Part shown: positions 1 through 64,000 of the stretch, piece after piece | How positions within the stretch are numbered: position 1 is the stretch's first letter | Layout: each line of letters opens with the position of its first letter | From: Vicinamibacterales bacterium | GTDB lineage: Bacteria; Acidobacteriota; Vicinamibacteria; Vicinamibacterales; 2-12-FULL-66-21 | Direction of reading: 5' to 3' | NCBI GenBank assembly: GCA_048594885.1 | Contig: JBMDXB010000142.1 | Location: 2,148-66,147 of the forward strand | Length of the DNA: 64,000 nt | Position numbers and translations under genes: made by a program | The notes under the pieces: generated by a model | Database searches by the model: none | The model's input: only the letters and a program-made list of their open reading frames with translations | Told to the model about the DNA's origin: nothing

Positions 1-657
1 TCTGCCGCGGCGGCACGCGGCGCCTCGATTCACGAACGGTCCTCGGTGCGGCGCATCAAGGCGCGCCGCAAGAACGTCGAAGTCGTCCTCGCGCGAGGCT
101 CTGTGATCGCCGACGCGGTCGTCGTCGCGACGGAGACGCCAATCCCCGATCTGCGCGCGCTGCGCCGGCACCTGAATCCCGTCCACTCCTACTGCGTCGT
201 CACCGAGCCGCTGCCGGCAGCCGTGCGACGGGAGGTCGGCCAGCGGACGGCGGCGATGAGGGACGATGCGAGGCCGCCGCACACGCTGCGATGGATCAAG
301 GAGGACCGGGTGCTGTTCGCCGGTGCGGAGCAGCCGCCGGTGCCCGACCGGTCCCGCGAGAAGGTGCTCGTACAGCGGACCGGCCAGTTGATGTACGAGC
401 TGTCAACGCTCTATTCGGCCATCTCGGGGCTCCAGCCCGAATGGTCGTGGGACAGCGTCCACCACGAAACCCCCGACGATCTGCCGCTCTTCGGCACCCA
501 CCGCAACTTCCCAAGGCACTTGTTCGCCGTTGGTCACGCCCGGCACGGGGCAGGCGTGGCCTGGCTGGCCGCACGGATACTCCTACGGCAGTACGTCGGC
601 GAACCCCTTAAGGGTGACGAGTTATTCGGGTTCGCGCGCATCCTGAAGGATCGCTGA
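1..657 (+). CDS. FAD-dependent oxidoreductase (DAO-family), C-terminal fragment; gene starts upstream of window
   Basis: Frame 1 is open from nt 1 with no stop before 657. C-terminal residues resemble glycine/D-amino-acid oxidase family proteins. Codon usage matches the GC3-rich neighbours. Confidence 0.55.
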   Translation, partial: SAAAARGASIHERSSVRRIKARRKNVEVVLARGSVIADAVVVATETPIPDLRALRRHLNPVHSYCVVTEPLPAAVRREVGQRTAAMRDDARPPHTLRWIKEDRVLFAGAEQPPVPDRSREKVLVQRTGQLMYELSTLYSAISGLQPEWSWDSVHHETPDDLPLFGTHRNFPRHLFAVGHARHGAGVAWLAARILLRQYVGEPLKGDELFGFARILKDR

Positions 658-774
658 GGCCTTCCTCCCTCGGTCTCCAGGCTTGTAACCTCTCGACGGC
701 CATTCCGGTCTAATGCCGGCAGGTCTCGCTCCCCCTGAAAGGGGAGTATCATCCCGCGTGGAGGCGTCACGCAC

Positions 775-2283
775 GTGGCTATCGATCCCTCTTTGTACGA
801 GCAGAACCCACCGGCACCACCAACGCGAGGACCGAGGCAGGGCGAGGACCTGATCGAGCACTTGCTGCGGCGTGCCGGCTTCGGCGCCACACCCTCTGAA
901 ATCGAGTTCTACAGCGAGCTGGGATACGGAGGGGCGGTGAACGTCCTCGTTGACTACGACGACGTGACGGACGATGTGGACTCGTACATCGGGAAGGCGG
1001 GATACGCGCTGACGTCGGGCGGGTTCCTGCCGAACAGGAACATCGCGCACGCGAGGCAGCGATGGCTGTTCCGCATGGTGCACTCGCAGCGGCCGCTCCA
1101 GGAGAAGATGACGCTCTTCTGGCACAACCACTTCGCCACCGCGGTCTCCAAGATTCAGGGCGCGTACGGCAGCGAAGAGGGTACGCGCTACATGGCGGCC
1201 GTGCCCGCCGAAGATCCTTCTCAGGTCGAAGGGCAGATCGAGCTGTTTCGCCGCTTCGCGCTCGGCAACTTCCGCGACCTGCTTCAGGCCGTCGCCAAGG
1301 ACGTGGCGATGCTGGTCTGGCTCGACGGCCGCCTGAACGTCCGCGCGCAGCCGCAGGAGAACTTCGCGCGCGAGCTGATGGAGCTGTTCACGATGGGGGT
1401 GGACACGTTCCCCGAGACGGACGTCTACGCCGGCGCGCGGGTCTTCACCGGGTGGAACCTGACGCGCGTCACCGCGAACACGCCGGCTCCGTACTATCGG
1501 TTCAACTACAACGCCAACCAGCACGACACGAACGCGAAGACGTTCTCGTTCCCGATCTATCCGGACGGCGGCCGCACGATTCCGGCGCGTTCGGCGGCCA
1601 ACGGCATGCAGGACGGCATCGATCTGATCAACGCCGTCGCGGCGCATCCGGCCACCGGCCCGAGGCTCGCGCGGAAGCTGTATCGGTTCTTCATCAGCGA
1701 AGTCGGCGCGCCCGATGAGTCGTTCGTTGCGAGTCTGGCGGAGACGTATTACCGCAACGGCTTCGAGATGAAGCCGGTCGTTCGCCAGGTGCTGAATTCG
1801 CCGCAGTTCAGATCGATCGACAATCGCTACGCCCGTTATGCGTGGCCCGCGGAGTTCGTCGCACGCGCGATCAAGGAGGTCGGCTGGACCGGCTTCCAAT
1901 TGAACAACGCGCTGACGCCGATGGCCAACATGGGCCAGCAGTTGTTCGAGCCGCCGGATGTCGCCGGCTGGGATCTCGGCGCCGCGTGGTTCTCCAGCGG
2001 ATCGATGCTCGCACGCATGAACTTCGCCGCCTCTGTGCTTGCGGCGAATCAGAAATTCAACCTGCGCGACGCGACGAAGTCCTACGCGGCGACGCCGGAA
2101 GGCCTGGTCGGCTACCTTCTGGATCGGCTCACGCCGCAGCCGTTCGCCGACGACGCGTACCGGGCGCTGCTGGATTACGCGCGCGCCGGCGGCGCGTGGA
2201 CCAACTCGGACGCGCAGCGCGCCAACAAGGCCGCCGGGCTCGTCCATCTGATCGTCGGATCGGGGAACTTCCAGCTGATTTGA
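775..2283 (+). CDS. DUF1800 family protein
   Basis: 502 aa ORF with a GTG start. Motifs such as LLRRAGFGATP, FWHNHFAT and MLVWLDG are typical of DUF1800. It is immediately followed by its usual DUF1501 partner. Confidence 0.8.
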   Translation: MAIDPSLYEQNPPAPPTRGPRQGEDLIEHLLRRAGFGATPSEIEFYSELGYGGAVNVLVDYDDVTDDVDSYIGKAGYALTSGGFLPNRNIAHARQRWLFRMVHSQRPLQEKMTLFWHNHFATAVSKIQGAYGSEEGTRYMAAVPAEDPSQVEGQIELFRRFALGNFRDLLQAVAKDVAMLVWLDGRLNVRAQPQENFARELMELFTMGVDTFPETDVYAGARVFTGWNLTRVTANTPAPYYRFNYNANQHDTNAKTFSFPIYPDGGRTIPARSAANGMQDGIDLINAVAAHPATGPRLARKLYRFFISEVGAPDESFVASLAETYYRNGFEMKPVVRQVLNSPQFRSIDNRYARYAWPAEFVARAIKEVGWTGFQLNNALTPMANMGQQLFEPPDVAGWDLGAAWFSSGSMLARMNFAASVLAANQKFNLRDATKSYAATPEGLVGYLLDRLTPQPFADDAYRALLDYARAGGAWTNSDAQRANKAAGLVHLIVGSGNFQLI

Positions 2284-2306
2284 GGCGGGCTCGAGAAGGC
2301 AGATCC

Positions 2307-3566
2307 ATGTCCATCACCAGACGCCAGTTCGTTCGAGACGGCGTGGCGGCGTTCACCGTCAGCTTCGCCGCGCCCGGATTCCTGACCGACATCGCGCGCG
2401 CGCAGGGGCGCTCGCGGCGGAACCTGGTCGTGTTGTACCTGAGCGGCGGCAACGACGCGCTGAGCACGCTCGTACCTTACGGCGATCCGCAGTACTACGC
2501 GCGGCGTCCGGTGCTGGCGATTCCCGCCGCAAACGTGCTCCAGGTCGGGACCGACAGCAGCGGCATGACGCTCGGCCTGAACCCGCGGCTGACCGGTCTG
2601 CGGACGATCTTCAACAGCGGTCACCTCGCGCTGATCCAGCGCACCGGCTATCCGAACTCGAGCCGCTCGCACTTCACGGGCACGGACATCTGGTCGACGG
2701 CCGATCCGAGGCAGCCGCAGGGCGCCGGCTGGCTGGGGAGGTATCTGGATTCGCTGCCCGCGCCCGTCGATCCGCTGACGGCCTGGTCGACGAACCGTGA
2801 GACGCCCCGCACGTTGCTGTCGCGCACCGTCGGTGTGCCGTCGATTCCCAGCATTGCCGGATATGCCTTTGCCAGCCCGAACACCGGCGCCGAGGTGACC
2901 TACGCGCGCGACAGCGCCGTCCGTATCGCCTCGCACGTGCCCGTCGATCGGCCGAACCTGGCGTTCGTCAACGCCACGGCGCAGGGCGCGTTCGCGACGC
3001 TCGATCGCGTCGCCCAGGTCGGGACCTACGCGCCGACGGTGACGTATCCGAACAACGGCTTCGCGCAGGCGCTGCGCATGATCGCGAGCGCGATGGTCGG
3101 CGGCATCGGCACCAACATCTTCTGGGTGCAGACCGGCGGCTACGACACGCACGCGTCGCAGAACACGAACGTCGCCAACGGTTCCTACACGAACCTGATG
3201 GGGACGCTCAACGACGGCGTGTTCGCGTTCTACAACGACCTGCGGAATCAGGGCCTGCTGAACGACACGCTCATCCTGCAGTTCTCCGAGTTCGGCCGTC
3301 GCGTGATCGAGAACGGGAGCGCCGGAACCGATCACGGCGCGGCCGGATTGATGATGGCGATCGGCGGCAGCGTCAACGGCGGCCTGTACGGCACGGCCGC
3401 GCGGCTCACGCCCGGTGACCCGTCGCTCGAGAACAACAGCAACGACGTGCGCTACGAGACGGACTTCCGCGCCGTCTACGCGCGCGTCATCGACTCGTGG
3501 CTCGGCGCGAGCTCGGTGTCCGTTCTGGGCGCCGATTTTCGCTCGAGCGCCCCGACATTCCTGTGA
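2307..3566 (+). CDS. DUF1501 domain protein (sulfatase-like) with Tat signal
   Basis: Internal ATG at 2307 gives MSITRRQFVRDGVAAFT, a twin-arginine signal. It has a conserved GTDHG motif and is the classic DUF1800/DUF1501 pair. Confidence 0.8.
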   Translation: MSITRRQFVRDGVAAFTVSFAAPGFLTDIARAQGRSRRNLVVLYLSGGNDALSTLVPYGDPQYYARRPVLAIPAANVLQVGTDSSGMTLGLNPRLTGLRTIFNSGHLALIQRTGYPNSSRSHFTGTDIWSTADPRQPQGAGWLGRYLDSLPAPVDPLTAWSTNRETPRTLLSRTVGVPSIPSIAGYAFASPNTGAEVTYARDSAVRIASHVPVDRPNLAFVNATAQGAFATLDRVAQVGTYAPTVTYPNNGFAQALRMIASAMVGGIGTNIFWVQTGGYDTHASQNTNVANGSYTNLMGTLNDGVFAFYNDLRNQGLLNDTLILQFSEFGRRVIENGSAGTDHGAAGLMMAIGGSVNGGLYGTAARLTPGDPSLENNSNDVRYETDFRAVYARVIDSWLGASSVSVLGADFRSSAPTFL

Positions 3567-3678
3567 TCCCGGTCAATGCTGAATGCTGAATGCCAAATGC
3601 TGAACGGGGTGCTGCTTGGCCCATTCCCGCATTCCCCGCATTTTCAGCATTTGGCATCAGCATTCAGCATTGACCCGG
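3567..3678. repeat. Imperfect 35-bp-arm inverted repeat built from GCTGAAT heptamers, exactly filling the gap between two convergent stop codons; likely bidirectional terminator
   Basis: Left arm cccggtcaatgctgaatgctgaatgccaaatgctgaa. Right arm ttcagcatttggcatcagcattcagcattgacccgg is the reverse complement with one indel. It is flanked by the stops at 3564-3566 and 3680-3682. Confidence 0.8.
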
Positions 3679-3679
3679 C

Positions 3680-4645
3680 CTACGACTCGAAGATCCCGCG
3701 GAATGCCTGATCGATCTCCGGATAGCGGAAGTGGAACTTGAGCGCTTTCGCTTTCGCCGGGATCGCGCGCTGGCCGGTGACGAGCGTCTCCGCCATCTCG
3801 CCGAGCGCGATCTTCAGCGCGAGCTTCGGCGTGGGCAGGAGCGCCGGGCGGTGCAGCGCGCGGCCGAGCGCGCGGGCGAACTCGCGGCTGTTCACCGGGT
3901 GCGGCGCCGTCGCGTTGACCGGCCCGCTCACCTCCGGCGTGTCCACAATCCACCGCACCATCTCGAGCCAGTCGATCCGGTGGATCCACGACATGTACTG
4001 GCGTCCGGATCCCATCGGTCCGCCCACGAACAGGCGAAACGGCGTCAGCATCTTCGCCAGCGCGCCGCCCGACTGCTCGAGCGCGATGCCGGTGCGGAGC
4101 AGCGCCACGCGCGTTTCTGACCGCGCGGCGCGGCGCGCCTCCCCCTCCCAGTCGACGCAGAGAGTCGCGAGGAAATCGCCGCCGGGCGGCGAGTCCTCCG
4201 TCTTCGGATCGTCTCCGGACGGTCCGTAGAATCCGACGGCGCTGCCGCTCACGAATACCCGCGGCGGCGTCGCCACCGCATTGATCGCCGCCGCCAGGCT
4301 TCGCGTCGAGACGATGCGGCTGTCGCGCAGCAGGGCCTTGCGTTGCGGCGTCCAGCGGCCGCCGGCGATCGACTCGCCCGCGAGGTTGATCACCGCGTCG
4401 GCGCCGTCGATCACGTGCGCCCAGGCCGGCAACTGGGCTGCCGCAAAGCCGTCCGTGCCGGGCACGAGCGCCTCCGGCTGCCATCCCACGCGTGACACGC
4501 CGGGCACGCCCGTGCCCGGATCGTGCCGCGACTCGCCCGCCGGCAGCCCGCGCGTCAGCACGCGGACGTCGTGCCCTTCCTCTGCGTAGACTTCCGCGAG
4601 AGGGCTGCCCAGAAATCCGCTGCCGCCAGCTATGACGATCTTCAT
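3680..4645 (-). CDS. TIGR01777/YfcH-like NAD-dependent epimerase family protein (DUF1731 C-terminus)
   Basis: Start MKIVIAGGSGFLGS, a Rossmann GxxGxxG motif, with ATG at 4643-4645. The C-terminal region is typical of YfcH. Confidence 0.75.
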   Translation of the reverse strand: MKIVIAGGSGFLGSPLAEVYAEEGHDVRVLTRGLPAGESRHDPGTGVPGVSRVGWQPEALVPGTDGFAAAQLPAWAHVIDGADAVINLAGESIAGGRWTPQRKALLRDSRIVSTRSLAAAINAVATPPRVFVSGSAVGFYGPSGDDPKTEDSPPGGDFLATLCVDWEGEARRAARSETRVALLRTGIALEQSGGALAKMLTPFRLFVGGPMGSGRQYMSWIHRIDWLEMVRWIVDTPEVSGPVNATAPHPVNSREFARALGRALHRPALLPTPKLALKIALGEMAETLVTGQRAIPAKAKALKFHFRYPEIDQAFRGIFES

Positions 4646-4798
4646 ATCAGCCCTTTGGCCTTGCCGCCTCGCTGCGCTCGGCAGCCCGGAGGGTCTCGTC
4701 GCACATCGCGATAACTTCGACGCAAGGGGGGCGTCGAAGGTTTGCACTATAATGTGCCCTTCACCGCCAGTTTGCTCCCCTCAGAATTGCGGGTGCCC

Positions 4799-6733
4799 AT
4801 GCGCCACTTTCTTCGTGTTGCGGTGCTGCTGCTGACCGCTGTACCGGCAGCGGCGCAGGACGCGGCAGTGCCGGTGCCGCCGGCCGTCAAGCTGGATGGG
4901 GTGCCGCCAATCCCGGTATCGCTGGCGGAACGCTTCGCGCCGTACGGCGAGTTCCGCTTCGCCGAGCTCCTCAACTGGCATCCAACACGCCGGCAGATGC
5001 TGATCGCGACGTCATTCGGCCGTCGTCACGTTCATCTCGTCGACGGCCCGGGGCGCGCCCGCACCCAGGTGACCTTCGGCCCCGTGGTGACGGGCGGCGC
5101 CTGGTACGAGCCGGTGCGCGGCGACTACGTCGTCTTCCGTCGTGACATCGGCGGCGGTGCCGAGCGCTCGCAGTTGTTTCGCTACGACCTCGGCACTCGC
5201 ACCGCGACCATGATCACCGACGGCAAGTCGCGCAACGGCCTGTCCGTCGTCGTTTCCAGGAAGTCCGGCCTCCTCGCCTTCGACTCGTCGCGCCGCACCG
5301 GGAACGATCGCGAGGTCTGGGTCATCGATCCGGCGGAGCCGTCGAGCGCGCGCATCGTGGCGGAGGCGGCCGGCAACTGGATCCCTCAGGACTGGTCGCC
5401 CGACGATCGCGAGCTGCTCGTCGAGGAGCGCGCGTCGACCGACGAGCGCTACATCTGGCGCTTCGACGTGACGACGGGGGTGAGGACGCCGGTGACGTCG
5501 CGCGAGAAGCACCGCGGGTTCTGGGAGATGCCGCGGTTTGGCGGCGATGCTCGTACGGTCTACGCGTTGAGCAACCACGGTGGCGAGGTGACGCGGCTGT
5601 GGCGCACCGACGCCAAGGGTGAGTGGACGCCCATCACGCGCGCGACGGAATCGGTTGAGTGGTATGCGCTGTCGCCGGACGGCCGCACGCTCGCAATCGT
5701 GTTCGACCGCGGCGCCACGAGCGTTCTCGAGCTCGTCGACGGCGCGACGATGAAGACACGCCACGCGCCGAAGCTGCCCGCCGGCACGATCACGAACCTG
5801 CAGTGGCATCGGAACGGCCAGGAGGTCGCCTTCAACCTGCGCTCCGTGCAGACGTTCAACGACGTTTACTCCGTGTCGGCCGCGACCGGATCCGTCGAAC
5901 GCTGGACGACGAGCGAGAGTGGCGGCGTGAACCCCGAGACGTTGCCGAACGCGGAGATCGTCGGCTGGAAAAGCTTCGACGGGCTGACGATCCCCGGAGT
6001 GCTGTACCGGCCGCCCGCGCGTTTCAAGGGGCCGCGTCCGGTGATGATCAACCTCCACGGCGGACCGGACGACTTCCGCGAGCGCCCGCGCTTCCTCGGC
6101 CGCAACGCGTCGTTCGTCAACGAGCTCGGGATTGCGCTGATCTTCCCCAATTTCCGCGGCACCCCTGGCTACGGCCAGGCCTTTCTCGCCGCCGACAACG
6201 GCAGGCAGCGAGAGGACGCGGTGAAAGACATCGGCGCGCTGCTCGACTGGATCGCCCAGCAGCCGGGCCTCGACAAGGATCGCGTCATGGTGACCGGCGC
6301 GAGCTACGGCGGCTACCTGACGTACGCGGTCGCCGCGAAGTACGGCGATCGGATCCGTTGCGCATTCGCCGCCGCGGCGATCTCGAACTTCGTCAGCTAC
6401 CTGGAGCAGACCGACCCCGTCCGCCAGCTCAATCGCCGGTCGGAATACGGCGACGAGCGCGATCCCGCGATGCGCGACTTCCTCACGCAGATTTCGCCCA
6501 CCACCCACGCGTCGAAGATCCGCGTTCCGCTCTTCATCATGCACGGCGCGAAGGACACGCGCGTGCCGCTGGCACAGGCGCAGGAGATGGCGAGTGCCGT
6601 TCGCGCCGCCGGAACGACCGTGTGGGTCGCCGTCTACGGCGACGAGGGGCACACGCTCTGGCAGAACCCGGCGAACAACGATTTCAACCTGCTGACGTGG
6701 GTCATGTTCGTGCAGGAGTACCTTCTGAAGTAA
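4799..6733 (+). CDS. Secreted S9 family peptidase (prolyl oligopeptidase/DPP-like, beta-propeller + alpha/beta hydrolase)
   Basis: Signal peptide MRHFLRVAVLLLTAVPAAAQ. Catalytic-serine motif GASYGGYLT and C-terminal Asp/His region (MHGAKDTRVP ... GDEGHTL). Confidence 0.8.
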   Translation: MRHFLRVAVLLLTAVPAAAQDAAVPVPPAVKLDGVPPIPVSLAERFAPYGEFRFAELLNWHPTRRQMLIATSFGRRHVHLVDGPGRARTQVTFGPVVTGGAWYEPVRGDYVVFRRDIGGGAERSQLFRYDLGTRTATMITDGKSRNGLSVVVSRKSGLLAFDSSRRTGNDREVWVIDPAEPSSARIVAEAAGNWIPQDWSPDDRELLVEERASTDERYIWRFDVTTGVRTPVTSREKHRGFWEMPRFGGDARTVYALSNHGGEVTRLWRTDAKGEWTPITRATESVEWYALSPDGRTLAIVFDRGATSVLELVDGATMKTRHAPKLPAGTITNLQWHRNGQEVAFNLRSVQTFNDVYSVSAATGSVERWTTSESGGVNPETLPNAEIVGWKSFDGLTIPGVLYRPPARFKGPRPVMINLHGGPDDFRERPRFLGRNASFVNELGIALIFPNFRGTPGYGQAFLAADNGRQREDAVKDIGALLDWIAQQPGLDKDRVMVTGASYGGYLTYAVAAKYGDRIRCAFAAAAISNFVSYLEQTDPVRQLNRRSEYGDERDPAMRDFLTQISPTTHASKIRVPLFIMHGAKDTRVPLAQAQEMASAVRAAGTTVWVAVYGDEGHTLWQNPANNDFNLLTWVMFVQEYLLK

Positions 6734-6751
6734 CCGCGATATCATCGCGGG

Positions 6752-7666
6752 ATGATTGCTCTCACTCTTCTGCTCGCGCTCATGGTGGGTCAGGCAACCG
6801 CGCCGCAGTCTGCCGCTCAACCCGACGAGACCCGGCAGCAGCTGAGTCAGGCGCAGAAGCTGATCCAGGCAGGGAACGTCACCGAGGCCGTCGCGATCCT
6901 GAAGCGCGCCGTGACGGCGTCGCCGCAGTCGTTCGACGCGCACCACGCGCTCGGACGCGCGCTCGATCTCGAGGGGCAGCACGCCGACGCGCGGCGTCAT
7001 CTGGAGCAGGCGGCCGCGCTCGCGAACGACAAGAACCGCAACAGCGCGCTGTCCGCGATGGGCGTCTCCTGGGCGTTCGAGGGCAAGGCGGACGAAGCCG
7101 CGCGCTACTACCAGCGCATCTTCGACGCGCAGATGCAGGCGAACGACCGCGGCGGCGCCGCCGGCACCGCCAACGCGCTCGGGCGCATCTTCCTCGAGTC
7201 GGGAAATCTCGACAAAGCGGAGGAGTGGTACCGGACCGGGATCGAGACGGCAAAGAAGGTCCCCGAGCTGCCACCCGACCAGGCCGCGCTGTGGGAATGG
7301 CGCTGGCACAACGCACAGGCGCGCATCGCCGCCCGTCGCAAGAACGCGGCTGCCGCACAGACGCACGCCGCGGAAGCGAAGGCGCTGCTCGACAAGGCTG
7401 GCAACGAGAACCAGCGCCCGTTCTACCCGTATCTGCTCGGCTACATGGCGTTCTACGCCGGCGACAACAAGCGTGCGATCGATGAGCTGATGCAGGGCGA
7501 TCTGAAGGACCCGTTCGTCCTCGGGCTGATCGCGCAGGCGTACGAGAAGCTGGGCGACAAGGCGAAGGCGCGCGAGCACTACGAGAAGGTGATGGCGCTG
7601 CCGTCGCACTCGATCAACACGGCTTTCTCGCGGCCGCGCGCGCGGGCGTTCCTTGCACGTCGCTGA
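6752..7666 (+). CDS. Secreted tetratricopeptide-repeat protein
   Basis: N-terminal signal peptide. Helical TPR-like repeats (AHHALGRALDLEGQHADARRHLEQAA and others). Confidence 0.6.
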   Translation: MIALTLLLALMVGQATAPQSAAQPDETRQQLSQAQKLIQAGNVTEAVAILKRAVTASPQSFDAHHALGRALDLEGQHADARRHLEQAAALANDKNRNSALSAMGVSWAFEGKADEAARYYQRIFDAQMQANDRGGAAGTANALGRIFLESGNLDKAEEWYRTGIETAKKVPELPPDQAALWEWRWHNAQARIAARRKNAAAAQTHAAEAKALLDKAGNENQRPFYPYLLGYMAFYAGDNKRAIDELMQGDLKDPFVLGLIAQAYEKLGDKAKAREHYEKVMALPSHSINTAFSRPRARAFLARR

Positions 7667-7790
7667 TCGCTGATCGCTGATCGCGTAACGCCGATCGGCG
7701 AACGTCGATCAGCGATCAGCGATCGGCGATCGGCGATCGGCGATCGGCGATCAGCGATCGGCGATCAGCGATCGGCGCCGAGCCACGAGT
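7660..7790. repeat. Heptamer palindromic minisatellite: (GCTGATC)3 followed by (GATCAGC/GATCGGC)~10
   Basis: Tandem 7-mers and their reverse complements, visible directly in the sequence. It overlaps the last codons of two convergent genes. Confidence 0.85.
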
Positions 7791-9066
7791 ACACATCGTC
7801 GAGGACGTCGGCCAGCTCGGAGCGGAAGCGGCGGAGGCGCTCGCGCGTTCCGTCGCGCGTGCGGCGCAGCAGCAGCCACGCGCGGACGGCATCGAGGACG
7901 GCCGACTCGCGCTCGATGGCGAACAGGCCGGCGATGCCGACGGAGGGCAGCGCAGCCAGCGCCGCGATGCCGGCCGCCGCGCCCCACAGCTTCCACGCAA
8001 TCGCCGCAACCGCGGCAATCCACAGCGTGTAGAGCACGAACCCGGACAGCGCCTTCGCCGTCGCCTCGACGTCCGTGTCGCGTGTGAAGCGGCGCGAGAT
8101 GGCGTGCGTCACGAGGTACGGCACCGCGAACGTCAGCATCGTGACGGCAGACAGCGGAACGAGCGCTACCGCGGCGATCAGCTCGCGCGCGGCGAAGCGA
8201 GCCGCGTCGGCGGCGGAGATCTGCCAGTCGAGGTGACGATCGCGCAGCCCGAAGCGGCGTAGCCGGTCGTCGTAACGCCGGAACTTCAGGAAGATCTCCT
8301 CGTAGCGCTGCGGGTCGGCTGCCCGCAGCCGTTCCATGCCGACGGCGATGACGCGGCGCCGCGCGACGCGTTCCTGCGGATCGTGCGGGACGGCTCGCGC
8401 GGCCGCATACAGCCGATCGATGCGATCGACCACGGCGGCGTCGCCGGCTGGATCCGCTTCGACGAGCAGCCGCCGCATGTGCTGCGCCATCCGGTCCGTC
8501 AGCGTCCGCACTGCCTGCGCATCGTCCTGCGGAAGATCGGATGCGGAAAACGGCTTGCCGTAGACGACGATCGCGCGCGAGCGAAACACCGTCTTCCGCT
8601 CGAAGTTGAGGCCGGCCGGCAGGATCGCAACGCGAATGCCGTTCTGTTCGGCGGCAAGTGCCATCCGCGCCGCGCCGGTGCGCAACGGCGCCAGCCGACC
8701 CGTCGAGTGGCTGATGCCCTCGGGAAACACGCACACCGCGTCACCCGCGGCGAACGCCGCCTCCACGGCCGCGAACGTCTCGGCGTTCTTCGACGTGTCA
8801 ACGCCCTGATCGAGCCTGCGGTAGACGGGGATCGCGCCGGCACCTGCGAGCAGCGGGCGCAGCGGCGTGCCGAACAGCGTCGATTTCGCCAGGAAACGGA
8901 CGTCGCGGCCTGCCGTCGCCCAGATCACCGCCGGATCGAGCAGCGAGTTGGGATGATTCGGCAGGATGAGGACGGCGCCTTGCTGCGGCACCGTGCCGAC
9001 GGTCTCGACCCGGTAGAAGAGCCGTGACGCCGCGCGCGCTAGCGCTCGGACGAACGGTGATGCCAT
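7765..9066 (-). CDS. 1-acyl-sn-glycerol-3-phosphate acyltransferase family (PlsC-like) with C-terminal membrane extension
   Basis: NHPNSLLD (HxxxxD) and FPEG motifs with a long hydrophobic C-terminus. The start is either ATG at 9066 (MASPFVRA) or 9093. Confidence 0.7.
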   Translation of the reverse strand: MASPFVRALARAASRLFYRVETVGTVPQQGAVLILPNHPNSLLDPAVIWATAGRDVRFLAKSTLFGTPLRPLLAGAGAIPVYRRLDQGVDTSKNAETFAAVEAAFAAGDAVCVFPEGISHSTGRLAPLRTGAARMALAAEQNGIRVAILPAGLNFERKTVFRSRAIVVYGKPFSASDLPQDDAQAVRTLTDRMAQHMRRLLVEADPAGDAAVVDRIDRLYAAARAVPHDPQERVARRRVIAVGMERLRAADPQRYEEIFLKFRRYDDRLRRFGLRDRHLDWQISAADAARFAARELIAAVALVPLSAVTMLTFAVPYLVTHAISRRFTRDTDVEATAKALSGFVLYTLWIAAVAAIAWKLWGAAAGIAALAALPSVGIAGLFAIERESAVLDAVRAWLLLRRTRDGTRERLRRFRSELADVLDDVYSWLGADR

Positions 9067-9077
9067 CGTCAACTCCC

Positions 9078-9310
9078 AAAGGCCAAGGGCCAAGGACCAA
9101 GCGGCTCAAGTTCCAAGGCCCAAAGACCAAAGACCAAAGACCAAAGACCAAAGACCAAGGCCAAGACCAAGGCCAAAGACCAACGGCCAAAGGGCGCTCA
9201 CTTGGAGGTTGGCCTTTGGTCCGTTGGGAGTTTCGATGCTTGGTCCTTGGCCTTTGGTCGTTGGCAGTTTCGATGCTTGGTCCTTGGTCTTTGGTCGTTG
9301 GTCTTTGACA
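9078..9310. repeat. Heptamer palindromic minisatellite, GGTCTTT/CCAAAGA variant, with a nested 22-bp direct repeat
   Basis: (GACCAAA)5 and CCAAGG units are mirrored by (TTTGGTC)n and CCTTGG units. gtttcgatgcttggtccttgg occurs twice. The repeat lies between the MFS stop and the acyltransferase start. Confidence 0.85.
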
Positions 9311-9314
9311 TGTC

Positions 9315-10616
9315 TCAGACGGTAGCATCGGCCGCGCGGGCGACGGCCTGCCCGCGATCGACGTTGACCATCGACAGCACCGCCCATCCCACCACGAAAA
9401 AGACGACGACGCTGAGGATGGCGAAACGCGGCGATCCCGTCACCTTCACCGCAACCGCGAACGTGGCGGGACCAAGTGCGCCGGTGAACTTCTCAAAGAT
9501 GGAGAAGAACGCAAAGAACTCCGCGCTTTTCGCCTTCGGGATCATCGTCGCGAAGAGCGATCGGCTCAGCGCCTGGCTGCCGCCCTGCACCATGGCGAGG
9601 AGGGCCGCGAGCAGATAGAAATGCAGCGCGGTGGTCATGAAGTAGGCCAGCACACTGATCACGACGTACACCGCGAGCGCGAGGTAGATCGATCGCTTGG
9701 CCCCGAACCGGCCGGCGAGCGCGCCGAAGAGGAACGCGAACGGCACGCCGACGAACTGCACGAGGATGACGGCGGCGATCAGCGGCCCGGCGCCCAGGCC
9801 AATCTGCGTGCCGTAGCTCACCGCCATCTTGATGATCGTGTTGATGCCATCGTTGTAGATGGCGAACGCCACCAGCATCACGAATGCTTCACGGAAGCCG
9901 CGCAGTTCCCTCACCGTCTGCGCGAGCTGCCGCAGCGTGATGGCCATCAGGTTCCCGCTGGCGCGGACCACGTGCGTCGGCGGTTCCGGCACCCGCCTAA
10001 AGAGCGGGATCGAGAACAGCAGCCACCATACGGCGACGCTCACGAACGAGACCCTGGCGGCCACGCCCATGTCCGCCATGCCGAAGGCCTGCGGGTAGGT
10101 GATCCAGATGGCGTTGATCACCAGCAGCAGCCCGCCGCCGAAATATCCGATCGCGTACCCGGCCGTCGACACGCGATCCATGTCGCGCTCGCCGGCGATG
10201 TGCGGCAGCAGCGCGTCGTAGAACGCCATGCTGCCGAAGGCGCCGATGCTGGCGAGGATGAAGAGAAAGGTCGCAAACCGCCACTCGCCGTAGTCGATGA
10301 AGAACATCGCGGCTGTCGAGCCGACACCGAGCGCGAGGAAGGCCGCGAGCATCCGTTTCTTGACGGGCAGATAATCGGCGAGCGCGCCCAGCACCGGATT
10401 GAGGATGGCCACAACCGCGATGGCGATCGTGTTCGCGAGCCCGTACATCGCCAGCGCGTCGGTTTCGGACAGGGTGGCCGCGGCGGTCCGCTGGAAGTAG
10501 ATGGGGAAGATCGCCGTGACGATGGTGCACATGAAGGCGGAGTTCGCCCAGTCGTACATCGCCCACGCGCGCAACTCCGGTCGTCCCAGGCCGAGGCGTT
10601 CGAGGATTCCAGTCAT
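9315..10616 (-). CDS. MFS transporter (UMF1-like)
   Basis: 12-TM hydrophobic profile starting from MTGILERLGLGRPELRAWAMYDWANSAF. The start ATG overlaps the upstream stop (ATGA). Confidence 0.75.
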   Translation of the reverse strand: MTGILERLGLGRPELRAWAMYDWANSAFMCTIVTAIFPIYFQRTAAATLSETDALAMYGLANTIAIAVVAILNPVLGALADYLPVKKRMLAAFLALGVGSTAAMFFIDYGEWRFATFLFILASIGAFGSMAFYDALLPHIAGERDMDRVSTAGYAIGYFGGGLLLVINAIWITYPQAFGMADMGVAARVSFVSVAVWWLLFSIPLFRRVPEPPTHVVRASGNLMAITLRQLAQTVRELRGFREAFVMLVAFAIYNDGINTIIKMAVSYGTQIGLGAGPLIAAVILVQFVGVPFAFLFGALAGRFGAKRSIYLALAVYVVISVLAYFMTTALHFYLLAALLAMVQGGSQALSRSLFATMIPKAKSAEFFAFFSIFEKFTGALGPATFAVAVKVTGSPRFAILSVVVFFVVGWAVLSMVNVDRGQAVARAADATV

Positions 10617-10618
10617 GA

Positions 10619-11764
10619 TCAGTAGGTCCGGCGCGCGACCCACTCGCGCAGCAATGAGTCGACGACCACGTAGCGATCGCCTTCCCGCGCGAGCAAGTCC
10701 TCGCGCACGAGCGCGGCGAGCGACGTCTGGACCGTGGAGGCGCCGCTGAGGCGATAGCGCGTGCGGACATCGGCAGCCATCAGCTCGCGGCCGTCCTGCA
10801 GCACGGCGGCGCGCAGCGTCGCGCGCTGCGCGAGCGTGAGCCGTTGCCACACGCCCTCGAACAGTGCCTCCTGTTCGCCGAGCAGCCGCGTCAGCGTCGC
10901 GTGGAGATCGTCGACGCCTGCCCCGCGGCGGCCCGCCGCCCGCGCATCATCCCACAGCTCGTGCGCCAGGCGCTGCACGTCGTACGGCAGGTTGCCTGCG
11001 AGCTCGACGATCGCGGCGCCGAGGCCGGCCGCGGGTCTCACGCCCGACTTGCGGAACCGGGTTTCGACGAACTCGGCGAACAGGTCCGGCGGGATCTTCT
11101 GCAGCCGCATCACGGGCCCGGCCTTGTAGAACGGCCGGCTGCGGCCGAGCATGCGCTCCATCAGCGTGGGCTCCGAGCCGGAGAAGACGTAGCCGACTTG
11201 CCGCTGGTGCTGGACGGCGGCGCGCAGCGCGTGCTCGACGCTGCCGCCGTTGAACGACGCAATCGCCTGAAACTCGTCGAGCGCCACGGCCAGCCGCCGG
11301 CGCCGCGCCTCGGCGATCCGCCCCGGCAGCGCGAACACCTCCTGGGCCAGGCGCGAGATGTCACGGCCGCTCTGCGCTGCGGGAAACGCGATGGCGAGCT
11401 GGCCGCGGCCCGCTTCATTCTGCTCGATGCGGACCTCGGGGCGCACCGCACCGAGCATGTCCGCGATCCAGGCGCGTACGCGATCGGCGCGCGTCTCGAT
11501 CGACATCAGCGCGCGGGCGTAGCCCTCGAGGAACGCCACGTACGAGCTGTAGCTGCTCACCGTGACATCAACCGTCAACGCCCCGCCCCGCGCCGCCGCC
11601 CGCAGCGCCTGCTGCACCAGCGACGACTTGCCGTACCGCCGCGGCGAGATCAGGAACACCTTCTGGCCGGAAAGCAGATCGCCGGTGAGCCGGTCGAGCT
11701 CGGCAAGCCGATCGACGAACGCGGCCGCCGGCACCACCTCGCCGTAGACGAACGGGTTATCCAT
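10619..11764 (-). CDS. ATP-binding protein, AAA 'archaeal ATPase' family (PF01637 + DUF234-like C-terminus)
   Basis: Walker A motif SPRRYGKSSL and a Walker B-like LDEFQ. It is translationally coupled to the downstream MFS gene. Confidence 0.7.
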   Translation of the reverse strand: MDNPFVYGEVVPAAAFVDRLAELDRLTGDLLSGQKVFLISPRRYGKSSLVQQALRAAARGGALTVDVTVSSYSSYVAFLEGYARALMSIETRADRVRAWIADMLGAVRPEVRIEQNEAGRGQLAIAFPAAQSGRDISRLAQEVFALPGRIAEARRRRLAVALDEFQAIASFNGGSVEHALRAAVQHQRQVGYVFSGSEPTLMERMLGRSRPFYKAGPVMRLQKIPPDLFAEFVETRFRKSGVRPAAGLGAAIVELAGNLPYDVQRLAHELWDDARAAGRRGAGVDDLHATLTRLLGEQEALFEGVWQRLTLAQRATLRAAVLQDGRELMAADVRTRYRLSGASTVQTSLAALVREDLLAREGDRYVVVDSLLREWVARRTY

Positions 11765-11815
11765 GGGTGATTACGCTCTTCTACGTAATGGTTACGTAGT
11801 TTAACGTAACGGCGC
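11765..11815. promoter_or_regulatory. AT-richer operator-like region with three TTACGTA(A/G) palindromic half-sites directly upstream of the ATPase-MFS operon
   Basis: ctacgtaatggttacgtagtttaacgtaacgg contains an 8-bp-arm palindrome CTACGTAA-tgg-TTACGTAG and a third AACGTAAC copy. Confidence 0.5.
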
Positions 11816-11825
11816 TGGCGGGGGA

Positions 11826-11992
11826 AGACATCCGTCCCTGGTCCCTGGTCCTGGTCCCGAGTCCCTGGTCCCTGGTCCCGAGTCCCTCGTCCCGAGTCAG
11901 TCCCGGGACCAGGGACCCGAGACCAGGGACCCGAGACCAGGGACCCCGAGACCAGGGACCCGTGACCAGGGACTAGGGACCAGGGACGGGGA
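11826..11992. repeat. Heptamer palindromic minisatellite: (GGTCCCT)n ... (AGGGACC)n
   Basis: About 10 units of GGTCCCT/GGTCCCG are followed by about 10 units of GAGACCAGGGACCC and similar. The M28 peptidase stop codon lies inside the right arm. Confidence 0.9.
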
Positions 11993-14261
11993 TGCGCGGC
12001 GCGAGAATCCACGCCGCGTTCGCTCCCCAGACAGTGCGTTCCTGCGGCAGCCATGCGGGCAGCGACTGCCAGCCGGTCCCGCCCGGAATCCGGCCCGACG
12101 TGACGACCATGCGGGTGGCGGCAAACGGCGACGGATCGGTGGTGCCGAAGTACGCGCGCCAGACGACGCCGTCGGCGGGCGGCGCGACGTATGTCGCGCT
12201 CCAGCGGCCGTTGCGGACGATGCCCGGCAGGTTGCTGCGGGCGGGTTTCTGGCCCGCAGGCGCGACGAACGTGACGGTGACTCCCGGCTGCGACGGCACG
12301 ACCGTCGCCGTCACCTCGACGCCGCGTTCGACCGGCGTCTGCGTGAACGCGGTGATGTGCGCCGGCGCCGGACCGAGTGCCGGGCCGCGCGTGCGAAAGA
12401 CGAACGCGAACGGCCAGCGCACCATCGGTACGCTCACGGCGGGAGCGTCGGTGGCCGGCACCCATCCACCGGGCGCGCCGCTCTCGAGATCGAGACCCGG
12501 CTCCGTCGAAGCCACTTCCCACACCGCGTTCGCCGCGTCGCCATCCTGGATGGCCCGCAGGTACCTGCGCAGCGGCCGGTCTTCCGTGTAGGCAGGCGCC
12601 GCGTAGGCGAATCCAGCGGCAATCGCAATCGCGGCGAGGCACGCAGCGGTGATGAGCGGCGGCCGGGGGAGAGGCGTCGGCCGCGCGGCTGCCGCGAGGA
12701 ACGGCGGCGCCACCATCAAGCCCACGGCGGCAACTACGGCCGCGTAGACGTATACCGGCGTCACGACCGGCAACCGGCCGAAGACAGCCACGACGAACCG
12801 CGACAGCTCGATGCCGTTCCGCAGCCAGAGGGTCCCGGCCACGGCCAGCACGACCACGGAGGCGGCGCGCACGAGCGGCTCGTTGCGGGTGGGCACGATC
12901 GTCAGCAGCACGCCGGCCGCAAAGAGCGGCACGGTCCACAGGTAGGCGGCTGCTGGCCCGGCCCACAACGAGACCGACGCGAGCACGATCCACACCGGAA
13001 GCGCGACGCTCCAGACAACCGACGGATGCCGCGTGAGATGCGCGCGCGGCGGCAGCCAGGTTCCGATGCGCGTTGCCGCCCACCCGAGAGCGATTCCCGT
13101 GGCTGCGAGCAGAATCAGCAGCCGATCCGGGTGCGCATACCAGGGGCTGTACGATTCCCGCGCCGCCCGCAGCGCCCACGTGGCCGCAACCATTCCGGCT
13201 GCCGAGACCACGAACGCGATCGCGGCCCACACGAACGTCAGCAGCCAGCGCAGGACGCCCCCTATCCCGACCGCCGTCGCGGTGACCTTCACGACGGCGA
13301 TCGCGCCGAACACGAGCGCGGCCGCGGCTATCAGCCAGCCCGTGCGCGGCCCGTAGCTGACGGCGGCCTTCGGGCCGGCATCGAAGTACGTCGCATCGGA
13401 TGCGTTGCGCTGCGTGATGTCGACGTCTTGCAGCGCCGCCAGGATGGTAGCGGCGTTCTCGCCGGCCTCGCGCAGCGCCGCCGGCTCGATCCGCGCCGGC
13501 GTGTCGCGCGCGGTGTGGTACCCGTAGCTGTTGCCGACCACCGCGAAGTTCAGTCCGGGAATGTCGTGCCGCTTGAAGATGGTGAAGTCCGTGTCGTTCG
13601 GCAGGCGCTTGTACACTTCGATGCCCATCGAACCGCCGCGCGGATGCGGCGCGTGCCGCGCCCAGGTCTTCACGAGCCACGCGTTGCCAGGTCCCGTCTC
13701 GAACAGCATGACCGGCCGCGACGTTCCGCTGGCCTCGAAATTCAGGTAGGCCCTCAGCCGATCGGTGACCTCCCGATCGGTGACCAGGGCGGCGGCGCCC
13801 ATCAGGCCGGCTTCCTCGGCATCGGTGACCAGCACGAACAGCGACCACCGGCGCCTCTCCCTCGACGCGAACGTTCTCGCCGCTTCCAGCGAGACCGCCA
13901 CTCCGAACGCATCGTCGCCGCCGCCGGGAGTGTCGAGCCCGGAGTCGTAGTGCGAGACGAGCCCGATCGCCTCCGGCCGTTCGCCGGCGAGCGTGGCGAT
14001 GATGTTCGACACGCGGGCGGTGCGCCCGAGCTCGGGCCGGCGCGCGTCGGTTTCCTGCACGCGCACGTCGAAGCCGTACAGCCGCAACTGGTCGATGATG
14101 TAGCTGCGCGCGCGCGCATTCTCAGGCGTGCCGACCCAGCGGCTGCCGATCGTGCCGGCGAGCATTTCCACGTGCGAACGGGCGTTCTCCTCGACGAAGA
14201 GTGCGGCAGGGCGGGAGCAGGCGGAAAGGAAGAGGACGGCGAAGACGGAAACAGCGCGCAT
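11973..14261 (-). CDS. M28 family metallopeptidase fused to a polytopic membrane domain
   Basis: M28 motifs (HYDS, DDAFG, EEAGLMG) with about 8 predicted TM helices in the central part. Confidence 0.75.
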   Translation of the reverse strand: MRAVSVFAVLFLSACSRPAALFVEENARSHVEMLAGTIGSRWVGTPENARARSYIIDQLRLYGFDVRVQETDARRPELGRTARVSNIIATLAGERPEAIGLVSHYDSGLDTPGGGDDAFGVAVSLEAARTFASRERRRWSLFVLVTDAEEAGLMGAAALVTDREVTDRLRAYLNFEASGTSRPVMLFETGPGNAWLVKTWARHAPHPRGGSMGIEVYKRLPNDTDFTIFKRHDIPGLNFAVVGNSYGYHTARDTPARIEPAALREAGENAATILAALQDVDITQRNASDATYFDAGPKAAVSYGPRTGWLIAAAALVFGAIAVVKVTATAVGIGGVLRWLLTFVWAAIAFVVSAAGMVAATWALRAARESYSPWYAHPDRLLILLAATGIALGWAATRIGTWLPPRAHLTRHPSVVWSVALPVWIVLASVSLWAGPAAAYLWTVPLFAAGVLLTIVPTRNEPLVRAASVVVLAVAGTLWLRNGIELSRFVVAVFGRLPVVTPVYVYAAVVAAVGLMVAPPFLAAAARPTPLPRPPLITAACLAAIAIAAGFAYAAPAYTEDRPLRRYLRAIQDGDAANAVWEVASTEPGLDLESGAPGGWVPATDAPAVSVPMVRWPFAFVFRTRGPALGPAPAHITAFTQTPVERGVEVTATVVPSQPGVTVTFVAPAGQKPARSNLPGIVRNGRWSATYVAPPADGVVWRAYFGTTDPSPFAATRMVVTSGRIPGGTGWQSLPAWLPQERTVWGANAAWILAPRIPVPGP

Positions 14262-14330
14262 TCGCCGCCATTCTAGCGAGCCTGCGCCGGAGACCCTAAT
14301 CCCGCACCGCGCAGCCGGACGGCTGCGGCG

Positions 14331-16919
14331 CTACTCCGAGCGCATGGCCGACATCGGGCTGACTCGCAGTGCGCGCAGTGCCGGCACAAGCGATCCGGCG
14401 AGCGTCATCACCACAGCGAGTGCCACTGCCATCGCGATGGTTGCAGGATCGGCGGGCTGCACGCCGAAGAGGAGGGCGCGCATGCCACGCGCCGCCGCGT
14501 AGGCGGCGGGCACGGCAAGCACGACCCCGAGCGCAGTGAGGCGCAGGCCGTCTGCGACGATCATCTTCACGACGCGCGCCGGCTCGGCGCCGAGCGCGAG
14601 ACGCACGCCGATTTCGTGCGATCGCTGTGAGACGGTGTAGGCGAGCAGTCCATGGATGCCGACTCCGGCCAGCAGGAGTGCGACCGCTGCCAAGGTCGCA
14701 AGGACCTGCACCTGCGCGCGCCGTGTCGCCGTTTCACCTGCCAGCACGTCGTCGAGCGCGCGCACGTCGGAGATCGGCTGGTCGGGATCGGCGGCACGGA
14801 CGATCCGCCGGATCGCCGGCACCAGCATCATGCCCTGCCCCGAATGCGCGATCACGAGGTCCTTCGGGTCGTAGGCGGGAAAGACGCGTTCGGCCACCTG
14901 CGAGGCCGGCAGATACATCTGCGGCTCGGTGGTTCGCTCCAGACCTCGGACCTTGATATCGCGCACCACTCCGACGACCGTACGCGATCGATTCGCATAC
15001 GAAAACGTCTTGCCGATGGCGTCCGCGCCCGGCCAGTAACGCCTGGCAAAGGATTCGCTGACGACGGCGACCCAGGCACGGTCGCCCGTGTCGGTCTCGT
15101 CGATGTCGCGGCCGCTGAGGATCGGGATGCCCATCGTGCTGAAGTACTGAGACGTCACGAAACGGCGGCTCACGATCTGGCTGCCGTCGCGGCGCGCCGG
15201 CTGTCCCGGGATCTGAATGCTGCCGACCCCGCCCGTCATGACCATCGGCAGGCCGCTGATGTATGCGGCGCTCCGAACGCCCGGCAGGCTGCGTACGTCG
15301 CGTAGCACGCGTTCGTAGAACTGGCCGCGACGGACCGGGCTGTCGTACTCCGGCCTTGGCAACGCCGTCCTGAGCGTGAGCACGTTGTGCGGCGCGAAGC
15401 CGGGGTCGACGGACTGCACGCGCCACACCGCGCGAATCAGGAGTCCGCAGGTGATCAGCAGGATCACCGACATGGAGATCTCGACGGTGACCAGCACACC
15501 GCGGAGGCGTTGCCGCTCGCCGCCTCCGGCGCGCGCTCCCTCACGCAGCGCGTCGAAACCCGTGCGACTGCCGGCACGAAGCGCCGGAACCACTCCGAAG
15601 CCGAGGCCCACGAGAACCGTGAACAGTGCCGCGATGCCGAACACGCGCAGATCGAGCGCGGGCTGGTTGTCGATCGGCAGCGTTGGCGGCACGAGGCTCG
15701 AGAAGAGCGGAACCCCGAGCGCGGCGACGAGCACGCCGGCCGCACCGCCCAGCAGCGACAGCACGACGCTGTCCGTGATCAACTGCCGCGCCAGCCGCTC
15801 CCTGCCCGCGCCCAGCGCCGCGCGCACCGCGAGCTCGCGGCCGCGGGCGCTCGCGCGAACCAGCAGCAGATTGGCGAGATTGGCACACGTGAGGAGCAGC
15901 AGGCAGAGGCTGGCGCCGCTCAGGCCCATCAGCATCACGCGATAGCGCGGTGACATGTTGTCGCGCACCCGGTAGAAGCTGATGCCGGTTTCTTCGTTCG
16001 TATCCGGGTACGATTCGGCGAGGCGAGCGGCCACCGACGAGAGCTCCGCTCTGGCCTGTTCGAACGTCACGCCCGGAGCCAGCCGGCCGACGGCTTCGAT
16101 GTAGCTGTTGCCGCGATTCTCGTAGTCCGCCTCGCTGAACTTCAACAGCGTCCACAGTTGCGTGGTGCGCTCGGGAAAATAGAAGCCCGGCGGCATGATG
16201 CCGATGATCGTGTATGACGCGCCATTGAGGTTGACGGTCCGCCCGAGCACGCCGCGGTCGCCGCCGAACTGCGATTGCCAGAGCGCATGGCTCAGAACGA
16301 CCGTGCGGTCGTCCTGCCCGCCTGGCTCGAACACGCGGCCCAGCGCCGGCGGCACGCCGAGCAGCGGCAGTACTTCCGGCGTGACGGGGTTGATGGCAAG
16401 ACGCCGCGGTTCCCCTCCGCCCACCAGGTTCACGGCATCGCCGGCGAACGCACCCATGACCTGGAACGACGAGCTCATCGACTTGAAGTCGCGGTAGTTC
16501 GCGGGCGAGAGCTGGTTCATGCAGCCCCACCCGCCGCCCGTCCGCGGCCCTTCACACAGCCTCACGAGCGCGTCCGGGTCGGGGAACGGCAGCGGACGGA
16601 GCAGCACGAAGTCAGCCACGGAAAAAGCCGCCGTATTTGCTCCCACGCCGAGTGCGGCCACCAGAACGGTCGTGAGCGCGAACCCGCGCGCGCGGTTCAA
16701 CGTGCGCACGGTGTACCGCAGATCGTGCGCCAGGATGCCCCGATGCACCGCCAACGCGTTGACAACTTCCTCACCAGCGGTGCGCACGGACAGTCCGATT
16801 CTGCCGAGTGGGCTGGCAGCAGCGAACGCGTGAGCGAACACCGCGGCCATCTCGTCTCCGTATTCCATCCGGAACGAGGCGGGGTAGAGACGGAGCAGCG
16901 CGCGATAGAGGCGAATCAT
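14331..16919 (-). CDS. ADOP-family FtsX/MacB-like ABC transporter permease (acidobacterial duplicated orphan permease)
   Basis: 862 aa with the N-terminus MIRLYRALLRLYPASFRMEYGDEMAAVF, a duplicated FtsX 4-TM module and a MacB-like periplasmic domain. A PadR gene lies upstream with ATGA overlap. Confidence 0.85.
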   Translation of the reverse strand: MIRLYRALLRLYPASFRMEYGDEMAAVFAHAFAAASPLGRIGLSVRTAGEEVVNALAVHRGILAHDLRYTVRTLNRARGFALTTVLVAALGVGANTAAFSVADFVLLRPLPFPDPDALVRLCEGPRTGGGWGCMNQLSPANYRDFKSMSSSFQVMGAFAGDAVNLVGGGEPRRLAINPVTPEVLPLLGVPPALGRVFEPGGQDDRTVVLSHALWQSQFGGDRGVLGRTVNLNGASYTIIGIMPPGFYFPERTTQLWTLLKFSEADYENRGNSYIEAVGRLAPGVTFEQARAELSSVAARLAESYPDTNEETGISFYRVRDNMSPRYRVMLMGLSGASLCLLLLTCANLANLLLVRASARGRELAVRAALGAGRERLARQLITDSVVLSLLGGAAGVLVAALGVPLFSSLVPPTLPIDNQPALDLRVFGIAALFTVLVGLGFGVVPALRAGSRTGFDALREGARAGGGERQRLRGVLVTVEISMSVILLITCGLLIRAVWRVQSVDPGFAPHNVLTLRTALPRPEYDSPVRRGQFYERVLRDVRSLPGVRSAAYISGLPMVMTGGVGSIQIPGQPARRDGSQIVSRRFVTSQYFSTMGIPILSGRDIDETDTGDRAWVAVVSESFARRYWPGADAIGKTFSYANRSRTVVGVVRDIKVRGLERTTEPQMYLPASQVAERVFPAYDPKDLVIAHSGQGMMLVPAIRRIVRAADPDQPISDVRALDDVLAGETATRRAQVQVLATLAAVALLLAGVGIHGLLAYTVSQRSHEIGVRLALGAEPARVVKMIVADGLRLTALGVVLAVPAAYAAARGMRALLFGVQPADPATIAMAVALAVVMTLAGSLVPALRALRVSPMSAMRSE

Positions 16920-17275
16920 GACGACTCCGTCGTGCGCAGGACACCTCTGGCCAGCCGGACCAGCTCGGTCAGCCGCCGCGTTTCGGCGCGGACGACGGCG
17001 CTTCCAAACGGCGTGATGCGGTAGTAGCGCCGGCGGGGATCGTCGGTCGGGCCCGACGGTTTTCGCGGCTCCTGGATCAATCCGTCTTCGAGGAGGCGTT
17101 GGATCGTGCGGTACAGCGTGCCGGGGCTCAGCCGCAGCGCGCCGCCGGTGCGGGCTTCGACGTCGGTGATGATGCCGTAGCCATGGCAGTCACCGGCGCT
17201 CAGCGCCAGCAGGATGTGGAAGGCGGCCGGCTGGAGCGGCAGCAGGGCCTCGACGCCGGCGGGGTCGGCTTTCAT
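16916..17275 (-). CDS. PadR family transcriptional regulator
   Basis: Winged-helix motifs HGYGI ... LSPGTLYRTIQRLLEDGLI. Stop and start overlap with the ADOP gene. Confidence 0.85.
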   Translation of the reverse strand: MKADPAGVEALLPLQPAAFHILLALSAGDCHGYGIITDVEARTGGALRLSPGTLYRTIQRLLEDGLIQEPRKPSGPTDDPRRRYYRITPFGSAVVRAETRRLTELVRLARGVLRTTESS

Positions 17276-17362
17276 GCCGCCGAACCATAGTCCAGAGTGG
17301 ATATATTGTCAATGGATATAAGACCGTCGTCCCTGCGCGCGCGGCCGGTTACTTGTTGCGTG

Positions 17363-18127
17363 CTACCGGTTCGTGCGCGGCGTTCGACGCTGCTGCCACG
17401 ACAGGCCCGCGCCGAATGAGAGGACCAACGGGCCGGCATGCGGAACCTCCCGCTCGTACTCGTCGTACTTCACTCGCCGAATCCAGTGGAGCCGCGTGCC
17501 GACACTGACGGCGAGTCGGCTCGACGTGCGAAACAGCAGGTCCGCGCCTCCGACGACCCCGGGCCGCGTAGTCGATACCGACACATCTTTCTCCTCGATA
17601 GGCGAGCGGCCCGCCCCCCACAGGTACTCGCCGCGGCGGTTCGTCAAGGTCTGCGTGGAGTGCGACAGAGTGAAGCCCATCACGGGTTGCAGGTCCACGG
17701 CACGCCGGACGACATGGCGCCGGACCACGGCCGAGTAGAGCCGCTCCCGATCCGTGTAGGTCGACGACAACCGCGTCATCTCGAACTTCCACTGAAACTT
17801 TTCCGCCACAGTGGCCGTTTGCGGGCTTCGCAGCATGATTTCTCCACCGACGCTCCATGATGGCGCCACGAGCGCCCCGGCATTGAAGATCGCGCCGATC
17901 GCCGGCCATTCGATCGACCCATCGAACAGCGTATGGAGATAAGCGTACCCATCCGCGGGATCCTTGATCTCGCGATGTCGTGACGACAAGAGGATGGAGC
18001 CGCCGGCAAAAAATGGCGCCGGTCGCAGTTCGTCGGTGGCGGGTGTTTGCGCTCGAGAGTCAGGTGCCGTGGAGAGAATCACGATCGCCGTGAGCGCGAT
18101 GATGTGACTCAATCGTCTGCTGCGCAT
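17363..18127 (-). CDS. Secreted hypothetical protein (possible outer-membrane beta-strand protein)
   Basis: Signal peptide MRSRRLSHIIALTAIVILSTAPDSRAQ. Alternating hydrophobic pattern with an aromatic-rich C-terminus. Confidence 0.5.
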   Translation of the reverse strand: MRSRRLSHIIALTAIVILSTAPDSRAQTPATDELRPAPFFAGGSILLSSRHREIKDPADGYAYLHTLFDGSIEWPAIGAIFNAGALVAPSWSVGGEIMLRSPQTATVAEKFQWKFEMTRLSSTYTDRERLYSAVVRRHVVRRAVDLQPVMGFTLSHSTQTLTNRRGEYLWGAGRSPIEEKDVSVSTTRPGVVGGADLLFRTSSRLAVSVGTRLHWIRRVKYDEYEREVPHAGPLVLSFGAGLSWQQRRTPRTNR

Positions 18128-18146
18128 CACGCATACCCCGGGCGCT

Positions 18147-18830
18147 CTATCGGGAATCGACGCTGAGACGGCCAGTATACAGCGCCATTCCCACCACCGC
18201 ATCGACGCCGATCGCGTCGAGCTCGTGCACCTCGTCCATCGTCGTAATGCCGCCCGCGGCGATGACGGCGCGGTTCGTGGCGTTACGGATCGCGCGGATG
18301 GCGTCGAGGTCCGTTCCCTGCATCAGCCCCTCGCGATCGACGATGGTGTAGAGGAAGCCGCCGGCGTGCGTCTCGAGCTCGCGGACGGCGTCGAGCGGCG
18401 TGATGTCGAGCTGCGTGCGCCAGCCGTGAATGACGACGCGGCCGCCGCGGCTGTCGATCGCCGCCAGCAGCCGCTCCATGCCGACGCGCGCGGAGAGGAT
18501 CTTCGCGACTTCGGTGTCGACGCCGCTCTTCGTGAAGAGCGCGGACCCGACGATGACGCGCCTGGCGCCGAGCGCGAGGACTTCTTCGGCCCGCTCGACG
18601 GAGCGGATGCCGCCGCCGACCTGGCAGGGGAGCGCCGCGCAGACGCGGCGGATGATCTCCCCGTTCCCGCCCTCGCCCTTGGCGGCATCGAGATCGATCA
18701 ACTGCACGATCGGGTACGTCGCGAAGCGGCCGATCCAGCCGTCGATGTCATCGCTGGCAATGGCGAGCCGCTCGCCTTGCACGAGCTGCACGACGCGGCC
18801 GCCCTGGAGATCGATGGATGGGATCAGCAT
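18147..18830 (-). CDS. hisA: 1-(5-phosphoribosyl)-5-[(5-phosphoribosylamino)methylideneamino]imidazole-4-carboxamide isomerase
   Basis: MLIPSIDLQGGRVVQLVQG and further HisA motifs (GGGIR, GG) identify HisA. Confidence 0.85.
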   Translation of the reverse strand: MLIPSIDLQGGRVVQLVQGERLAIASDDIDGWIGRFATYPIVQLIDLDAAKGEGGNGEIIRRVCAALPCQVGGGIRSVERAEEVLALGARRVIVGSALFTKSGVDTEVAKILSARVGMERLLAAIDSRGGRVVIHGWRTQLDITPLDAVRELETHAGGFLYTIVDREGLMQGTDLDAIRAIRNATNRAVIAAGGITTMDEVHELDAIGVDAVVGMALYTGRLSVDSR

Positions 18831-18840
18831 GATGGTCCGG

Positions 18841-18914
18841 CGGAACTGAAGTTCCGCCCTACGAGTGCTCTCGGATACACGTGTCACCTGTAGGGCGCAA
18901 CTTTAGTTGCGCCA
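18841..18914. repeat. Cluster of three perfect hairpins (CGGAACTgaAGTTCCG; CCCTAC...GTAGGG; GGGCGCAACtttaGTTGCGCC) inside the hisF-hisA spacer; REP-like
   Basis: Palindromes read directly from the sequence. The TGTAGGGCG core is shared with hairpins at 24596, 26590 and 46895. Confidence 0.75.
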
Positions 18915-18919
18915 GCGAG

Positions 18920-19675
18920 TCACAGCCGCACCTGCACGCCGTTACGGCGAAGAAACGCCTTGAGCTCCGCGACCGGATGCTCGGCGAAGTGGAAGACCGA
19001 CGCCGCGAGCGCGGCCTCGGCGCGGCCCGCGGTGAACACCTCCAGGAAGTGCTCGAACGTGCCGGCGCCGCCCGAGGCGATCACCGGAATCGACACCGCG
19101 TCCGACACGGCGGCGGTCAGCTCGCAGTCGAAGCCCGCGCGCGTGCCATCACGATCGATCGAGGTCAGCAGGATCTCGCCGGCACCGCGCGACTCCGCCT
19201 CGCGCGCCCACTCGACGGCGTCGCGACCGGCCGGCACGCGCCCGCTGCGCTTGAACACAGCAAACCGGCCCGCTTCGCGCTTCGCATCGATGGCGACCAC
19301 GACCGCCTGACTGCCGTAGCGCGCCGCCAGACGTGTGAGGAGCACCGGGTCCTCCAGCGGCGCCGTATTCACGCTCACCTTGTCCGCCCCCGCATCGATC
19401 CCCGCCTCCGCATCGTCTTCCGAGCGAATGCCTCCGCCGACGACGAGCGGGATGAACAGCTCGCGCGAGACGGCGCGCAGCGTCTCCTGCAGCGCGCGTC
19501 GGCCTTCGATCGTGGCCGTGACGTCGAGGATGACGAGCTCGTCGATGCCGTCGGCGTTGTAGCGGCGCGCGAGCGCCGCGGGATCGCCGGCGTCGCGCAG
19601 TCCCTCGAAGTTGACGCCCTTGACGACGCAGCCGTCGCGGACGTCGAGACAGGCGATGATGCGCTTACAGAGCAT
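18920..19675 (-). CDS. hisF: Imidazole glycerol phosphate synthase cyclase subunit
   Basis: [32 protein letters not shown] is a canonical HisF N-terminus. Confidence 0.9.
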
Positions 19676-20297
19676 GGTCGTGCTCGCGCGCGATTTCGAC
19701 GAAGCGCCTGAGGATAGCGACGCCCGCGTCGCTCGACTTTTCCGGGTGGAACTGCACGCCGAACGCGTTGTCCTTCTCGACCACCGCAGCGAAGTCGTCG
19801 TCGCCGTACGTGCACGTCGCGAGCGTGCAGGCGTCAACGGGCGCCGCGTAGGAGTGCGTGAAGTAGACGTAGGTTCCATCGCCGGTGGGGACGCCTGACG
19901 CCGACGGCCTGCGCGGGTGAAGCAGGTTCCACCCGACGTGCGGAACCTTGACGCGGTTGCCGCCCTCGACGCCGCCGCGAAGCCGCGTGCACCGCCCCTG
20001 GATGATGCCGAGGCCCGGCACGCCGGGTGCCTCGTCGCTTCCCTCGAACAGCCACTGCATGCCAAGGCAGATGCCGAACAGCGGCGTGCCCGCGTCGAGC
20101 GCCCTCAGGATCGCGTGCCGCCATGCGCCGGCAAGCGCTGCCGTCGCACGGAAGTGGCCGACGCCAGGAACGACGATCGCGGACGCGTCGTCGAGCGCGT
20201 CCGGCACCGCCGGCACGAACAGCTCCGCGCCCGCCGCGGCAAACCCCTTGCGCACCGACGTGAGGTTTCCGGCGCCGTAGTCAATCAGCGCGATCAC
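19665..20297 (-). CDS. hisH: Imidazole glycerol phosphate synthase glutamine amidotransferase subunit
   Basis: [12 protein letters not shown] ... GICLGMQ ... HSY(A). The GTG start overlaps the hisB stop (GTGA) and has an AAAGGA RBS. Confidence 0.8.
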
Positions 20298-20881
20298 AAG
20301 AGTCCTTTGGTGCTCGGCAGCATGCGCGCCATGCGTCGATCCTTCTCGCACGCGACGCGCAGCGCCCGCGCGAACGCCTTGAACACCGCCTCGATCTGAT
20401 GGTGGCTCGAGCGGCCATACAGCACCTTGACGTGGACGTTCGCCTTCGCGCCCTGCGCGAACCCCTCGAAGAAATCGGTCACGAGCTCGGCCTGCAGATC
20501 ACCGACGCGCCGCACTTTCAGCCGTAGATCCACGGCGGTATGCGTGCGACCGCCGAGATCTATCGCGGCGACCGCGAGCGTCTCGTCCATCGGCATGACG
20601 AAGTAGCCCGCGCGATTGATGCCGCGCCGCGATCCGAGCGCCGCCGAGACGGCTTCGCCGAGCGCGATGCCGAGGTCCTCGACGGTGTGATGCTGATCGA
20701 CATCGAGATCGCCCTCGGCTTCGACGCTGAGGTCGAACGCGCCATGACGCGCGACGAGCTCCAGCATGTGATCGAGGAAGCGGATGCCGGTGCTGACGTC
20801 GTACCGGCCCCTGCCCTCGAGCGTCAGCCGCAGCGCGATACGCGTTTCCTTCGTCACCCGATCGACTACTCCGCGCCGCAC
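20294..20881 (-). CDS. hisB: Imidazoleglycerol-phosphate dehydratase
   Basis: [16 protein letters not shown] ... FLDHML ... HH motifs. GTG start preceded by a GAGGAGG RBS. Confidence 0.85.
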
Positions 20882-21915
20882 AGGACCTCCTCGATTGCCG
20901 CGATGCACTGTCGTGTGTGTTCGACGATCCCTGCCGTGATGCGGACGCAACCCTCGCATCCTGGATCGCCAGACCGATCGCGGATGTAGATGCCCCGTTG
21001 TGCCAGGCCGTCGACGACGGTCGTGCAGGAAGCGCCGAACGCGGCGAGCACGAAATTCGCCTCGCTGCGCCAGTACTTCACCCGCAGTCGATCGAGCGCT
21101 TCGTACAACAGCGCCTTCGACTGCACCACCTCGTCCAGATACCACCGGTAGTACTCCTCGTCAGCGAACGCCACGGGCAAGGCAATTGCGGATGCGCTGT
21201 TCAGCGTGTACGGCGGAATGACGCGCTTCATCAGCGCGAGTGTTTCCGGCGCCGCGACCAATGCCCCGGCGCGCAGACCCGCAAGACCATACGCCTTCGC
21301 GAACGTCCGCCCGGCGATGATGTTCGGCAGCCGCGCGCACGCCTCGTCGTGAACGAAGCTGTCGCCGGCGAAGTCGCCGTACGCCTCGTCCAGGAAGATC
21401 GCCGCTTTCGGTGCTGCGCGCGCGACGTCGATGATGGCATCGCGCGGAATGAGCTGGCCGGTCGGGTTGTTCGGGTTCGTCAGGAAGATCAGCCGGGTCC
21501 TTGAGGTGATGGCGCCGAGGACGGCCCGCAGCGGAAAGGAAAAGTCGGCGCCGAGCGCAACTTCGACGATCCGGCCGCCGACCGCGTCCGCGCACGCGGC
21601 ATACATGTCGAACGCGGGCACGACGATGATCGCCTCGAACGGCTCGTTGACCGGGCTGCCGCGCAGTGCCGCGATCGACACCGCCAGGATCCCGTCGTCC
21701 AGTCCGTTCGTCAGCAGGACCTGATCTGGGCCCACGTTCAGTCTTCGCGCGCAGGCGTCCACGACCTCGTCGTACTCAGGGTAGAAAGCCACCTGCTCGC
21801 CGGTGATCTGTCGCAGTGCTGCCAGGACCTTCGGCGAGCATCCGGCGGTGTTCTCGTTCAAATGCAGTCGCAGACCGCCGGCCGGTGTGGAGACGCGTTC
21901 GTACTCGAAACCCAT
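20866..21915 (-). CDS. hisC: Histidinol-phosphate aminotransferase
   Basis: MGFEYERV ... [12 protein letters not shown] ... [13 protein letters not shown] (the PLP-lysine region). Confidence 0.85.
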
Positions 21916-23162
21916 CACGCGCGCTCCAGGCGGACGCCGATCGACGCCGCGTGCGCGGTAAGGCCTTCGGCGTTGGCCAGCGCGATTGCTGCCGGACCGA
22001 TGCCTTTTAAGCCCGCACGCGTAACCGTCTGCACCGAGTTGACGCGGACGAAATCCGCGGCGCTGAGGCCGCCTCGCGCGCGCGCGGCGCCGCTCGTCGG
22101 CAGCACGTGATTCGATCCGGTCGCGTAGTCGCCAGCGGCCTGCGCGCTGAAGCGGCCAACGAAGATCGTGCCGGCACGTGTCAGCCGCTTCGCCACCGCC
22201 GCCGAGTCGCACACGGCGTGCTCCGGCGCCATCCGCTCGCTCAGCGCGATCGACTCGTCCAGCGACGTGGTGACGACGATGCCGCCGTTGCGGCGGATGG
22301 CAACGCTCGCCGGCCCCTCCGCGGGCATCTGGCGCTCCACCTGTCGAGCGACGGCGTTCGCCAACCGCTTGCTCGGCGTCAGCAGGATCGCCCGTGCGTC
22401 CGGATCGTGCTCGGCCTGAGCAAGAAGGTCCGCGGCAATCCATTCGGGGTTGCCGCCGGCCGACACGATCAGGATCTCGCTGGGGCCGGCGAAGAAATCG
22501 ATGGCACAGTCGGCCGCGACGAGCGCCTTTGCGCTCGCGACGTAGGCGCTTCCGGGACCGACGATCTTGTCGACGCGCGGCACGGTGCGTGTTCCGTACG
22601 CGAGCGCGGCGATCGCGTGCGCGCCGCCGACGCGAAGCAGCGACGTGACGCCCGCCTCGAGTGCCGCGAACATGACGGTCGGATCCGGCTTCGGGCAGAC
22701 GGCAATCACTTCGCGCACGCCGGCCACGCGCGCGGGGATCGCCGTCATCAGCAGCGAGGAGGGAAGCGGGTAGCGGCCGCCCGGCACGTAGCAGCCGACG
22801 CGATCGAGTGGCGTGACCCGCTGCGCGATGCGCACGCCCGTGACCGGAGCCACCCTCCGCGAGCGGGGCAGTTGTGCCCGCGCGACGGTGCGGATGTTGT
22901 GCGCCGCCGTGCGGATAGCGCGGCGGACGAGCGCCGGCACGGGGCGAATCGCCTCCTGCATCTCCTCGCGTGCGATCGTCAGCGGCGCGCCGGCTGGCAG
23001 CCCGTCGAACCGCCGCGCGAACTCGAGCAGCGCCCGATCGCCCTCGGCGCGCACGCGATCGACGATGTCGGCGACGCGACGCTCGAGCGCCGGGTCGCGG
23101 CGCGGCCGCCGATCGAGCAGCGCGGCAACGGCACGCCGGTTGGACGATGGAATGATTCGCAT
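21915..23162 (-). CDS. hisD: Histidinol dehydrogenase
   Basis: MRIIP ... EGDRALLEFARRFD ... CYVPGGRYPLPSSLLM ... AQAEHDPDA are HisD motifs. The start shares 1 nt with the hisG stop. Confidence 0.9.
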   Translation of the reverse strand: MRIIPSSNRRAVAALLDRRPRRDPALERRVADIVDRVRAEGDRALLEFARRFDGLPAGAPLTIAREEMQEAIRPVPALVRRAIRTAAHNIRTVARAQLPRSRRVAPVTGVRIAQRVTPLDRVGCYVPGGRYPLPSSLLMTAIPARVAGVREVIAVCPKPDPTVMFAALEAGVTSLLRVGGAHAIAALAYGTRTVPRVDKIVGPGSAYVASAKALVAADCAIDFFAGPSEILIVSAGGNPEWIAADLLAQAEHDPDARAILLTPSKRLANAVARQVERQMPAEGPASVAIRRNGGIVVTTSLDESIALSERMAPEHAVCDSAAVAKRLTRAGTIFVGRFSAQAAGDYATGSNHVLPTSGAARARGGLSAADFVRVNSVQTVTRAGLKGIGPAAIALANAEGLTAHAASIGVRLERA

Positions 23163-24055
23163 CACATCACGATCTTGTTGAGCGGGTACTCGACGATGCC
23201 CTGTGCGCGGGCCGCCTTGAGGCGCGGAATCAACTCGCGCACGGTGCGCTCCTCGATGATCGTGTTCAGCGCGACCCACTCGCCATCGCTGAGCGGTGAC
23301 ACCGTCGGCCGCTGCAGCGCCGGCAGGAGCGACAGCACGTTCTGGAGATCCGAGACCCGGACGTTCAGCATGATGCCGACGCGCCCCTGTGCCTCGATGG
23401 CTGCTTTCAGCAGCAGCGCGATGTTGTCCACCTTCGTGCGCTTCCATTCGTCGTTCAGCGACGCGGCGTTCGCGATCAACTGCGTGTTGGATTCGAGAAC
23501 CGTGTCGATGACGCGCAGCCGGTTCGCGCGCAGCGACGAGCCGGTCTCGGTGACCTCGACGATCGCGTCGGCGAGCGTCGGCGGCTTCACCTCGGTGGCG
23601 CCCCACGAGAACTCGACCGTGACGTTGACGCCATGCTTCGCGAAGTACGCCTGCGTCGCGCGCACCAGCTCGGTCGCGACGGTGGCACCTTCGAGATCGC
23701 GCACGTCGCGGTAGCGCGAGTCCTCAGGCACCGCGAGCACCCAGCGGACCTTGCCGAAGCTTTGCTTGGCATAGACGAGATCGGCGATCGGCACGATCGA
23801 AGCGCCGCCGCCGTTGGCCGCGGCGTGCTCGGCGATCCAGTCCTGTCCGGTGAGTCCCGCGTCGAGCACGCCGTCGGCGACGTAGCGCGCCATCTCCTGC
23901 GCGCGGATCAGCATGCACTCGATCTCGGGGTCGTCAATCGTCGGAAAGTACGACCGCGAGCTCGCGTAGATGTTGAACCCCGCCCGCGCGAACAACTGGA
24001 TCGTCGCGTCCTGCAGCGACCCCTTCGGTATTCCCAACCGCAGCTTTTGAGTCAT
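23162..24055 (-). CDS. hisG: ATP phosphoribosyltransferase (long form with C-terminal regulatory domain)
   Basis: [27 protein letters not shown]. The ORF track's upstream extension is encoded by the G-rich repeat and was discarded. Confidence 0.85.
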
Positions 24056-24125
24056 CGTTCTCTCGGCCCCCCGGCCCCCCGGCCCCCCGGCCCCCGGCCC
24101 CCCGGCCCCTCGGCCCCCCGGCCCC
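24056..24125. repeat. G-tract minisatellite (GGGGGGCC)n on the transcribed strand, filling the whole hisI-hisG intergenic spacer
   Basis: The plus strand reads ctcggccccccggccccccggccccccggcccccggccccccggcccctcggccccccggccccc. The mRNA strand carries eight or more G5-6 tracts. Confidence 0.85.
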
Positions 24126-24437
24126 CTAGCTCCCAAACTCCCTGAAGCAGCTTCGGGTTCCGGTGTGGCAGACGTTGCCGTCGCCGAGGCGCGTCACCTT
24201 CAACACCAGCGAGTCATCGTCGCAATCGACGAGGATCTGTTCGACCTTCAGCCGGTTGCCCGACGTCTCGCCTTTCATCCACAGCTTCTGGCGTGTGCGG
24301 CTGTAGAAGGTCGCGAAGCCGCTCTCGAGCGTGCGATCGAGCGCGTCCTGGTTCATGAAGCCGACCATCAGCACTTCGCCCGAAGCGTTGTCCTGAATCA
24401 CGGCCGGAATGAGCCCGTCCAGTTTTGAAAAGTCCAT
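24126..24437 (-). CDS. hisI: Phosphoribosyl-AMP cyclohydrolase
   Basis: [29 protein letters not shown] ... CHTGTRSCF identifies HisI. Confidence 0.85.
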
Positions 24438-24443
24438 AAACGC

Positions 24444-24477
24444 AAAAAGCCCCGCTGAATCTCTCCAGCGGGGCTTT
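24444..24477 (-). terminator. Rho-independent terminator-like hairpin (GCCCCGCTG-gagagatt-CAGCGGGGC + UUUUU on the minus strand), 7 nt upstream of the hisI ATG
   Basis: Perfect 9-bp GC-rich stem followed by CTTTTT on the minus strand. Confidence 0.6.
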
Positions 24478-24595
24478 GGAAGTTGCGACCGTTTCGTGGT
24501 CTGGTTCAGCGCATTCGCAACTCGACCGGCCCGCCGGAGCAGGATGCATGGTGATGCCGGTGATGATGCTGGACGCGTGCCATTGGCATGTTAGT

Positions 24596-24626
24596 AGGGG
24601 CGGAGCTTGCTCCGCCCACACCGTGC
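24596..24626. repeat. REP-like hairpin GTAGGGGCGGAGC-TTGC-TCCGCCCAC
   Basis: Perfect 9-bp stem. The same core recurs at 26590-26640 and, reverse-complemented, at 46895-46920. Confidence 0.7.
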
Positions 24627-24630
24627 AAGC

Positions 24631-26370
24631 CTATCGTGCGGTCAGGCGCGGCGTCAAGCCGGCGGGGATCGACACCTTCGAATCCGCGCTGCGCGTGTCG
24701 TTCGCGCCGTAGGCGACACCGTCGGGTCCGATCCAGATCGAATGCGCGTCACCCTGGCGTCCCTGCGCGCGCACGTCGTGCCCGAGCGCCTTCAATTGCG
24801 CGAGGATCTCTGCCGTCACGCGCCCGTCGTCTTCGAGCGTCGCGCGATCCGGCAGCCACTGATGATGCAGTCGAGTCAGGTCTACGGCCTCGCGGCCATT
24901 CAGCCCGTACTCCGTCACGCCGAGGACAACGGTCAGCACCGTGTTGATGATCGTCCGCCCTCCGGGCGACCCCGTCAGCAGCACCACCTTCCCGTCCTTC
25001 AGCACCATCGCCGGCGTCATCGAGCTGAGCATGCGCTTGCCGGGATCGATCACGTTGGCGGACGTGCCGATGTCGCCGGTCAGGTTCGTCTCGCCCGGCT
25101 TCTTGTTGAAATCGCCCATCTCGTTGTTCAGGAGGAACCCGGCGCCTTTGACGACCACGCGCGAGCCGTACCCTCCTTCGAGCGTGTAGGTGTTGACCAC
25201 GGCCATGCCACTGCGATCGATCACCGAGAAGTGCGTGGTCTCATCGGACTCGGTGGTGGCGACGGTGACGATGTCCTTGCCGAGCTCGACGCTGCTCGCG
25301 GCCTTGTTCATCTCGATGCCGGAGGCAAGCTGCTTCGCGTACGGCTTCGACGTGAGCCGCGCAACCGGCACGTTCACGAAGTCCGGATCGCCGAGATGCC
25401 GCGCGCGATCGAGGTACGCGCGCTTCATCGCCTCGATCTGGAGGTGCAGCGCCGGCGCCGTGAGCAGGCCTTTCGATTTCAGATCGAACGGCTCGAGGAT
25501 GTTGAGCATCTCGATGAGCGCCACGCCGCCCGAGCTCGGTGGCGGCATCGACACGATCTCGTGGCCGCGATACCTGCCGCGCACGACCTTGCGCTCTTTC
25601 GCCCGGTAGGCGGCGAGGTCCCGCTTCGTGATGATTCCGCCGTTGGCCGCCATGTCCTCGGCGATGCGGTCGGCGATCCAGCCCTTGTAGAAGACGTCGG
25701 GTCCGTCCGTAGCGATGGCGCGCAGCGTGCGCCCGAGATCCGTGAGCACGAGTCGGTCGCCTTCCCGCCATTGGCCGCCGCCCGGCTTGCCGTACGCGGC
25801 GACGGAGGCAGGAAACCTGCCCATCGCGCCTTCGAGCTGCGCGCTCAAGCCGCGCGCGAGGCTGGCGGACATCGTGAAGCCCTGCTCCGCGAGCTCCACC
25901 GCAGGCATGACGACGTCCTTCCATGGCAACTTGCCGTACTTGCGATGCGCGAGCTCGAGGCCGCGGACGGTGCCGGGAACGCCGGGCGCCAGGTATCCAG
26001 ACGCCGTCAGGCTGCGGTCGATCTTGCCGTCCGCGCCGAGATACATCGTCCGCGTCGATTTGAGCGGTGCCCGCTCGCGATAGTCGAACGCCGACGTCTT
26101 CCCGGACGGTGTGCGTACGATCATGAAGCCACCGCCGCCGATGTTGCCCGCGCTCGGGTGCGTGACGGCGAGCGCGAACGCGGTTGCGACAGCCGCGTCG
26201 ACAGCATTGCCGCCGCGCGCCAGAACCGATGCACCTGCGTCGCATGCCGGCGCGGACGTGCACACGACCATGCCGGTTCGCGACGGGACGCCCGGCTCCG
26301 CCACGGCGCGCACGGGCACGCGCACGAGCGCAATCGACAGGCACACAACAAGCCAGCGACAAGATCTCAT
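24631..26370 (-). CDS. ggt: Gamma-glutamyltransferase
   Basis: Signal peptide, then GGT motifs (TTHFSVIDRSGMAVV, GGYGSRVVV), giving 579 aa. Confidence 0.85.
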   Translation of the reverse strand: MRSCRWLVVCLSIALVRVPVRAVAEPGVPSRTGMVVCTSAPACDAGASVLARGGNAVDAAVATAFALAVTHPSAGNIGGGGFMIVRTPSGKTSAFDYRERAPLKSTRTMYLGADGKIDRSLTASGYLAPGVPGTVRGLELAHRKYGKLPWKDVVMPAVELAEQGFTMSASLARGLSAQLEGAMGRFPASVAAYGKPGGGQWREGDRLVLTDLGRTLRAIATDGPDVFYKGWIADRIAEDMAANGGIITKRDLAAYRAKERKVVRGRYRGHEIVSMPPPSSGGVALIEMLNILEPFDLKSKGLLTAPALHLQIEAMKRAYLDRARHLGDPDFVNVPVARLTSKPYAKQLASGIEMNKAASSVELGKDIVTVATTESDETTHFSVIDRSGMAVVNTYTLEGGYGSRVVVKGAGFLLNNEMGDFNKKPGETNLTGDIGTSANVIDPGKRMLSSMTPAMVLKDGKVVLLTGSPGGRTIINTVLTVVLGVTEYGLNGREAVDLTRLHHQWLPDRATLEDDGRVTAEILAQLKALGHDVRAQGRQGDAHSIWIGPDGVAYGANDTRSADSKVSIPAGLTPRLTAR

Positions 26371-26389
26371 GGGACAAGAGGATACAACG

Positions 26390-26550
26390 GGTCCCTCGTC
26401 CCTGGTCCCTGGTCGCGCGTCCTTGGTCGCGAGTCCCTGGTCACAGGTCCCTCGTCATAGGTCGATGCGTTGCCGATGACGGGACCCGCGACCCGGGACC
26501 CGCGACCCGGGACCAGGGACCCGCGACCCGGGACAAGGGACCAGGGACCA
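26390..26550. repeat. Heptamer palindromic minisatellite (GGTCCCT/GGTCGCG ... CGGGACC/AGGGACC) in the divergent ggt/glgX promoter region
   Basis: Tandem 7-mers and their reverse complements, read directly from the sequence. Confidence 0.85.
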
Positions 26551-26658
26551 ACGGACGCGTGCTCCTGTGGCACAGGACTTGAACGCGCGTAGGGGCGGAC
26601 CTTGATCGGCCCTATAGGACGGAGCAAGCGCCGCCCCCACGTCGCACAAGTCCTGAAC

Positions 26659-28788
<2,130 letters not shown>

Positions 28789-28789
28789 G

Positions 28790-28835
28790 TCCCTGGTCCC
28801 TGGTCCCGGGTCCCTGGACCGGGGCGCGCCCCTCA
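28790..28835. repeat. Short GGTCCCT-type hairpin repeat downstream of glgX (terminator-like)
   Basis: gtccctggtccctggtcccgggtccctggaccgggg, with the CCGGGTCC/GGACCGG stem. Confidence 0.6.
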
Positions 28836-28852
28836 CTCGTTAGAATGACGAC

Positions 28853-29599
28853 GTGCGCCCCGTGTGCCTCGTGCTTGCCGCCGCCATCCTGGCGTGCGGC
28901 AGAGACGAACCGCTGCAGGTTTCTGCCCCCATCAGCCTGACGGACGTGATGACGGCGGTCGAATCCGCCTACTCGGCTGCTGGCGGCGTACCGACGCGCA
29001 TCAGCTACGGCAGCTCCAACGGCCTCGCGCACCAGATCGTGAAGGGGTTCCCGTCCGCCCTCTTCATCAGCGCCGACGAGCGGCAGATGGACGTCGTCGA
29101 ATCCGCCGGCCGGATCGTGCCCGGCACGCGCGTCAAGCTGCTCGGCAACCGTGTCGCGATTATCGCGCGCCGCGAGACGGCGCTCACCGACGCGCGGTCG
29201 TTGACGGGAGCGGCGATCCGCCGCATCGCCATCGGCGATCCGGAAGCGGTTCCGGCCGGCGTGTACGCGCGCCAGTATCTCGAACGGCAGGGCCTCTGGA
29301 ACGCGCTGCAGCCGAAGCTCGTGCCGCTCACGAACGTCCGTTACGCGATCAACGCGGTCGACTCCGGCGCCGCCGACGCCGCGTTCGGCTACGAGAGCGA
29401 CGCCGTCCGCATGGCGCGCAGCCACATCGTCATCGTTCTCGACGGACCGGATGCGCCGTCTGTCATCTATCCGGCCGCGATCGTCCGATCGGGAGGGCGG
29501 AGCGAACAGCAGGCGGCGCGTTTCCTGGAGTTCTTGTGCGGCGAGGAAGCGGCTGCGATTTTCGCACAGCGGCATTTCGTCCCGCTGCGGTGCCGGTGA
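28853..29599 (+). CDS. modA: Molybdate ABC transporter substrate-binding protein
   Basis: Signal peptide plus ModA-like motifs (ISYGSSNGLAHQI ... FISAD). Confidence 0.8.
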   Translation: MRPVCLVLAAAILACGRDEPLQVSAPISLTDVMTAVESAYSAAGGVPTRISYGSSNGLAHQIVKGFPSALFISADERQMDVVESAGRIVPGTRVKLLGNRVAIIARRETALTDARSLTGAAIRRIAIGDPEAVPAGVYARQYLERQGLWNALQPKLVPLTNVRYAINAVDSGAADAAFGYESDAVRMARSHIVIVLDGPDAPSVIYPAAIVRSGGRSEQQAARFLEFLCGEEAAAIFAQRHFVPLRCR

Positions 29600-29603
29600 T
29601 CGA

Positions 29604-30269
29604 ATGCACATCTGGCAGATCACCTCGTTCACGATTGCGATGGCACTGCTGGCGACCGTGCTGATGCTGCCGCCCGGCATTCTGGTGGGCTGGCTGCTTG
29701 CACGGCGCCGCTTTCCCGGTCGCGTGCTGGTCGAGACGCTCGTGTCGCTGCCGCTCGTGATGCCGCCGGTCGCGACCGGGCTGCTGCTCCTGACGCTCGT
29801 CGCGCCGGCGGGTCCCGTCGGACGCCTGCTCGCGCACGCCGGCATCGACATCGTCTTCACCTGGAAGGGCGTCGTGCTGGCGATGGCGGTAATGGGACTC
29901 CCGCTCGTCGTCCGCAGCGTGCGCGCGGGTGTGGAGCAGGTGGACAGCCGGCTCGAGGCGGTCGCGTCGACGCTCGGCGCGCCGCCGTGGCGCGTGTTCT
30001 ATTCGATCACGCTGCCGCTGGCGCTCCCCGGCGTGCTCGCCGGCGCGATCCTCGGGTTCGCGCGCGCGCTCGGCGAATTCGGCGCGACGATCATGGTGGC
30101 CGGCAGCATTCCTGGTTCGACGCGAACGCTTGCCATCGCGATCTATTCCTTCGTTGAGACCGGCCGCGAGAACGACGCACTAACCCTCGTGGCGATCAGC
30201 GGTGCGATCGCGTTCGCGGCATTGTGGTTGTCGAACTGGCTCTCCGCGCGGACGGGGCTGCGGTCGTGA
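29604..30269 (+). CDS. modB: Molybdate ABC transporter permease
   Basis: MHIWQITSFTIAMALLATVLMLPPGILVGWLLARRRFPG with the EAA-loop region GAPPWRVFYSITLPLALPG. Confidence 0.8.
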   Translation: MHIWQITSFTIAMALLATVLMLPPGILVGWLLARRRFPGRVLVETLVSLPLVMPPVATGLLLLTLVAPAGPVGRLLAHAGIDIVFTWKGVVLAMAVMGLPLVVRSVRAGVEQVDSRLEAVASTLGAPPWRVFYSITLPLALPGVLAGAILGFARALGEFGATIMVAGSIPGSTRTLAIAIYSFVETGRENDALTLVAISGAIAFAALWLSNWLSARTGLRS

Positions 30270-30976
30270 TCACGCTCGACTTCGTGCTGCGGCAGGGAGA
30301 GTTCGAGCTCGAGATCCACGAGCGGATCGACGTCCGCGTCACCGCGCTGTTCGGTCCGTCGGGCGCCGGCAAGACCACGGTGCTCGACGCGATCGCGGGG
30401 CTGCGCACGCCGGCGCACGGAACGATTGCCGTCGGAGAGCGGCAGCTCTTTTCGTCGGGGGAGGCGGGGAGCCGGGGGGCCGGGGAGGCGGGGAGCCGGG
30501 GAGCCGGGGGGCCGGGGAGCCGGGGGGCCGGGGAGCCGGGGGGCCGCACGATCAATCTGCCGCCGCATCAGCGTCACGTCGGCTACGTCACCCAGGACGT
30601 CGCGCTCTTTCCGCATCTGAACGTGCGGCGCAACGTGCTCTACGGTCAGCGGCACGGGCAGAAGCTCGATCTGACGACGGTCGCCGGGATGCTGGAGGTC
30701 GGCTCGCTGCTCGACCGCCACGTCCACCAGCTCTCAGGCGGAGAGAAGCAGCGCGTCGCGCTCGCGAGGGCGCTGATGTCGGCGCCGTCGGTGCTGCTGC
30801 TCGACGAGCCGCTCGCAGCCGTTGACGTCGAGCGGCGCCGCCGGATCCTGCCGTATCTCGAGCGCGTTCGCGATCAGCTCGCGGTGCCGATCATCTACGT
30901 GACGCACGATCAGGAGGAGCTGCGGCGCATCGCCGACCGCGTCATCACGCTCGCCGACGGCCGTGTGACTACGTAG
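30266..30976 (+). CDS. modC: Molybdate-type ABC transporter ATP-binding protein carrying an in-frame Gly-rich minisatellite insertion
   Basis: Walker A GPSGAGKT, signature LSGGEKQR and Walker B LLLDEP. The GTG start overlaps the modB stop. Residues GEAGSRGAGEAGSRGAGGPGSRGAGEPG are encoded by the G-tract repeat at 30458-30546. Confidence 0.75.
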   Translation: MITLDFVLRQGEFELEIHERIDVRVTALFGPSGAGKTTVLDAIAGLRTPAHGTIAVGERQLFSSGEAGSRGAGEAGSRGAGGPGSRGAGEPGGRTINLPPHQRHVGYVTQDVALFPHLNVRRNVLYGQRHGQKLDLTTVAGMLEVGSLLDRHVHQLSGGEKQRVALARALMSAPSVLLLDEPLAAVDVERRRRILPYLERVRDQLAVPIIYVTHDQEELRRIADRVITLADGRVTT

Positions 30977-31694
30977 CCGTTGCCACGAACGTCACTATGT
31001 GCGCGTCGCGTTTCCACGGCTCCGCGCAGTGGACGGCAAATCCCGTGGACCCGAACAGCTCCACGAGGTCGCGATAGGTGTAGGCCTGATGTGAACCGTG
31101 TCGCGTCTCGACACCATCGCTCGAGATGAACGTGTAGCCGATTTCGAGCTGCTGCGTCGTTTCATCGTACCGGTTCTCGACCAGCAGGTAGACGTCTTCC
31201 ACCTTCCACCATGGCCGATCCACGAGATGTTCGAGCAGGTTCTCGAGCACCATCGGCGTTTCCAGCACGAAACGGCCGCCCGGCTTCAGCGACGCACGTA
31301 CGGCACGCAGGAACTGTGCGTTGCCGGCCCGATCGAGATACCCAAAGCTGTTGCCGACACAGAACGCGCCGTCGAACCGCGCCGGCCACGGCAGATCTCG
31401 CATGTCGCGGTGCTCCCACGCGACCCGCTGTTGCTCGTCCTGCGCGCGTGCGTGATCGATGAACTCCCGCGACAGATCGACGCCAGTCAGATGAAAGCCG
31501 CGCCCGGCCATCGCCATCGAGACTCGGCCGCCGCCGCAAGGCACATCCAGAATTGCGGCTCCAGGTTCCACGCCGAGCAGACCGAGCAGCCGCTCCGCCT
31601 CGCTCTGCGTCGCCTCCTGCGGCACCGCCTTCAGCCACATGGATACGGCGATGCCCTCGAAGAAGCTCTCCCACCAATTCGATTGAACACTCAC
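30969..31694 (-). CDS. Class I SAM-dependent methyltransferase
   Basis: LDVPCGGGRVS motif I. GTG start at 31694 preceded by an AAAGGAG RBS. Confidence 0.65.
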   Translation of the reverse strand: MSVQSNWWESFFEGIAVSMWLKAVPQEATQSEAERLLGLLGVEPGAAILDVPCGGGRVSMAMAGRGFHLTGVDLSREFIDHARAQDEQQRVAWEHRDMRDLPWPARFDGAFCVGNSFGYLDRAGNAQFLRAVRASLKPGGRFVLETPMVLENLLEHLVDRPWWKVEDVYLLVENRYDETTQQLEIGYTFISSDGVETRHGSHQAYTYRDLVELFGSTGFAVHCAEPWKRDAHIVTFVATAT

Positions 31695-31799
31695 GACGGG
31701 TCTCCTTTTGCGCTCCGCACTCGAACGGACGCACACGTGGCGGGTGTTGGTGTTATTGGGAACAGGGAGACGACTAGAAGCGGACGGCGGTGCTCAGAG

Positions 31800-31880
31800 G
31801 CAGTTCCGGCCAAAGCATAACATCGCTTTGCGATCCGCGATCCGCGCTCCGCGATCAGCGATCCGCGATCAGCGATCCCC
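31800..31880. repeat. Tandem heptamer repeat (GCGATCC/GCGATCA)~8 without an obvious inverted partner
   Basis: cgatccgcgatccgcgctccgcgatcagcgatccgcgatcagcgatccccgat. Confidence 0.75.
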
Positions 31881-31882
31881 GA

Positions 31883-32692
31883 TTACAGATCCCGCCGCTG
31901 AAAGCGCCAGTAGGCTAGGGCCGCGAAAAGGGCGGTGGCCGCCCAGAGGACGATCAGGTTGCGCCAGATTGGCGCGGTGCCGGCGAGGATCGATGCGCCA
32001 GGGTAGTAACGGAACGGAGACAGCCACGCGATCGGCCGTACACGCGGCCAGACGATCGCCAGGAAATCGATCAAATACATCGCGATTGTCGTCAGCGCCG
32101 CCACCGTGAACGCGACGCTCCATCGCTTCGCCCCGGCGGCGACGGCGAGGCCGAACGCCGCGCAGCACCATGCGAGGCTCGCCATGTGCGCGATGAGGAG
32201 GAAGATCGTCCAGGCTCGCGGCCACGCCGCGACGGACGGTGCGAACACGTTGAGGCCGGCGGCGGTGCCGGCGGCCATGGCCGAGACCAGCAGGACGACG
32301 GTCGCTGTGGACAGCAGCAGCGACCGCGTGATGACGCGACGTCGTGGCAGCGGGCGCGCGAGCAGCAGATCGACGCGTCCGCTCTCCACGTCGTGCGCCG
32401 GCTCGGTCGCGAAGTACATGGCCGCCAGCGTCACGACCATGACGACCAGCGGGTGGAAATAGCCGAACGCAACCATGCCCTGGAACGACGCCAGCCAGAG
32501 CGCCTGCTCGCCGAGTCCCCGCTGCAGGAACGCCGGGAGGAACTCCGCCATGCGCCCGAACGACAGCGTCGATTCCATCGTCGCCGCCTGTCCCGCCAGC
32601 AGGAACTGGAATCCGCCGACGACAGCGGTGCACGCGACGAGCGCGTACCACGCCTGACCGGCGGAGCGCTGGATCAGCGTCAGCAGTCTCAC
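31883..32692 (-). CDS. ABC-2 type transporter permease
   Basis: 6-TM hydrophobic protein. GTG start (VRLLTLIQRS) 9 nt after the ATPase stop. Confidence 0.7.
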   Translation of the reverse strand: MRLLTLIQRSAGQAWYALVACTAVVGGFQFLLAGQAATMESTLSFGRMAEFLPAFLQRGLGEQALWLASFQGMVAFGYFHPLVVMVVTLAAMYFATEPAHDVESGRVDLLLARPLPRRRVITRSLLLSTATVVLLVSAMAAGTAAGLNVFAPSVAAWPRAWTIFLLIAHMASLAWCCAAFGLAVAAGAKRWSVAFTVAALTTIAMYLIDFLAIVWPRVRPIAWLSPFRYYPGASILAGTAPIWRNLIVLWAATALFAALAYWRFQRRDL

Positions 32693-32700
32693 AGTGGTCC

Positions 32701-33612
32701 TCAGTGCACCGTCGCGGCGGGCGGCGCGTACATCTGCCGGACGTATTCTTCGAGCTTGAACGCCTCGATCTCGAGGTCCGCGACGGGCAGCGGCGCGAGC
32801 GTGGCCAGGAGCGGCCCGACAGGTCCCTGCATTTCGACGATCCAGCGCTGTGGCGTGCGTTCGATGATGCGCAGCCCGTCGATCGAGAGGTCCGGCGGCA
32901 CGGCACGCGTGAAGTGAATCGTCACGCGGCGCGGTGATTTGCGGCGCAGTTCCTCGATCGTGTCGACCGCCACCAGGCGGCCCGCACGGATCAGTGCAAC
33001 GCGTTCGCACATGACCTCGACCTCGGCGAGCACGTGCGACGAGAGAAAGACGGTCGTGTGTCCGCCGCGCTTCAGATCCGCGAGCGTGTCGCGGAACGCC
33101 TGCACCATCAGCGGATCGAGCCCCGAGGTCGGCTCGTCGAGGATGACGACCGGCGGCTGCGCCATGAGCGCCTGGATGATGCCGATCTTCTGCTTCATCC
33201 CGTGCGACTGATCGCGCAGCTTGCGTCTGAGATCGACGTCGCTGACGTCGAACCGCTTCAGCAGCGCGGCGAGGTACGACGCATCGACGGCGCGGCCGTC
33301 GGCCTTCGCCAGGTACGTCAGGTAGCCGTGCGCGGTCAGATCCGGATAGATCGGCAGCTCGCCGGGCAGATATCCGATGCTTCGGCGCGCGTCGATGCTG
33401 GCGCGGTGACAGTCGGCGCCCATGATCGCCGCCGACCCGCGCGTGGGCCGCAGCAGGTCGAGCAGCAGCCGGATGGTCGTCGTCTTTCCCGCGCCATTCG
33501 GTCCCAGGAAGCCGTAGATCTCCCCTTCGGCGACCTCGAGCGTGAGATCTTCGACACCGACGACCGGACCGTAGTACTTGGTCAGCCCGTTGGTGCGGAT
33601 GGCGGCTGCCAT
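32701..33612 (-). CDS. ABC transporter ATP-binding protein
   Basis: GPNGAGKTT, LSGGMKQK-like (SHGMKQK) and ILDEPTSGLD motifs. Confidence 0.85.
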   Translation of the reverse strand: MAAAIRTNGLTKYYGPVVGVEDLTLEVAEGEIYGFLGPNGAGKTTTIRLLLDLLRPTRGSAAIMGADCHRASIDARRSIGYLPGELPIYPDLTAHGYLTYLAKADGRAVDASYLAALLKRFDVSDVDLRRKLRDQSHGMKQKIGIIQALMAQPPVVILDEPTSGLDPLMVQAFRDTLADLKRGGHTTVFLSSHVLAEVEVMCERVALIRAGRLVAVDTIEELRRKSPRRVTIHFTRAVPPDLSIDGLRIIERTPQRWIVEMQGPVGPLLATLAPLPVADLEIEAFKLEEYVRQMYAPPAATVH

Positions 33613-33773
33613 CAATTGTCCCGGGGGACTTCGTCCCCCGGACCCCCTCGCGCCGTCGCTCGCGGGGACCCCCATGCCCCGCTCCGCTCCGGCGGGGCGC
33701 GCCTGTGGCGCGCCTACCGTAATGCCGCACGCTGTCAACGAGTTCAGAATCCTTGTTGCAGTCGGCATGGCGT

Positions 33774-34862
33774 TCAACGCCGCGTCCTGGCGAGCGCGCG
33801 CAGCGCGCCGAGCAGCGCGTCAGCCGCAGGGTTTGCCGTGCCCTGACCGGTAATCAGGATCTCGCCGTCCTGCCGCGGCAGCTCGAACGTATCGGCCGCC
33901 ACCGTCGCGACGACGGACCGGTTGAGCAGCTTGTAGGACACTGAGTACGGCTGCTTCAGGAACGTGCCGCTCGCGGCGAACTCCTGGATGCGGAAGTCAG
34001 CCGCATCGACGACCAGCCGCGACTGCGTGAGGTCCAGCATCGCGTTCAGGTTCGCGGTGTTCACCTGTGGCATCTCGATCACGTACTGCTTGCCCTGGGG
34101 CGTCTCCACTTCCTGCAGCAGCTGCTGACCGCTGGACTGCATCATCGCGATCGACGTCTCGAGATAGAGACGCTCCAGCTCGGGGAGCGTCGGCACATCG
34201 GTGGCCGGCACGGAGAACTCGAACCGGCAATACCGATCGTCGACCCGCATCAGCGACACACGCGTCCGCGCGATCGGATCCTGGGCGATCGACGTCAGCA
34301 GCCGCCCGTCCTGGCTGTACGACGCGAACTTGAACCGTCCCCGCGTGTCGTGATCGATCGCCTGCCGAATCCGGTAGGTACCGTTGGCATCGTCCGGCAT
34401 CAGGTCGCGCGGCATGCCGTCGAGTACGAGCTCGTACTCTCTGAGCTCGACGCCACGCTCGGCGGCCGACAGCGTGCTTGCCGATTTCGACAGGATCTCC
34501 GCCGCCGACACCGTCTCCGGACCGCGTACCGCGGGCACGATGAATACGAGCGCGACGACCGCGGCAACGACCGCCGCGGCGCTCCAGCCGGCACGTTGCC
34601 AGATCGGACGCGGCGTGACGTCGCGAAGCCGCGTCGCGCCTGCGGCCGGCTGCCCGGCGAGAATCGCGCGCTCGATACGCCCGGCCGCCGCGGACGGCAC
34701 GGCCGTCCGCTCCGCGATCGCATGCTCGAGCGCCGCCAGGCGGCGCCGCCGCTCGTCGACGAGCTCCTTGCACCGCCGGCATTCGGCGGCATGGGCCATG
34801 GCATCGGCCGGCGCTTCGTTGTCGGCCGCCGCTTGAATTTCGACATCAGTCAGACATCTCAT
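33774..34862 (-). CDS. Anti-sigma factor (zf-HC2, single TM)
   Basis: MRCLTDVEIQAAADNE ... HAAECRRCKELV with one TM helix. Start ATG overlaps the sigma gene stop (ATGA). Confidence 0.65.
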   Translation of the reverse strand: MRCLTDVEIQAAADNEAPADAMAHAAECRRCKELVDERRRRLAALEHAIAERTAVPSAAAGRIERAILAGQPAAGATRLRDVTPRPIWQRAGWSAAAVVAAVVALVFIVPAVRGPETVSAAEILSKSASTLSAAERGVELREYELVLDGMPRDLMPDDANGTYRIRQAIDHDTRGRFKFASYSQDGRLLTSIAQDPIARTRVSLMRVDDRYCRFEFSVPATDVPTLPELERLYLETSIAMMQSSGQQLLQEVETPQGKQYVIEMPQVNTANLNAMLDLTQSRLVVDAADFRIQEFAASGTFLKQPYSVSYKLLNRSVVATVAADTFELPRQDGEILITGQGTANPAADALLGALRALARTRR

Positions 34863-35386
34863 GACGACGATCTCCCGTACGCGTGAGAAAGGTTGGCGCC
34901 GGCCGCGTATGCGCGCTCCCAACGCTCGAGCGCTCGCGCGAGCAGCCGTCCGACCGAGGAGGGCCTGATACGAGATGCGGCGGCGATCTCGCGATATGTC
35001 AGCCCTTGCGCGCGCAACGCGACCAGCAATCGATCGCGCCGCGAGAGTTTCCGCAGCGCATCGCGCACCGCCTGAAGATGACCGTCCTCGTCGCGCAACG
35101 CCGGCGGCGCGACCTGCGGATCGTGCTCCGCGGACCACGGCATCCACCGGTTCCGCCGCCGCATGCGATCGGTGCACGCGTGCGCGGCAACGGTGAACAG
35201 CCAGGCGCGCAAGTTGTCCGCCGCGCCACCGCCGTTGAGATGGCCGAGCAGCTTCAGGTAGGTCTCCTGAACGACGTCCTCGGCATCCTGATGGTGCCGC
35301 AGCACCACGAGTGCGAATCGATACAGCGCTCCGCCGTGCTGCTCGAACAGCGTCAAGACCTCGCGACGCGCGCTGTCAGGCTCCAT
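34859..35386 (-). CDS. RNA polymerase ECF-type sigma-70 factor
   Basis: Region 2 (YRFALVVLRHHQDAEDVVQETYLKL) and region 4 (LTYREIAAASRIRPSSVGRLLARA). Confidence 0.85.
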   Translation of the reverse strand: MEPDSARREVLTLFEQHGGALYRFALVVLRHHQDAEDVVQETYLKLLGHLNGGGAADNLRAWLFTVAAHACTDRMRRRNRWMPWSAEHDPQVAPPALRDEDGHLQAVRDALRKLSRRDRLLVALRAQGLTYREIAAASRIRPSSVGRLLARALERWERAYAAGANLSHAYGRSSS

Positions 35387-35468
35387 TCATGCCTCTCGGC
35401 CGGACGTCTATATAACGCGCCGGACCATCCGTTTGTGACAGCCGGCTGACGGGGGAATAATCCCACGC

Positions 35469-35915
35469 ATGGACGCATTTCTCGACGCCGCGATCGCAGA
35501 GGCGGAGGCCGGCCTCCGTGAGGGCGGGATTCCAATCGGGTCGGTCATCGTCCATCGGGGGCGCATCATCGGGCGAGGCCACAACCGTCGCGTGCAGCAA
35601 GGAAGCGCGATCCTCCATGGCGAGATGGATGCGCTCGAGAAGGCCGGCCGGCAGCCGGCGGCCGTGTATCGCGAATGCGTCCTCTACACGACGCTGTCGC
35701 CCTGCGCGATGTGCACGGGCGCGATCCTGCTCTACGGCATCCCGACCGTCATCGTCGGCGAGAACCGGACGTTCATGGGCGAGGAGGAGCTGCTGCGGTC
35801 ACGCGGCGTGTCAGTGGAGGTACGGCAGGACCCGCGCTGCATCCGGATGATGGAGGGGTTCATCGCAGCGCATCCGAAGTTGTGGAATGAAGATATAGGC
35901 GTCCCTGGTCCCTAG
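35469..35915 (+). CDS. Nucleoside (cytosine-type, Fcy1-like) deaminase, CMP/dCMP deaminase zinc-binding fold
   Basis: HGEMDALE ... SPCAMCTGA zinc ligands. The C-terminus ...WNEDIG resembles yeast Fcy1. Confidence 0.75.
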   Translation: MDAFLDAAIAEAEAGLREGGIPIGSVIVHRGRIIGRGHNRRVQQGSAILHGEMDALEKAGRQPAAVYRECVLYTTLSPCAMCTGAILLYGIPTVIVGENRTFMGEEELLRSRGVSVEVRQDPRCIRMMEGFIAAHPKLWNEDIGVPGP

Positions 35916-36243
35916 TCCCTGGTCACGGGTCCCCGGTCACGGGTCCCCGGTCACGGGTCCCGGGTCACGGGTCCCGAGTCCCCCCGGTCACGGGTCCCGA
36001 GTCCCCCCGGTCACGGGTCCCGAGTCCCCACGGTCACGGGTCCCGAGTCCCCACGGTCACGGGTCCCGGCTCGTGACGAGGGACGTGACCTGTGACCAGG
36101 GACCTGTGACCTGTGACCAGGGACCTGTGACCTGTGACCAGGGACCTGTGACCAGTGACCAGTGACCAGTGACCAGGGACCAGGGACTAGGGACCAGGGA
36201 CTAGGGACCAGGGACCAGGGACTAGGGACCAGGGACCAGGGAC
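35901..36243. repeat. Largest heptamer palindromic minisatellite (~340 bp): (GGTCACGGGTCCCC)n ... (GTGACCAGGGACC)n between convergent genes
   Basis: At least 12 14-bp double units on the left and their reverse complements on the right. It exactly fills the gap between the deaminase stop (35915) and the lysC stop (36252). Confidence 0.9.
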
Positions 36244-36251
36244 GCGCGTGT

Positions 36252-37553
36252 CTACGGCACCGGCTGCGGTTCGCGCTCGATGAACGTGCGGTGCAGCGCT
36301 TTCACCGCCTCGTCCACGCCGCCGCGATCGATCAGCCATGTCGTCCGGAACGATGACGTCGACAGACCGCGCGTGGCGATACCGGCGCCGTCCAACGTCG
36401 ACGTCCCTCGGCGGACAGTCTCGTGGCTCGCGTTGATTCCCGCGCCGACGACGCTCACGGCGCCGAGACCGTCGAGCAGCCGTACGCCGTCGCTGAAGGC
36501 GGTGCTCAGCTCAGCGCGCACGCGCGGCTCGTCGTGCAGGTTCTCGCGCGAGACGATGAGCGTGACGCCGTCGCCAGGCGCGCCGTACGACGCGACGTGG
36601 AGCTGCTTCCCGGCGACGCTGCGGGCGTCGAGCATTTCCAGCAGCCGGGTGGCGTTGCCCGCGGCCTGCAGCACGATCACGTCCTTCTCGCTCGCCACGC
36701 CGACGACCGTTCCCGGCGGGCGTGGCGCGAACTTGCGGACGACGGTCCCATCCGCCGACGGATCCGCTCCGGGCAGCGGCGCCGACGTCGCGCGCGCGTA
36801 GATCGCGATGCCGGCCTGCTTGGCGAACTCCACCGCCTGCGCGTTGAGCACCTTCGCGCCCGACTCGGCGAGCTCCTGCGTCTCCTCGTACGACAGCACG
36901 CCGATCCGCTGCGCGCCGTTGACGACGCGGGGGTCCGCCGTATAGACGCCGTCGACATCGGAGCAGATCTCGCACCACTCCGCGCCGAGCGCCGCGGCCA
37001 TCGCCACCGCCGTCGTGTCGCTGCCGCCGCGGCCCAGCGTCGTCACCTCTCGCCGGTACGAGACGCCCTGGTAGCCGGCGACGACGACGACGCGGCCGCG
37101 AGCGAGCTCGTCCTGCACGCGGAAGGGGCGCACTTCGATGATTCGCGCGTCGATGTGGCGATCGTTGGTGATGATGCCCGACTGGCTGCCGGTGAAGCTG
37201 ATGGCGTCCCCACCGAGCTCGCGGATGGCAATCGAGAGCAGCGCCATCGCGATCCGCTCGCCGGCGGAGAGGAGCATGTCAAGCTCCCGGCGATCCGGAT
37301 TCGGGGAGATCTTCTTGGCGAGGGCGAGGAGTTCGTCGGTGGTGTGGCCCATGGCGGAAACGACGACCACGACGTCGTGGCCCTCCCGCCTGGTGCGCAT
37401 CACCCGTTCGGCGACCTGACGGATCTTGTCCGAATCCGCGACGCTGGTGCCGCCGTATTTCTGGACGACTGTCGACACGCCGTTCGCTCCAGCAATCACC
37501 ATACCGCCGTCTGCGGTCGGGGGTACCAGGAGAACGGGAGAAAGGGGAGACAT
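36252..37553 (-). CDS. lysC: Aspartate kinase
   Basis: [10 protein letters not shown] ... [15 protein letters not shown] with tandem ACT domains. The start is uncertain between 37553 (ATG), 37502 (ATG) and 37571 (TTG). Confidence 0.85.
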
Positions 37554-37652
37554 GTACCTTTTCTCAGACAAGAAGAAAAAGAGTTCTCCCTTCCTCCCCT
37601 TCTCCTGCTATACCCAGCGGTCGTGTAGATTACTGGCGCGAAAGGCGGTCAC

Positions 37653-38264
37653 ATGGGCGTTCTGCGACGGTGGTTCGGGCCGAGCAAGGAAGAGATCTGG
37701 CGGCAGCTCAGTGAGCGGATCGGCGGCCGCTACGTCGAGTCGCGGCTGCTGAAAGGCGACCGCGTCGAAGCGTCGCACGGCGACTGGACGGTCACGCTCG
37801 ACAGCTACGCGGTTTCCACCGGCAAGGTGACGGTGGTGTACACGCGGCTGCGCGCCCCGTATGTGAATCCGACCGGCTTCCGCTTCACGGTCTACCGCAA
37901 GAGCCTCTTCAGCGGCCTGGGGAAGCTGTTCGGCATGGAGGACATCGAGATCGGCGACCCGCAGTTCGACGAGAAGTTCATCATCAAAGGCACCGACGAC
38001 TCGCTCGTGCGCCAGTTGCTGTCGAATCCGAAAGTCCGCGAGCTGATGGCGCAGCAGCCGGACATCAACTTCAGCGTCAAGGACGACGAGGGCTGGTTCG
38101 GGCCGAAGTTTCCGGAGGGCGTGGACGAACTGCATTTCGTCGCCACGGGCATCATCAAGGACCTCGAGCGCCTGAGGCTGCTCTACGAGCTGTTCGCCGA
38201 GACGCTCGACGAATTGTGCCGGATGGGATCGGCCTACGAAGGATCCGTCGAGGTGAAGCTCTGA
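37653..38264 (+). CDS. Hypothetical protein (soluble, conserved-looking)
   Basis: 203 aa with good coding periodicity, divergent from lysC. Confidence 0.5.
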   Translation: MGVLRRWFGPSKEEIWRQLSERIGGRYVESRLLKGDRVEASHGDWTVTLDSYAVSTGKVTVVYTRLRAPYVNPTGFRFTVYRKSLFSGLGKLFGMEDIEIGDPQFDEKFIIKGTDDSLVRQLLSNPKVRELMAQQPDINFSVKDDEGWFGPKFPEGVDELHFVATGIIKDLERLRLLYELFAETLDELCRMGSAYEGSVEVKL

Positions 38265-38274
38265 GGTGCGTGCG

Positions 38275-39363
38275 ATGACGAACAGACGCCGATCCTCCAT
38301 CCTGCTTGCGATTGTGCTCGCTGCCGCGTGCGCGGCACGGAGCGGCAAGCCGGCGGCGAGTCCCGCCGTCGCGCGCATCTTCCCCGGCGCGTCGTGGGAG
38401 ACGATCGCCGACCCGAAGACGGCGGGCTACTGTGCCGACAAGCTCGAGCTCGTCACCGCGCGCGCGAAGGAGCTCCCCACGACGGCGATGATGGCGGTCG
38501 CGGGCGGACGCGTGCTGTACGAGTACGGCGATGTCACCACGGTCAGCTATCTCGCTTCGGTGAGGAAGAGCGTGCTGGCGATGTTGTTCGGGAACTACGT
38601 CGCGAGCGGCAGAATTCGGCTCGACAAGACGCTCGCCGAGCTGAAGATCGACGACATCGGCGGCTTGTCGGACAGCGAGAAGGAAGCGACGATTGCCGAC
38701 CTGCTCGGCGCGCGTTCGGGCGTCTATCACCCGGCGTCGAACGCCGGCGACAACCTGGCCGACGCGCCGCCGCGCGGCTCGCAGAAGCACGGCACCCACT
38801 TCCTCTATTCCAACTGGGATTTCAACGCGCTCGGAACGATCTTCGAGCAGGAGACCGGGCAGAACATCTACGACGCGCTCGAGCGTGATCTCGCGCGGCC
38901 GATCGGCGTGCAGGAGTTCGATCGGTCGACGCACCGGCGCACCGGCGATTCGAAGCAGTCGATGCACCTCGCGTATCACATGAACTTCTCGACGCGCGAC
39001 ATGGCGCGGATCGGCTATCTCATGCTGCGCGAGGGCACCTGGAACGGCCAGCAGCTCGTGCCACGCGACTGGGCGAGGCGGATCGTCACTGCCGTCACGC
39101 GGGTGCATGAGATGAACCCGCCAGCCAACCGGAGGGGTCCCTTCGGCTACGGCTATCTGTGGTGGGTCTGGGACGGCCAGTTCGCCACAGGGCCGTTCGA
39201 GGGCGCGTACTCCGGCCGCGGCGCGATTGGGCAGTACATCACCGTCTTTCCCAAGCTCGATCTCGTCATCGCGCACAAGACGCGCCCCGGCCGCGGCTCG
39301 GTGTCGTGGGCGCAGTACATGGAACTCGTCGATCGGCTGATGGCCGCCAGGTGCATGAGCTGA
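38275..39363 (+). CDS. Serine hydrolase, beta-lactamase/PBP family
   Basis: Lipoprotein-like signal (LLAIVLAAACAARSG), a SxxK motif (SVRKS) and YSN. GAGG RBS before the ATG at 38275. Confidence 0.75.
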   Translation: MTNRRRSSILLAIVLAAACAARSGKPAASPAVARIFPGASWETIADPKTAGYCADKLELVTARAKELPTTAMMAVAGGRVLYEYGDVTTVSYLASVRKSVLAMLFGNYVASGRIRLDKTLAELKIDDIGGLSDSEKEATIADLLGARSGVYHPASNAGDNLADAPPRGSQKHGTHFLYSNWDFNALGTIFEQETGQNIYDALERDLARPIGVQEFDRSTHRRTGDSKQSMHLAYHMNFSTRDMARIGYLMLREGTWNGQQLVPRDWARRIVTAVTRVHEMNPPANRRGPFGYGYLWWVWDGQFATGPFEGAYSGRGAIGQYITVFPKLDLVIAHKTRPGRGSVSWAQYMELVDRLMAARCMS

Positions 39364-39373
39364 GGCGAAGTTG

Positions 39374-39508
39374 GCCACAGCGTTTTGACACGGAATACAC
39401 GGAGGACACGGAGGAAACGGAGGTCACGGAGACAAATATTCACTCTTCATTGAGAAACTACCAGAAGACTCCGTGTTCTCCGTGACCTCCGTGTTCAAAC
39501 GCTGTGTA
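39374..39508. repeat. Nonamer palindromic minisatellite (CACGGAGGA)4 ... (TCTCCGTGA)n with an AT-rich centre
   Basis: cacggaatacacggaggacacggaggaaacggaggtcacggagac ... gactccgtgttctccgtgacctccgtgttcaaacgctgtg, with outer arms cagcgttttgacacgg/ccgtgttcaaacgctg. Confidence 0.85.
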
Positions 39509-39527
39509 CCAAGTTGATTGGAGGACG

Positions 39528-39944
39528 ATGATCAGCACGCACAAGCTGCAGGTCACGACGCGAGGCCAGGGCGATACGCAGGACATCAGCGATCGGGTCG
39601 CCGCAGCCGTCGCGGAATCGGGCGTCTCGTCAGGAATCGCGACGGTGTTCGTCGTGGGCTCGACGGCGGGCGTCACGACGATTGAGTTCGAGCCGGGCGC
39701 CGTCTCCGACTTCAACGCGCTGATGGAGGAACTGGCGCCGCGCGGCGCCGACTACCGGCATCACCTCCGTTGGGGCGACGACAACGGGTCGAGCCACGTC
39801 CGCGCCGCGCTGCTCGGGCCGTCCCTGACGGTCCCGTTCGCCGGCGGACGCCTCCTTCTCGGCACCTGGCAGCAGATCGTGCTCGTCGAGTTCGACACCC
39901 GCGGGCGCCGGCGCGAGGTCGTCGTGCAGATCCTCGGCGACTGA
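39528..39944 (+). CDS. YjbQ/UPF0047 family secondary thiamine-phosphate synthase-like protein
   Basis: MISTHKLQVTTRGQGDTQDIS ... RHHLRWGDDNG ... LGTWQQIVLVEFD. Confidence 0.8.
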   Translation: MISTHKLQVTTRGQGDTQDISDRVAAAVAESGVSSGIATVFVVGSTAGVTTIEFEPGAVSDFNALMEELAPRGADYRHHLRWGDDNGSSHVRAALLGPSLTVPFAGGRLLLGTWQQIVLVEFDTRGRRREVVVQILGD

Positions 39945-40015
39945 GCGCAAGTTCTTTGCTTCTGATAAGATAGCGGCTCTCTCCCGATCTCGAATTGTCC
40001 GTGTGAGGAACGCTT

Positions 40016-43000
40016 ATGACGATCCGGCTGCGCCGTCTGGTCCTGGTCGCGACGCTGTGCACGCTTGCGCCACTGTTCGTCTCATCGGCTGCGATGGAAC
40101 AGGCGCCGGCGCCTCGCTCCACCCGTGCCATTCAACTCGACGACATCATCTCTTGGAAGAACATCGGCCTGACGACGCTGTCGAACGACGGCCGATGGTT
40201 CGCCTATCGCGTCGCACCGTCCGAAGGCGACGCGCAGATCATCGCGCGCCGCACCGACTCCGACAAGGAGCTGAAGTTCGACATCGGTGAGACGCCGTCC
40301 GGCGGCGGCGAAGGACGCGGCGGCGGACCTCCCGCATTTGGCGGCGGCGGCTCGTCCGCGCTCGCGTTCTCGGACGACTCGAAGTGGATCGCGTTCACGA
40401 CGTATCCGTCACGTGCCGAGCAGCAGCGCATGCGCCGCCAGCGCCGTCCGGTGCAGAGCAGCGTCACGGTCGTGAATCTCGAGACCGGCGACAAGAAGAA
40501 CTATCCGCGGATCCGCCGCTTTGCGTTCTCCGGCGAGGCCGCCACGTGGATCGCGCTCCATCGCCAGCCCGCGCAGGCGGCGCCTGGCGCAAGCGGCGGC
40601 CGCGGCGACGCGCCGTCCGGGCCGCCGGCGGGCGGCGCCGGCGCGGGAGCGGCATCCGATCGGCCGCGCGGCACCGACCTGATCCTGCGCGAGCTCGCCA
40701 CCGGCCAGGAGGTGAACGTCGGCAACATCTCCGAGTTCGCGTTCTCGCGCGACGGCAAGTCCCTCGCGACCATCATCGACGCGCAGGACAAGATCGGCAA
40801 CGGCGTCCAGCTCCGCGACATGGCGAAGGGCACGGTCTCCGTGCTGGATCACGGCGAAGCGAGTTACGAGCGTCTGGGGTGGACCGAGAAGGGTGACGGC
40901 CTCGCCGTGCTCAAGGGCACGGACGACAAAGCGCTTCGCGACAAGCGCTACGCCGTCGTCGGGTTCACCGGTTTTGGCACCGGTGAACCGAAGAAGTCTC
41001 TCTACGATCCCGCAAACGACAAGACCTTCCCGGCGGGGATGACGATCAGCGGCAACCGCGCGCCGCAGTGGACTGAGAATCTCGACGCGCTGACGTTCGG
41101 CATCCACGAGCCGCGCAAGCGTGATGCGGCAAGTGACGCCCGCGCCGGCAGCGGAGAGGGGGGCGGCGAAGGCCAGGGCGATCGGCCAGCGGCGGCGCCG
41201 ACCGGACCGGAGGCGGAGGAGAAGGTGGATCTCGTGCTGTGGCACTGGAAGGATCCGCGCCTCCAGTCGCAGCAGGAAGTGCAGGAGTCCGGCGACCGCA
41301 ACTTCAGCTACCTCGCCCAATACCGTGTGCAGCCGCAAAAGTTCATCCGTCTGGCGGATGACGACGTGCGGACGGTGAGCGTGGCGCCGAAACAGCGCTA
41401 CGCGATTGGGTTCGACGAGCGCGAGTACGAGCTGATGGGCAATCTCGACGGCCGCCGCTTCCGCGACGTCTACGCGATCGACATGGAGACGGGCGAACGG
41501 AAGCTCGCGCTGAAGCGCGCTCGTTGGTACAACGGCCCGTCGCCGAACGGCGAACTGCTGCTGTTCTACGACGAGGGGCACTTCCAGGTCTACTCGATGA
41601 AGACCGGGCAGACGCGGAACATCACGAAGGGGGCGCCGGTATCGTTCGTCGACACCGAGAGCGACGTCAACGTCGTGAATCCTCCGACGCGGCCGATCGG
41701 CTGGACGAGCGACAACAAGTCGGTGCTCATCACCGACAACTGGGACGTCTGGCAGGTTCCGGTGGAGGGCGGGCCGTTCGTCAACCTCACCGGCAACGGC
41801 AGGAAGGAGCAGATCCGCTATCAGCAGCGGTTTGCGCTCGAACCGCCGGAGACGCGCGACGAAGGCATCGACCTCTCGAAGCCGCAGTACTTCCGCAGCT
41901 ACGGCGAGTGGACGAAGAAGAGCGGCATCGCGCGTGTCGACGCCGGCAAGCCCGGCGCGCAGCCGCTGTTCTGGGACGACGCGTCGTTCGGCGGCCTGAT
42001 GAAGGCGAAGAACGCGGACGTCTACCTGTACACGCGCGGGACGGCGACCGACCCCTCGGACTACTACGTGACCGACGCGAAGCTTGGGCCGGGAACGCGG
42101 ATCACGGACCAGCGGCCGCAGGTTGCGCAGTTCGCCTGGACGCCGGGCGTGCAGCTCGTGAACTACACGTGCGACAAGGGGGACAAGCTGCAGGCGGCGC
42201 TCTTCCTGCCGGCGAATTACGAGAAGGGCAAGGCGTATCCGACGCTCGTGAACTTCTACGAGCGGATGTCGCAGACGGCCAACACATTCCAGAATCCGTC
42301 CGCGAATGGATTCAACCGGTCCGTGTATACCAGTAATGGGTACGCGGTGCTCATTCCCGACATCGTTTACAAGGTGAATGACCCCGGCATGTCGGCCGTG
42401 TGGTGCATGGTGCCGGCCGTCAAGGCGGCGATCGCCACGGGCATCGTCGACGCGAAGAAGGTCGGCATCACCGGCCACTCGTGGGGCGGGTACCAGACGT
42501 CGTTCCTGATCACGCAGACCGACGTCTTCGCCGCGGCCGTCGCCGGCGCGCCGCTGACGAACATGGTCAGCATGTACAGCCTGATCTACAAGAACACCGG
42601 CGGCGGCAACATGGCGATCTTCGAGAGCAGCCAAGGGCGGTTCAAGGGCGGCTACTGGGACAACTGGGATGCCTACTACCGCAACTCACCGGTGTTCTTC
42701 GCGAAGAACGTGAAGACGCCGCTCATGATCCTGCACAACGACAAGGACAGCGCCGTCGACTTCACGCAGGGCGTGGAGTACTTCAGCACGCTGCGCCGGC
42801 TGCAGAAGCCGGTGATCATGCTCGAGTACGTCGGCGAGAACCACGGCCTGCGCAAACCGTCGAACCAGCGCGATTACACCGCCAGGATGAAGGAGTTCTT
42901 CGATCATCATCTGATGGGCGCGCCCGCGCCCGACTGGATGAAGAACGGCGTGCCGCGCCTGAAGATGGAGGAGCACCTGAAGGAGCGGAAGGCGAACCAG

Positions 43001-43042
43001 ACGAAGCAGAAGTCGACCACGACAACGGCGGCGTCGAAATGA
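40016..43042 (+). CDS. Large secreted S9 family peptidase (beta-propeller + alpha/beta hydrolase) with Gly-rich low-complexity inserts
   Basis: GHSWGGYQT catalytic-serine motif, HNDKDSAVD and ENHG. Signal peptide present. Inserts are GGGEGRGGGPP and GAGAGAASD. Confidence 0.75.
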   Translation: MTIRLRRLVLVATLCTLAPLFVSSAAMEQAPAPRSTRAIQLDDIISWKNIGLTTLSNDGRWFAYRVAPSEGDAQIIARRTDSDKELKFDIGETPSGGGEGRGGGPPAFGGGGSSALAFSDDSKWIAFTTYPSRAEQQRMRRQRRPVQSSVTVVNLETGDKKNYPRIRRFAFSGEAATWIALHRQPAQAAPGASGGRGDAPSGPPAGGAGAGAASDRPRGTDLILRELATGQEVNVGNISEFAFSRDGKSLATIIDAQDKIGNGVQLRDMAKGTVSVLDHGEASYERLGWTEKGDGLAVLKGTDDKALRDKRYAVVGFTGFGTGEPKKSLYDPANDKTFPAGMTISGNRAPQWTENLDALTFGIHEPRKRDAASDARAGSGEGGGEGQGDRPAAAPTGPEAEEKVDLVLWHWKDPRLQSQQEVQESGDRNFSYLAQYRVQPQKFIRLADDDVRTVSVAPKQRYAIGFDEREYELMGNLDGRRFRDVYAIDMETGERKLALKRARWYNGPSPNGELLLFYDEGHFQVYSMKTGQTRNITKGAPVSFVDTESDVNVVNPPTRPIGWTSDNKSVLITDNWDVWQVPVEGGPFVNLTGNGRKEQIRYQQRFALEPPETRDEGIDLSKPQYFRSYGEWTKKSGIARVDAGKPGAQPLFWDDASFGGLMKAKNADVYLYTRGTATDPSDYYVTDAKLGPGTRITDQRPQVAQFAWTPGVQLVNYTCDKGDKLQAALFLPANYEKGKAYPTLVNFYERMSQTANTFQNPSANGFNRSVYTSNGYAVLIPDIVYKVNDPGMSAVWCMVPAVKAAIATGIVDAKKVGITGHSWGGYQTSFLITQTDVFAAAVAGAPLTNMVSMYSLIYKNTGGGNMAIFESSQGRFKGGYWDNWDAYYRNSPVFFAKNVKTPLMILHNDKDSAVDFTQGVEYFSTLRRLQKPVIMLEYVGENHGLRKPSNQRDYTARMKEFFDHHLMGAPAPDWMKNGVPRLKMEEHLKERKANQTKQKSTTTTAASK

Positions 43043-43572
43043 ACATCACCTTCAATCCGTTCGGCGTCTTCCTGGCGATCGCCGGCGTCGGGTTCCTGTT
43101 CCTGATCGTGACGCTCGCGTTCGGCGAGATCTTCGATTTCTTCGACGCCGATCATGACTTCGATCACAGCCACGGCGGGCCGGGCTTCTTCAGCAGCCGC
43201 GTCATGGCGGTGTTCATCACCGCTTTCGGCGGCTTCGGCGCGATCGGCAGCCACTACGGCCTGACCGTCGTCGAGTCATCGGCCGTCGGTGTCGCCGGAG
43301 GCGTCATCTTCGGCGGACTGATTTACGTGTTCGCGCGATTCCTCTACAGCCAGCAGGCTTCGTCCGAGGTGCGGCCGACGGATCTCGTCGGTCAGTCTGG
43401 ACGTGTGGTCATCGCGATCCCCGCCGGCGGCCTCGGACAGGTGCGCTGCCGCATCGGCGAGGAGCTCGTCGACAAGATCGCGCGGACGCAGGACGGGCAG
43501 CCGCTGCCCGAGAACGCCACCGTGCTCGTCGCTGAAGTGCTCGGAGAAACCGTCGTCGTCAAGAAGCCCTGA
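43039..43572 (+). CDS. NfeD family membrane protein (short form, OB-fold C-terminus)
   Basis: Two TM helices followed by a beta-rich C-terminus. ATG overlaps the S9 peptidase stop (ATGA). Flotillin follows 16 nt later. Confidence 0.75.
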   Translation: MNITFNPFGVFLAIAGVGFLFLIVTLAFGEIFDFFDADHDFDHSHGGPGFFSSRVMAVFITAFGGFGAIGSHYGLTVVESSAVGVAGGVIFGGLIYVFARFLYSQQASSEVRPTDLVGQSGRVVIAIPAGGLGQVRCRIGEELVDKIARTQDGQPLPENATVLVAEVLGETVVVKKP

Positions 43573-43587
43573 ATCGAGGGAACCCAT

Positions 43588-45165
43588 ATGCTGGACCTGT
43601 TCAGTCCTCTCGCCATTCCGTTCATCGTGCTGGCGGTGGTCCTCGGCTTTCTCGCCGCGGGCTACTTGTTCAGCCGGAACTACATCAAGGTCTCGCCCAA
43701 CGCCGTTGCGGTGCTGAGCGGACGCAAGCGCAAGCTGCCGGACGGCCGGGTCGTCGGCTACCGGATGGTCCGCGGCGGCGCCGCGCTCCGCATCCCGCTG
43801 CTCGAGAAGGTCGAGTACCTGCACCTCAACGTGATGACGATCCCGCTCGAGATCAAGCGGGCGTACACGCTGAAGGGCGTGCCGGTCTCCGTCAAGGCCG
43901 TGGCGAACGTGAAGATCCGCGGCGACGACACGTCGCTGCAGGCGGCGGCCGAGCGGTTCCTGGGCATGACGCACGACACGATCCAGAAGGTCATCTTCCA
44001 GACGCTCGAAGGCCACCTCCGATCGATCCTCGGCACGCTGACCGTCGAGGAGGTCAACAGCGACCGTCAGAGCTTCGCGCAGAAGCTGACGACGGAGGCC
44101 GCGACCGACCTCGAGAAGATGGGCATCGGCGTCGACGTTCTCACGATCCAGGAGATCTCGGACGAAGAGGACTACCTGAACGCCCTCGGCAAGCGACGCA
44201 CCGCGGAGGTCAAGCGGGACGCGACCATCGGCGAGGCGGAGGCGCACCGCGACGCGAAGATCAAGTCGGCGGTGGCACTGCAGGAAGGCGAGCAGGCGAA
44301 GTTCAAGGCGGACGCCGAGATCGCCCAGGCGCAGCGCGACTTCGCCATCCGCCAGGCGCAGTACCAAGCTGAAATCGAGACGCAGAAGGCGCGTGCCGAG
44401 CAGGCTGGGCCGCTTTCCGAGGCTACGGCGCGGCAGGCGGTCGTCGCCGAGGAAGTGAAGGTCGAGCGCACGCGCACGCAGGAGCTGATCTCCGTCCAGG
44501 AACAGGAGGTCCTGCGCCGGCAGAAAGAGCTCGAAGCGACGGTCATCAAGCCGGCCGAAGCCGATCGCCAGGCCGCGGTCGTGCGCGCGGAAGCGAACAA
44601 GCAGGCTTCCATCCTCGAAGCCGAAGGCCGCCGCGCCGCGCTCATCGCCATGGCGCAGGCGGAGCAGGAAAAGCTGAAGCAGGAAGGCATCGGACGCGCC
44701 GCCGCCGTCGAGGCGGAGGGCAGGGCGGAAGCCGCGAAGATCGAGGCAATCGGTCTTGCACAGGCGAAGGCGATCGAGGCGCAGGGGACGGCCGAAGCCG
44801 CCGCGATTCTTCGCAAGGCGGAAGCGTGGAAGGAGTTCAACGACGCGGCGCGCCTGCAGACGATCCTCGAGAAGCTCCCGGCGATCATCCAGGCCTCGAC
44901 GGGCGTGTTCGGCGCGGTGGCCGCTCCGCTCGGCAACATCGACAAGGTGGTCGTGATCGACCAGGGCAACGGCGCAGCGGACGGCGGCGGCATCGGCAAG
45001 ATCGCGAAGGCCGGGCCGTCGGTGGTGTTCAACCTGCTGCAGCAGCTCGAGGCGCTCGGCCTGAACGTGCCAACCGTGATGCAGCAGCTCGGCGTTGCAT
45101 CTGCCGCGACGGCGGCGCCGCCGGTCGTCACGGCGACGCCGGTGCCGGAGCCGAAGAAGAACTGA
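43588..45165 (+). CDS. Flotillin family (SPFH/band-7) protein
   Basis: N-terminal TM, an SPFH domain and a long A/E-rich coiled coil (EAEGRRAALIAMAQAEQEK...). Confidence 0.85.
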   Translation: MLDLFSPLAIPFIVLAVVLGFLAAGYLFSRNYIKVSPNAVAVLSGRKRKLPDGRVVGYRMVRGGAALRIPLLEKVEYLHLNVMTIPLEIKRAYTLKGVPVSVKAVANVKIRGDDTSLQAAAERFLGMTHDTIQKVIFQTLEGHLRSILGTLTVEEVNSDRQSFAQKLTTEAATDLEKMGIGVDVLTIQEISDEEDYLNALGKRRTAEVKRDATIGEAEAHRDAKIKSAVALQEGEQAKFKADAEIAQAQRDFAIRQAQYQAEIETQKARAEQAGPLSEATARQAVVAEEVKVERTRTQELISVQEQEVLRRQKELEATVIKPAEADRQAAVVRAEANKQASILEAEGRRAALIAMAQAEQEKLKQEGIGRAAAVEAEGRAEAAKIEAIGLAQAKAIEAQGTAEAAAILRKAEAWKEFNDAARLQTILEKLPAIIQASTGVFGAVAAPLGNIDKVVVIDQGNGAADGGGIGKIAKAGPSVVFNLLQQLEALGLNVPTVMQQLGVASAATAAPPVVTATPVPEPKKN

Positions 45166-45227
45166 CATCGTGCGTGTGATGACGCGTCTGGCGCGGCCGA
45201 GCTTGCCGCCGCCAGACGCGATCGACC

Positions 45228-46865
45228 ATGCGCATCGACGAACCCCTGCGCCGAGGCCGTGACGCCTACGCGCACCGAGCGTGGGCAGAAGCCTGCACGC
45301 TGCTCGACACCGCCGCACAGGCGGCGCCGCTTCCTGCCGAAGATCTCGAACGCCTTGCCACCGCGGCCGTATCTCATTGGACGCGACGAGGCGAGCATCG
45401 ACGCCTGGACCAGCGCGCACAACGCATACCTCGGCGCACGCGACGTGCCTCGAGCCGTGCGCTGCGCGTTCTGGCTGATTATGGCTCTGGCGTCGTCGGG
45501 CGAGTGGGCGCGTGCCGGCGGATGGCTGGCCACCGCGCGGCGCCTGCTCGATGCCGGCAGCCACGACTGCGCCGAGCGAGGTCTCCTCCGCGTGCTCCGT
45601 GCGCGCACCAATCTGAAGAACCGCGATCAGTCGGCTGCTGAGGACGACGCACGCCAGGCGATCGCCCTCGGCGATCGGTTCGACGATCCCGAGCTGGCGC
45701 TGTTCGGCCTTCTTTCGCTCGCCCTCGTGCTGACGAGAAGCGGACGCGCCGCGGACGCCGTCGCGCTGTTCGACGAGGTCATGGTTGGTGTCACGACGCG
45801 CGACGTGTCGCCCATCGCCGTTGGCACCGTTTACTGCGCGGTGATCGACGGCTGCTACGAAATCCTCGATGTGGGGCGCGCACGCGAGTGGACCGACGCG
45901 CTGTCGCGGTGGTGCGCCGCTCAACCCGAGATGGTCCCCTTCCGTGGCCACTGCCTCGTGCACCGCGCCGAGACCATGCGCTTCTGCGGCGCGTGGTCGA
46001 GCGCAGCGGACGAGGCCGAGAGCGCGTGCCGTCAGGCCTCACGGCTCGCAGGCATTCCGATTGGCGCCGCGTTCTACGAGCTCGCTGAGATCCACCGGAT
46101 GCGCGGCAGATTCGAGGAGGCGGAGGAAGCCTACCGTCGCGCCAGCGAGAACGGCCGATCGCCGGAACCCGGGCTCGCGTTGCTCCGGCTCGCGCAGGGC
46201 CGCGTGACGCTGGCGGAAGCGGCAATACGCCGCGCGCCCCAGTCGCAGAACCGGTTCGTGCGGGCCGGCGTTCTGATGGCCGCCGTCGAGATCATGGTGG
46301 CGGTGCGCGATCTTGCAGCCGCGCATGCGGCGGCCGGCGAGCTATCGCGAATGGCTGCCGATGTCGGAACGCCATTCCTGCGGGCCGCGTCCGCCCAGGC
46401 GGCCGGTGCCCTTCTCCTCGCGGAGAACAGGCCACGCGAGGCGTTCGATCTCCTGCGCTCTGCGTGGATGGAATGGCAGGGCATCGAAGTGCCGTACGAG
46501 GCTGCGCGCGTGCGCGTGGCAATGGGCCTGGCGTGTCGCGATCTCGGCGATCACGACGGCGCGGAACTGGAGTTTTCGGCGGCGCGGCGCGTGTTCGAGC
46601 GCCTCGATGCTGCGCCCGATCTCGCGAGGGTGGACGACTGCTGGGATCGGCTCCTTCCGCAGCCCCGCCTCTCGCGCCGCTCACGACTCGCGAGCTGCAG
46701 GTCCTACGGCTGATTGCGGCGGGCCGCACCAACCGCGACATCGCCGGGCAACTCGCCATCAGCGCCCGCACCGTCGATCGACACGTCAGCAATATCCTCA
46801 CGAAACTTGATCTCGCCTCTCGCTCCGCGGCGACCGCTTACGCCTACGAGCACGGCCTCATCTAA
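45228..46865 (+). pseudogene. LuxR-family (large ATP/TPR-type N-terminus + C-terminal HTH) regulator interrupted by two frameshifts
   Basis: The coherent protein runs in frame 3 (45228-~45380), then frame 1 (~45380-~46650), then frame 3 again to the LuxR HTH ([38 protein letters not shown]). Confidence 0.5.
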
Positions 46866-47069
46866 TGTCGTAGAGGCCGACCATGGTCGGCCCCAGGGCG
46901 GAGCAAGCCCCCCCTACGCGATAGTGAATACGTCACCGGAATTCCGTGTCTAGCCGTACGGAGGATTACCCACGACGCAATCTTCCGACATGGGTAGTCC
47001 TGCCGAAACACCGGCGTGCCTATCGAGCGCATCCTCTCCGGTATGGCACCCGCGAAGGAGGAGGACACC

Positions 47070-47894
47070 ATGACGATCACGAGCGCACCGCCCCAGCCAT
47101 ACGGCGCCACCTTTGCCGGCAACCTGCCCGAGAACTACGAACGGTAGTTCGTGCCGGCGATCGGCCAGCCGCTGGCACACGACCTCGTCGACGAGGCGCA
47201 GCTTCGTCCCGGCGATCGCGTCCTCGACGTCGCGTGTGGAACCGGCATCGTCGCGCGGCTGGCCGCCGAGCGTGTCGTGCCGGACGGAATCGTCGCCGGC
47301 GCGGATCTCACGCCGGGAATGCTGGCCGTGGCGCGCACGGTTACGGCCGCTGCATCCATTGCGATTCAGTGGTACGAGACGAGCGCGGAAGCGATGCCGC
47401 TGCCGGACGCGTCGTTCGATGTCGTGCTGTGCCAGCTCGGCCTGCAGTTCGTCGTCGACAAGCGTGCGGCGCTGCGCGAGATGCGGCGCGTACTCGTGCC
47501 GGGCGGCCGCGCCTATGTGACGACTCCGGTTCCGACGCCCTTCTTCGACGTCATGGACGCCGCGCTGGAGCGCCGCGGTCTCGCTCCTGCCGCCGCGTTC
47601 GTTCGCCAGGTGTTTTCGCTGAACGACCCGCGCGAGCTCGAGCGCCTGTTTCGTGACGCCGGCTTCTCTGGAGTCGAAGTGCGGATCGACGAGAAGCAGC
47701 CGCGTCTCTCAGCAGCGAGTGACTTCGTCCGGCAGTATTTCGAGAGCACTCCGATTGGCTCGGCGGTCGACATGCTCGGCGGGACGCGGCGCGCGGCGCT
47801 GGAACGCGAGATCGCCGAGTCCTGGCAGCCGTGGGCGCAGAACGGCGGCGTCACGTACGCGCAGCCGATCCTCGTCGGGAAGGCGCGGAAGTGA
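47070..47894 (+). pseudogene. Class I SAM-dependent methyltransferase with in-frame TAG at 47145-47147 (expected Trp in the conserved ...YERWFVP... N-terminus)
   Basis: Strong RBS GAAGGAGGAGG before the ATG at 47070. The sequence reads ENYER-TAG-FVPAIGQP, then DRVLDVACGTG motif I downstream in the same frame. Confidence 0.55.
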
Positions 47895-47897
47895 CGG

Positions 47898-50564
<2,667 letters not shown>

Positions 50565-50572
50565 CGTTCACC

Positions 50573-50911
50573 TCACGAGGTTGCGTCGAGAATTCGCGCG
50601 ACGGCGGTGGTGATCCTCGCCCAGTTCTCCTTTTCGAGCTCGAGCTGCCGGTGGCCGGCCCGCGTCAGGCGATAGAACTTCGCCTGCCGGTTGGCGTCGG
50701 ACAGGCCCCACTCCGCGGCAATCCACCCCTGCTCTTCGAGCCGGTGCAGCGCCGGATAGAGCGACCCCTGGTTGACCTGGAGGACATCCTGGGAGATCTG
50801 CTGGATGCGTTGCGAGATCCCCCAGCCGTGTTGCGGGCCGAGCGCCAGCGTTTTGAGAATCAGCAGATCGAGCGTGCCCTGGAGGACGTCGCTTTTCGAG
50901 CTCTTGCCCAT
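50573..50911 (-). CDS. PadR family transcriptional regulator
   Basis: LILKTLALGPQHGWGISQRIQQIS ... LYPALHRLEEQGWIAAEW. Confidence 0.85.
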   Translation of the reverse strand: MGKSSKSDVLQGTLDLLILKTLALGPQHGWGISQRIQQISQDVLQVNQGSLYPALHRLEEQGWIAAEWGLSDANRQAKFYRLTRAGHRQLELEKENWARITTAVARILDATS

Positions 50912-50921
50912 TCGATGCTCC

Positions 50922-50968
50922 TGTAGACGTTCGACAACACTACCCGGTTCCCTTGTCGATTGTCTACA
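50922..50968. promoter_or_regulatory. 16-bp inverted repeat TGTAGACGTTCGACAA-N15-TTGTCGATTGTCTACA immediately upstream of the PadR gene (candidate PadR operator)
   Basis: 14 of 16 positions are complementary, 11-57 nt upstream of the PadR start. Confidence 0.55.
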
Positions 50969-51016
50969 AGAAACTGGAGGAGCGAGCGAAGCGGCGTCAG
51001 ACGTGCCGCGTCCCGG

Positions 51017-52903
51017 TCACACCGTCCCGGCGGGCGCGGCCGTCTTCGCGGCGCACGGGTCGCCGTAGAAGCAGTACGCCGCGTATGAGTCCTCGGCGCG
51101 TTCCGGGTCGTAGGCGCGCGCCCTGAACTCCTGCAGGATCTCGGCGAACGGCTTCGATTCGATCTGCTCGTAGAAGCCGCGCGCGACCTCGTTGGCAATT
51201 TCGTCCTTGACGCTCCAGAGCGGAGCGATGACCGCAGCCGCGCCTTTCCTGATGAACGCCGAGGCGAAGCCGCCGACGCCGATCAGTCCCGGCTTCGTGC
51301 GCCCGACCTCGCACGCATTCAGGAACACGAGCGGCGGCGCCTGCGCGAACGCTGCATCGGCCGCATCCATGCCCTCGAACGTCGTGGACGCCAGCGTCGC
51401 ATCGTTGTCGAGATAAATCGTCTGGTCGGTGGCGTCGTCGGTGCCGTGACACGCGATGTGGATCAGGTGACGGCCGCCCGCCTTGAAGTGCTTCTCGATG
51501 TTCGCGAAGGTCGCAGGATCGATTCGCTCGGCGCGGCGCTTCTCGACGAGCAGCTCGGCTTCCTTCTGCGCGAGCGGCAGGTCGCGCGTTCCGGCGTAGC
51601 GGGGCGCGATCACGTAGGCATCCGCAAGCGAGAGGCTGCGGCCGCCGGCGATGGCTCCGGGCGCCGTCCAGCGGCCGATCGTGAATTCGACGCCGAGCGG
51701 CGGACGCGTTTCGGTCGCGGCGCCGAGGCGGCGCACCGGGATCATCAGCTCCCACGGGATGAACGGCTCGTCGGAGACGATCGCCACGGTCTTCGGCAGC
51801 TTTCCGGCGTCGACCAGCGACCAGAACACCTTCTGAAACACCGCCGGCGACGCCATGAACAGGCGCCGGCCAGCGCCCTTGAGCCGCGCGACGAGCTCGG
51901 GCGGCTGCGATTCCCCCGTGAATCCGTTCAGGTAGTCCGCGACGATGTCGCGCGAAACCTCCGGGAGATTCCATTCGCCGGTCACACCGGATGCGTACTC
52001 CGGCAGCAGCGACGTATGAACGGTGCACCAGAACTGACGCCCGTCGTTGATTGGCTTCGCCACGACGGTGACGGTCAGGTCCGCCGGCTCGCCGCCGTCA
52101 ATCGTCACGCGACCCGATCGGGCGGGCGCGACGCGTTCACGGGACGTCCTCGCCACGGAACCGGCCGGCCGCCCACGCCAATGAAACACCGCGGTCAGAC
52201 CTGGAACGCCTTGCTGCAGCTTCGCGGCGTCGTCGAGGGTTCGCACCTGGAACGTGGCCGCCTCGGACCGCTCCTGGGCGCGTGAAATCAACAGGGTTCG
52301 GCTCGTCGCGCCGATGACTGTGAAATGCTCCGTCGGAAGCAGTGTGACATCCACGACGGCCTCGTCGTTTGCCGTTTCGATCGAGAGCTCATCGACGATC
52401 TCGCCGTCGCGCGCCGCGGCGGTGTCGACATACACGCGGACGTCGATCGTTGTCGACGGCTCGAGCGCGTCGTCTGACACATCCATGTGCGGCGTCCGCC
52501 GCAACGGCCGCCTGACGCCGCCGCCCGCCTCCTCGCCCTCGAATGCAAAGGCGTCGCGAAACACTCCCGTCGGTCGTCCGGGCGCCGTCTGCGAGAGCGC
52601 ATCGATCGCCGCCTGCGCCCGCTCGCGGTAAGCGCTGGAGGATTCGGCGAGCTGACGCATCAGTTTCATTCCGTCCCGAGCGCGTCCTATCGCCACGAGA
52701 TGTTGTGCCTTCTCGAATCGAAGCAGATCGGCACGCTCGCTGATGCGCTCCAGGTACTGCTTCGCCTCCTCGGACGAGGCGTCGTTTCGCGCGATTAACT
52801 GACGGAAGAGCACCGCCGCCTCAGTGTCGTTGCCCTGCTCGAAGAGAGAGACGGCTTCCGCAAAGAGCCACGTCCTGGTGGACACGGTGGACACGTCGGA
52901 CAC
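51017..52903 (-). CDS. CHAT-domain (caspase-like) protease with uncharacterised ~400-aa N-terminal region
   Basis: His/Cys dyad motifs LIHIACHGT and LVFLNACEVG. The GTG start has an AGGGGG RBS 10 nt after the upstream gene's stop. Confidence 0.75.
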   Translation of the reverse strand: MSDVSTVSTRTWLFAEAVSLFEQGNDTEAAVLFRQLIARNDASSEEAKQYLERISERADLLRFEKAQHLVAIGRARDGMKLMRQLAESSSAYRERAQAAIDALSQTAPGRPTGVFRDAFAFEGEEAGGGVRRPLRRTPHMDVSDDALEPSTTIDVRVYVDTAAARDGEIVDELSIETANDEAVVDVTLLPTEHFTVIGATSRTLLISRAQERSEAATFQVRTLDDAAKLQQGVPGLTAVFHWRGRPAGSVARTSRERVAPARSGRVTIDGGEPADLTVTVVAKPINDGRQFWCTVHTSLLPEYASGVTGEWNLPEVSRDIVADYLNGFTGESQPPELVARLKGAGRRLFMASPAVFQKVFWSLVDAGKLPKTVAIVSDEPFIPWELMIPVRRLGAATETRPPLGVEFTIGRWTAPGAIAGGRSLSLADAYVIAPRYAGTRDLPLAQKEAELLVEKRRAERIDPATFANIEKHFKAGGRHLIHIACHGTDDATDQTIYLDNDATLASTTFEGMDAADAAFAQAPPLVFLNACEVGRTKPGLIGVGGFASAFIRKGAAAVIAPLWSVKDEIANEVARGFYEQIESKPFAEILQEFRARAYDPERAEDSYAAYCFYGDPCAAKTAAPAGTV

Positions 52904-52913
52904 GGTGAACCCC

Positions 52914-54335
52914 CTATGCCTGGAACTTCTCGGTTTTGTGCGCAAAGCCGTTTTCGTCGACGTACGTCACGGACACGGACGGGCCGTCGATGTCCGCGAC
53001 CGCGTGCCCGAACAGCGCCCATTTTTCGAGTCCCTTGTCGATGAAGCTGCGGTACTCGTAATTCCCCGGCTTCGGATACGGGTCGTTCTCTTTGTGCGAC
53101 ATGTACACGGGGACGCCGCCGTGACCGATGCACCGGCCGAACTGGACCCCGTTGAACGAATCGAACAGCATGCAGCGGTGTTCGTGACCCCAGAACCAGG
53201 CCTTCACGCGATTCGAGGCCAGCACGTTCGACAGCCGGTCGGGGATGATCGTTCCCGCTTGTTCATACGCGCTGAAGGGCTGGTGATGACTGAGGAGCAG
53301 GAGCTGTCTGGTGTCGCCCTGCGCCGCATCGTGGAGCCACTTCGCCTGCGGCGCTTCGAGGCCGCCGTCCTCCCATGCCGTGTCGAGACCGACGATGCGC
53401 CAGGAGTCGTTGAAGAGGCTGAAGTAGCTGCAGCGTGCCTGTCGAGCGAAACGCGGATCGGCAAGCAGCGTGTCGTAGAAGCCGTGGCCGCCGGAGTACA
53501 TGTCGTGGTTGCCGTTCAAACACCACGATCCGACGCGATCGCTTTCTTCCGGGCGCACCGGCCAGTACGGCAGGAATCGCTTCTGGTACTCGGACGCCCA
53601 TCCGGAGTAGTACACGTCGCCGAGGTGGAGGACGTGCACTTCCCGTCCCTCGTCGAGGCCCTGCTGGACGCTGCGCCGCATTTCGGCGGCGACCTTCTGC
53701 GCGCGCGGCAGTCCCGACCCCCAGTCGCCGACCATCACGAGACGCGCACGCTCGGCCAGCCGGATCGGTGCCGGGGGCTGGTCATTGAACTTCTTCTTGT
53801 CGCGGAGCTTTCTGATGCCCATCGCGAAGACTGAGCTCACCCAGCCGGGATCGGTGATGGAGAACTTGTCGAAGAGGCGGCGTCCGGCGGCCCGGCGTGC
53901 CGACACACCGGGCAGCGACTGCGTCGTCACGGCAACCTCTTCGTCGCGGCCGCCGCGCCGGCCTGACGGCTTTCGCCGATCGTCGGGCTGCGGCTCCTCG
54001 ACGGCGCGAGACTGCCAGTACTCGTCGAGCGCCGACTGCAGGTTGCTGATGATCGGATCGCGGCTGAAGAAAGAGAAGTCGTCGAGCGGCGCGGGTGGCG
54101 CGCTGCGGCGACCGGTCGGCTGCGGCGGAAAGCTCGGCTGTCCGCTGGATGCAGCCCGCTCCGCTTTCTCGGCCTGCTCGAGCCGCGCGAGCGCCTCCGC
54201 GTAGTCCTCCGGCGTAAGCTCGACAGCAGCGGGAGCCGACGGCTCCGCCCGTGTCGTAACCGTTTGCGTCAGTTGTTTCTTGACGGTCTCGAGGTGATCG
54301 AGAACCGTGTCCCGATGGAGTACTTGCGCAAGCAT
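52914..54335 (-). CDS. Calcineurin-like metallophosphoesterase with N-terminal coiled-coil/Pro-rich extension
   Basis: GDWGSG, GDVYY, GNHD and GHEH motifs. The ATG at 54335 has an AGGAGA RBS. An alternative start lies at 54371. Confidence 0.75.
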   Translation of the reverse strand: MLAQVLHRDTVLDHLETVKKQLTQTVTTRAEPSAPAAVELTPEDYAEALARLEQAEKAERAASSGQPSFPPQPTGRRSAPPAPLDDFSFFSRDPIISNLQSALDEYWQSRAVEEPQPDDRRKPSGRRGGRDEEVAVTTQSLPGVSARRAAGRRLFDKFSITDPGWVSSVFAMGIRKLRDKKKFNDQPPAPIRLAERARLVMVGDWGSGLPRAQKVAAEMRRSVQQGLDEGREVHVLHLGDVYYSGWASEYQKRFLPYWPVRPEESDRVGSWCLNGNHDMYSGGHGFYDTLLADPRFARQARCSYFSLFNDSWRIVGLDTAWEDGGLEAPQAKWLHDAAQGDTRQLLLLSHHQPFSAYEQAGTIIPDRLSNVLASNRVKAWFWGHEHRCMLFDSFNGVQFGRCIGHGGVPVYMSHKENDPYPKPGNYEYRSFIDKGLEKWALFGHAVADIDGPSVSVTYVDENGFAHKTEKFQA

Positions 54336-54416
54336 GCCGACTCTCCTGCGCAGCTCCGCAGCGAGCGCCATGCTACACCAACGGCGAAGAGGCAGGATGG
54401 CGATTTTGCCACGCGA

Positions 54417-56891
54417 TTACTGATCGTTCAGCGCGATCAGCGGATCGATGCGAGCGGCGCGGCCGGCGGGCATGCTGCAGGCCGTCAAGGCGACCAGGCC
54501 GAGCACGATCGCGACCAGGGCGAGGACCAGCGGATCGGTCGCTGCGACACCGTACAGCTGCGCCTCGACGAAGCGGCGAACGCCGAACGCGCCGGCCAAT
54601 CCGAGCCCAACGCCCACTGCGAGCAGCGCCGCTCCTTCCCTGAGCACGAGCGCGAAGATGCCGCGGGCGGTGCTGCCGAGCGCAAGGCGGATTCCGATCT
54701 CCTTGCGTCGCTGAGTGACCTGGTACGCCAGCACGCCGTAGATGCCGACGGCCGCAAGGAACATTGCGACGGCGCCGAAGGCGGCAGCGAGCAGCATCGG
54801 CGTCCTGCGCGAGACGAGCGATTCGTCGACGCGCTCCTGCATCGGGCGCACGCTGAAGAACGGCAGCTCCGGATCGATGGCTGCCAGCCGCTGCCGGATC
54901 GACGTTGTCAGCGCCGCGACATCGCCTGACGCCTGCGTCACCAGCGTCATCCCGCCGCGCTCGGCCTGAGCAAAGGGGAAGTAGTACATGCCGACCGGCT
55001 CCCGCTCGGTCAACCCGGTGACGCGCACGTTTCCGACCACACCCACGACCGTGTAGTACTTCGTGTTCGGGCCGGGGCCCTGCTGCAGCTCCTGGGCCGA
55101 TTCCGGCTGCCACAATCGGCGTCCGATCGGATCCCGCTCTCCCCAGAACCTCTTCGCCAGCCGTGCGTCGACGATGATCACCTTCGGCGCACGTTGGTCG
55201 TCCGAGTCCGCAAACAGCCGGCCGCGGACGAGCGGGATCGACATGGCCTCGAAGTATCCCGGCGACACGGCGACGTTGAATGGTGAGATCAGCGACTCGC
55301 CCGGAGACATCACGTAGCCTTCGGCGAGGATGACGCTGTCGCTATAGTTGCCGCCGAACGGCAGGGTGCTCGTGACGCCCGCCGCCCGCACGCCGGGCAG
55401 CGAGCGAACGGCCGGCAGGAGCCGATTCCAGAACGCGATGCGCTGCGCGTTCTCCGGGTACCGCGATGGCGGCGGACTGACGATGCCCGTCAGGACGCGA
55501 TCTGGCTCGAAGCCGGGGTTCACGCGGAGCACGCGTTGAAAGCTCGCCAGCAGGAGGCCCGCTCCGATGAGCAGCATGAACGCGAACGCGATCTGCGCTG
55601 CCACCAGCACGCGGCGCACGGCCCGCGCGCCGCGTCCTGCGGTACCGGTTCGTCCGTCTTCGCGGAACGCCTGACTCAGGTTCATGTGACGGATGCCGAG
55701 CACCGGCAGGACTCCTATCGTCATGCCGATGATCGCGGCGGCTGCCACTGTCGCCATCACGACGATGCCATCGATCCCCACCGCGGTGCCTTGCGGCGTT
55801 CGATCGAGCGACACGGTCGAAAGCAGCCGCACCGCGGCGTACGCGAGCGCGAGGCCAAGGACCGATCCGCCGGTCGCGATGAGGAGACTCTCGGTCAGGA
55901 GCTGTCGTGCGAGCCGGGCGAGGCCGGCGCCGAGCGCGTGCCGGGTCGCCAGCTCCTTCACCCGCGCCGTCGAGCGCACGAGCATCAGGTTGGTCACGTT
56001 CACCACGCCGATGAGGAGCACGAACGCGGCGCCGCCCCAGAGCAGATAGAGCGTGCTCCGCATGCTGCGGACCAGGTATTCATGAAGCGGAACGACGACT
56101 GTGTGAAAGCCGGCGTTGATCAGAATCTGCTTCAATGCGGGGAAGCGATCCAGATTGCGCGCGTTCAGGGCGTCGATCTGCTGGCGCGCTTGTTCTAAGG
56201 TCGCACCTGGCTTCAGGCGCGCGAGATAGGACCAGTTGTTGCTGTGCCGCGACTCGTCCGAACGGTCGCTGGCGGAGAACGCCACCGGCAGCCAGACGCG
56301 CACGTCCGGATCGAGAAACGTGAAATCCTGCGGCAGCACGCCAATCACCACGAAGGGCTCGCCGTTGATGCGAACGTCCTTGCCGATCGCATCGTCGCGG
56401 CCGCCGAACCACGCCTGCCACGACGCGTACGTCAGCACCGCCTTGCGCGTATTGCCTTCCTGGCCGTCGGCGTCGTCGAACACGCGCCCCTTCAACGGCT
56501 TGACCCGAAGCAGCCGAAGCAGAGAGGGTGTTCCGAGCATCGACACGACCCGCTGCGGATCGCCCATGCCGCCAATCGTGACTCCGCGTGTGTTGTAGAG
56601 CGCCTGTTCCTGGAACACGTCGGTTTCGCGCAGGCGGTCGAAATAGTCGGGGACGCCGGTCGATCCGCGATCGTCCGCCAACCCGGCGCCCGGGTAGGCG
56701 TTGTACATGTGCACAAGCTGTTCGGGCTCCGGCACTGGCAGCGGCCGCAGAAGCACGGAGTGCACGATGGCGAACATGGCGGCGTTCGCGCCGACGCAGA
56801 TGGCAAGAGTCAGGATGGTGGTGACGGTGAATCCGCGATCTCGAGCGAGCACACGGATCGCGAATCTGAGATCTTCCCGGAGGCGTTCCAT
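54417..56891 (-). CDS. ADOP-family FtsX/MacB-like permease (no adjacent PadR)
   Basis: 824 aa, N-terminus [43 protein letters not shown]. Confidence 0.85.
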
Positions 56892-57125
56892 TCCCGTCTA
56901 TACGCTGCAAGCCGCCGCCGGGATGCGTGATTCGCGTGGCGCCGCCCTTCCGCCTTCGCTGAAGCTCCGGCGGACCGCCGTAGCCTTGGCGGAGGCTGGT
57001 CAGGGCTGCCCGCGGCCGTCCTCGACGCTGCTCGGCACGGCCCTGGTCCTGTCCAAGGGCCGTGATGCAGGCCTGAAGGCCTGCGCTACGAGCCGGGCGC
57101 GGCGTCTGGCACGTGTCCGGCGGCG

Positions 57126-58421
57126 TTAGAAGATGAAGAAGACCTCGCCGCCGCCACCGCCGAACCGCGGATTGACGACGTTGTTGAAGATCGAGCCGAA
57201 GGAATAGCTGACGTTCAGGCTGACCGAATAGCGGTAGCCCGTTGCGAGCTGACGCTGGCGGACGAGGATCTCCTCGGGCGTCGCGCCGCCGCGCGGCAGA
57301 TAGATCTGATCGCGCGTGCGCGAGATGCTCGCGAACATCCCGACCGAGAATCCCTTGAACAGCCGTACGTCGGCGCTGCCGAACGACGTGACGTTGTACT
57401 TGTCCGGCTTGCTCAGATACTGCGAGAACGTCACGTCGCCGAAGAGGCTGCCCCACGGCTGACGCATGCTGATCGACGTCGACAGCCGGTGATCCATCAA
57501 CTGCTCGGACGTCTTCTCGAAGATCGTCTCCTCCTCGTAATCGAACGCGTTGTGTCCGATCGTGTACTGCACGGTGAACATGCGGCGCGTGGACTCCGAG
57601 TACGGGAAGAAGTCGTACTCGACGCCTCCGGCGAGCCGCGTGCGCATGTCGTAGTTGAAGAAGGTGGAGACGGTGTAGGTGCCGAGCGCCGCGGCCGACC
57701 AGTGCTCCGTCAGGCTCTTGACGAGACGTCCGCTCGCGTCGACGTTGCGTGAGATCGACTTGAACGTCTCCGTCTCACTGAGCTCGAAGGTGCTGTCGCG
57801 GTAGCTGGCGCTCGTCGAGAACCCGAATTTCCAGTCCGGCGTCGTCCGGTTGGCCGAGATGCTTGCGCGAAGCGACTTGCTGTTGTTGGACCGCTCGCCG
57901 CTGAAGCTGCTGCCGAAGCTGGTCCTGAAGACCCAGAGGTTCCAGGGATCCTTCTTCGGATCCGCGGCCTGCTCGCCGCCGGCGGGGGCCGTGAACGTGA
58001 TCTTCAAGCGGGAACCGAGCGGCGTTTCGGCCACGTAGCGGACCAGACCGCGTTTGAGCACTTCGGCGACGGCGCGGCGCCGCTCGTCGTCGGTCGCCGT
58101 CTGCGGCACGATTTCGGTCAGCGTCTGCTCGACGCCCGCGAACCGCCCCTGGCCGATGAATTTGAGCGTGTATTCGGTTCCGCCGCCCCCCGTGCTCTGC
58201 GTCGTGACGAGCACGTGCAGGTCCGCATCCTTCCGGTCGCGCATGTAATCGACGAACGTAATCTCGGTTCGGAAGAACGTCTCGTCGCACCAGTCGCAGT
58301 CGATGAAGAGGCGAAGAGCGCCGGTGCGCCCGCCCGCGGCCGTCTCCTGAGCGATTGCAGGCGTGGAAAGCCCGAACAGGAGCGCAAGAGCGGCGGCCAA
58401 CGCGCGCAGGGGCGGGAGCAT
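57126..58421 (-). CDS. Hypothetical outer-membrane beta-barrel protein (paralog 1), C-terminal ...EVFFIF
   Basis: Signal peptide, N-terminal CxxC ([35 protein letters not shown]), an alternating beta pattern and a terminal Phe. Confidence 0.6.
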
Positions 58422-58465
58422 ACGCCCCTTAGACGTGGCCGGCCCCCGTTTTGATGGGAAAACCG

Positions 58466-59728
58466 CTAGCCGCCCTCGCGAAATCTCGGATTGACGACGT
58501 TGTTGAAGATGGACCCGAAGGTGTAGGTCACGCCCGCGGACAGGCGGTAGCGATACGACGTCGCGAGCTGCCGTCGCCGCAGCAGGATCTCCTCGTCCGT
58601 CGCGTCGCCGGCGCGCAGGTACAACTGGTCGCGGATTCTCGACACCGACCCATCCAGGTTCAGCGACAGCCCCTTGAAGAGCCGCACGTCGATGTCGCCG
58701 AACACCGCCACGCGGTGACGCCCCGGATCGTGGAAGTAGGTGGACGCCTCGACCGATAGTCCGCTGCTGCCCCACGGTTGCCGGACATCGAACGACGAGA
58801 GATAGATCACACTGCCGGCCGTCTCGCGATCCTTGCCGTAGATCGTCGTCTCCATGTAGTCGAAGTTCGTGACCGCAACCGTCAACTGGTTGACCAGTTG
58901 CCGCCGGCTCGACTCCGAGTAGGGGAAGAAGTTGTATTCGACACCTCCGGCGACGCGCACGGCACGATCCTGGTTGACGAAGGTCGACGAGCTCACGCGC
59001 GCACGGGCGGCGGCGGCCCAATGCGTGCCCACGCTGCGGACGATCATCGCCCCGGCGCTGTGATCGTGCGACGTGTCCGTCAGCGTCTCGCCGTCGCTCA
59101 GCGTGAAGACGTTCTCGCGGAAATTCAGGTTCACCGAGCCGCTGATCTTCCACGCCTCGGTCGTCCGGTTCGCCGACACGGACGTCGAGACGTTGCGCGC
59201 GCTGTTGCTGCGCTCGCCGTTGATCGAGCCGCTTCCGCGTATGCGGAAAATCCAGTAGTTCCACGGATCGGTGGTCGGCGTCGTGGCGCCGCCCGGGGAC
59301 TGCGCGGGCGGTCGGTACACGAGCTGGAGATTGTCCGCCAGCGCGGTGGACGTGACGTAGCGGACGAGGCCGAGCTTCAGAATCCGCGTGTAGCCGCGCC
59401 GGCGGTCGTCGTCGGTGTCGTTCTGTGCCGACGTGTACCGCAGCTCGTCGTCGATGCCGGCGAAGCGCTGCAGGCCGATGAACTCGAAGACCCACTCGAG
59501 CCCGCCGCTGCCGGTCCCTTGCGTGGTGACGAGGATGTGCAGATCCGCATCCTTGCGGTCGCGGACGTAGTCCACGAACGAAATTTCGCGGCGGAGGTAA
59601 TCGAAGTCACAGCGCGGGCAATCGAGAAAGACCCGAAGCGTGTCACGCGGCTGTGCCGCGGCGTCCGGCTGGGCCGCCGCGGCGAGTGGCATGGCAATCA
59701 GTGCCAGGAATACGAACGTACGAATCAC
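58466..59728 (-). CDS. Hypothetical outer-membrane beta-barrel protein (paralog 2 of the preceding gene)
   Basis: About 45% identical to the neighbour, with the same CxxC ... [21 protein letters not shown]-terminus and [11 protein letters not shown]-terminus. Confidence 0.6.
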   Translation of the reverse strand: MIRTFVFLALIAMPLAAAAQPDAAAQPRDTLRVFLDCPRCDFDYLRREISFVDYVRDRKDADLHILVTTQGTGSGGLEWVFEFIGLQRFAGIDDELRYTSAQNDTDDDRRRGYTRILKLGLVRYVTSTALADNLQLVYRPPAQSPGGATTPTTDPWNYWIFRIRGSGSINGERSNSARNVSTSVSANRTTEAWKISGSVNLNFRENVFTLSDGETLTDTSHDHSAGAMIVRSVGTHWAAAARARVSSSTFVNQDRAVRVAGGVEYNFFPYSESSRRQLVNQLTVAVTNFDYMETTIYGKDRETAGSVIYLSSFDVRQPWGSSGLSVEASTYFHDPGRHRVAVFGDIDVRLFKGLSLNLDGSVSRIRDQLYLRAGDATDEEILLRRRQLATSYRYRLSAGVTYTFGSIFNNVVNPRFREGG

Positions 59729-61077
59729 TATTGAGTTGAGCGGCCTCGCCCCTGAGGCGTATCTGCGATTGAAACGATGCGCCCGTCGACGAACACGTGA
59801 CGGACGCGGACCTTCTCGTCGAACAGCTCTCCCTGCGTTACGACGAGGTTCGCGAGTTTTCCTTTCTCGAGCGATCCAACGCGGTCGGCAACGCCGGCAA
59901 TACGTGCCGCATCGATCGTCAGCGCGCGAATGGCCGCGTCGGCCGGCAGGCCTTCCTTCACCACGCGTGCGGCGTTTCGGAGAAAGTCGCGCGGCTCGCG
60001 AAGGCCGCTCGAGGCGAAGGCGAAGCGGACGCCTGCCTTTTCGAGCGCCACCGGCACCTTCGGCGCCTGCGCCCGCAGCCGCAGCTCGCGCAGAGGCTCG
60101 TCTGCGTCGGGCGCCAGCGTTCTCGACCGCGTCGGGAAGTTCAGGCTGTAGACGACCCTGGCGTTGCGAGCTTTCAGATCGGCCGCGACGGTGTCCGCTT
60201 CGCGCCCGCCGGTGATCACCGGGTCCAGCGTGAACTCCTTCGCCATGTCGAGCGCCCGCAGAATCTCGCGCGTCGCGTCCGCCTCGAACGCAACGGGGAG
60301 CCGCCCCGCCAGCGCCGGCTGCATCGCGTCGAGCGCCGGGTCGTAGATCGGCCGCGGCCCGGTCTTCGCCTTGTCGTAGTGCTGCTGCTGGAGCTGGTGA
60401 TGCCGCGCGTCGAGGAACGTCTGCCGAACGAACGCGATGGTGCCCATCAGCGACGCGGGGTAGCCGCCGCCGCGGCCGCCGCCGCCGAAGTCGACGTGCA
60501 GCGCGACCGGCGCGCGCACGACCTGCACGCCGCGCCGCGGATCCGCCGGCGCGCCGATCTGCGGGGCGTCGGGCGGCGCGGCGACGTTCACGAGCGCACT
60601 GCGTCCCTTGAAGATGCCGCTTGCCGGCGTCGCCAGCACCGCCGTCACGCCCGCCGACGCCATGCGCGCGAGCTCCGGCGCGTCCGGCCGCACCTGCGCG
60701 GCGGCGTCGAGATCCGGCCGCAGAATCACGCTGCGCCTGAATCGCTCCGCTTCTTCCGTCGTCCTGAAGGTCGCCGGCGCCACCGGCGCAGCGGGGTCGA
60801 TGCCGGCGCTGTTACCCATGTCGATCAGACCGGGATACACCGTCAGTCCCGCGCCGTCGATGACGACGGCTTCCGCCGGCGCCTGCACGTCGGCGCCGAC
60901 CGCCTCGATGAGGCCGTCGCGCAGCACGATCGTTCCCGACGGAATCGGCGCTCCGGCCGCCGTGACGATGCGGGCTCCCTTGATCGCGTACACCACAGGC
61001 GCGTCGGCGCGTACGCCGATGGTGAACGTCGCAACCGTCACCGCCATCCATGCGCCGAGAATCGTCTTTGTGCTCAT
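59728..61077 (-). CDS. Secreted amidohydrolase family protein
   Basis: Signal peptide plus amidohydrolase motifs (GLIDMGNS ... C-terminal GKLANLVV). Confidence 0.75.
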   Translation of the reverse strand: MSTKTILGAWMAVTVATFTIGVRADAPVVYAIKGARIVTAAGAPIPSGTIVLRDGLIEAVGADVQAPAEAVVIDGAGLTVYPGLIDMGNSAGIDPAAPVAPATFRTTEEAERFRRSVILRPDLDAAAQVRPDAPELARMASAGVTAVLATPASGIFKGRSALVNVAAPPDAPQIGAPADPRRGVQVVRAPVALHVDFGGGGRGGGYPASLMGTIAFVRQTFLDARHHQLQQQHYDKAKTGPRPIYDPALDAMQPALAGRLPVAFEADATREILRALDMAKEFTLDPVITGGREADTVAADLKARNARVVYSLNFPTRSRTLAPDADEPLRELRLRAQAPKVPVALEKAGVRFAFASSGLREPRDFLRNAARVVKEGLPADAAIRALTIDAARIAGVADRVGSLEKGKLANLVVTQGELFDEKVRVRHVFVDGRIVSIADTPQGRGRSTQ

Positions 61078-61086
61078 GTGTGGCTC

Positions 61087-63771
61087 CTACGGTCTTGCGA
61101 TGTACTTCCGGTACAGCGCGTCATGCTTGTTATCGACGCCGACGTCCCTGCCGTTGATGACGACGTGCGTGACCTGCGTGCGAACTTCGAGGGGATCACC
61201 TTTCGCGATGAACAGGTTCGCGTCCTTGCCGGCCTCGAGGCTGCCGACGCGATCCGCGACCCCGAGGATCTCGGCCGCGTCGATCGTGAGCGCCTTCAAC
61301 GCCTGATCGCGGTTGAGGCCCCAGGCGACGGACATCGCGGCGTGGTACGGCAGCAGGCGGACGTTGGTGTTATCGCCGGTTGCGAACGCGAACTTCACGC
61401 CGGCCTGCGCCAAACGGCCGGCGAGCTGATAGCTGTCGGCGTGGAACGCATCCTCGCGCGACGGCATCGTCAGGATGCCGCCGAGGATCACGGGAATATT
61501 CTTTTCCTGGAGCAGCGGCGCGACGTACGCGGCCTCGGCGCCGCCGCTGATGACGATTTTCACCTTCGCGCGATCGGCGAACGCGATCGCGTCTTTGATG
61601 TCCTGCTCGCGGCCGGCGTTCGTGATGAGCGGCAGCTTCCCGGTGACGACGGGGACGAGCGCCTCGAGCTCCCAGTCGATTGTCCTGCCCGCCGGCAGCT
61701 TCGAGTAGGCGCGCGCGCGATCGAGCAGCCGGATGATCTCGTCGAGTTGCCGGTCGCGCTCGCGCTTCAGATCCTCATAGGTACGATCCGGAGGCGCTCC
61801 GCCGAATCCACGCCCGCCGCCGAAGCCGCCGCGTCCACCACCGCCGCCGACCGCCGGGAAGTTGAACGCGACGCCCGCGTTCGGCCGGAGAGTCGCTTCC
61901 TCCCACGTCCAGCCGTCGAGATTCATCACCGGCACTTCGCCGCCGAAGAGACCGCCCGACGGCGCGACCGCGACCGTCGTGACGCCGTTCGCGCGCGCCA
62001 CGGGAATCGCCTCGCTCTCGGAGTGGTAGGCGACGCGCGTGCGCAGGTACTGGTTGTGTTCCAGCATCTCACTGACGTCGTCGTAGCCGCGCACGCCCGG
62101 CTCGCCGATCCCGATCGTCGTCCGCGCGTTGATGAATCCCGGGTAGACGTGGCCGCCGGCGGCGTCGATCACCTTCGCGCCCGCGGGAACCTGGACGTTG
62201 GCGCCGACGGCCTGGATCTTCCCGCCGCTGATGACGATCGTGCCGCGCTGAATCGTCGCGGCCGTGATCGGATGGATCGTCGCGTTGGTGATGGCAAGCA
62301 CACCGCCGCTCGCCGCCTGCTCTTTCCGTGGCGCCAACGGACCGGAACCCCCGGAACCCATGGAACCCCCGGAACCGTTGTCCTGTTCCTGGCTCGTGCC
62401 AGTCACCGGCGCCCGCCGTTCCGATTGCTCCGCCGCAGCGAGATCGCCCTTCAGCTTGCGCAGTTCCGTCAGCCTGCGATCCTCCGCGTTGCGGTCGTAG
62501 TAGAGCGTGCCGTCGATGTAGGTCCGCTCGACGATCGCGTAGGAGCTGAGCGGATGGTGCGTCCAGACGACGACGTCGGCGTCCTTGCCGGTTTCGAGCG
62601 AGCCGACACGGTTGTCGATGCGGAGCTGTTTCGCCGGATTGATCGTGACGAGCGCCAGCGCCTCGTCTTCGCTGAGGCCGCCCCACTTGATCGACTTGGC
62701 CGCCTCGGTGTTCAGCCGGCGCGCGTGCTCCGCGCTGTCGGAGTTGATCGACACCAGCACGCCCGTGCGCACCATGATCGCGGCGTTGTGCGGGATGGCA
62801 TCGGCCGCCTCGATCTTGTAGCCCCACCAGTCGGAGAACGTGGAGGCGCCGGCGCCGTGCGCGGCGATCTCCTTCGCCACCTTGTAGCCCTCGAGTACGT
62901 GCTGGAAGGTCGCGATCTTGAAGCCCATCTCCTCGGCGAGGCGGATCAGCATCAGGATCTCGTCGGCGCGGTAGCAGTGCGCGTGCACGAGGCGCTTGCC
63001 GTCGAGGATCTCGACGAGCGGCTCGAGCTGGAGGTCACGACGCGGCGGCAGCACGCTCTGGCCGGCGGCTTTCTTCTTCTCGTAGTCCTGCCAGTCTTTC
63101 TTGTAGGCCTTCGCACGCGTGAACGCGTCGCGGATGACGTACTCGACGCCCGCGCGTGTAATCGGATACCGCTGCGGGGTCGTCCGCTGCCCGAGCGTGA
63201 TGTCCTTGGGGTTTTCGCCGAGCGCGAACTTGATGCCGGGCATCGCGCCCTCGAAGAGCAGTTCTTCGGGCCGCGTCTTGCCCCAGCGCAGCTTGATGAC
63301 CGCGTTCTTGCCACCGATCGGGTTGGCGCTGCCGTGCAGCACGTTCGCCGTCGTCAGGCCGCCGCCGAGATCGCGATAGATGCTGACGTCGGTCGGATCG
63401 AGCACGTCCTCGATCCCGGTCATCGAGCTGACGGTCGTGCCGCCTTCATTGATTGCGTCGGCGGCGATGTGCGAGTGGGCGTCGATGATGCCGGGCGAGA
63501 CGAACTTGCCGGTGACGTCGATCACCTCGGCGTTCGCCGGGATGTTGACGTTCGCTCCGACCGCCGCGATCTTGCCGTCACGCAGCAGCACGGTGCCGCT
63601 GCGGATCGTCCCTTTTGTCACCGTCACGACGGTGCCGCCCTTGAGCGCGACAATTCCGGAACGAGTCGAGGCCGCAGAGGGAGCCTGGCCTGACAGCCTC
63701 GGCGCAAGCGGCAGCATGAAAACGACGGCGGCCAGCGCGACGATGAGCAGCGATAGACGTCGACCTCTCAC
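61087..63771 (-). CDS. Large secreted amidohydrolase family protein (two amidohydrolase-like modules joined by a Gly/Ser linker)
   Basis: GIIDAHSHI and GFINARTTIG motifs. The GTG start at 63771 has a GGGAGGA RBS and the protein has a signal peptide. Confidence 0.7.
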   Translation of the reverse strand: MRGRRLSLLIVALAAVVFMLPLAPRLSGQAPSAASTRSGIVALKGGTVVTVTKGTIRSGTVLLRDGKIAAVGANVNIPANAEVIDVTGKFVSPGIIDAHSHIAADAINEGGTTVSSMTGIEDVLDPTDVSIYRDLGGGLTTANVLHGSANPIGGKNAVIKLRWGKTRPEELLFEGAMPGIKFALGENPKDITLGQRTTPQRYPITRAGVEYVIRDAFTRAKAYKKDWQDYEKKKAAGQSVLPPRRDLQLEPLVEILDGKRLVHAHCYRADEILMLIRLAEEMGFKIATFQHVLEGYKVAKEIAAHGAGASTFSDWWGYKIEAADAIPHNAAIMVRTGVLVSINSDSAEHARRLNTEAAKSIKWGGLSEDEALALVTINPAKQLRIDNRVGSLETGKDADVVVWTHHPLSSYAIVERTYIDGTLYYDRNAEDRRLTELRKLKGDLAAAEQSERRAPVTGTSQEQDNGSGGSMGSGGSGPLAPRKEQAASGGVLAITNATIHPITAATIQRGTIVISGGKIQAVGANVQVPAGAKVIDAAGGHVYPGFINARTTIGIGEPGVRGYDDVSEMLEHNQYLRTRVAYHSESEAIPVARANGVTTVAVAPSGGLFGGEVPVMNLDGWTWEEATLRPNAGVAFNFPAVGGGGGRGGFGGGRGFGGAPPDRTYEDLKRERDRQLDEIIRLLDRARAYSKLPAGRTIDWELEALVPVVTGKLPLITNAGREQDIKDAIAFADRAKVKIVISGGAEAAYVAPLLQEKNIPVILGGILTMPSREDAFHADSYQLAGRLAQAGVKFAFATGDNTNVRLLPYHAAMSVAWGLNRDQALKALTIDAAEILGVADRVGSLEAGKDANLFIAKGDPLEVRTQVTHVVINGRDVGVDNKHDALYRKYIARP

Positions 63772-64000
63772 GCGAGTCCTCCCATGATCAGTTGAAGGTG
63801 GGTACCGGCCCTTCGGGAAACGAGAAACTGTACCAAATCGCAGCCGCCCGACGCAAAACAACGCCGAGGCGGCAGAGGACGCCGAGATCGCCGAGGGATC
63901 AAGGTGATTTGAGCGTTATCAGGCCGCCGTGCGCCCGCCTGCGGCGGGCGTAGTGAGAGCGAGTGGAGTGGTGGACGTAAGCACGGACATCATCACCGCG

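Follow-up and report, generated by a model that had tools for sequence, protein, structure and literature searches.

Long simple-sequence repeats, mostly heptanucleotide, form hairpin-forming inverted arrays in a 64-kb stretch of DNA (hereafter the window, meaning the whole stretch analyzed) that comes from the metagenome-assembled genome of a Vicinamibacterales-like soil bacterium, a member of the Acidobacteriota as the first-pass annotation of this DNA had rightly guessed. The reading that we favor, with a probability of about 0.55, is that these arrays are driven by slippage and constitute the acidobacterial counterpart of the GGGAATC pairs of Xanthomonas. Arrays of this layout were published for Xanthomonas in 2015, so what is new is the host and the unit sequences, not the class, and the finding opens no new category. 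Inverted heptamer arrays are nevertheless abundant in the window and are found in many phyla from soil and water, and their features, namely unit swaps at one site, independent arms, a 4-unit indel, intrusion into gene ends and an array read in frame, place testable constraints on the mechanism that generates them. Of the suggestions made at first annotation, the one that the comparative data support best is that of a footprint left by a repeat-generating mechanism.

Anatomy and folding of the arrays

The arrays were located by Tandem Repeats Finder (TRF) and by direct reading of the letters. They are listed below with one look-alike; z is the folding-energy score against shuffles, and features without an assigned strand are marked unstranded.

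Element A, 3567–3680, unstranded: left arm 3573–3604 (AATGCTG x4.3), spacer of ~38 nt, right arm 3643–3674 (TTCAGCA x4.3); the entire gap, stop to stop, between the convergent DUF1501 (ends 3566) and epimerase (ends 3680) genes; MFE −72.4, z −12.3.
Element B, 7657–7777, unstranded: TCGCTGA x3.6, then GATCGGC/GATCAGC x12, a nearly self-complementary unit (contains CGATCG); between the convergent TPR (stop 7666) and acyltransferase (stop 7765) genes, overlapping the last codons of both; z −14.2.
Element C, 9076–9310, unstranded: AAAGACC/AAGGCC-type x15, then GGTCTTT/GGTCCTT-type units; at an operon junction between MFS (stop 9315) and acyltransferase (start 9066) genes, both on the minus strand; z −8.6.
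Element D, 11834–11987, unstranded: GTCCCTG x8.7, 11-nt spacer, GGGACCA x11.7; overlaps the last codons of an M28 peptidase gene (stop 11973, minus strand), upstream of an AAA-ATPase gene; z −11.0.
One-armed octamer array, 24064–24126, minus strand: (GGGGGCCG)x8, 9 nt upstream of the hisG start codon (24053–24055).
Element E, 26388–26551, unstranded: GGTCCCT-type x9.6, spacer, CGGGACC-type x10; in the gap separating the divergent genes GGT (start 26370, minus strand) and GlgX (start 26659); z −8.5.
Array F, 28789–28817, plus strand: one-armed GTCCCTG x4.1, beginning right after the GlgX stop codon (TAA, 28786–28788); z −1.1, no significant hairpin.
Octamer array, 30456–30546, plus strand: GGGGAGCC/GGGGGGCC x11, in frame within an ABC-transporter ATPase gene and encoding SSGEAGSRGAGEAGSRGAGGPGSRGAGEPGG.
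One-armed array, 31830–31883, unstranded: GCGATCC/GCGATCA x7.7, abutting the stop codon (31883–31885) of a minus-strand ABC-2 permease gene.
Element G, the largest, 35901–36245, unstranded: ~23 GGTCCCT/GGTCACG/GGTCCCC units, spacer of ~15 nt, ~23 GTGACC/AGGGACC units; between convergent dCMP-deaminase and aspartokinase genes, with the deaminase stop codon (TAG, 35913–35915) inside the third unit; MFE −248.7, z −12.7.
Element H, 39380–39504, unstranded: 9-mer CACGGAGGA-type x5, AT-rich spacer of ~30 nt, CTCCGTGNN x3; between the stop (39363) of a beta-lactamase-family gene and the start of a UPF0047 gene; z −8.7.
Not a member, 57036–57066, unstranded: ordinary ~11-bp hairpin CACGGCCCTGG...CCAAGGGCCGTG, no tandem units.

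A single architecture had been attributed to nine loci, and seven of these (3567, 7660, 9078, 11826, 26390, 35901, and 39374) do carry it: tandem 7-nt units (9-nt at 39374) are followed by a spacer of ~10–40 nt and then by an array of the reverse complement. The other two drop out, as 28790 has one arm of four GTCCCTG units and 57040 has no tandem repeat at all, and three arrays had been overlooked (24064–24126, 30456–30546, and 31830–31883). The unit sequences stand as first listed. The period-7 arrays of A to G hold 3.6–23 copies according to TRF, H being a 9-mer variant, and arms reach ~23 units. In the window an array occurs every 6 kb or so, and a two-armed element every 9 kb or so; TRF finds eight palindromic array pairs in the window vs. 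none in 50 first-order Markov simulations of it.

Units are contiguous, 7–9 nt long and without spacers between them; they differ from locus to locus, spacers are unrelated, and a 7-nt unit is all that the loci share. At least six unit families occur in this piece of genome, several of them not G-rich (GCTGAAT, GATCAGC, AAAGACC, and CACGGAGGA), and GGTCCCT is common to four or five arrays within the 64 kb. D, E, F, and G have the same start, GTCCCTGG, and D, E, and G the same end, CAGGGAC. G3 tracts spaced by 4 nt are present in the AGGGACC arms of D, E, and G, and absent from the units of A, B, C, and H.

The description of N copies followed by N reverse-complement copies holds roughly but not exactly (3.6 vs. 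12 in B, 5 vs. 3 in H): across the 69 pairs found in all sequences compared, the correlation between the copy numbers of the two arms is no more than moderate (rho 0.40), with a median gap of 34 nt between arms. Likewise, the hairpins are long, but the expectation that they would be near-perfect gives way to an imperfect pairing with many mismatches. Folding with RNAfold, one of the checks originally proposed, places the seven two-armed elements far below shuffles (−65 to −249 kcal/mol; z −8.5 to −14). Unit order is mirrored in A, where a GCCA variant unit recurs in both arms (arm-order test 4/300), and in C (0/300), and nowhere else; B, D, E, G, and H show no more complementarity between their arms than unit-order shuffles do. 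The arms of D are complementary at unit level only, and those of G, in which order is not mirrored, differ in higher-order period (23 nt on the left vs. 14/21 nt on the right). On this pattern, the arms mostly expand independently.

Convergent, co-directional and divergent gene contexts are all seen, as first described, and three arrays lie between convergent genes. A stop codon is abutted or overlapped by eight of the 10 intergenic arrays, A running exactly from stop to stop. Only the last 3–5 codons of flanking genes are changed. The ABC-transporter ATPase with the in-frame array is 250 aa long vs. 213–220 aa for its orthologues in relatives. Shortly before a start codon, H has a left arm made of successive GGAGG/ACACGGA motifs, a candidate CsrA site or Shine-Dalgarno decoy.

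Turnover at orthologous sites and a proposed slippage model

In the proposed mechanism, a short intergenic inverted repeat, or a one-armed array that later gains a complementary arm, would provide two complementary 7-nt seeds. Replication slippage would then add or remove whole units, or blocks of 2–4 units, in each arm with little dependence on the other arm, and turnover would be faster than species divergence. Since the seeds amplified in the two arms are complementary, the outcome would automatically be a long imperfect hairpin or cruciform. Growth would stop at sequence under selection, so that arrays would end at stop codons or a few codons inside them and leave room for promoters and ribosome-binding sites. 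Where arrays are transcribed, the RNA would probably form long hairpins, located in 3′ UTRs or between cistrons; any role of these hairpins would be that of non-canonical barriers, processing sites or stabilizers and not that of classical intrinsic terminators. New sites could be seeded by local duplication or by copying from another locus.

Copy number and unit sequence, whose comparison had been suggested at first annotation, vary between related genomes (these and the other sequences compared are designated here by L numbers). Over 9.6 kb, two metagenome-assembled genomes (MAGs), L118 and L119, share 99.5% identity and have a single indel between them, of 28 nt (four units) in one arm; this looks like a signature of slippage, the probable engine of the whole process. 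Units are replaced outright at a single site. Downstream of the acyltransferase gene, where element B lies, the window has GCTGATC, and other genomes carry GAATCCC (L118), CTCCCAG (L122), ACGGAGGA (L124), CAACGCC (L156), ACGGAGAAA (L158), or GGCCAGA (L159); the site is empty in L116, L120, L121, L151–155, and L160, and in the first three of these the flanking genes overlap by ~20 nt. At element B a local seed is present, the empty allele having CAGCGCGATGA in place of the (CAGCGAT)n of the window.

Other sites behave similarly. That of element C holds a homologous short version of 78 nt in L120 and is empty in L116, L121, L118, and L122, whose genes are 1–7 nt apart (TGAGATG in two of them). 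That of D has TAAGAAC|GTTCTTA in L119 and GTTCTCG in L124. That of E is empty in L236–238 (124-nt spacer) and one-armed, (ATCCCCG)x5.9, in L233, and that of F is empty (4-nt gap) in relatives where an SBP gene follows GlgX. One-armed and two-armed states interconvert, judging from L189 vs. L188 and from the one-armed arrays F, 24064, 31830, and L233. The arms are found in either order, [GGTCCCT]n-[AGGGACC]n or [AGGGACC]n-[GGTCCCT]n.

Several observations count against pure slippage in situ: a 240-nt array stands at an operon junction where the genes of relatives are 1–7 nt apart, and one unit, GGTCCCT, serves four or five arrays of the window. Beyond these, the unit families AATGCTG, AAAGACC, ACGGAG, and CGGGATT recur at non-orthologous sites of related genomes (the ACGGAG core of element H is also in arrays of L124, L158, L188, L189, and L065), and L119 carries two elements 1.2 kb apart, flanking one gene, with an identical 40-nt arm. 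Together they suggest that seeding is in part copy-and-paste, or that expansion is biased toward particular sequences. Also counting against the explanation as a whole are the lack of a terminator-type T-run and the position of E in a divergent promoter region, a place where no advantage of a strong hairpin is evident. Polar growth, with outer units purer than inner ones, was not supported (a trend of 10 vs. 4, p = 0.24, from 8 usable elements).

Precedents and taxonomic spread

The first-pass annotation took the repeats for an undescribed and lineage-specific class, and neither claim survives. Inverted pairs of heptameric simple-sequence repeats (SSRs), intergenic and at stop codons, had already been reported: X. 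campestris and X. citri carry 70–75 convergent pairs of GGGAATC heptamer arrays per genome, mostly intergenic, biased to adjoin or overlap stop codons and under-represented between divergent genes (Rehm et al., 2015, PLoS One, PMC4692102). Their length and sequence vary between related species, although the single or inverted-pair type is usually kept (PMC4692102). The window shares with them the tandem 7-nt units, the nearby reverse-complement array, the dispersed intergenic distribution, the stop-codon bias and the variable copy number, and its AGGGACC units fit the G3+4 pattern. The Xanthomonas pairs have essentially one consensus (GGGANTN) and mostly ~4 units, whereas the window, from a different phylum, combines six or more unit families with arms that reach ~23 units; moreover, a G-rich repeat is kept at 83% of sites between two Xanthomonas species, whereas sites orthologous to those of the window often hold unrelated units or are empty.

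PMC4679880 cites an excess of heptanucleotide SSRs in bacteria, noted in 2007, for which polymerase slippage was proposed; the long SSRs of 5–11 nt treated there and in PMC4692102, the cyanobacterial heptamer repeats (STRR; GGGGAYT in Nostoc) and the TAACTGA repeats of Beggiatoaceae resemble the present arrays in being tandem 7-nt repeats, intergenic, phylogenetically scattered and variable in copy number. They differ in being described mainly as single direct arrays: inverted pairs are few in Nostoc, one set out of 170 is inverted in the Beggiatoaceae genome, and the TAACTGA sets lie upstream of start codons. Our literature search turned up no account of such arrays from Acidobacteria; PMC4692102 and PMC4679880 were the only functional studies that it gave.

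GGTCCCT arrays occur at no fewer than 115 loci in species-representative genomes of many phyla. A blastn comparison of the window with these 115 loci gave 0 matches, so the source genome of the window and its close relatives are not among them. In the 137 arrays compared, the unit keeps a GTCC core and varies at positions 1, 6, and 7.

Other repeat systems were also considered. Clustered regularly interspaced repeats (CRISPR; 23–50 nt direct repeats with unique spacers) are incompatible with contiguous 7–9 nt units, and REP/BIME/REPIN families with the absence of a family-wide 20–40-nt palindrome, as was correctly stated at first annotation for CRISPR and classical REP/BIME. A MITE is rejected on the lack of shared terminal inverted repeats, the whole body being a microsatellite palindrome that occurs in both arm orders, and integron attC and iteron readings on anatomy. 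An Rfam 15 scan of the whole window found 0 families at the gathering threshold.

Less likely readings: mobility, selection and sequence-specific seeding

That the arrays are non-autonomous mobile elements like MITEs or REPINs, copied by an enzyme encoded elsewhere in the genome and modified afterwards by slippage, is unlikely. Several observations speak for it. Like MITEs, they are small, non-coding and hairpin-capable and show insertion polymorphism; like REP, BIME and REPIN sequences (thought to be mRNA stabilizers or terminator-like barriers), they are dispersed intergenic palindromes, often at gene 3′ ends or in convergent gaps, whose presence varies. Presence and absence alternate with sharp boundaries, including the insertion at an operon junction, the L119 pair with its identical arm flanks one gene, the same few unit families turn up again at non-orthologous sites and in different phyla, and D, E, F, and G share their start and D, E, and G their end. 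A direct TGACA repeat flanks the L120 copy of element C, one of three sites at which filled and empty alleles were compared; the window copy is ambiguous. Against mobility, no target-site duplication was seen at the other two, B and L188/L189, and none consistent at A. No consensus extends beyond the unit, the occurrence of both arm orders does not fit fixed termini, one-armed arrays are common, and array B resembles the local empty-site sequence. REPs are single imperfect palindromes of 20–40 nt with a family consensus and a RAYT transposase, whereas the present stems are tandem 7-mers; no RAYT or other transposase was found among the ~40 window proteins scanned against Pfam, which represent 64 kb of the genome. 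MITEs, for their part, have terminal inverted repeats separate from the body, which these elements, with a microsatellite inside, lack, and a target-site duplication, of which no consistent case was seen. A fixed boundary phase of GGTCCCT arrays was discarded as evidence of mobility, the strong non-uniformity being explained by the variable positions G1, C6, and T7 and not by defined element ends. Single-linkage clustering of units chained almost everything, and exact-unit counts were used instead.

It is improbable that the arrays are selected elements, be they terminators or 3′-end mRNA stabilizers, RNase III sites, G-quadruplex (G4)/i-motif switches, or arrays binding a protein through a 6–7-nt core. 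Their very stable hairpins, GC-rich and directly 3′ of stop codons, several between convergent genes, recall intrinsic terminators, AGGGACC-type arms hold four or more G3 tracts, and the GTCC core is conserved; the motif run ahead of the start codon in H may also be counted here. In Xanthomonas, transcripts start or stop more often at G4-capable than at control repeats, but no regulatory role could be found (PMC4692102). For a terminator role, raised at first annotation, the canonical signature is missing: no array has a T-run, although the genome has a canonical terminator at 24446–24477 in the window, and stems of 30–170 nt with many mismatches stand in place of the 5–15 bp stems and 3′ U-tract of intrinsic terminators. 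One array lies in a divergent promoter region, others in 5′ leaders, and one is translated within a gene. A canonical promoter and terminator scan picked up no array, its counts equaling those of shuffles. Orthologous sites are often empty or occupied by unrelated units, so there is no site-specific conservation; arm pairing is not maintained at the nucleotide level in five of seven elements, and GCTGAAT, GATCAGC, AAAGACC, and TAAGAAC units cannot form G4.

A longer shot is a sequence-specific process that seeds and spreads a few core motifs (GTCCCT+N, ACGGAG+N2–5, GGGATTC, and others) through the intergenic DNA of many bacterial phyla, slippage only elaborating them afterwards. Candidate agents would be an unrecognized enzyme, a mobile-element system or hairpin-stalled templated synthesis, and, if real, such seeding would define a new class of self-propagating hairpin repeat, REPIN/RAYT-like but built of microsatellites. 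A phage vehicle is not indicated by viral contigs, in which 26 matches to an 18-mer include inverted pairs at only four loci.

An artefact of short-read MAG assembly, i.e., collapsed or chimeric repeats, is hardly credible even though the window is a metagenome-assembled contig, because the same architecture is found in the complete chromosome of Xanthomonas translucens (L054; GGGACCG|CCCGGTC) and on contigs of 0.4–5 Mb, finished Xanthomonas genomes document such arrays (PMC4692102) and one site is filled in two independently assembled MAGs. The arrays do break short-read assemblies (L157 ends where L156 has an array, and L158 ends, and L235 begins, inside one), so exact copy numbers in long arms such as those of G could be wrong. 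They sit between intact, syntenic genes with new stop codons inside the arrays. They shift predicted stop codons and would make excellent strain-typing markers.

Anatomy of the arrays

The inverted arrays in the window are real, striking and statistically unambiguous. The first-pass annotation had listed nine loci sharing one architecture, in which a short unit in tandem is followed by a spacer and then by reverse-complement units. A search of the whole window with Tandem Repeats Finder (TRF), combined with direct reading of each locus, located this architecture at seven of the nine, here elements A to E, G and H.

Two-armed elements of the window (TRF and direct reading)
Element A, 3567-3680: AATGCTG x4.3, spacer of ~38 nt, TTCAGCA x4.3
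Element B, 7657-7777: TCGCTGA x3.6, then GATCGGC/GATCAGC x12
Element C, 9076-9310: AAAGACC/AAGGCC units, ~15, then GGTCTTT/GGTCCTT units
Element D, 11834-11987: GTCCCTG x8.7, then GGGACCA x11.7
Element E, 26388-26551: arms of ~10 and 10 units
Element G, 35901-36245: arms of ~23 and 23 units
Element H, 39380-39504: 9-mer CACGGAGGA, x5 then x3

Neither of the remaining loci belongs with them: array F (28789-28817, + strand; listed at 28790) has four GTCCCTG units in one arm only (fold z -1.1), and the locus at 57040 is a simple, repeat-free hairpin of ~11 bp. The long hairpins proposed for the family were recovered by folding, as the seven elements reached -65 to -249 kcal/mol as single strands, with z of -8.5 to -14 relative to shuffles. 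Eight inverted TRF pairs were found in the window, compared with none in 50 first-order Markov simulations of it, and period 7 was dominant (17 of the 26 TRF rows with at least 3.5 copies).

Left arms were also compared with the reverse complements of their right arms, using shuffled unit order as a control. Mirroring of unit order was confined to two elements, A, where 4 of 300 shuffles did as well, and C, where none of 300 did; for the other five (B, D, E, G and H), arm complementarity stems solely from the complementary units. Together with the different higher-order periods of the two G arms (23 nt vs. 14/21 nt by TRF) and the moderate correlation of copy number between paired arms (rho 0.40), this means that the hairpin is not kept base for base; the arms expand independently of each other.

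Three further arrays had been overlooked.

Additional arrays of the window
24064-24126, sense (minus) strand: one-armed octamer array (GGGGGCCG)x8, 9 nt upstream of the hisG start codon
30456-30546: octamer array GGGGAGCC/GGGGGGCC x11, in frame within an ABC-transporter ATPase gene
31830-31883: one-armed GCGATCC/GCGATCA x7.7 array whose end falls exactly on the stop codon of a minus-strand ABC-2 permease gene

The first is a G5-tract array in the his operon leader and approximates the reverse complement of the second, 6.3 kb apart. The second inserts ~30 residues (SSGEAGSRGAGEAGSRGAGGPGSRGAGEPGG) that separate the Walker A region from the remainder of the ATPase domain; orthologues in relatives are 213-220 aa long and lack this insert. 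The unit of the third is close to that of element B. The left arm of element H (39380-39437) strings together Shine-Dalgarno-like GGAGG and CsrA-site-like ACACGGA motifs, its right arm consists of the corresponding CCUCC series, and the element ends ~20 nt before a start codon that has its own GGAGG.

Published precedent and distribution across phyla

The first-pass annotation did not recognize the arrays as a described class, but the literature holds a precedent. Xanthomonas genomes each carry ~185 GGGAATC-type heptamer arrays, including 70-75 cases of two neighboring arrays on opposite strands in convergent orientation, which the authors termed inverted repeats capable of forming stem-loops or cruciforms (Rehm et al., 2015; PMC4692102). 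These arrays lie between genes, show a marked preference for adjoining or overlapping a stop codon and are under-represented between divergent genes; they are transcribed, their length differs between species, and the authors identified no function for them (PMC4692102). A 2007 survey, as relayed by MacGregor (2015; PMC4679880), ranked heptanucleotide repeats as the commonest class of long simple-sequence repeats (SSRs) in the majority of prokaryotic genomes and suggested a connection with polymerase slippage. Such an architecture thus counts as a described, though poorly understood, kind. The window arrays resemble the Xanthomonas pairs most closely, but come from a new host phylum and comprise multiple new unit families, whereas their likeness to cyanobacterial repeats and to the arrays of general SSR surveys is looser; our literature search found no description of such arrays for Acidobacteria. 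What is added here is the spread of one unit across phyla, unit replacement at orthologous sites, independent arm expansion, a unit-multiple indel as the sole such difference between near-identical genomes, and the intrusion of arrays into gene ends, with one in-frame insertion within a gene. These observations put into sharper focus, though they do not settle, what gives heptamers their dominance and what seeds the two-armed form.

Homologues of the window acyltransferase and GlgX are labeled Vicinamibacterales or Acidobacteria. An exact 18-mer of the GGTCCCT array matches at least 115 loci (contigs, one genome per species), and the hosts listed include, within Acidobacteriota, Vicinamibacterales, Thermoanaerobaculia, Acidobacteriaceae and Pyrinomonadaceae, and beyond it Gemmatimonadota, Xanthomonadales/Lysobacterales, Planctomycetota, Verrucomicrobiota, Chloroflexota, cyanobacteria, Streptomyces and others. 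By a stringent TRF-based test, 36 of the 115 listed loci contain inverted array pairs, with many different units. Among them are a complete chromosome of Xanthomonas translucens and contigs measuring 0.4-5 Mb, so an assembly artefact is rejected as the source of the architecture.

Several short-read metagenome contigs stop exactly at or inside heptamer arrays (the ends of L157 and L158 and the start of L235, L-numbers denoting loci or contigs from other genomes). Heptamer arrays thus break up assemblies, and collections of contigs under-represent them; exact copy numbers of long arms, such as the 170-nt arms of G, call for caution. A 425-kb unbiased metagenome sample of acyltransferase loci held three inverted pairs, far fewer than the window, so that high density is a trait of certain lineages, hidden in part where assemblies break.

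Gene context, turnover and proposed origin

Genes were called by GC3-based ORF selection followed by Pfam scans. The content is ordinary chromosomal: DUF1800/DUF1501, epimerase, S9 peptidase, TPR protein, acyltransferase, MFS transporter, AAA ATPase, M28 peptidase, his operon, GGT, GlgX, ABC transporters, MacB-type permeases and others. As initially reported, arrays occur in all three gene orientations: convergent (A, B, G), co-directional (C, D, F, H and 31830) and divergent (E). Of the ten intergenic arrays, eight touch a stop codon, which bears out the claim that they often abut one. Element A fills its gap exactly, from the stop at 3566 to that at 3680; the first base of F lies directly 3′ of the GlgX stop; and the deaminase stop (TAG, 35913-35915) sits within the third unit of G. 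Flanking genes differ from aligned orthologues in the last 3-5 codons only. In GCTGA-type units (7657-7691, 3573-3604; L152, 3936-3965), TGA is readable toward the element center from both sides; owing to the period of 7, whichever frame runs into the array encounters a stop by the third unit. Such units contain the stop codons of the adjoining genes for the TPR protein, the acyltransferase and the L152 Mur ligase.

Synteny around the acyltransferase gene is kept in relatives with 69-87% protein identity. The site downstream of this gene is empty (without an array) in L116/L117, L120, L121, L151-155 and L160; the convergent genes on either side overlap by ~20 nt in L116, L120 and L121, the closest relatives.

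Arrays at the site downstream of the acyltransferase gene
Window: GCTGATC
L118/L119: GAATCCC x19, then GGGATTC x15-19
L122: CTCCCAG x3.6
L124: ACGGAGGA, then CTCCGTTA
L156: CAACGCC-type
L158: ACGGAGAAA
L159: GGCCAGA

Site D carries GGTCCCT in the window, TAAGAAC then GTTCTTA in L119, and GTTCTCG in L124. Site E is empty in L236-238 and holds a perfect one-armed (ATCCCCG)x5.9 in L233; site F is empty in relatives having the same SBP gene after GlgX. At the MFS-acyltransferase junction, the genes lie 1-7 nt apart in four lineages (TGAGATG in L116 and L121), and a 78-nt element in L120 is homologous to a 240-nt element in the window. L118 and L119 share 99.5% identity over 9.6 kb, with a single indel between them, of 28 nt, exactly four units of one arm. 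Of an element with both arms in L188, L189 (89% identity) retains just the right one.

The best-supported model is that of hairpin-forming inverted arrays of long SSRs whose arms are amplified independently by slippage. Two complementary 7-nt seeds, which could stem from a small intergenic inverted repeat or a single-armed array gaining a partner, would each be amplified separately during replication. Arrays would extend until meeting sequence under selection, which would account for their stop-codon hugging, and their gain, loss and replacement would outpace species divergence. The empty-site sequence CAGCGCGATGA resembles (CAGCGAT)n of element B, a local resemblance that fits in-situ seeding.

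Pure slippage leaves unexplained how an element came to lie where two operon genes are 1 nt apart, why one unit, GGTCCCT, prevails at four or five loci within 64 kb, and the small unit repertoire recurring across genomes and phyla. At non-orthologous sites of related genomes, the window shares AATGCTG units with L152, AAAGACC with L120 and L124, and ACGGAG with L124, L158, L188, L189 and a Pirellulales contig; CGGGATT recurs in L118, L124 and L111. Equally unexplained is the identical 40-nt arm of two L119 elements. Some seeding by copy-and-paste, or a bias toward expanding specific sequences (e.g., G3/C3 tracts), is therefore likely. That the arrays are mobile elements outright is a serious, if unlikely, rival, against which stand the lack of a consensus beyond the unit, of consistent target-site duplications at the three sites compared, of fixed termini and of a candidate enzyme; ORF and Pfam searches within the 64-kb window returned no transposase, RAYT, reverse transcriptase or phage gene. 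That they are selected terminators, stabilizers, G4 switches or protein-binding arrays is quite unlikely, as U-tracts are absent (no array has a T-run, and none was detected by a terminator scan of the window), neither position nor nucleotides are conserved, many units are unable to form G4 structures, and arrays are also present within a divergent promoter region and a coding sequence. When transcribed, the arrays would nonetheless fold into very long imperfect hairpins, which might plausibly hinder exonucleases or RNA polymerase or recruit RNase III.

Neighboring features

The two TAAGAAC/GTTCTTA elements of L119 (3060-3165 and 4322-4423), whose left arms are those identical over 40 nt, lie on both sides of its AAA-ATPase gene; their spacers hold GCGTTCA/GCTGAA-type units, and the elements are therefore composite. 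Rfam gave no match in the window. A textbook intrinsic terminator lies at 24446-24477 (minus strand, downstream of the GGT gene; 14-bp GC-rich stem, then TTTTT), and since it falls within the mechanical ORF 24214-24621, that ORF is probably no real gene. Upstream of the AAA-ATPase gene, three lineages (window 11780-11815; L119 3019-3061; L124 6250-6290) keep repeated palindromic motifs resembling TTACGTAA although the neighboring heptamer arrays differ, and this region is probably an operator or promoter element.

Follow-up and report, generated by a model that had tools for sequence, protein, structure and literature searches.

Between hisI and hisG, in the his operon of the window (the whole stretch of 64,000 nucleotides analyzed here, with a GC content of 66-70% and derived from a soil member of the Vicinamibacterales, Acidobacteriota), lies a gap of 70 nt made up almost wholly of G and C. 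The question raised by this locus is whether this gap controls the expression of hisG or is simply a repeat that the operon tolerates. The first-pass annotation had described a G-rich repeat filling the whole hisI-hisG spacer inside the his operon, and direct reading and TRF both confirmed that description. It had further proposed that a G-quadruplex (G4) formed by the repeat gates the translation of hisG, a claim that is weighed below against the anatomy of the locus, the orthologous junctions and the other repeats of the window. The features concerned are listed in Table 1.

Table 1. Features of the his region and of the related array in the window.
Feature	Position	Strand	Remarks
hisG, long-form ATP phosphoribosyltransferase, 297 aa	23162..24055	minus	ATG at 24055-24053
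GAGAGAACG, sole non-repeat part of the spacer	24056..24064	minus	purine-rich, weak SD-like GAGAGA, predicted unpaired
(GGGGGGCC)x8 tandem array	24065..24126	minus	G-rich on the mRNA-sense strand; direct reading and TRF
hisI, phosphoribosyl-AMP cyclohydrolase, 103 aa	24126..24437	minus	stop codon TAG at 24128-24126
Putative intrinsic-terminator hairpin	24446..24477	minus	14-bp stem and U run; ends 8 nt before the hisI ATG
Candidate his leader peptide ORF, MPMARVQHHHRHHHASCSGGPVELRMR followed by a stop, 27 codons	24506..24589	minus	six His codons in seven
(GGGGAGCC/GGGGGGCC)x11 array	30458..30546	plus	in frame in modC-like ABC ATPase ORF 30224-30976

U is absent from the spacer (24056-24125, minus strand), which is composed of 48 G, 17 C and 5 A and is thus 69% G. 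Read on the minus strand, in the sense of the mRNA, the junction runs ...GGG AGC TAG / GGGGCC GGGGGGCC GAGGGGCC GGGGGGCC GGGGGCC GGGGGGCC GGGGGGCC GGGGGGCC GAGAGAACG ATG ACT CAA, the slash marking the end of hisI. Five of the array units are perfect copies of GGGGGGCC, one is GAGGGGCC, one is the 7-nt GGGGGCC and the first is AGGGGGCC, which takes in the final AG (2 nt) of the hisI stop codon, the G at 24126 being both the G of that stop and the first G of the unit. TRF reported the array at 24064-24126 with a period of 8, 8.0 copies, 92% matches and a score of 112, a purity which suggests that the array is recent or still homogenizing. The eight or more tracts of G5-6 claimed earlier were found in the number of eight, but their lengths (5, 6, 4, 6, 5, 6, 6 and 6) run from G4 to G6 and are not all G5-6. 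Counted from the hisG AUG, the end of the last tract is at -12, and the G-rich strand is, as had been stated, both the mRNA strand and the non-template strand. A search for the two-unit 16-mer with up to 2 mismatches gave 15 matches in the window, the expectation from shuffles being 0.19 (15 or more in 0 of 100 shuffles), and the 15 were divided between the hisI-hisG array (7) and a second array at 30458-30546 (8). The near-perfect, head-to-tail arrangement of a G-rich unit within the 6-9-nt range, seen by TRF and on direct reading, places the array among the G-rich simple sequence repeats (SSRs) of the type described by Rehm et al.

The gene order on the minus strand is leader, hisI, hisG, hisD, hisC and hisB, and the hisG stop overlaps the hisD ATG by 1 nt (TGATG). 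HisI is a monofunctional PRA-CH with a score above the NCBIfam cutoff, and HisG is the long form with a C-terminal regulatory domain (NCBIfam). A scan of the region revealed no promoter-like site or terminator in the spacer and, since the downstream genes are also tightly packed, the array is very probably carried in a polycistronic mRNA. A 324-aa ORF starting at TTG 24136 is open through the repeat. However, a G/C-only sequence has no stops in any frame, so that an open frame across the array is no evidence of coding, and the public protein 100% identical to the HisG of the window has 297 aa, indicating that the deposited hisG annotation starts at ATG 24055. The earlier view that the extension of the hisG ORF through the repeat is an artefact was therefore correct. 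It was also correct in seeing a weak GAGAGA as the only Shine-Dalgarno (SD) candidate, GAGAGAACG being the only purine-rich stretch ahead of the hisG ATG. Most gene starts in the window and in the related loci L164 and L166 have no recognizable SD within 25 nt, hisI being preceded by UUUUUGCGUUU, which suggests that initiation in this clade is largely SD-independent. A HisI-HisG fusion produced by +1 frameshifting or readthrough at AGC-TAG-G was also considered and discarded, as no slippery site is present.

The operon appears to have a control of its own upstream of hisI. The leader region folds much better than shuffled sequences (z = -3.45), and a mini-ORF with a run of His codons precedes hisI in 109 of 128 acidobacterial loci (for example MFSSQHHHRHHHAHRLGGPVELCTR followed by a stop in L001). 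The hairpin at 24446-24477 is presumed to be the attenuator terminator, a terminator after the leader ORF having been looked at in the source window only, and the leader ORF and terminator together have, as far as the sequence tells, the layout of a classical leader-peptide his attenuator. An Rfam scan of 23800-24800 gave no match for the his leader/terminator region, and no description of such a his attenuator for Acidobacteria was found in the literature; attenuators in Acidobacteria are almost all unannotated according to Naville & Gautheret (2010). Since a leader attenuator and the feedback domain of the long-form HisG are both available, histidine-responsive control would not need the repeat.

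The propensity of the spacer to form G4 is very high in silico, in agreement with the first-pass annotation. The G4 prediction that it had called for gave a G4Hunter mean of 2.06 over the spacer, and the regular expression for G4 motifs (G3+N1-7), which calls for at least four tracts of at least three G with short loops, gave two matches. According to G4Hunter, no other segment of the 64 kb comes near the hisI-hisG array and the array at 30458-30546 in its G4 propensity. ViennaRNA with its G4 model predicted two stacked G4s at -83.4 kcal/mol, compared with -36.2 kcal/mol for hairpins only, and left GAGAGAACGAUG unpaired. Watson-Crick folding of the spacer without G4 was no better than that of dinucleotide shuffles (z = -0.59) and gave an essentially open centroid, which rules out a Watson-Crick hairpin as the relevant structure. 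The same z value, the absence of U and the lack of a terminator in the scan are not those of an intrinsic (Rho-independent) terminator. Nor does the spacer belong to a known cis-regulatory RNA family, as the Rfam scan of 23800-24800 gave no match in it at E<=1 and only two sub-threshold chance matches elsewhere.

The history of the junction was examined in relatives. The best HisG matches in the genome and metagenome collections were 85-86% identical and came from Vicinamibacterales/Acidobacteriota MAGs, and a protein search retrieved closer relatives with HisG 89-91% identical, but no sequence of the same species. The contigs of these closer relatives are syntenic and keep the order ggt-hisI-hisG, together with glgX and, where the contig reaches, modA. 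Across the phylum hisI lies directly upstream of hisG (79 genome loci and 74 scorable metagenome loci of Acidobacteriota). The modal junction is a 4-nt ATGA overlap, present in 49 of the 74 scorable metagenome loci and in most of the genome loci, and almost all of the remaining junctions in both sets fall between -11 and +10 nt. The 70-nt spacer of the window departs from this norm of an overlap or a gap of less than about 10 nt; its hisG still begins with ATGA. Because the 4-nt overlap is overwhelmingly common in acidobacterial loci, it is the ancestral junction, with hisI and hisG translationally coupled. The G6C2 array was absent from the junction in all orthologous his operons examined, including those of the syntenic relatives with 89-91% HisG identity, and related loci totalling 1.44 Mb yielded no match to a regular expression for G(3-7)..CC arrays, so that the array is confined to the lineage of the window.

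Other relatives deviate from the modal junction in ways of their own. The overlap is 16 nt in L167-169; in P0008 an overlap was called, which would amount to about 13 nt, as inferred from the protein, if the Met aligned with the start in the window is used. Eight loci carry a hairpin-type insert between hisI and hisG, with a reasonable SD (L161-L165, about 133 nt; L170, 202 nt; L171/L172, 76 nt). Arrays of other units are found at the same place. In L166 (9959-10001) an (AAGGGTC)x6 array and in the more distant L019 (5920-5965) a (CCCTTGC)x6.6 array are translated as the C-terminal tail of HisI, the ATGA overlap being kept in both. Two other loci further away contain a CGGATTAC-like repeat of 30 nt (L081) and a heptamer hairpin of 120 nt (L024). 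Judging from these loci, unrelated repeats have landed or expanded at the hisI-hisG junction again and again.

Some further observations were made in these loci. The hairpin-type inserts have conserved ends (ACAGCCACNGTCACGC ... GCGTGACTGTG) and a variable interior, and the JGI gene calls place spurious ORFs of 46-47 aa across them. The AAGGGTC unit of L166 also fills its hisB-hisH junction (13885-13939). In the hisG-hisD spacer of many Acidobacteriota a 7-8-nt array stands right after the hisG stop, almost always with G>C on the sense strand (L007, L009, L015, L033 with (GGGGTTA)x6.4, L090 and L092 are examples), where the window has its 1-nt overlap instead.

The second array of the G6C2 unit lies in the coding region of modC and is G-rich on the sense strand of that gene. 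The 28 Gly-rich residues that it encodes, GEAGSRGAGEAGSRGAGGPGSRGAGEPGG, stand between Walker A and the Q-loop and are lacking in the 70%-identical orthologue of L166. The orthologous site of L166 reads TCGTCGG/CG/CCGCG, and such a site is compatible with growth of the array from a GG..CC seed. The G6C2 unit thus occurs at two sites in the 64 kb, one intergenic and one coding, and GGGGNGCC is present at two sites of the window 6.4 kb apart.

These two arrays are members of a larger population. TRF found 17 arrays with a period of 5-10 and at least 3.5 copies, at about 11 sites in the 64 kb, and several of them take up 67-100% of the gap between two genes, whether the pair is convergent, divergent or tandem. 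A family of the form (GTCCCTG)n...(CAGGGAC)n is present at 4-5 sites of the window, including 11834-11987, 26390-26549 and 35901-36243. We also observed gaps largely filled by inverted pairs of 7-9-nt arrays (3575-3671, 9076-9307, 11834-11987, 26390-26549, 35901-36243 and 39387-39496). These pairs, up to 340 nt long, begin at or within the last codons of the flanking genes and would form very long hairpins.

Array units tend to recur within a genome. Exact identity of the canonical unit was found in 7 of 81 within-genome pairs and 9 of 2130 between-genome pairs (odds ratio about 22, the pairs not being independent), and identity with up to 1 mismatch in 20 of 81 and 102 of 2130, respectively, again for pairs that are not independent. 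This recurrence shows that the arrays did not originate just by random local slippage and that some dispersal or sequence preference must be involved, as in other bacteria with heptamer families of their own (PMC6749651; PMC4692102). The strand on which G predominates was also recorded. At the hisI-hisG and hisG-hisD junctions of relatives 16 of 20 arrays have G>C on the sense strand, in a subset that was chosen post hoc and includes related genomes, and for all 48 intra-operon arrays the bias is marginal (31:17, p = 0.059). Among the first arrays after the hisG stop in relatives the proportion is 12 of 13. Of the four exceptions among the 20 junction arrays, those of L024 and L111 come after a G-rich array at their junction and may represent the 3' arms of hairpins; the other two, of L019 and L115, are the only or first array at theirs. 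Both G-rich arrays of the window are sense-oriented despite lying on opposite genomic strands. Positive selection for G-rich structure in the RNA could explain such a bias equally well.

Taking these results together, we consider it probable that the hisI-hisG array is a young, lineage-specific STR belonging to a population of 7-9-nt junction arrays, one that uncouples and dampens hisG and is tolerated rather than serving as a switch. The ancestral genes overlapped (ATGA), with hisG translated by termination-reinitiation coupling. The array would have arisen or expanded exactly where hisI meets hisG, slipped-strand amplification of a short G/C seed being the simplest route, and the start of hisG thereby came to lie 70 nt from the stop of hisI. 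The U-free, G-rich gap would then be transcribed within the leader-hisI-hisG-hisD-hisC-hisB mRNA, the coupling of hisI and hisG would be lost, and hisG would now initiate alone, from an SD-poor site 12 nt 3' of a potential and very stable RNA G4. Given an SD-poor clade and a last G tract that borders on the initiation region, one would most likely expect this loss of coupling together with some drop in hisG initiation; the output of HisG relative to HisI would most likely be lowered, and changes in copy number could shift it gradually. We assume the effect to be neutral or mildly deleterious, the array being probably tolerated and not selected as a switch.

An untranslated, unstructured and C-rich RNA within an operon is an ideal entry site for Rho. 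The G-rich, C-poor sense orientation may thus be the tolerated one, as it would create no Rho-loading site inside the operon. A phase-variable contingency locus was also considered. The array stands between the hisI stop and the hisG start, with no promoter-like site, and classical phase variation is ruled out because a step of 8 nt changes only the length of the spacer. The direction of a G4 effect on hisG could go either way, since in E. coli RNA G4s repress or enhance translation according to their position: repression was reported for a G4 near the RBS and enhancement for one about 46 nt upstream (PMC11087576; PMC4692102).

The gating of hisG proposed by the first-pass annotation amounts, in its full form, to an adaptive RNA G4 riboregulator kept by selection, which would control hisG independently of hisI in response to, for example, K+, temperature or a G4 helicase. 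Several features of the spacer speak for it: its in-silico G4 stability is very high, its eight tracts are exactly enough for two complete G4s, 12 nt separate the AUG from the last tract, which is hence inside the 30S footprint, structure at the start site should matter in an SD-poor clade, intra-operon arrays are biased to G on the sense strand, and RNA G4s do repress translation near the RBS and enhance it when distal in E. coli (PMC11087576; PMC4692102). A dedicated gate is, however, not supported. Half of the condition that the first-pass annotation had set for its refutation, orthologous operons that lack the repeat, was observed: no other his operon examined carries it, even at 89-91% HisG identity. 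The ancestral arrangement is the 4-nt overlap, the same unit is found in the coding region of modC, and the window holds about a dozen arrays of 7-9 nt. Moreover, the presumed leader attenuator and HisG feedback would already regulate the pathway, the start region of hisG is left unpaired in the model, and Rehm et al. found no regulatory role for analogous repeats (PMC4692102). The gating hypothesis is thus unproven and, on the comparative data, not favoured; we judge the riboregulator to be rather unlikely. Similar doubt applies to the proposal that the G-rich segment after the hisI stop serves the processing or stability of the mRNA, blocking 3'-5' exonucleases or insulating against Rho in a REP-like manner, so that segments of the operon would differ in stability. 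The position just after a stop is the one preferred by the G-rich repeats of Xanthomonas and Nostoc, 12 of the 13 arrays that come first behind the hisG stop in relatives have G>C on the sense strand, and the spacer is C-poor and U-free. Against this, the array is not conserved in relatives, there is no evident gain from stabilizing hisI alone, since the pathway genes lie downstream, and an action of this kind by G4 arrays has no experimental support in any bacterium, so that we hold this function to be improbable.

A different origin would be that the G6C2 unit, like the GTCCCTG family, was spread by a templated or recombinational process, the hisI-hisG junction being one landing site among others. 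The enrichment of shared units within genomes (odds ratio about 22 for exact identity, although the pairs in that test are not independent), GGGGNGCC at two sites 6.4 kb apart, AAGGGTC at two junctions of the L166 his operon, GTCCCTG/CAGGGAC at 4-5 sites of the window and the species-specific scattered heptamer families of Chloroflexus, Nostoc and Xanthomonas all point in this direction. On the other hand, the surroundings of arrays of the same family show neither conserved flanks nor terminal inverted repeats nor target duplications, a GG..CC seed is plausible for the modC site and no candidate enzyme was identified; dispersal of this kind is unlikely to be the explanation. Unlikely as well is a wider scenario in which Acidobacteriota, especially Vicinamibacterales, carry genome-specific 7-8-nt arrays that are actively seeded at gene boundaries and spread to junctions and ORFs in the sense-G orientation, the G6C2 array having replaced the coupling of hisG with a G4-dependent initiation tunable by copy number. 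It is very improbable that the array is coding, that is, that hisG starts at TTG 24136 with an 11-nt overlap of hisI, a 27-aa Gly/Arg-rich N-terminal extension and its coupling intact. The frame is open from that TTG, arrays are translated in L166, L019 and modC, and overlaps of -11 nt exist in some relatives, but G/C-only sequence is open in every frame, the N-termini of HisG from relatives align to a 12-residue stretch at the HisG start of the window, the deposited product has 297 aa and TTG is a weak start. An artefact of sequencing or assembly, such as poly-G noise or a collapsed repeat, would be conceivable in a metagenome-type contig, low-complexity G-rich sequence being error-prone. It is hardly to be expected of an array of 62 nt, shorter than a read, with periodic CC, internal variants and intact, correctly ordered flanking genes, when the related second array keeps modC in frame and comparable arrays are present in many independent assemblies. 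The young and tolerated STR remains the reading that we prefer.

Among described systems, the closest to the G6C2 array in its sequence features are the G4-forming heptameric SSRs of Xanthomonas (GGGAATC, GGGNATC) and Nostoc (GGGGA(C/T)T) reported by Rehm et al. 2015 (PMC4692102), which are intergenic between co-directional ORFs, lie just after stops on the sense strand and have no demonstrated function (PMC4692102). In both cases head-to-tail, G-rich units of 7-8 nt are found between co-directional ORFs, with a length and sequence variable between close relatives and no link to a class of genes. The described repeats are mostly intergenic and occur in many copies per genome, as the arrays of the window may do as well. 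The G6C2 unit differs in being a G/C-only octamer with G5-6 tracts and 2-nt CC loops, in occurring in Acidobacteriota and in that its G4 is known from prediction. There are eight units here, whereas the repeats of Rehm et al. favour four, and the array occupies an ancestrally overlapping junction and has a sister array inside a coding region.

Species-specific families of scattered short repeats include the cyanobacterial STRR heptamers, the (GATAGRA)n of Chloroflexus and the GC-rich 6-8-nt SSRs of Burkholderia (PMC6749651). As in the window, genome-specific units are found at many loci of large or high-GC genomes. Those families were catalogued genome-wide, whereas the present survey covered 64 kb and homologous loci, and many heptamer arrays of the window differ from them in forming inverted pairs capable of long hairpins. 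In-gene copies of the rapidly evolving, independently arising and otherwise intergenic tandem repeats of Borgs are in frame and encode disordered, low-complexity segments (PMC9879509), as the modC array is in frame and encodes a low-complexity segment. The units of Borg repeats are longer, however, and these repeats are carried by extrachromosomal elements of archaea and do not occur in the host chromosome.

Two better known repeats offer partial comparisons. The human C9orf72 repeat, (GGGGCC)n, forms G4s in DNA and RNA as well as hairpins, and impedes transcription. Its composition is nearly identical to that of the present array (G4C2 versus G6C2), which makes it a biophysical precedent only; it is eukaryotic and intronic, reaches hundreds of copies in disease and has no evolutionary relation to the G6C2 array. 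REP/BIME elements of enterobacteria follow a conserved consensus, are imperfectly palindromic and have their own transposase (RAYT). Like the G6C2 array they are repetitive and tolerated in operons between a stop and the next start, where such sequences can alter the relative expression of the flanking cistrons. Unlike REP, the G6C2 array is a direct tandem repeat whose hairpin is no better than random. An element of the REP/MITE type was not recognized at the locus, as the repeat is direct only, with no inverted repeats, and the two G-rich arrays have unrelated flanks.

As a single locus, the hisI-hisG array is of minor importance and is not a conserved regulator. It is of use as a natural experiment, in which an ancestrally overlapping and coupled gene pair was pulled 70 nt apart by an extremely G4-prone sequence in an SD-poor organism, and the overlap, the hairpin insert and the translated array found at the same junction of relatives provide the comparison set for measuring the effect of an intercistronic RNA G4 on coupling. 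The sharing of units within genomes and the G bias of the sense strand constrain models of origin. The heptamer and octamer arrays known from cyanobacteria, Xanthomonas and Chloroflexus are also prominent in soil Acidobacteriota, for which we found no description of them; a literature search pairing Vicinamibacter or Vicinamibacteria with tandem repeats likewise returned none.

There is also a consequence for annotation, since pipelines extend ORFs or call spurious ORFs across arrays, and recognizing the arrays avoids mis-set starts. In L016 (about 5960-6060) hisI and hisG form one ORF with the N-terminus of HisG out of frame, a reading that probably stems from an indel error in a long-read MAG rather than from a genuine fusion. 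A further repeat of the window, the nonamer (CCGGAACCC)x3.9 at 62342-62376, lies inside the large minus-strand ORF 61087-63861, its period being a multiple of three.

Follow-up and report, generated by a model that had tools for sequence, protein, structure and literature searches.

An in-frame array of G-rich octanucleotides in the modC gene of a Vicinamibacterales bacterium encodes a predicted disordered loop

The modC gene of a Vicinamibacterales bacterium, coding for the ABC ATPase of a molybdate importer, carries eleven G-rich octanucleotides in tandem, which add 28 codons in frame between the Walker A motif and the Q-loop. This array (30458..30546, plus strand; coordinates are those of the 64,000-nucleotide stretch of DNA that was analysed, here called the window) is probably a simple-sequence repeat of recent, lineage-specific origin that has expanded at its present site within modC and is tolerated as a disordered loop in a permissive turn of the protein. 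An intact gene with eleven octamers is uncommon, but no new mechanism is needed to account for it, and the array belongs among the known coding-region simple-sequence repeats that create disordered segments. The insert is known from one genome, and what we say of its neutrality, age and stability we infer.

The modC gene (30266..30976, plus strand; 236 amino acids) is the last gene of a modABC operon. The first gene, modA (28853..29599, plus strand), codes for the molybdate-binding protein (NCBIfam TIGR01256, 149.8 bits against a cut-off of 62.5), and the modB permease gene (29601..30269, plus strand; TIGR02141, 222.1 bits against a cut-off of 182.6) lies directly upstream of modC, whose GTG start codon at 30266 overlaps the modB stop codon. 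The same modA-modB-modC order recurs on three related contigs (L001, L002 and L109). The window ModC is 100% identical to a deposited NCBI protein (P0001), is without the C-terminal TOBE domain, and is recognized by Pfam ABC_tran (E = 1.2e-28). ModC is also its best-scoring NCBIfam family, although the TIGR02142 score of 240.4 bits, with the match falling in two stretches, is below the cut-off of 285.05, and NF008355 scores 219.2 bits against a cut-off of 434. These scores lie under the curated equivalog cut-offs because the models (353 positions) include the C-terminal domain that is absent here and because the insert splits the match. The Walker A motif (GPSGAGKT, residues 30-37; codons 30353..30376, plus strand), the Q-loop glutamine (Q110; codon 30593..30595, plus strand), the LSGGE(K/R)QR signature, Walker B (LLLDEP) and the H-loop (THD) are all intact in the translation and occupy invariant columns of a 94-sequence alignment, including G30, S32, G33, G35, K36 and T37 of Walker A.

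The G-tract tandem repeat that the earlier note had placed at 30458-30546 is reported at exactly those coordinates by TRF over the whole 64-kb window, with a period of 8 (11.1 copies, score 136) and also a period of 16 (5.6 copies, 92% matches, score 152). No 24-nt period is reported by TRF for this array, and on the evidence of TRF, the listing of the units and the family of direct repeats at a spacing of 8 we reject the 24-nt unit proposed earlier in favor of one of 8 nt. Cut every 8 nt, the array consists of eleven units and one further nucleotide, with GGGGAGGC present twice, GGGGAGCC five times and GGGGGGCC four times; the order is GGGGAGGC, GGGGAGCC, GGGGGGCC, GGGGAGGC, GGGGAGCC, GGGGAGCC, followed in units 7-11 by GGGGGGCC, GGGGAGCC, GGGGGGCC, GGGGAGCC, GGGGGGCC and then a single G. 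It can be laid out as 1.67 copies of a 24-nt block (40 nt) followed by three copies of a 16-nt block (48 nt), and since both blocks are internally perfect the array is not decayed. The octamers follow one another head to tail at a spacing of exactly 8 nt, placing the array among repeats with G-rich units of 6-9 nt, and the G-rich strand is the sense strand of modC. A degenerate two-unit pattern matches the window 16 times, compared to 0.08 expected from shuffles, and all 16 matches are confined to this array and to a second one at 24064-24126. The insert does not run from Glu (GAG) to Arg (AGA) as had been described; both of its end codons are Gly (GGG), and there is no in-frame AGA.

The net insertion comprises residues 65-92 (GEAGSRGAGEAGSRGAGGPGSRGAGEPG; 30458..30541, plus strand), adding 84 nt (28 codons) in frame, and is delimited by an alignment of 120 homologues, by codon comparison with the 82%-identical L001 and L109, neither of which has the insert, and by blastn; the 28-residue in-frame peptide that the earlier note located between Walker A and the Q-loop is exactly this segment. 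The homologues are the 120 best matches to the window ModC in a collection of 5.8 billion proteins, in which no relatives more than 82% identical were found. There is no insert at this position in 116 of the 120, among them P0002 and P0003, which are the nearest relatives and are 82% identical overall and 92% identical in the aligned columns. Where the homologue consensus reads LFSSAAR(I/V)NLPP, the window protein reads LFSS-(28 aa)-GRTINLPP, and the Walker A lysine and Q-loop glutamine are 73 residues apart versus 43-45 in the 116 homologues. The DNA gives a similar picture, with blastn against the closest contig (L001) aligning at 85% up to 30458 and resuming at 90% from 30551. The same spacing is 39-45 residues in 42 distant metagenome ABC ATPases; among the matches listed from a ModC-based metagenome scan, relatives are no more than 50% identical and have normal motif spacing. 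The contig index has no record of the exact protein, and the exact 24-nt left flank of the array has no match in metagenome contigs. The alignment of ModC orthologues confirms the earlier statements that canonical ModC has no such segment and that the insertion is lineage-specific; a Gly-rich segment conserved across orthologues, which would have spoken against them, is not seen in the 120 homologues.

The insert peptide is rich in Gly, Ala, Ser, Arg, Glu and Pro, and 11 of its 12 Gly codons are GGG, a codon used for 14.5% of Gly residues in the other genes of the window, where GGC accounts for 66%. The insert codons are therefore dictated by the DNA repeat and not by translational selection.

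It is very unlikely that the tract, or its number of units, is an artefact of short-read assembly through low-complexity G-rich DNA. Such tracts are error-prone, and one assembly only carries the insert: the 90% protein cluster of the window ModC has one member, on one contig. However, at 89 nt the tract is under typical read length, the reading frame is preserved, and the modC flanks are collinear with those of relatives on both sides. There are many comparable spacer arrays in the genome, and a syntenic relative has arrays too; moreover, an insert-free modC would have no long k-mer in common with an array at another site that could cause a false join.

The structure predicted for ModC by AlphaFold2 from the 94-sequence alignment has a mean pLDDT of 86.6 and a pTM of 0.81, and most of the core scores 91-97 pLDDT in blocks of ten residues. 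Coil is predicted for residues 64-95, where the block means fall to 71, 48 and 49. The insert follows a beta-hairpin (strands 51-56 and 59-63) of the antiparallel-beta subdomain and leads to the Q-loop strand (105-108). The best PDB match by both sequence and fold is 2onk_A, the ModC of Archaeoglobus ModBC-A (top Foldseek PDB match, E = 4.4e-20, TM 0.76; 3d31_A has TM 0.80), and the insert maps between residues 57 and 61 of that chain. The turn presumably lies at the periphery of the domain, off the dimer interface and the coupling-helix groove, as judged from general knowledge of ABC structures. A structural model had been put forward earlier as a means of seeing whether the loop is exposed; the model itself gives a low-confidence coil, and from pLDDT and secondary structure, taken with the homology to 2onk, the insert is predicted to be a disordered surface loop. 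Among the roles suggested in the earlier note, a tolerated flexible loop is the one favored by the evidence, with core pLDDT above 90, insert coil at about 48-71, and a second insert found at the same turn in a sister lineage.

That second insert is present in three homologues (P0057, P0059 and P0098; about 65% identity), which have 68-73 residues between the Walker A lysine and the Q-loop glutamine. It adds 23-28 amino acids in the same turn, and its sequence is unrelated to that of the window insert. At the DNA level (loci L002 and L110) it is a doublet of a roughly 29-nt unit that contains the palindrome AGCCCTGAAGGGCT followed by GCACTAC; read on the opposite strand, the unit is GTAG plus GCAGCCC-TTCA-GGGCTGC, a REP-like architecture. 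The modC of L002 is a true orthologue, as this locus is in synteny with the window (hisG-hisI-ggt-glgX-modABC), and the L002 and L110 genes are about 90% identical, with the insert staying in frame despite an internal 15-nt indel. As in the window, a non-coding repeat type of the genome has come to lie in frame in this ModC turn with the ATPase motifs undisturbed, although the hairpin insert differs from a short tandem array, has no proneness to G4 formation, and would not shift the frame by unit slippage. The two insertions are independent, since insert-free proteins of 72-82% identity separate the lineages. An ancestral, inherited insert is rejected on the same grounds, with those proteins lying between the window modC and the 65%-identical lineage and with the two inserts being unrelated. 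The sister insert is the strongest evidence that this turn of ModC is structurally permissive. If the window loop is a passenger, the two unrelated inserts would mark the turn of the ABC ATPase fold as insertion-tolerant, which would be useful for tagging or engineering such domains.

The recurrence of some 28 extra residues in one turn, independently in two lineages, could also be read as adaptation, with the Gly-rich loop selected as a flexible tether or as a partner-binding or regulatory segment of the ATPase. A precedent is the regulatory insertion in NBD1 of CFTR, where some 30 disordered residues in the ABC-specific beta subdomain are conserved and functional. It resembles the modC insert as a disordered segment of similar size tolerated in that subdomain, but differs in preceding Walker A, at a position between the first and second strands, and in having no nucleotide-repeat origin. 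We consider an adaptive loop highly unlikely, given that the two ModC inserts are unrelated in both sequence and chemistry, that the codon usage is set by the DNA repeat, that the closest relatives do without an insert, and that the insert is predicted to be unstructured.

The octamer unit has consequences for the reading frame. The earlier note held that a 24-nt unit keeps the frame, but a change by a single 8-nt unit frameshifts modC, and only the total (net +84 nt) is in frame. In a simulation of 0-15 units, modC is full-length only at 2, 5, 8, 11 or 14 units; other numbers yield products of 88-191 amino acids without the Q-loop, signature motif, Walker B and H-loop. A frameshift switch is thus mechanically more plausible than was assumed before, because with the real unit of 8 nt any single-unit change shifts the frame. 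The tract could accordingly be a contingency locus, in which slippage by one or two octamers would turn molybdate import on and off stochastically and a further slip would restore modC, such that the population would always hold both ModC-ON and ModC-OFF cells. The array is long (eleven units) and internally perfect, which favors slippage; it lies within the first 27-39% of the open reading frame, where frameshifts are null, and with modC last in the operon there would be no polar effects.

The tract shares several features with the tetra-, penta- and heptanucleotide contingency loci of Haemophilus and Neisseria (PMC2651432, PMC3315296), namely a long pure repeat with a unit not divisible by three, a position in the 5' third of the open reading frame, and a shifted frame and truncated product with each unit gained or lost. 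Unlike in those loci, the gene codes for a cytoplasmic housekeeping ATPase of an apparently environmental bacterium, no other gene in the window has such a tract, and the repeat encodes a sizeable loop in the ON state instead of lying near the start codon. The 64-kb window thus offers no sign of a contingency-gene repertoire, and an in-frame state is expected by chance one time in three. To our knowledge, contingency genes serve surface, restriction-modification or host-interaction functions in host-adapted bacteria; a cytoplasmic transporter ATPase is neither a surface nor a restriction-modification function. We regard a contingency locus as unlikely, and as a little less likely still the fuller proposition of a working one-in-three stochastic switch of molybdate uptake in a free-living high-GC bacterium, arising from lineage-wide seeding and turnover of 7-8-nt arrays at gene boundaries. 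If there were such a switch, hypermutation of the contingency type, together with G4-prone repeats, would have a part in shaping the housekeeping metabolism of bacteria that are not pathogens, and if the tract varies in length in nature, phase variation would extend to a nutrient transporter of an environmental bacterium. We note that eleven units of a length not divisible by three in an intact gene do resemble a contingency locus, and this counts against a mere passenger: a purely passive tract of this purity should often slip out of frame, and for it to be intact either slippage must be rare or selection must still be acting.

The second array of the octamer family (24064..24126, minus strand) is, in minus-strand reading, an approximately eight-fold repeat of GGGGGGCC, reported by TRF with a period of 8 and 8 copies and matched by the two-unit pattern. 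It takes up the hisI-hisG spacer, beginning at the stop codon of hisI and ending 8 nt short of the ATG of hisG, and although it lies on the opposite DNA strand to the modC array, the G-rich strand is again the sense strand of the genes. The two arrays are 6.3 kb apart and share a 14-nt string, CCGGGGGGCCGGGG; the core that the earlier note saw as common to both, CCGGGGGGCC, is indeed present in each, and the arrays differ in unit variants and in length.

The window as a whole (67.5% GC) contains about 17 arrays of 7-9-nt units whose length is not divisible by three, and the modC array is the only one of these that is coding. This was judged with a crude test that asks whether an open frame spans the array and whether both flanks show a coding signal in GC3 minus GC2, the modC array serving as the positive control and the his-spacer array as the negative one. 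The two arrays whose period is a multiple of three (9 and 27 nt) do, as expected, lie in a gene. The remaining window arrays each have a unit of their own, as reported by TRF. In a syntenic relative, arrays occupy the same spacers as in the window, and their units are unrelated. A search of the window with Rfam at gathering thresholds and with ARAGORN found no known RNA elements.

Beyond the window, a scan of 185,579 species genomes found three consecutive GGGGRGCC units at no fewer than 106 loci. Among the matches listed, these are distributed over Streptomyces, Planctomycetes, Gemmatimonadota, a Vicinamibacterales MAG, cyanobacteria and others, that is, over unrelated taxa, and form simple arrays of 3-15 units. 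The Vicinamibacterales MAG (L004), which has the same motif, shares no alignable DNA with the window. By the same GC3-based coding test, 106 of the 107 arrays listed are non-coding, the sole exception encoding a loop of a Nonomuraea membrane protein. The copy in modC, being inside a coding sequence, departs from the mainly non-coding location of its class.

These distributions bear on the proposal of the earlier note that a mobile minisatellite has invaded modC, for example by transposition or copy-and-paste from the hisI-hisG spacer. An array of the same octamer family only 6.3 kb away, with a 14-nt string in common, would be in keeping with such a transfer. A repeat search of positions 30300-30700, however, found neither terminal inverted repeats nor a target-site duplication around the array, only the octamer family and chance matches of 10-12 nt, and there is no copy of a defined element elsewhere in the window, where the only related locus is the 24064-24126 array. 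That array is itself without a defined length and is unlike the modC array in its unit variants and extent, while the other arrays in the window have their own units. In addition, the motif recurs as simple arrays of 3-15 units in more than 100 unrelated high-GC genomes, among them Streptomyces, Planctomycetes and cyanobacteria, which argues for convergence and not for one element. With no defined ends and no target-site duplication, the mobile-element reading is rejected as exceedingly improbable.

Taken together, the spread of the array among genomes, its non-coding location elsewhere, the absence of mobile ends and the GGG-biased codons point to a generic, compositionally favored repeat that has expanded locally, looks recent and is not codon-adapted, and not to a mobile element. 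Such an array would arise by replication slippage or unequal exchange, and the same process would litter the intergenic spacers of this genome with 7-8-nt arrays. Within modC it may have survived because the turn is among the few sites in the domain where about 30 extra residues are harmless, and also because its total length happens to be in frame; the effect on the protein would be a tolerated passenger loop. The frameshift hot spot and the G-quadruplex motif would then be by-products, neither of which is needed to explain the presence of the array. If the loop is indeed a passenger, modC provides a clean natural case of a non-coding type of repeat giving rise to a new disordered protein loop.

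The modC array has parallels in two described repeat systems. In Borgs, tandem repeats create intrinsically disordered regions in proteins, with about half of the repeats located in open reading frames and every unit there divisible by three in length (Schoelmerich et al. 2023, PMC9879509). As in the window, Borg repeats are perfect and fast-evolving, occur both between and within genes, and have units unique to their locus, and those in open reading frames add disordered amino-acid repeats, as in modC (PMC9879509). They differ in being A-rich (PMC9879509) whereas the modC array is G-rich, and in that the modC unit is 8 nt with only the total in frame, the sole case within an open reading frame among about 17 arrays of units not divisible by three.

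Closer in composition are the G-rich repeats of 6-9 nt such as GGGNATC in Xanthomonas and GGGGA(C/T)T in Nostoc (Rehm et al. 2015, PMC4692102). Like the modC array, they are built of short head-to-tail G-rich units in numbers from two to tens, and contain at least four G-tracts, making them G4-competent by sequence; the hisI-hisG array occupies the typical site reported for the heptamer repeats (PMC4692102). The modC array is unlike them in its octamer unit, GGGGRGCC with G4-G6 tracts, and in lying inside an open reading frame on the coding strand, as does one of the 107 arrays listed from other genomes. In open reading frames, G-rich repeats of this kind are reported to be under-represented on the coding strand (PMC4692102), and this too counts against a passenger, as a neutral view implies a rare event.

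The G-tracts themselves could have a regulatory role, and an RNA G-quadruplex acting on translation was among the options in the earlier note. The sense strand of the modC tract has eleven G4-G6 tracts spaced 2-4 nt apart, and the window as a whole has only eight clusters of G4 motifs. With G-quadruplex energies included, ViennaRNA gives the sense-strand RNA -101.6 kcal/mol, versus -58.4 without; the predicted fold contains two quadruplexes of four layers each, and for the antisense strand there is no gain. RNA quadruplex formation is thus predicted from the sequence and the energy model. Quadruplexes in the mRNA or in the non-template DNA might throttle the translation or transcription of modC, setting the level of ModC relative to ModA and ModB, and in the hisI-hisG array, too, the sense strand is the G-rich one. 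For related G-rich heptamer repeats, G4 formation in vitro is described, as is a preference for coding-strand sites immediately downstream of stop codons (PMC4692102). We nonetheless hold such a regulator to be quite unlikely: conservation would be expected, yet the nearest relatives have no tract; such repeats are reportedly avoided within open reading frames on the coding strand (PMC4692102), which argues for a cost and not a function; and two sense-strand cases are too few to make a bias. With this tract, modC is a rare instance of an intact bacterial gene whose coding strand carries a predicted four-G-tract quadruplex array, and this makes it a ready-made test of whether such structures impede translation in high-GC bacteria.

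The ModC proteins of the sister lineage carry an insert at the same turn as the window protein, in which a hairpin unit occurs twice in direct orientation (contig L002, 10190–10290; contig L110, ~450–540). Read on the reverse strand the unit is GTAG-TGCAGCCC-TTCA-GGGCTGC, which by its architecture we take to be REP-like, and the doublet encodes the peptide ...SSPEGLHYGSTAKGSPEGLHYGS..., and lengthens the protein by a net 28 aa in L002, exactly as the window insert does, and by 23 aa in L110. The window has a single REP-like element of this architecture in an intergenic spacer (57064–57092; reverse-strand reading GTAGCGCAGGCCTTCAGGCCTGCA).

In the species-genome scan, (GGGGRGCC)n arrays of 3–15 units, the octamer family seen in the window modC, are present in more than 100 species genomes among the matches listed (L003–L108), including members of the Actinomycetota, Planctomycetota, Gemmatimonadota, Acidobacteriota, Myxococcota, and cyanobacteria (e.g. 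L008, 794–912; L013, 892–1011; and L061, 7175–7206, reverse strand). Nearly all of the arrays among these matches are non-genic, and the single coding case listed is in a loop of a Nonomuraea membrane protein (…GEEALGEPGSRGAGGPW…).

In the syntenic contig L002, short-period arrays occupy the same two spacers as in the window, hisI-hisG (window 24064–24126, unit CGGCCCCC; L002 3815–3880, unit CACAGAGA) and glgX-modA (window 28789–28817, GTCCCTG; L002 8460–8560, CATCGAC and AGAACCTT), and in both spacers the repeat units of the two genomes are unrelated. Array position appears to be conserved but array sequence is not, although the matching positions could be a coincidence, as the high density of arrays makes a chance match possible.

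The window ModC (30266–30976) and all 120 of its close homologues are short (207–237 aa) and lack the C-terminal regulatory (TOBE-type) domain to which the NCBIfam ModC models owe their 353 positions; because this domain is missing, the window protein does not reach the NCBIfam equivalog cut-off. Directly after modC there is a minus-strand gene coding for a SAM-dependent methyltransferase (within 30969–31883), and the tandem-repeat search identified a (GCGATCC)7.7 array at 31830–31883. Neither has a counterpart in L001, the contig of the closest relative, where modC is followed immediately by sequence matching the window from 31884 onward; the difference amounts to an indel of ~0.9 kb adjoining the mod operon.

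The same search of the window revealed neighboring heptamer arrays paired with opposed polarity in intergenic spacers (9068–9309, 11835–11992, 26388–26550, and 35901–36243), as in (GTCCCTG)n facing (CAGGGAC)n. Within every pair the two arrays make up a long, imperfect palindrome whose arms measure up to 82 nt with 84% complementarity, and several pairs touch or overlap the stop codons of genes that run convergently or in the same direction; their likeness to the cyanobacterial STRR-type heptamer repeats is only a loose one. Between two convergent genes, a (TCGCTGA)3.6 array passes straight into (CGATCGG)12 (7660–7777), whose repeat unit contains the palindrome CGATCG.

Follow-up and report, generated by a model that had tools for sequence, protein, structure and literature searches.

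Arrays of short tandem units at gene ends have been described in Xanthomonas campestris and Xanthomonas axonopodis, in which about 185 arrays of the heptamer GGGAATC are found in intergenic regions (Rehm et al., 2015; PMC4692102). These arrays contain 2 to 26 units, most often four, are strongly biased to positions at or over stop codons and, in 70–75 cases per genome, form pairs facing each other on opposite strands (PMC4692102). Between species their length varies and their type does not; they are often the site at which transcripts begin or end, and they were interpreted as G-quadruplex motifs and not as hairpins (PMC4692102). More generally, no other long simple sequence repeats are as over-represented in bacteria as heptamers. 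The over-representation of heptanucleotide repeats is established (Mrazek et al., 2007, as cited in PMC4679880 and PMC4692102) and the long prokaryotic ones, as summarized in the same two papers, are mostly intergenic, have lineage-specific units and are attributed to polymerase slippage. The TAACTGA repeats of Beggiatoaceae are presented there as mostly direct and located upstream of start codons, with one inverted case among 170 sets (PMC4679880; PMC4692102), and elements with four GGGACCG units were described in Geobacter (PMC2700814). REP/BIME sequences, as introduced in PMC3733652, are structured extragenic elements of gene 3' ends and operons, for which termination or protection of mRNA 3' ends was proposed. 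In the literature on repeats of Acidobacteria and Vicinamibacter we found no description of such arrays in that phylum.

Here we describe an array at positions 35901–36243 of a window of 64 kb (the whole stretch of DNA analyzed, 67.5% GC) from a soil bacterium that its LysC relatives place in the Vicinamibacterales (Acidobacteriota). It is an unusually large, fast-evolving member of an already reported and poorly understood kind of bacterial repeat. Like the paired GGGAATC arrays of Xanthomonas, it has a tandem 7-nt unit that reads as G3N4 on one of the strands, belongs to a family present at four intergenic sites of the window, consists of facing arrays able to form a stem-loop, is located at and over a stop codon and differs in length between species. 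Unlike those, it is found in Acidobacteriota, its unit is GTCCCTG/GTCACGG, its arms have 24 and 25 units, and the same genome contains several unrelated unit families, many of them without G-tracts. With the long prokaryotic heptamer repeats, including the cyanobacterial STRR sequences, it shares the 7-nt tandem unit, the mostly intergenic location and the lineage specificity; those repeats are mainly direct and single-armed, whereas the present class has two complementary arms forming a hairpin. The cyanobacterial STRR heptamers can extend helix P12 of the RNase P RNA. REP elements have units of 20–40 nt, each of them palindromic and carrying a GTAG/CGTC tag, and are mobilized by RAYT transposases. 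The array resembles REP/BIME in its extragenic position and in its likely effect at gene 3' ends, and differs from them in that its unit is a 7-mer that is not self-complementary and lacks GTAG/CGTC, the hairpin arising only from two opposed arrays.

Architecture and predicted fold

The array is flanked by two convergent genes, one coding for a cytosine deaminase of the yeast FCY1 type (35469–35915, + strand, 148 aa; Pfam PF00383; PDB 1uaq, E 1e-42, residues 5–144) and the other for the aspartokinase LysC (36252–37571, − strand). The longest lysC ORF starts at 37571, while the 408-aa orthologues suggest a GTG start near 37478. The stop codons, TAG at 35913–35915 for the deaminase and 36252–36254 for lysC, leave a gap of 336 nt, so the first 15 nt of the array belong to the deaminase gene and 8 nt separate its last base from the lysC stop, in line with an earlier sequence-only reading, according to which the repeat fills the space between the two stops.

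Two mirrored heptamer arrays of the GTCCCTG/GTCACGG family, with 24 and 25 units, compose the 343 bp of the element, and its coordinates and mirror architecture, first noticed in the sequence-only reading, were confirmed by TRF, unit parsing and alignment of the arms. TRF delimited the left array at 35901–36069 (period 7, 23.0 copies) and the right array at 36073–36243 (periods 7, 14 and 21; 22.7 copies with period 7 and 8.2 copies of a 21-mer with 92% identity). The left arm, which by unit parsing and TRF extends over 35901–36073 and has 24 heptamer-type units, starts with three GTCCCT(G/A) units, followed by four (GTCACGG GTCCC(C/G)G) pairs and then by (GTCACGG GTCCCGA GTCCCC(C/A)CG)n 23-mers. 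These constitute a 23-nt higher-order repeat at 35959–36068, whose 4.8 copies with 97% identity (TRF) indicate a recent expansion inside the left arm. The inter-arm spacer is nearly nil, the apex of the hairpin being located at approximately 36074–36076 (CTCG-TGA-CGAG). The right arm (36077–36243, 25 units by unit parsing and TRF), read as its reverse complement, is composed of ten GTCCCT(G/A) units, three GTCACTG units and a (GTCACAG GTCCCTG GTCACAG)n segment; on the + strand it appears as a run of G3N4 units of the GGGACCA type.

Both arms share the two unit types, in a different order and with private variants, ending in CGG in the left arm versus C(A/T)G in the right arm, and match each other by 71% in a global alignment and by 76–84% in the best local gap-free pairs. 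At least 12 copies of a 14-mer had been counted in the left half; we found eight copies of a 13-nt core, GGTCACGGGTCCC, and only two of the exact 14-mer, GGTCACGGGTCCCC. The arm-private variants and the near-identical higher-order units support slippage within each arm, and the latter point to recent slippage. Since the unit variants are private to each arm, inter-arm copying (quasipalindrome template switching) as a homogenizing force is unsupported at this locus. We also rejected a coding repeat and a CRISPR array: a 64-aa ORF at 36162–36356 is merely the repeat read in frame, and the 7-nt units are contiguous and without spacers, in contrast to the 23–55-nt repeats and unique spacers of CRISPR.

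The sequence-only reading had attributed the C-terminal VPGP of the deaminase to the repeat. Comparison with the ends of deaminase homologues, retrieved from 80 metagenomic loci, showed that PGP and the TAG stop are indeed repeat-encoded (35904–35915, + strand) and that the valine is native: most homologues terminate in ...LWNEDIGV*, from which it follows that the ancestral stop codon was overrun by the repeat, with addition of PGP and of a new TAG. This stop codon is itself a unit variant (GTCCCTA). At another site of the window, the gene at 11973–14330 (− strand) ends in ...RIPVPGP* and runs into the array at 11834–11987. The 80 loci provided the native C-terminus and many more arrays, and no orthologous spacers; in none of them does the deaminase gene adjoin lysC.

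The predicted RNA fold of the + strand has −255.1 kcal/mol, compared with −187.2 ± 6.9 kcal/mol for shuffled sequences (z −9.8), that of the − strand has −248.9 kcal/mol (z −7.4), and a single-strand fold with DNA parameters gave z −7.8. Either strand is thus predicted to form a single long hairpin, well past chance, with a stem of about 134 coaxial pairs across 359 nt and many bulges (about 135 bp, imperfect). The hairpin of about 170 bp per arm anticipated earlier was upheld as a single long predicted stem, structured beyond random expectation, with its pairing reduced to about 134 bulged pairs between arms matching by 71% and thus short of a perfect duplex. No Rfam family matched anywhere in the window at its gathering score; ranked by E-value, only sub-threshold look-alikes of microRNA precursors were present at the array, because of the long hairpin.

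Arrays at orthologous and other sites

We compared the lysC/deaminase spacer with its orthologues, recognized by the identity of the LysC, deaminase and sigma-factor proteins and by the gene order lysC, convergent deaminase, sigma. In the relative L162 (LysC 88% identical) the spacer has 20 nt and contains a textbook intrinsic terminator (GGGGGCCACTCCCCC followed by TTTTTT). In L161 (92%) it has 139 nt and an array hairpin with GCGGATN/NATCCGC units (−72 kcal/mol, z −6), in L163 (87%) 201 nt and an AATCCCT/AATCGCG array (z −14), and in the window (100%) 336 nt and the GTCCCTG/GTCACGG array. L164, of the same species as L163, has a contig that ends inside the array. A repeat-encoded tail (IPNP) is also present in L163, whose deaminase ends in ...WNEDTGIPNP*. 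Between lineages, the unit sequence of this spacer was switched in both arms together and the hairpin was kept. L161, L162 and L163, which come from metagenomes, are closer than the best lysC of the genome collection, that of L068 (84%); L068 has no deaminase and no repeat, the gene of an ECF sigma factor being located directly after lysC. The site had been proposed as one of length variation, which these spacers of 20, 139, 201 and 336 nt substantiate for evolutionary time, between species; exact-protein look-ups of LysC and deaminase for conspecific strains gave no matches, the nearest other LysC being approximately 91–92% identical.

A second series was observed in the bla-yjbQ spacer, which has 10 nt and no hairpin in L167, two CACGAAGG units per arm in L165, four to five such units per arm in L170 and L171 and, in the window, a ACACGGAGG array with 5 + 3 units. 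The bla-yjbQ series shows stepwise growth in place, and the lysC/deaminase series ties the arrays to a terminator slot. We consider this orthologous series, from a terminator to arrays of 139, 201 and 343 bp with different units, the main value of the locus; with two sites, the natural series makes it testable that arrays grow from, and can replace, hairpins of the terminator type.

The window contains about ten arrays of the palindromic type with mutually unrelated units, such as AATGCTG (3575–3671), TCGCTGA/ATCGGCG (7660–7777), CCAAAGA (9076–9307) and the 9-mer ACACGGAGG (39387–39496). The GTCCCTG family occupies four sites, all within 25 kb: besides the array at 35901, there are palindromic arrays at 11834–11987 and at 26390–26549, the latter in the divergent spacer between the genes at 24631–26370 (− strand) and 26602–28788 (+ strand), and a single-arm member with four GTCCCTG units at 28789–28817 (+ strand), which begins right after the stop codon of the gene at 26602–28788. 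All four start with GTCCCTGGTCCCTGG, the three palindromic ones finish with its complement, and the array at 35901 is the biggest, as expected from its earlier description as a giant copy. The arrays at 11834 and 35901 have in common an identical terminal stretch of 33 nt that includes the TAG variant, so that two genes get the same VPGP* end. That two loci have identical termini and identical gene ends may reflect ectopic conversion, or an insertion process that targets gene ends. We searched for the family in 171 related loci and found it in none.

We surveyed 129 related loci whose GC content was 60% or higher, together 0.98 Mb, and identified 47 palindromic arrays of short units, spanning 80 nt in the median and 136 nt at the 90th percentile. 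For this survey a count of coaxial pairs was used, since the criterion of an unbranched hairpin missed large arrays, and genes were called with a crude GC3-based ORF picker. The array studied here (359 nt) is the largest of the 47, followed by its orthologue in L163 (216 nt), a ranking relative to this sample, because long arrays are under-sampled by short-read assemblies. A stricter detector, which relies on complementary TRF consensus units, retrieved 31 arrays, with units of 7 nt (19 arrays), 8 nt (eight), 9 nt (two) and 10 nt (two); it missed the array at 35901, because the dominant variants differ between its arms. Arrays with AT-richer units are present in loci labelled as Verrucomicrobiota/Chthoniobacterales (GAGTTTT/CAAAACT in L028 and AGTAAGC/GCTTACT in L055). 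In other lineages, arrays are located directly 3' of lysC (GGGCTNA in L014 and AGCTCTC in L016), and arrays with other units are found 3' of the deaminase gene (L083, L086, L092, L119, L131, L142 and others), a position occupied by plain GC hairpins in some relatives (L082, L088 and L091). Inverted arrays of 7–10-nt units, mostly abutting stop codons, form a class that occurs genome-wide, in more than one phylum and with a great variety of units.

A proposed 3'-end hairpin for two transcripts

The explanation towards which we lean, giving it slightly better than an even chance, is that the array is a bidirectional transcript-end hairpin, which would have grown by slippage within its arms and would still terminate or protect both transcripts, the extra length being mostly neutral. 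A small hairpin of the terminator type would have seeded the array, and each arm would then have lengthened by replication slippage in steps of 7 nt. A stem made of repeated units can pair in any 7-nt register, so insertions and deletions of whole units would be tolerated. Growth may have been halted only at the coding sequences, and even the stop codon of the deaminase gene would have been overrun in this process. In the RNA of both genes, the hairpin may signal termination and/or block 3' exonucleases.

Several observations bear on this proposal. Like a canonical intrinsic terminator, the array is a GC-rich hairpin right after stop codons, and in L162 the same slot holds such a terminator; unlike it, the array has no T/U-tract and its stem is bulged at many positions and roughly ten times longer. 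It speaks against the proposal that a T-tract is absent after either arm (the sequence after the right arm being GCGCGTGTCTAC, and that on the other strand GCCTATATCTTC), and a scan with a terminator consensus gave no site at 35901–36243. In its favor, canonical terminators composed of a hairpin and a T-tract were not enriched in the 19 kb of the window that were scanned (nine found, 8.2 expected). Terminator predictors that require a U-tract would miss such arrays.

In about 28 of the 47 arrays surveyed, a stop codon is located no more than 30 nt from an edge, and 25 of 99 non-redundant convergent spacers have a fold with z < −3, about half of these 25 being arrays. For the 17 arrays located at a single gene end, the RNA of the sense strand folds better than the antisense one in 12, worse in four and equally in one, with a mean of −3.6 kcal/mol and, in this small sample, a p value of about 0.04 in a one-sided sign test, uncorrected. 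Should selection act on the RNA, G-U pairing would be expected to produce this better folding of the sense strand. At the array between deaminase and lysC, flanked by two gene ends, folding of the sense and antisense strands is symmetric, and the near-equal energies of the two strands match what is expected for bidirectional use. From the predicted folds and the orthologous spacers, we consider it likely that the array is still a 3'-end hairpin for both the deaminase and the lysC transcripts. In close relatives a spacer of 20 nt, or one lacking such an element, is sufficient, so the size of the array is itself not needed; this size is probably a mostly neutral expansion. A proposal that the polarity of the arms, with the C-rich one first, constitutes a Rho-loading signal was rejected, as by eye the first arms are variously C-rich, G-rich and neutral.

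A wider version of the same idea is that inverted short-unit arrays are general, evolvable substitutes for terminators, without U-tracts, in several soil phyla (Acidobacteriota, Verrucomicrobiota and, of the proteobacteria, Xanthomonas), tolerant to insertions and deletions in the 7-nt register and organized in families that spread within a genome by copying. We put this forward tentatively, as a generalization that is rather doubtful.

Alternative explanations

The transcript-end reading is countered by the array at 26390–26549, a member of the GTCCCTG family in a divergent spacer. This array is one of the reasons to take into account that the repeats may be a by-product of slippage without function, a neutral or slightly deleterious filler that would have arisen by expansion of a hairpin or a short repeat in both arms, wherever non-coding space allowed; we regard this as possible, if on the unlikely side. 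The 41 arrays with a classifiable spacer are distributed over 15 convergent, 20 codirectional and six divergent spacers, roughly as in the background (170, 404 and 158, respectively), the difference not being significant in a sample that is biased and partly redundant. The quick turnover, with arrays missing or tiny in close relatives, the near-identical higher-order repeats, a sign of recent growth, and the filling of spacers up to and past the stop codons, as unchecked expansion would do, are all accommodated by such a filler. Pure slippage, however, leaves unexplained that the arms remain complementary despite the wholesale change of units between lineages, that L162 has a canonical terminator at this position and that RNA tends to fold better in the sense than in the antisense direction.

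It is improbable, in our estimation, that the array acts primarily at the DNA level, as a cruciform, as a G-quadruplex in the GGGACCA arm, as a binding array for nucleoid or topology proteins, or as a hotspot of recombination or replication pausing. The single strand folds with z −7.8 with DNA parameters, at least ten G3N4 units follow one another in the right arm and 15 GGGAC motifs are present on the strand complementary to the left arm, in a G3N4 pattern like that of the Xanthomonas GGGAATC repeats, which form G-quadruplexes in vitro (PMC4692102), and four sites of the GTCCCTG family within 25 kb are what might be seen for binding sites. Most of the other arrays, however, have units without G-tracts (AATGCTG, TCGCTGA, TTGGTGA and CACGAAGG), the arms are only 71–84% complementary, with a mismatch about every 7 bp, which disfavors the extrusion of a cruciform, and an asymmetry between sense and antisense folding would not be expected from a role in DNA.

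A non-autonomous mobile element of the MITE or REP/BIME type, inserted at gene ends, would account for the exact GTCCCTGGTCCCTGG start of the four family members and the complementary end of three of them, for the 33-nt terminal stretch and the VPGP* end that occur twice, and for the lack of the family in the 171 related loci. Even so, this origin is very unlikely. The array shares inverted termini with MITEs, and differs from them in having copies of 29 to 343 bp, with a variable internal order of units, and no consistent target-site duplication, the flanks being GGC/GCG and ATCC/GGGG, with CAACGG on both sides only at 26390. It is because consistent duplications are lacking that we rejected a MITE; the units are moreover not palindromic and carry no GTAG/CGTC tag, and the orthologous series points to stepwise growth in place.

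Least probable of all is an assembly artefact, in the array as a whole or only in its length, given that, although the source is a MAG contig of 66,147 bp and, in relatives, short-read contigs are interrupted within arrays of this kind (L164, L171, L086 and L092), the array is internal to its contig, with intact flanking genes in a conserved order, independent assemblies of relatives have arrays at the same site, and each arm has a distinct and ordered higher-order structure. In practical terms, arrays of this type break short-read assemblies and add repeat-encoded tails to proteins.

The deaminase gene and array beside lysC

In the closest lysC relative of the genome collection (L068, 84% identical), an ECF sigma gene directly follows lysC, as seen when window positions 34859-36252 were compared with positions 7225-7330 of L068, and therefore the deaminase gene and its array are a lineage-specific insertion or rearrangement, common to the window and to L161, L162 and L163, the metagenome loci with the same lysC-deaminase-sigma gene order. 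Among the related loci L004-L055, MAGs that carry the label Chthoniobacterales or Verrucomicrobiota (GC about 54%) have lysC genes 66-77% identical to the Vicinamibacterales lysC of the window, and many Acidobacteriota are no closer to it; this level of identity suggests that lysC has been transferred between phyla or that there were errors in binning.

Repeats and hairpins in the window

The array at 11834-11987 and that at 35901-36243 have in common an identical terminal stretch of 33 nt (GTCCCTGGTCCCTAGTCCCTGGTCACGGGTCCC). The gene 11973-14330(-), which is unrelated to the deaminase, has the C-terminus RIPVPGP (end at 11973-11990), and its repeat-encoded tail and TAG stop codon are identical to those of the deaminase. 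A further member of the GTCCCTG family, a 160-bp palindromic array (26390-26549), occupies almost the whole divergent spacer between the genes 24631-26370(-) and 26602-28788(+), and thus lies in a promoter/5' region, not at a gene end.

Four other inverted, hairpin-forming arrays, with unrelated units, each adjoin a stop codon (AATGCTG, 3575-3671; TCGCTGA/ATCGGCG, 7660-7777; CCAAAGA, 9076-9307; and the 9-mer ACACGGAGG, 39387-39496); that at 7660 lies between convergent genes and overlaps the stop codon of each. A complementary partner is absent from the neighbourhood of three tandem arrays, which consist of a single arm: eight copies of CGGCCCCC (24064-24126, overlapping the maximal ORF 23162-24193(-)), 11 copies of GGGGAGCC (30458-30546, overlapping the maximal ORF 30158-30976(+)) and 7.7 copies of GCGATCC (31830-31883).

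No match to the lysine riboswitch or to any other Rfam family was obtained anywhere in the window. Upstream of lysC(-), in the divergent spacer shared with the gene starting at 37653(+), a hairpin of approximately 100 nt is predicted within 37479-37652 (RNA MFE -90.8 kcal/mol, z -8.0), in which a purine-run arm (GGAGAAGGGGAGGAAGGGAGAA) is opposite a pyrimidine-run arm.

Arrays and REP-like elements in related genomes

Contigs of four short-read metagenome loci (L164, L171, L086 and L092) end inside or right at inverted short-unit arrays. It is likely that arrays of this kind break assemblies systematically and that counts of long ones are too low.

Heptamer arrays are present together with REP-like hairpins in the L163, L161 and L091 genomes. 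These GC hairpins, followed by CTACG, are located at 4900-4985 in L163, at 1-25 in L161 and downstream of the deaminase in L091, and resemble GTAG-tagged REP elements; one example, GCCGGGGCTTAAAAGCCCCGGCCTACGTACG, occurs as two tandem copies.

Follow-up and report, generated by a model that had tools for sequence, protein, structure and literature searches.

A purple-acid-phosphatase-like metallophosphoesterase and a TPR–CHAT protease form a conserved gene pair, a candidate protease–effector module

The window, a 64,000-nt stretch of DNA from a Vicinamibacterales bacterium, encodes a purple-acid-phosphatase-like metallophosphoesterase (MPE) directly followed by a TPR–CHAT protease (CHAT). Comparison of homologous loci supported the view that MPE and CHAT work as one tightly coupled unit, which is conserved in many phyla of soil bacteria. 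We propose that the pair may be a self-contained protease–effector conflict module, with CHAT cutting and thereby activating the phosphatase; to this reading we give an even chance. If true, it would be the as yet unstudied phosphatase version of a recently described class of bacterial conflict or immunity modules, in which proteolysis activates a dormant toxic enzyme.

The gene pair and its conservation

Both genes are real, and both lie on the minus strand (Table 1). The motifs originally read in them (GDWGSG, GDVYY, GNHD, GHEH, HIACHGT, and NACEVG) are all present. Pfam searches matched MPE to Metallophos PF00149 (E = 1.3e-13, residues 210–400 of the 485-aa ORF) and CHAT to PF12770 (E = 3.5e-20, residues 438–604), as had been expected. 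The start codon of MPE was confirmed because homologues align from MIAQVLNR. The length of CHAT equals that of database protein P0001.

Table 1. Coordinates of the features of the gene pair in the window
Feature	Position	Strand	Remarks
MPE gene	52914..54335	-	473 aa; ATG 54335, TAG 52916-52914; purple-acid-phosphatase-like, proposed latent effector
MPE N-terminal extension, residues 1-195	53751..54335	-	three helices and connecting loops; conserved
Site 1, Arg76-Arg77	54105..54110	-	consensus ERR↓G; candidate cleavage or docking site
Site 2, Arg120-Arg121 ... Arg126-Arg127-Gly128	53955..53978	-	consensus DDRR↓G; candidate cleavage site
Site 3, Arg152-Arg153	53877..53882	-	consensus GRRxFDKF
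PAP-type catalytic domain	52917..53750	-	ligands D204, D240, Y243, N276, H351 (or H350), H384, H386
MPE TAG and 10-nt spacer GGGGTTCACC	52904..52916	-	read from sequence
Imperfect 9-nt tandem repeat GGTGGACAC x3.4	52877..52907	.	spans CHAT start codon and first codons; TRF score 48, 81% matches
TPR-CHAT protease gene	51017..52903	-	628 aa; GTG 52903, TGA 51019-51017
Variable N-terminal TPR-like helical domain, residues 4-106	52586..52894	-	five helices in model; proposed sensor/regulatory module
RRTPHMD motif, R135-D141	52481..52501	-	opens conserved core directly after disordered linker (residues 108-127)
Beta-sandwich middle region, residues 132-312	51968..52510	-	part of conserved core; AF2 secondary structure
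CHAT protease domain, residues 372-621	51041..51790	-	His486 at 51446-51448, Cys531 at 51311-51313

In the window sequence, the spacer between MPE and CHAT is exactly 10 nt. The G-rich, Shine–Dalgarno-like run of the CHAT gene abuts the MPE stop codon, which suggests that the two genes are translationally coupled. The original prediction had this arrangement reversed, placing the CHAT stop codon within the ribosome-binding site of its partner. No minus-strand terminator was found inside the pair. Tight spacing (−8 to +30 nt) was also seen in most of 30 other loci. The 9-mer tandem repeat noted earlier was detected by TRF, but no significance could be attached to it. It only encodes VSD-VST-VST at the CHAT N-terminus and is missing from the nearest CHAT homologue (P0002, 82% identical), so it is probably trivial.

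MPE and CHAT are paired clearly beyond chance. MPE was present at 60 of the 68 evaluable CHAT-anchored metagenome loci. Conversely, 36 of 80 MPE-anchored genome loci had a close CHAT gene, nearly always immediately downstream of MPE on the same strand, and four to five more had a distant one (about 40/80 in total). The 36 paired loci belong to Acidobacteriota, Thermoanaerobaculia, Alphaproteobacteria, Gemmatimonadota, Verrucomicrobiota, Actinomycetota, Burkholderiales, and Arenicellales, and the roughly 40 CHAT-carrying loci come from at least seven phyla. MPE–CHAT fusions fell into at least four distinct 50%-identity clusters. The pairwise-identity matrices of MPE and CHAT were correlated in a mirror-tree analysis (r = 0.88, Mantel 0/2000). 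The phylum count, the 60/68 loci, the fusion clusters, and this correlation together refute a coincidental adjacency of two unrelated genes, to which we assign practically no probability. The co-occurrence expected in other genomes was thus found, and conserved operon geometry, cross-phylum co-occurrence, repeated independent fusion, and co-divergence bear out the description of the pair as a tightly coupled unit. The family is rare and patchy (290/185,579 species genomes).

The phosphatase and the protease

The MPE family profile was compared with PDB sequences. The sole matches were six purple acid phosphatase (PAP/TRAP) entries, with E-values between 7e-14 (the human, rat, and pig enzymes) and 3e-12. 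The AlphaFold 2 (AF2) model of the MPE monomer had a pLDDT of 92.7 and a pTM of 0.93, and a Foldseek search with it returned PAPs at ranks 1–8 (top E = 3e-15), its best matches being those of the profile. More than 2600 MPE homologues were found, the best 120 of them full length. The PAP ligand motifs (pattern DxG / GDxxY / GNH(D/E) / VxxH / GHxH) appear in MPE as GDWG, GDVYY, GNHD, LSHH, and GHEH. The seven metal ligands, among them the Tyr that binds Fe(III) (Y243), are invariant among 118 homologues, and the catalytic domain aligns with residues 5–298 of TRAP/ACP5 structures. By sequence and model, MPE is a homologue of the mammalian-type purple acid phosphatases. A point against a toxic effector is that no enzyme of this family is known to act as a toxin.

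The N-terminal extension had been described as a coiled-coil, Pro-rich segment. It is not a mere tail, since it is conserved in the family and was modeled at high confidence (pLDDT ~90) except for a loop around residues 120–130. The motifs MIAQVLNR, SSGQPGF, LDDFSFFSRDP..SNLQSALE, and RRxFDKFSITDxGWVSS are conserved in 30–118 homologues. Unpaired MPEs keep most of the extension, indicating that it has a CHAT-independent function.

The Arg-Arg (RR) loops of the extension are largely restricted to CHAT-paired MPEs. RR was present at site 1 in 26 of 35 paired MPEs, and the segment is deleted in unpaired ones. Site 2 had RR in 34/35 paired versus 6/36 unpaired MPEs, and site 3 in 34/35 versus 2/36. 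At least two of the three sites were found in 34/35 paired and 1/36 unpaired MPEs; the unpaired proteins lack about 30 residues in this part of the sequence. Among 118 aligned homologues, R153 never varies and R152 is at least 90% conserved. The site 2 loop is the only low-confidence or disordered loop of the AF2 model (pLDDT ~52). Clear RR motifs were absent from MPEs with a distant CHAT (L042, L043, and L052) or a C14 caspase (pC6.5d). As the unpaired MPEs are mostly from one actinobacterial clade, the correlation between RR loops and CHAT may represent no more than one or two evolutionary events.

In CHAT, His486 (HIACHG) and Cys531 (NACEVG) do not vary among 29 homologues, and the predicted catalytic dyad is intact. 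The protein is conserved in all homologues from residue ~134 on. P138 and H139 of the RRTPHMD motif are invariant and R136 is conserved at 90% or more; the motif marks the junction of variable domain and core in all fusions examined. Upstream of the core, homologues carry replacements: basic tails, HEAT repeats, a Ser/Thr kinase, a GMC oxidoreductase, DUF7379, a second CHAT, or MPE itself.

Judged from sequence, the MPE slot is interchangeable in a few relatives with Pepco or an α/β-hydrolase on the same CHAT core. Pepco (E = 4e-13) is encoded upstream of the kinase–CHAT relative P0248, with an 8-nt overlap. In L098, L100, and P0021 the partner is the α/β-hydrolase-like DUF7379, as a separate gene or a fusion. 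Pepco and an α/β-hydrolase have been shown experimentally to be protease-activated death effectors (PMC12642450).

Possible roles of the two proteins

In the protease–effector reading, MPE would be a latent, zymogen-like phosphatase whose ~200-residue extension packs on the catalytic domain. CHAT would be triggered via its variable N-terminal domain, most likely by infection or by another invasive or stress signal. From the distribution of the RR loops and by analogy, we infer that CHAT may cleave MPE there, after Arg in Arg-Arg(-Gly), at about R77, R127, and possibly R153. The cut would remove or rearrange the inhibitory extension. The freed phosphatase could then act unrestrained on nucleotides, phosphometabolites, or phosphoproteins, leading to cell arrest or death. 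Activation by cleavage is, like the substrate, trigger, and defence role named here, something we infer. Of the roles first suggested, the sensor/effector, abortive-infection-like one fits best in this conflict-type version, with the defence function being only a proposal.

The roles may instead be reversed, which we consider unlikely. CHAT would then be a promiscuous Arg-specific effector, as are the type IV Thoeris caspase and PCaspase, and MPE its regulator. MPE might hydrolyse a nucleotide or ADPR-type messenger as a threshold or off-switch, or dephosphorylate the protease or its substrates. Calcineurin-superfamily phosphoesterases of conflict systems are indeed predicted to act on (cyclic) nucleotides (PMC7159879), but the nearest relatives of MPE are PAP-type phosphomonoesterases, not cyclic-nucleotide phosphodiesterases. 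MPE adjoins TIR and caspase genes on two Rhizobiaceae plasmids; however, a nucleotide-generating enzyme (TIR or cyclase) is not conserved beside the pair, and none is present in the window. Phospho-regulation is hinted at by relatives in which this CHAT core is joined to a Ser/Thr kinase. Against a regulatory role, the MPE slot is filled in relatives by the toxins Pepco or α/β-hydrolase rather than by regulators, and RR↓G loops peculiar to CHAT-paired MPEs suit a substrate better than a regulator.

The genomic context bears on a further reading, in which the pair is an accessory physiological module, not an immune one. Proteolysis and phosphatase would serve stress, redox, phosphate metabolism, or development of soil bacteria, and CHAT could serve to mature a phosphatase pro-enzyme, perhaps in connection with GMC-oxidoreductase chemistry. 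We regard this reading as rather improbable. It agrees with the housekeeping genes that flank the pair in both the window and the nearest relative, and with those near fusion P0028, which is located among lipid A genes. The flanks in the window comprise ADOP permeases, PadR, and DUF481, and no defence genes were found in them. Synteny around the pair is conserved in Thermoanaerobaculia and in the nearest relative. This synteny and the position of P0028 imply that the pair is not consistently in defence islands. The GC content is not deviant, and LuxR-type response regulators lie upstream of the pair in four loci. Protease-free MPEs of Actinomycetota adjoin M20 peptidase, acetoacetate-decarboxylase (ADC)-like, GMC oxidoreductase, and YkuD genes, and a distant MPE of Ralstonia follows a GMC oxidoreductase and cytochrome c. 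A general role of protease–effector modules in stress responses is allowed by Evans et al. (PMC12642450).

Other contexts argue against a physiological module and for one of the conflict type. The pair is rare, phylogenetically patchy, and found on plasmids with IS elements and integrases, and swapping of the partner enzyme and N-terminal domain is typical of conflict systems. It recurs near caspases, extra CHAT, TIR, SIR2, nSTAND, and TRADD-N-associated genes. An Agrobacterium pTi island combines MPE with TIR, three CHAT genes, TIR plus caspase, HipA, and an integrase. A plasmid of R. rhizogenes carries TIR-TIR-caspase-MPE-SIR2 flanked by IS elements. In one genome only, that of Edaphobacter aggregans, the pair is followed by nSTAND NTPases. 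Among 122 neighbour ORFs at 33 loci, the commonest families were Peptidase_C14 (8 ORFs), CHAT (4), and CyanoTRADDas_TM (3). In the window the pair has no neighbouring TIR gene; TIR was not among the recurrent neighbours and was adjacent only on the two plasmids. By inspection, no signal peptide was seen in either protein, which makes a role in scavenging phosphate outside the cell unlikely.

The permeases on both sides of the pair are genuine ADOPs (TIGR03434, 867 and 821 bits), as predicted. A link of the pair to ADOP copy-number dynamics did not hold up. The closest relative (L085/L086) has the pair immediately after its DUF481 gene. Hence the pair has kept its place, and the window has gained an inserted ADOP beside it, the ADOPs being the variable element. 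The PADLOC check suggested earlier gave no support, as PADLOC-DB 2.0 returned 0 families for MPE or CHAT at E <= 0.1.

Comparison with known systems

The closest sequence and fold relative of the MPE catalytic domain is mammalian TRAP/ACP5 (~22% identity, seven ligands in common). TRAP is latent and is activated by cysteine-protease cleavage of its repression loop and reduction of its di-iron centre (cf. the title of PDB 2bq8). Unlike TRAP, MPE is bacterial, cytoplasmic (no signal peptide), and has a 200-aa extension, and its candidate cleavage loops lie in that extension instead of at the repression-loop position. CHAT resembles separase at the fold level only (11–18% identity); separase is a much larger eukaryotic cell-cycle enzyme.

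The TPR plus CHAT architecture and a neighbour-encoded partner recall the type III-E CRISPR Craspase (Csx29 cleaving Csx30), but the partner here is an enzyme and there a sigma-factor regulator, and identity is ~11%. Assignment to Csx29 was rejected: NF041237 scored 13.7 bits against a 300-bit cut-off, and no Cas7-11/gRAMP, CRISPR array, or Csx30/Csx31 was found nearby. SAVED-CHAT acting on PCaspase (type III-B CRISPR) and type IV Thoeris (TIR acting on the caspase-like ThsE) also use clan-CD proteases as transducers or executioners, Arg-specific in those systems, but have no phosphatase component. SAVED-CHAT was rejected, as Pfam gave no SAVED match and the N-terminal part is TPR-like plus β-sandwich. 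Type IV Thoeris was rejected as well, since no TIR or cyclase is conserved with the pair or present in the window, although C14 caspase genes occur beside the pair and TIR plus caspase operons are adjacent on two plasmids. Arg-specificity is common to bacterial caspase-like proteases (10.1101/2024.10.24.620036).

Protease–effector defence modules combine a caspase-, trypsin-, or subtilisin-like protease with an MBL nuclease, α/β-hydrolase, Pepco, EACC1, or others (PMC12642450). The phosphoesterase–CHAT pairing had been thought undescribed, but an uncharacterised protease-associated MPE-like enzyme is already among the ten predicted protease–effector families listed by Evans et al. 2025 (preprint; PMC12642450, citing Krishnan et al. 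2020), who also note that such modules may serve general stress responses. The MPE of Krishnan et al. 2020 occurs in ABC-ATPase 'ABC3C' systems (PMC12642450) and is possibly of another family than that in the window. The pair in the window, by contrast, has neither an ABC ATPase nor a STAND sensor as a fused domain or as a conserved neighbour.

The pair shares with protease–effector modules an adjacent, co-evolving clan-CD cysteine protease and proposed latent enzyme. The variable N-terminal domains of the protease (TPR, HEAT, kinase, and GMC) resemble sensors and may correspond to the sensor part of such modules. The pair differs from the known modules in that the putative effector is a purple-acid-phosphatase-type MPE, and from C14 caspase modules in having as protease a CHAT that brings a β-sandwich core of its own. 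The nearest example is LcCaspase/LcHydrolase, in which the caspase-like protease cuts the α/β-hydrolase at Arg73 and Arg117, both of them conserved R↓G sites (PMC12642450); the candidate Arg↓Gly loops of MPE lie similarly at about 77 and 127.

Organization of the gene pair and its flanks

The original prediction of a linked metallophosphoesterase (MPE) and CHAT protease gene pair was confirmed by Pfam searches. The first ORF matched Metallophos (E 1.3e-13) and the second matched CHAT (E 3.5e-20), and every quoted motif was found in them. The spacer between the two ORFs is 10 nt (GGGGTTCACC). The CHAT stop codon had been placed inside a ribosome-binding site; the arrangement is the reverse, with a Shine-Dalgarno-like G-run adjoining the MPE stop codon. 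The gene organization suggested that MPE and CHAT form a translationally coupled operon of two intact enzymes. A sigma-70 promoter scan of the locus gave no match, and the sole terminator-like matches in a terminator scan were on the wrong strand. The 9-mer repeat reported at the CHAT 5' end is real, but it merely encodes VSD-VST-VST and is missing from an 82%-identical homologue. The GC content of the window is ~66-67%.

Both flanking permeases were ADOP proteins, as had been claimed (TIGR03434, 867 and 821 bits). The closest relative (L085/L086, 82-85% identity) has its genes in the order DUF481, MPE, CHAT, methyltransferase, LuxR-TPR, and ADOP. Compared with this order, the window has an inserted ADOP gene that separates DUF481 from MPE, and downstream of the pair a PadR gene and an ADOP gene are present in place of the methyltransferase and LuxR-TPR genes. 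This synteny indicated that the ADOP units, and not the pair, are the mobile or variable part of the locus, so the proposed tie between the pair and locus dynamics was not upheld.

Positions of features in the window, in its two proteins and in related loci (L, loci of relatives or database records; P, homologous proteins)
Feature	Locus or protein	Position	Strand	Remarks
MPE ORF	window	ATG 54335 to TAG 52916-52914	-	473 aa, intact
CHAT ORF	window	GTG 52903 to TGA 51019-51017	-	628 aa, intact
9-mer repeat	window	52877-52907		3.4 copies, 81% matches
ADOP permease gene	window	54417-56891		between DUF481 gene and MPE
DUF481 gene	window	57126-59495	-	789 aa, upstream of ADOP; match at C-terminus only
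Two consecutive amidohydrolase-family genes	window	59728-63861	-	449 aa, 924 aa; upstream of DUF481 gene
ORF with no Pfam/NCBIfam match	window	43276-45963	-	895 aa; plus-strand long ORFs overlap, reality uncertain
Five-helix TPR-like domain	window CHAT	residues 4-106		model
Disordered linker	window CHAT	residues 108-127		model
Beta-sandwich region	window CHAT	residues 132-312		model
Helical bundle	window CHAT	residues 317-365		model
CHAT domain	window CHAT	residues 372-621		model
RR site 1	window MPE	R76-R77		consensus ERR-G
RR site 2	window MPE	R126-R127-G128		consensus DDRR-G; sole disordered loop
RR site 3	window MPE	R152-R153		consensus GRRxFDKF
GMC oxidoreductase site	L070	9182-11593		
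GMC oxidoreductase site	L075	4440-7853		
GMC oxidoreductase site	L030	4993-6747	-	
GMC oxidoreductase site	L065	12051-13775	-	
GMC oxidoreductase site	L084	201-6909		
GMC oxidoreductase site	P0018			
Pepco gene and kinase-CHAT fusion	L174	684-3744		
TPR-CHAT gene	L098	42-2000		upstream of DUF7379 + CHAT core
MPE-CHAT on IMG/VR 'viral' contig	L168	6001-9320		33-kb contig
pTiCFBP5877 block	L082	4287-17542		
pC6.5d block	L083	6348-13792		
Pair with STAND-type NTPase genes	L081	11384-16831		
CHAT-SIR2_2 fusion after pair	L044	4648-6225		
Second CHAT gene beside pair	L029	3961-5244		
C14 caspase gene adjoining pair	L012	11860-12999		

Conservation of the pairing

An MPE-anchored scan of 185,579 species genomes returned 290 relatives, and the best 80 were analyzed. 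A close CHAT family was present in 36/80 loci, nearly always directly downstream on the same strand, and a distant CHAT (Pfam E ~1e-19) was present in four or five more. Among the hosts were Acidobacteriota, Thermoanaerobaculia, Bradyrhizobium/Afipia, Gemmatimonadota, Chthoniobacterales, Mycobacterium, Solirubrobacterales, Caballeronia, and Arenicellales. In a metagenome scan anchored on the CHAT core, MPE was found in 60 of 80 loci, 56 of them with MPE upstream on the same strand; 12 of the other 20 were too short to judge and 8 had no MPE. The pairing was conserved in both scans. Intergenic distances were mostly -8 to +30 nt. Pairwise identities of MPE and CHAT were correlated (r = 0.88, Mantel 0/2000, 32 loci, species phylogeny not corrected for), showing, at the level of sequence identity, that the two were inherited or transferred together. 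The MPE-CHAT fusion P0028 was also the query of an exhaustive phmmer search of 1.84 billion cluster representatives, in which full fusions made up at least four separate clusters at 50% identity (P0028, P0032, P0166, and P0168). Co-occurrence, spacing, correlated identities, and fusions excluded chance adjacency. Functional coupling of MPE and CHAT is practically certain.

The ORFs downstream of MPE in L030 and in actinomycete group A were compared with CHAT as possible divergent members, and hhalign found no relationship. A plus-strand ORF in L030 was probably a shadow of the minus-strand GMC oxidoreductase gene. In one actinomycete group (L045, L047, L053, L057, L062, L066, L068, and L076), the MPE lacked the Arg-Arg loops described below, and the genes after it encode a conserved ~380-aa protein that matched nothing in Pfam and an M20 peptidase. 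Among viral contigs, a single close MPE match was found, with CHAT also present, and there was no sign of a phage-borne pair. That pair, on an IMG/VR contig, could lie in a prophage or in a flanking region, or the contig could be misclassified.

Architecture of the two proteins and the Arg-Arg loops

More than 2600 MPE homologues were found at E <= 1e-3. The best 120 of them were all ~470 aa, and their alignments covered 97% of the length, with the first 200 residues among the aligned part. The N-terminal extension carries the conserved motifs MIAQVLNR, SSGQPGF, LDDFSFFSRDP..SNLQSALE, and RRxFDKFSITDxGWVSS. When the family profile was searched against the PDB, purple acid phosphatases (PAPs) alone were matched (human, rat, and pig TRAP/ACP5, E 7e-14). 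The AlphaFold model of MPE (pLDDT 92.7, pTM 0.93) was as confident in the extension as in the catalytic domain, except for one loop at residues ~120-130, and Foldseek ranked eight PAP entries first (E 3e-15, ~22% identity). All seven PAP metal ligands (D204, D240, Y243, N276, H351, H384, and H386) were invariant in 118 sequences. No signal peptide was seen when the MPE translation was inspected by eye. Because of the PAP matches, the intact ligands, and the absent signal peptide, MPE is a cytoplasmic and presumably active homologue of mammalian-type PAPs with a structured N-terminal add-on.

The CHAT protein was modeled in five parts (pLDDT 87.5). Family homology starts at residue ~134, where the motif RRTPHMD hardly varies, and everything N-terminal to this motif is variable among relatives. 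Eight CHAT-anchored loci without MPE and long CHAT family members provided the alternative partners. DUF7379, an alpha/beta-hydrolase-like protein with an HSxGG motif, is a separate upstream gene in L098 and is fused to CHAT in L100 and P0021. The CHAT N-terminus is fused to a Ser/Thr kinase in L149 (P0248) and to a GMC oxidoreductase in P0018, where MPE lies downstream. Other N-terminal variants were HEAT repeats (P0214 and P0235), a second CHAT domain (P0293), and histone-H1-like basic tails (L145). In L174, a 104-aa Pepco gene (PF24393, E 4e-13) precedes a Ser/Thr-kinase-CHAT fusion with an 8-nt overlap and occupies the exact position normally held by MPE. This locus may be an undescribed Pepco module with the kinase as a putative sensor. 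The partner slot and the CHAT N-terminal domain are both modular.

All 80 MPEs were aligned and then split by partner type. At least two of three Arg-Arg (RR) sites in the extension were present in 34/35 MPEs with a close CHAT, in 1/36 without CHAT, and in 0/3 with a distant CHAT, a correlation that may reflect few evolutionary events because most of the unpaired MPEs belong to a single actinobacterial clade. The RR segments were deleted in unpaired MPEs, in which region 62-160 has ~65 residues versus ~96 in paired ones. RRG-type motifs were also present in the linkers preceding RRTPHMD of fusion proteins. From these alignments, the RR loops are the feature likely to tie MPE and CHAT mechanistically, and R77, R127, and R153 are candidate cleavage sites.

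The MPE family also recurs beside GMC oxidoreductases in four phyla. The oxidoreductase gene overlaps MPE by 4 nt in L070, is adjacent to it in L075 and L030, and lies ~2 kb away in ten Solirubrobacterales loci. On 126 Ralstonia megaplasmids, a GMC 'choline dehydrogenase', cytochrome c, and a distant MPE are in an operon. Two controls act on mammalian PAPs, namely cleavage by a cysteine protease and the redox state of the di-iron centre. By analogy, CHAT and GMC partners might both act on the activation state of the phosphatase, with a redox link to the di-metal centre, which is speculative. In a further, quite unlikely reading that the recurrent GMC partner allows, the effector chemistry would be redox-linked and not plain dephosphorylation: H2O2 would drive Fenton-type damage, or the di-iron centre would be gated by its redox state.

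Genomic context, proposed mechanism and relation to known systems

The two nearest ORFs on each side were surveyed in 33 loci (122 ORFs). The commonest neighbours were Peptidase_C14 caspases (8 ORFs), CHAT (4), Sigma70_r4_2 (4, a count inflated by LuxR/GerE-type regulators that cross-hit the model), LuxR-type response regulators (3), and CyanoTRADDas_TM (3); the remaining ones were unrelated housekeeping genes. No third conserved component was found, as each flanking family occurred in at most ~6-8 of 33-35 loci. Flanks were ordinary in the window, its nearest relative, the Thermoanaerobaculia loci, and fusion P0028. These housekeeping contexts, together with the recurrent GMC association of the MPE family, leave some room for a non-immune stress, redox, or maturation module, a reading that we consider rather unlikely.

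Other loci had defence-like surroundings. On Agrobacterium pTiCFBP5877, the order is integrase, HipA, TIR, MPE, CHAT, CHAT, CHAT, wHTH, and TIR + caspase, and MPE and CHAT overlap by 4 nt. The TIR + caspase operon on this Ti plasmid resembles type IV Thoeris. On R. rhizogenes pC6.5d, a block flanked by IS110 and IS256 contains TIR, TIR, a hypothetical gene, a C14 caspase, MPE 20 nt on, and a 1108-aa SIR2 protein; this MPE is partnered with the C14 caspase in place of CHAT, and its RR motifs are weak. In Edaphobacter aggregans (L081), two STAND-type NTPases are encoded behind the pair, and Pfam nSTAND1/nSTAND2 matches one of them. The proteins encoded after this pair, with a 4-nt overlap, are one of 693 aa (ATPase_2/AAA_22), one of 350 aa (nSTAND1), and one of 769 aa that matched nothing in Pfam; upstream of the pair there is an rve integrase fragment. 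A C14 caspase gene adjoins the pair in Bradyrhizobium/Afipia and Mycobacterium/Actinomycetota loci (L009, L012, L022, L024, L026, and L028). By analogy with the SAVED-CHAT to PCaspase cascade, it may form a second protease tier.

PADLOC has no model matching MPE or CHAT, and an NCBIfam search of both proteins gave sub-threshold noise only. The original prediction of a conflict-type module was partly supported: the functional unit stood, the anti-phage role had no database match, and the ADOP link fell. We regard a conflict or defence role as somewhat probable.

In the mechanism that we propose, the TPR-CHAT protease would be kept inactive until its N-terminal domain senses a trigger. CHAT would then cut MPE after Arg in the RR(G) loops, and the freed PAP-type phosphatase would hydrolyze essential phosphorylated molecules, so that growth stops. 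The chances for and against this whole chain appear even. The roles could also be reversed, with CHAT as the executioner and MPE as a signal-degrading or dephosphorylating regulator, which seems improbable. Returning to MPE as the effector, its boldest form is quite unlikely: the first phosphatase-type death effector of prokaryotic immunity, a cytoplasmic di-metal PAP latent under its wrapped extension and armed by CHAT at RR|G, with effector chemistry possibly redox-linked. If true, it would be a bacterial counterpart of the cysteine-protease activation of mammalian TRAP.

The gating of latent toxins by proteases has recently come to be seen as a dominant principle of bacterial immunity. The locus and its several hundred relatives are a concrete case of this kind, compact in being either two genes or one fusion, and its testable features are the three candidate cleavage sites, the dyad His486 and Cys531, and the defined metal centre. 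Should the model hold, phosphatase chemistry would join the immune effector repertoire, one CHAT core would drive three unrelated effector types (MPE, Pepco, and alpha/beta-hydrolase), and the proteolytic activation of mammalian TRAP would have a parallel in mechanism. Even if the model is wrong, the pair remains an unexplained accessory module that is widespread in soil Acidobacteriota, Rhizobiales, and Actinomycetota.

Among the papers searched, none combined 'CHAT domain' and 'metallophosphoesterase', and other combinations gave nothing relevant. Papers on type IV Thoeris, a TIR survey, domain-centric discovery, and nuclease-protease systems made no mention of MPE. 'Protease-effector modules' were described as a widespread defence logic with ten listed families, among them a 'metallophosphoesterase (MPE)-like enzyme' (Evans et al., bioRxiv November 2025, PMC12642450), a protease-associated family that a passage of that paper attributes to a prediction of Krishnan et al. 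2020. Our MPE family probably coincides with, or is close to, this one already predicted in silico. Activation was worked out for four of the ten effector families, and the MPE family is not one of them (PMC12642450). The MBL nuclease and the alpha/beta-hydrolase are zymogens, each cut at two sites; a caspase-like partner cuts the latter within conserved R|G motifs, the sites being Arg73 and Arg117, and Pepco is a pore toxin switched on by cleavage (PMC12642450). At P1, the type IV Thoeris caspase accepts Arg only (10.1101/2024.10.24.620036). The pair offers a clean testable model for the uncharacterized phosphatase branch of proteolysis-gated immunity. As in protease-effector modules, the protease of MPE-CHAT belongs to clan CD and co-evolves with its partner, Pepco and alpha/beta-hydrolase share the effector slot, MPE has RR|G loops at residues ~77 and 127, and the sensor-like domains of the protease vary. 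Judged from sequence, the pair is best classed as a well-delineated addition to the protease-effector module class and not as a categorically new system.
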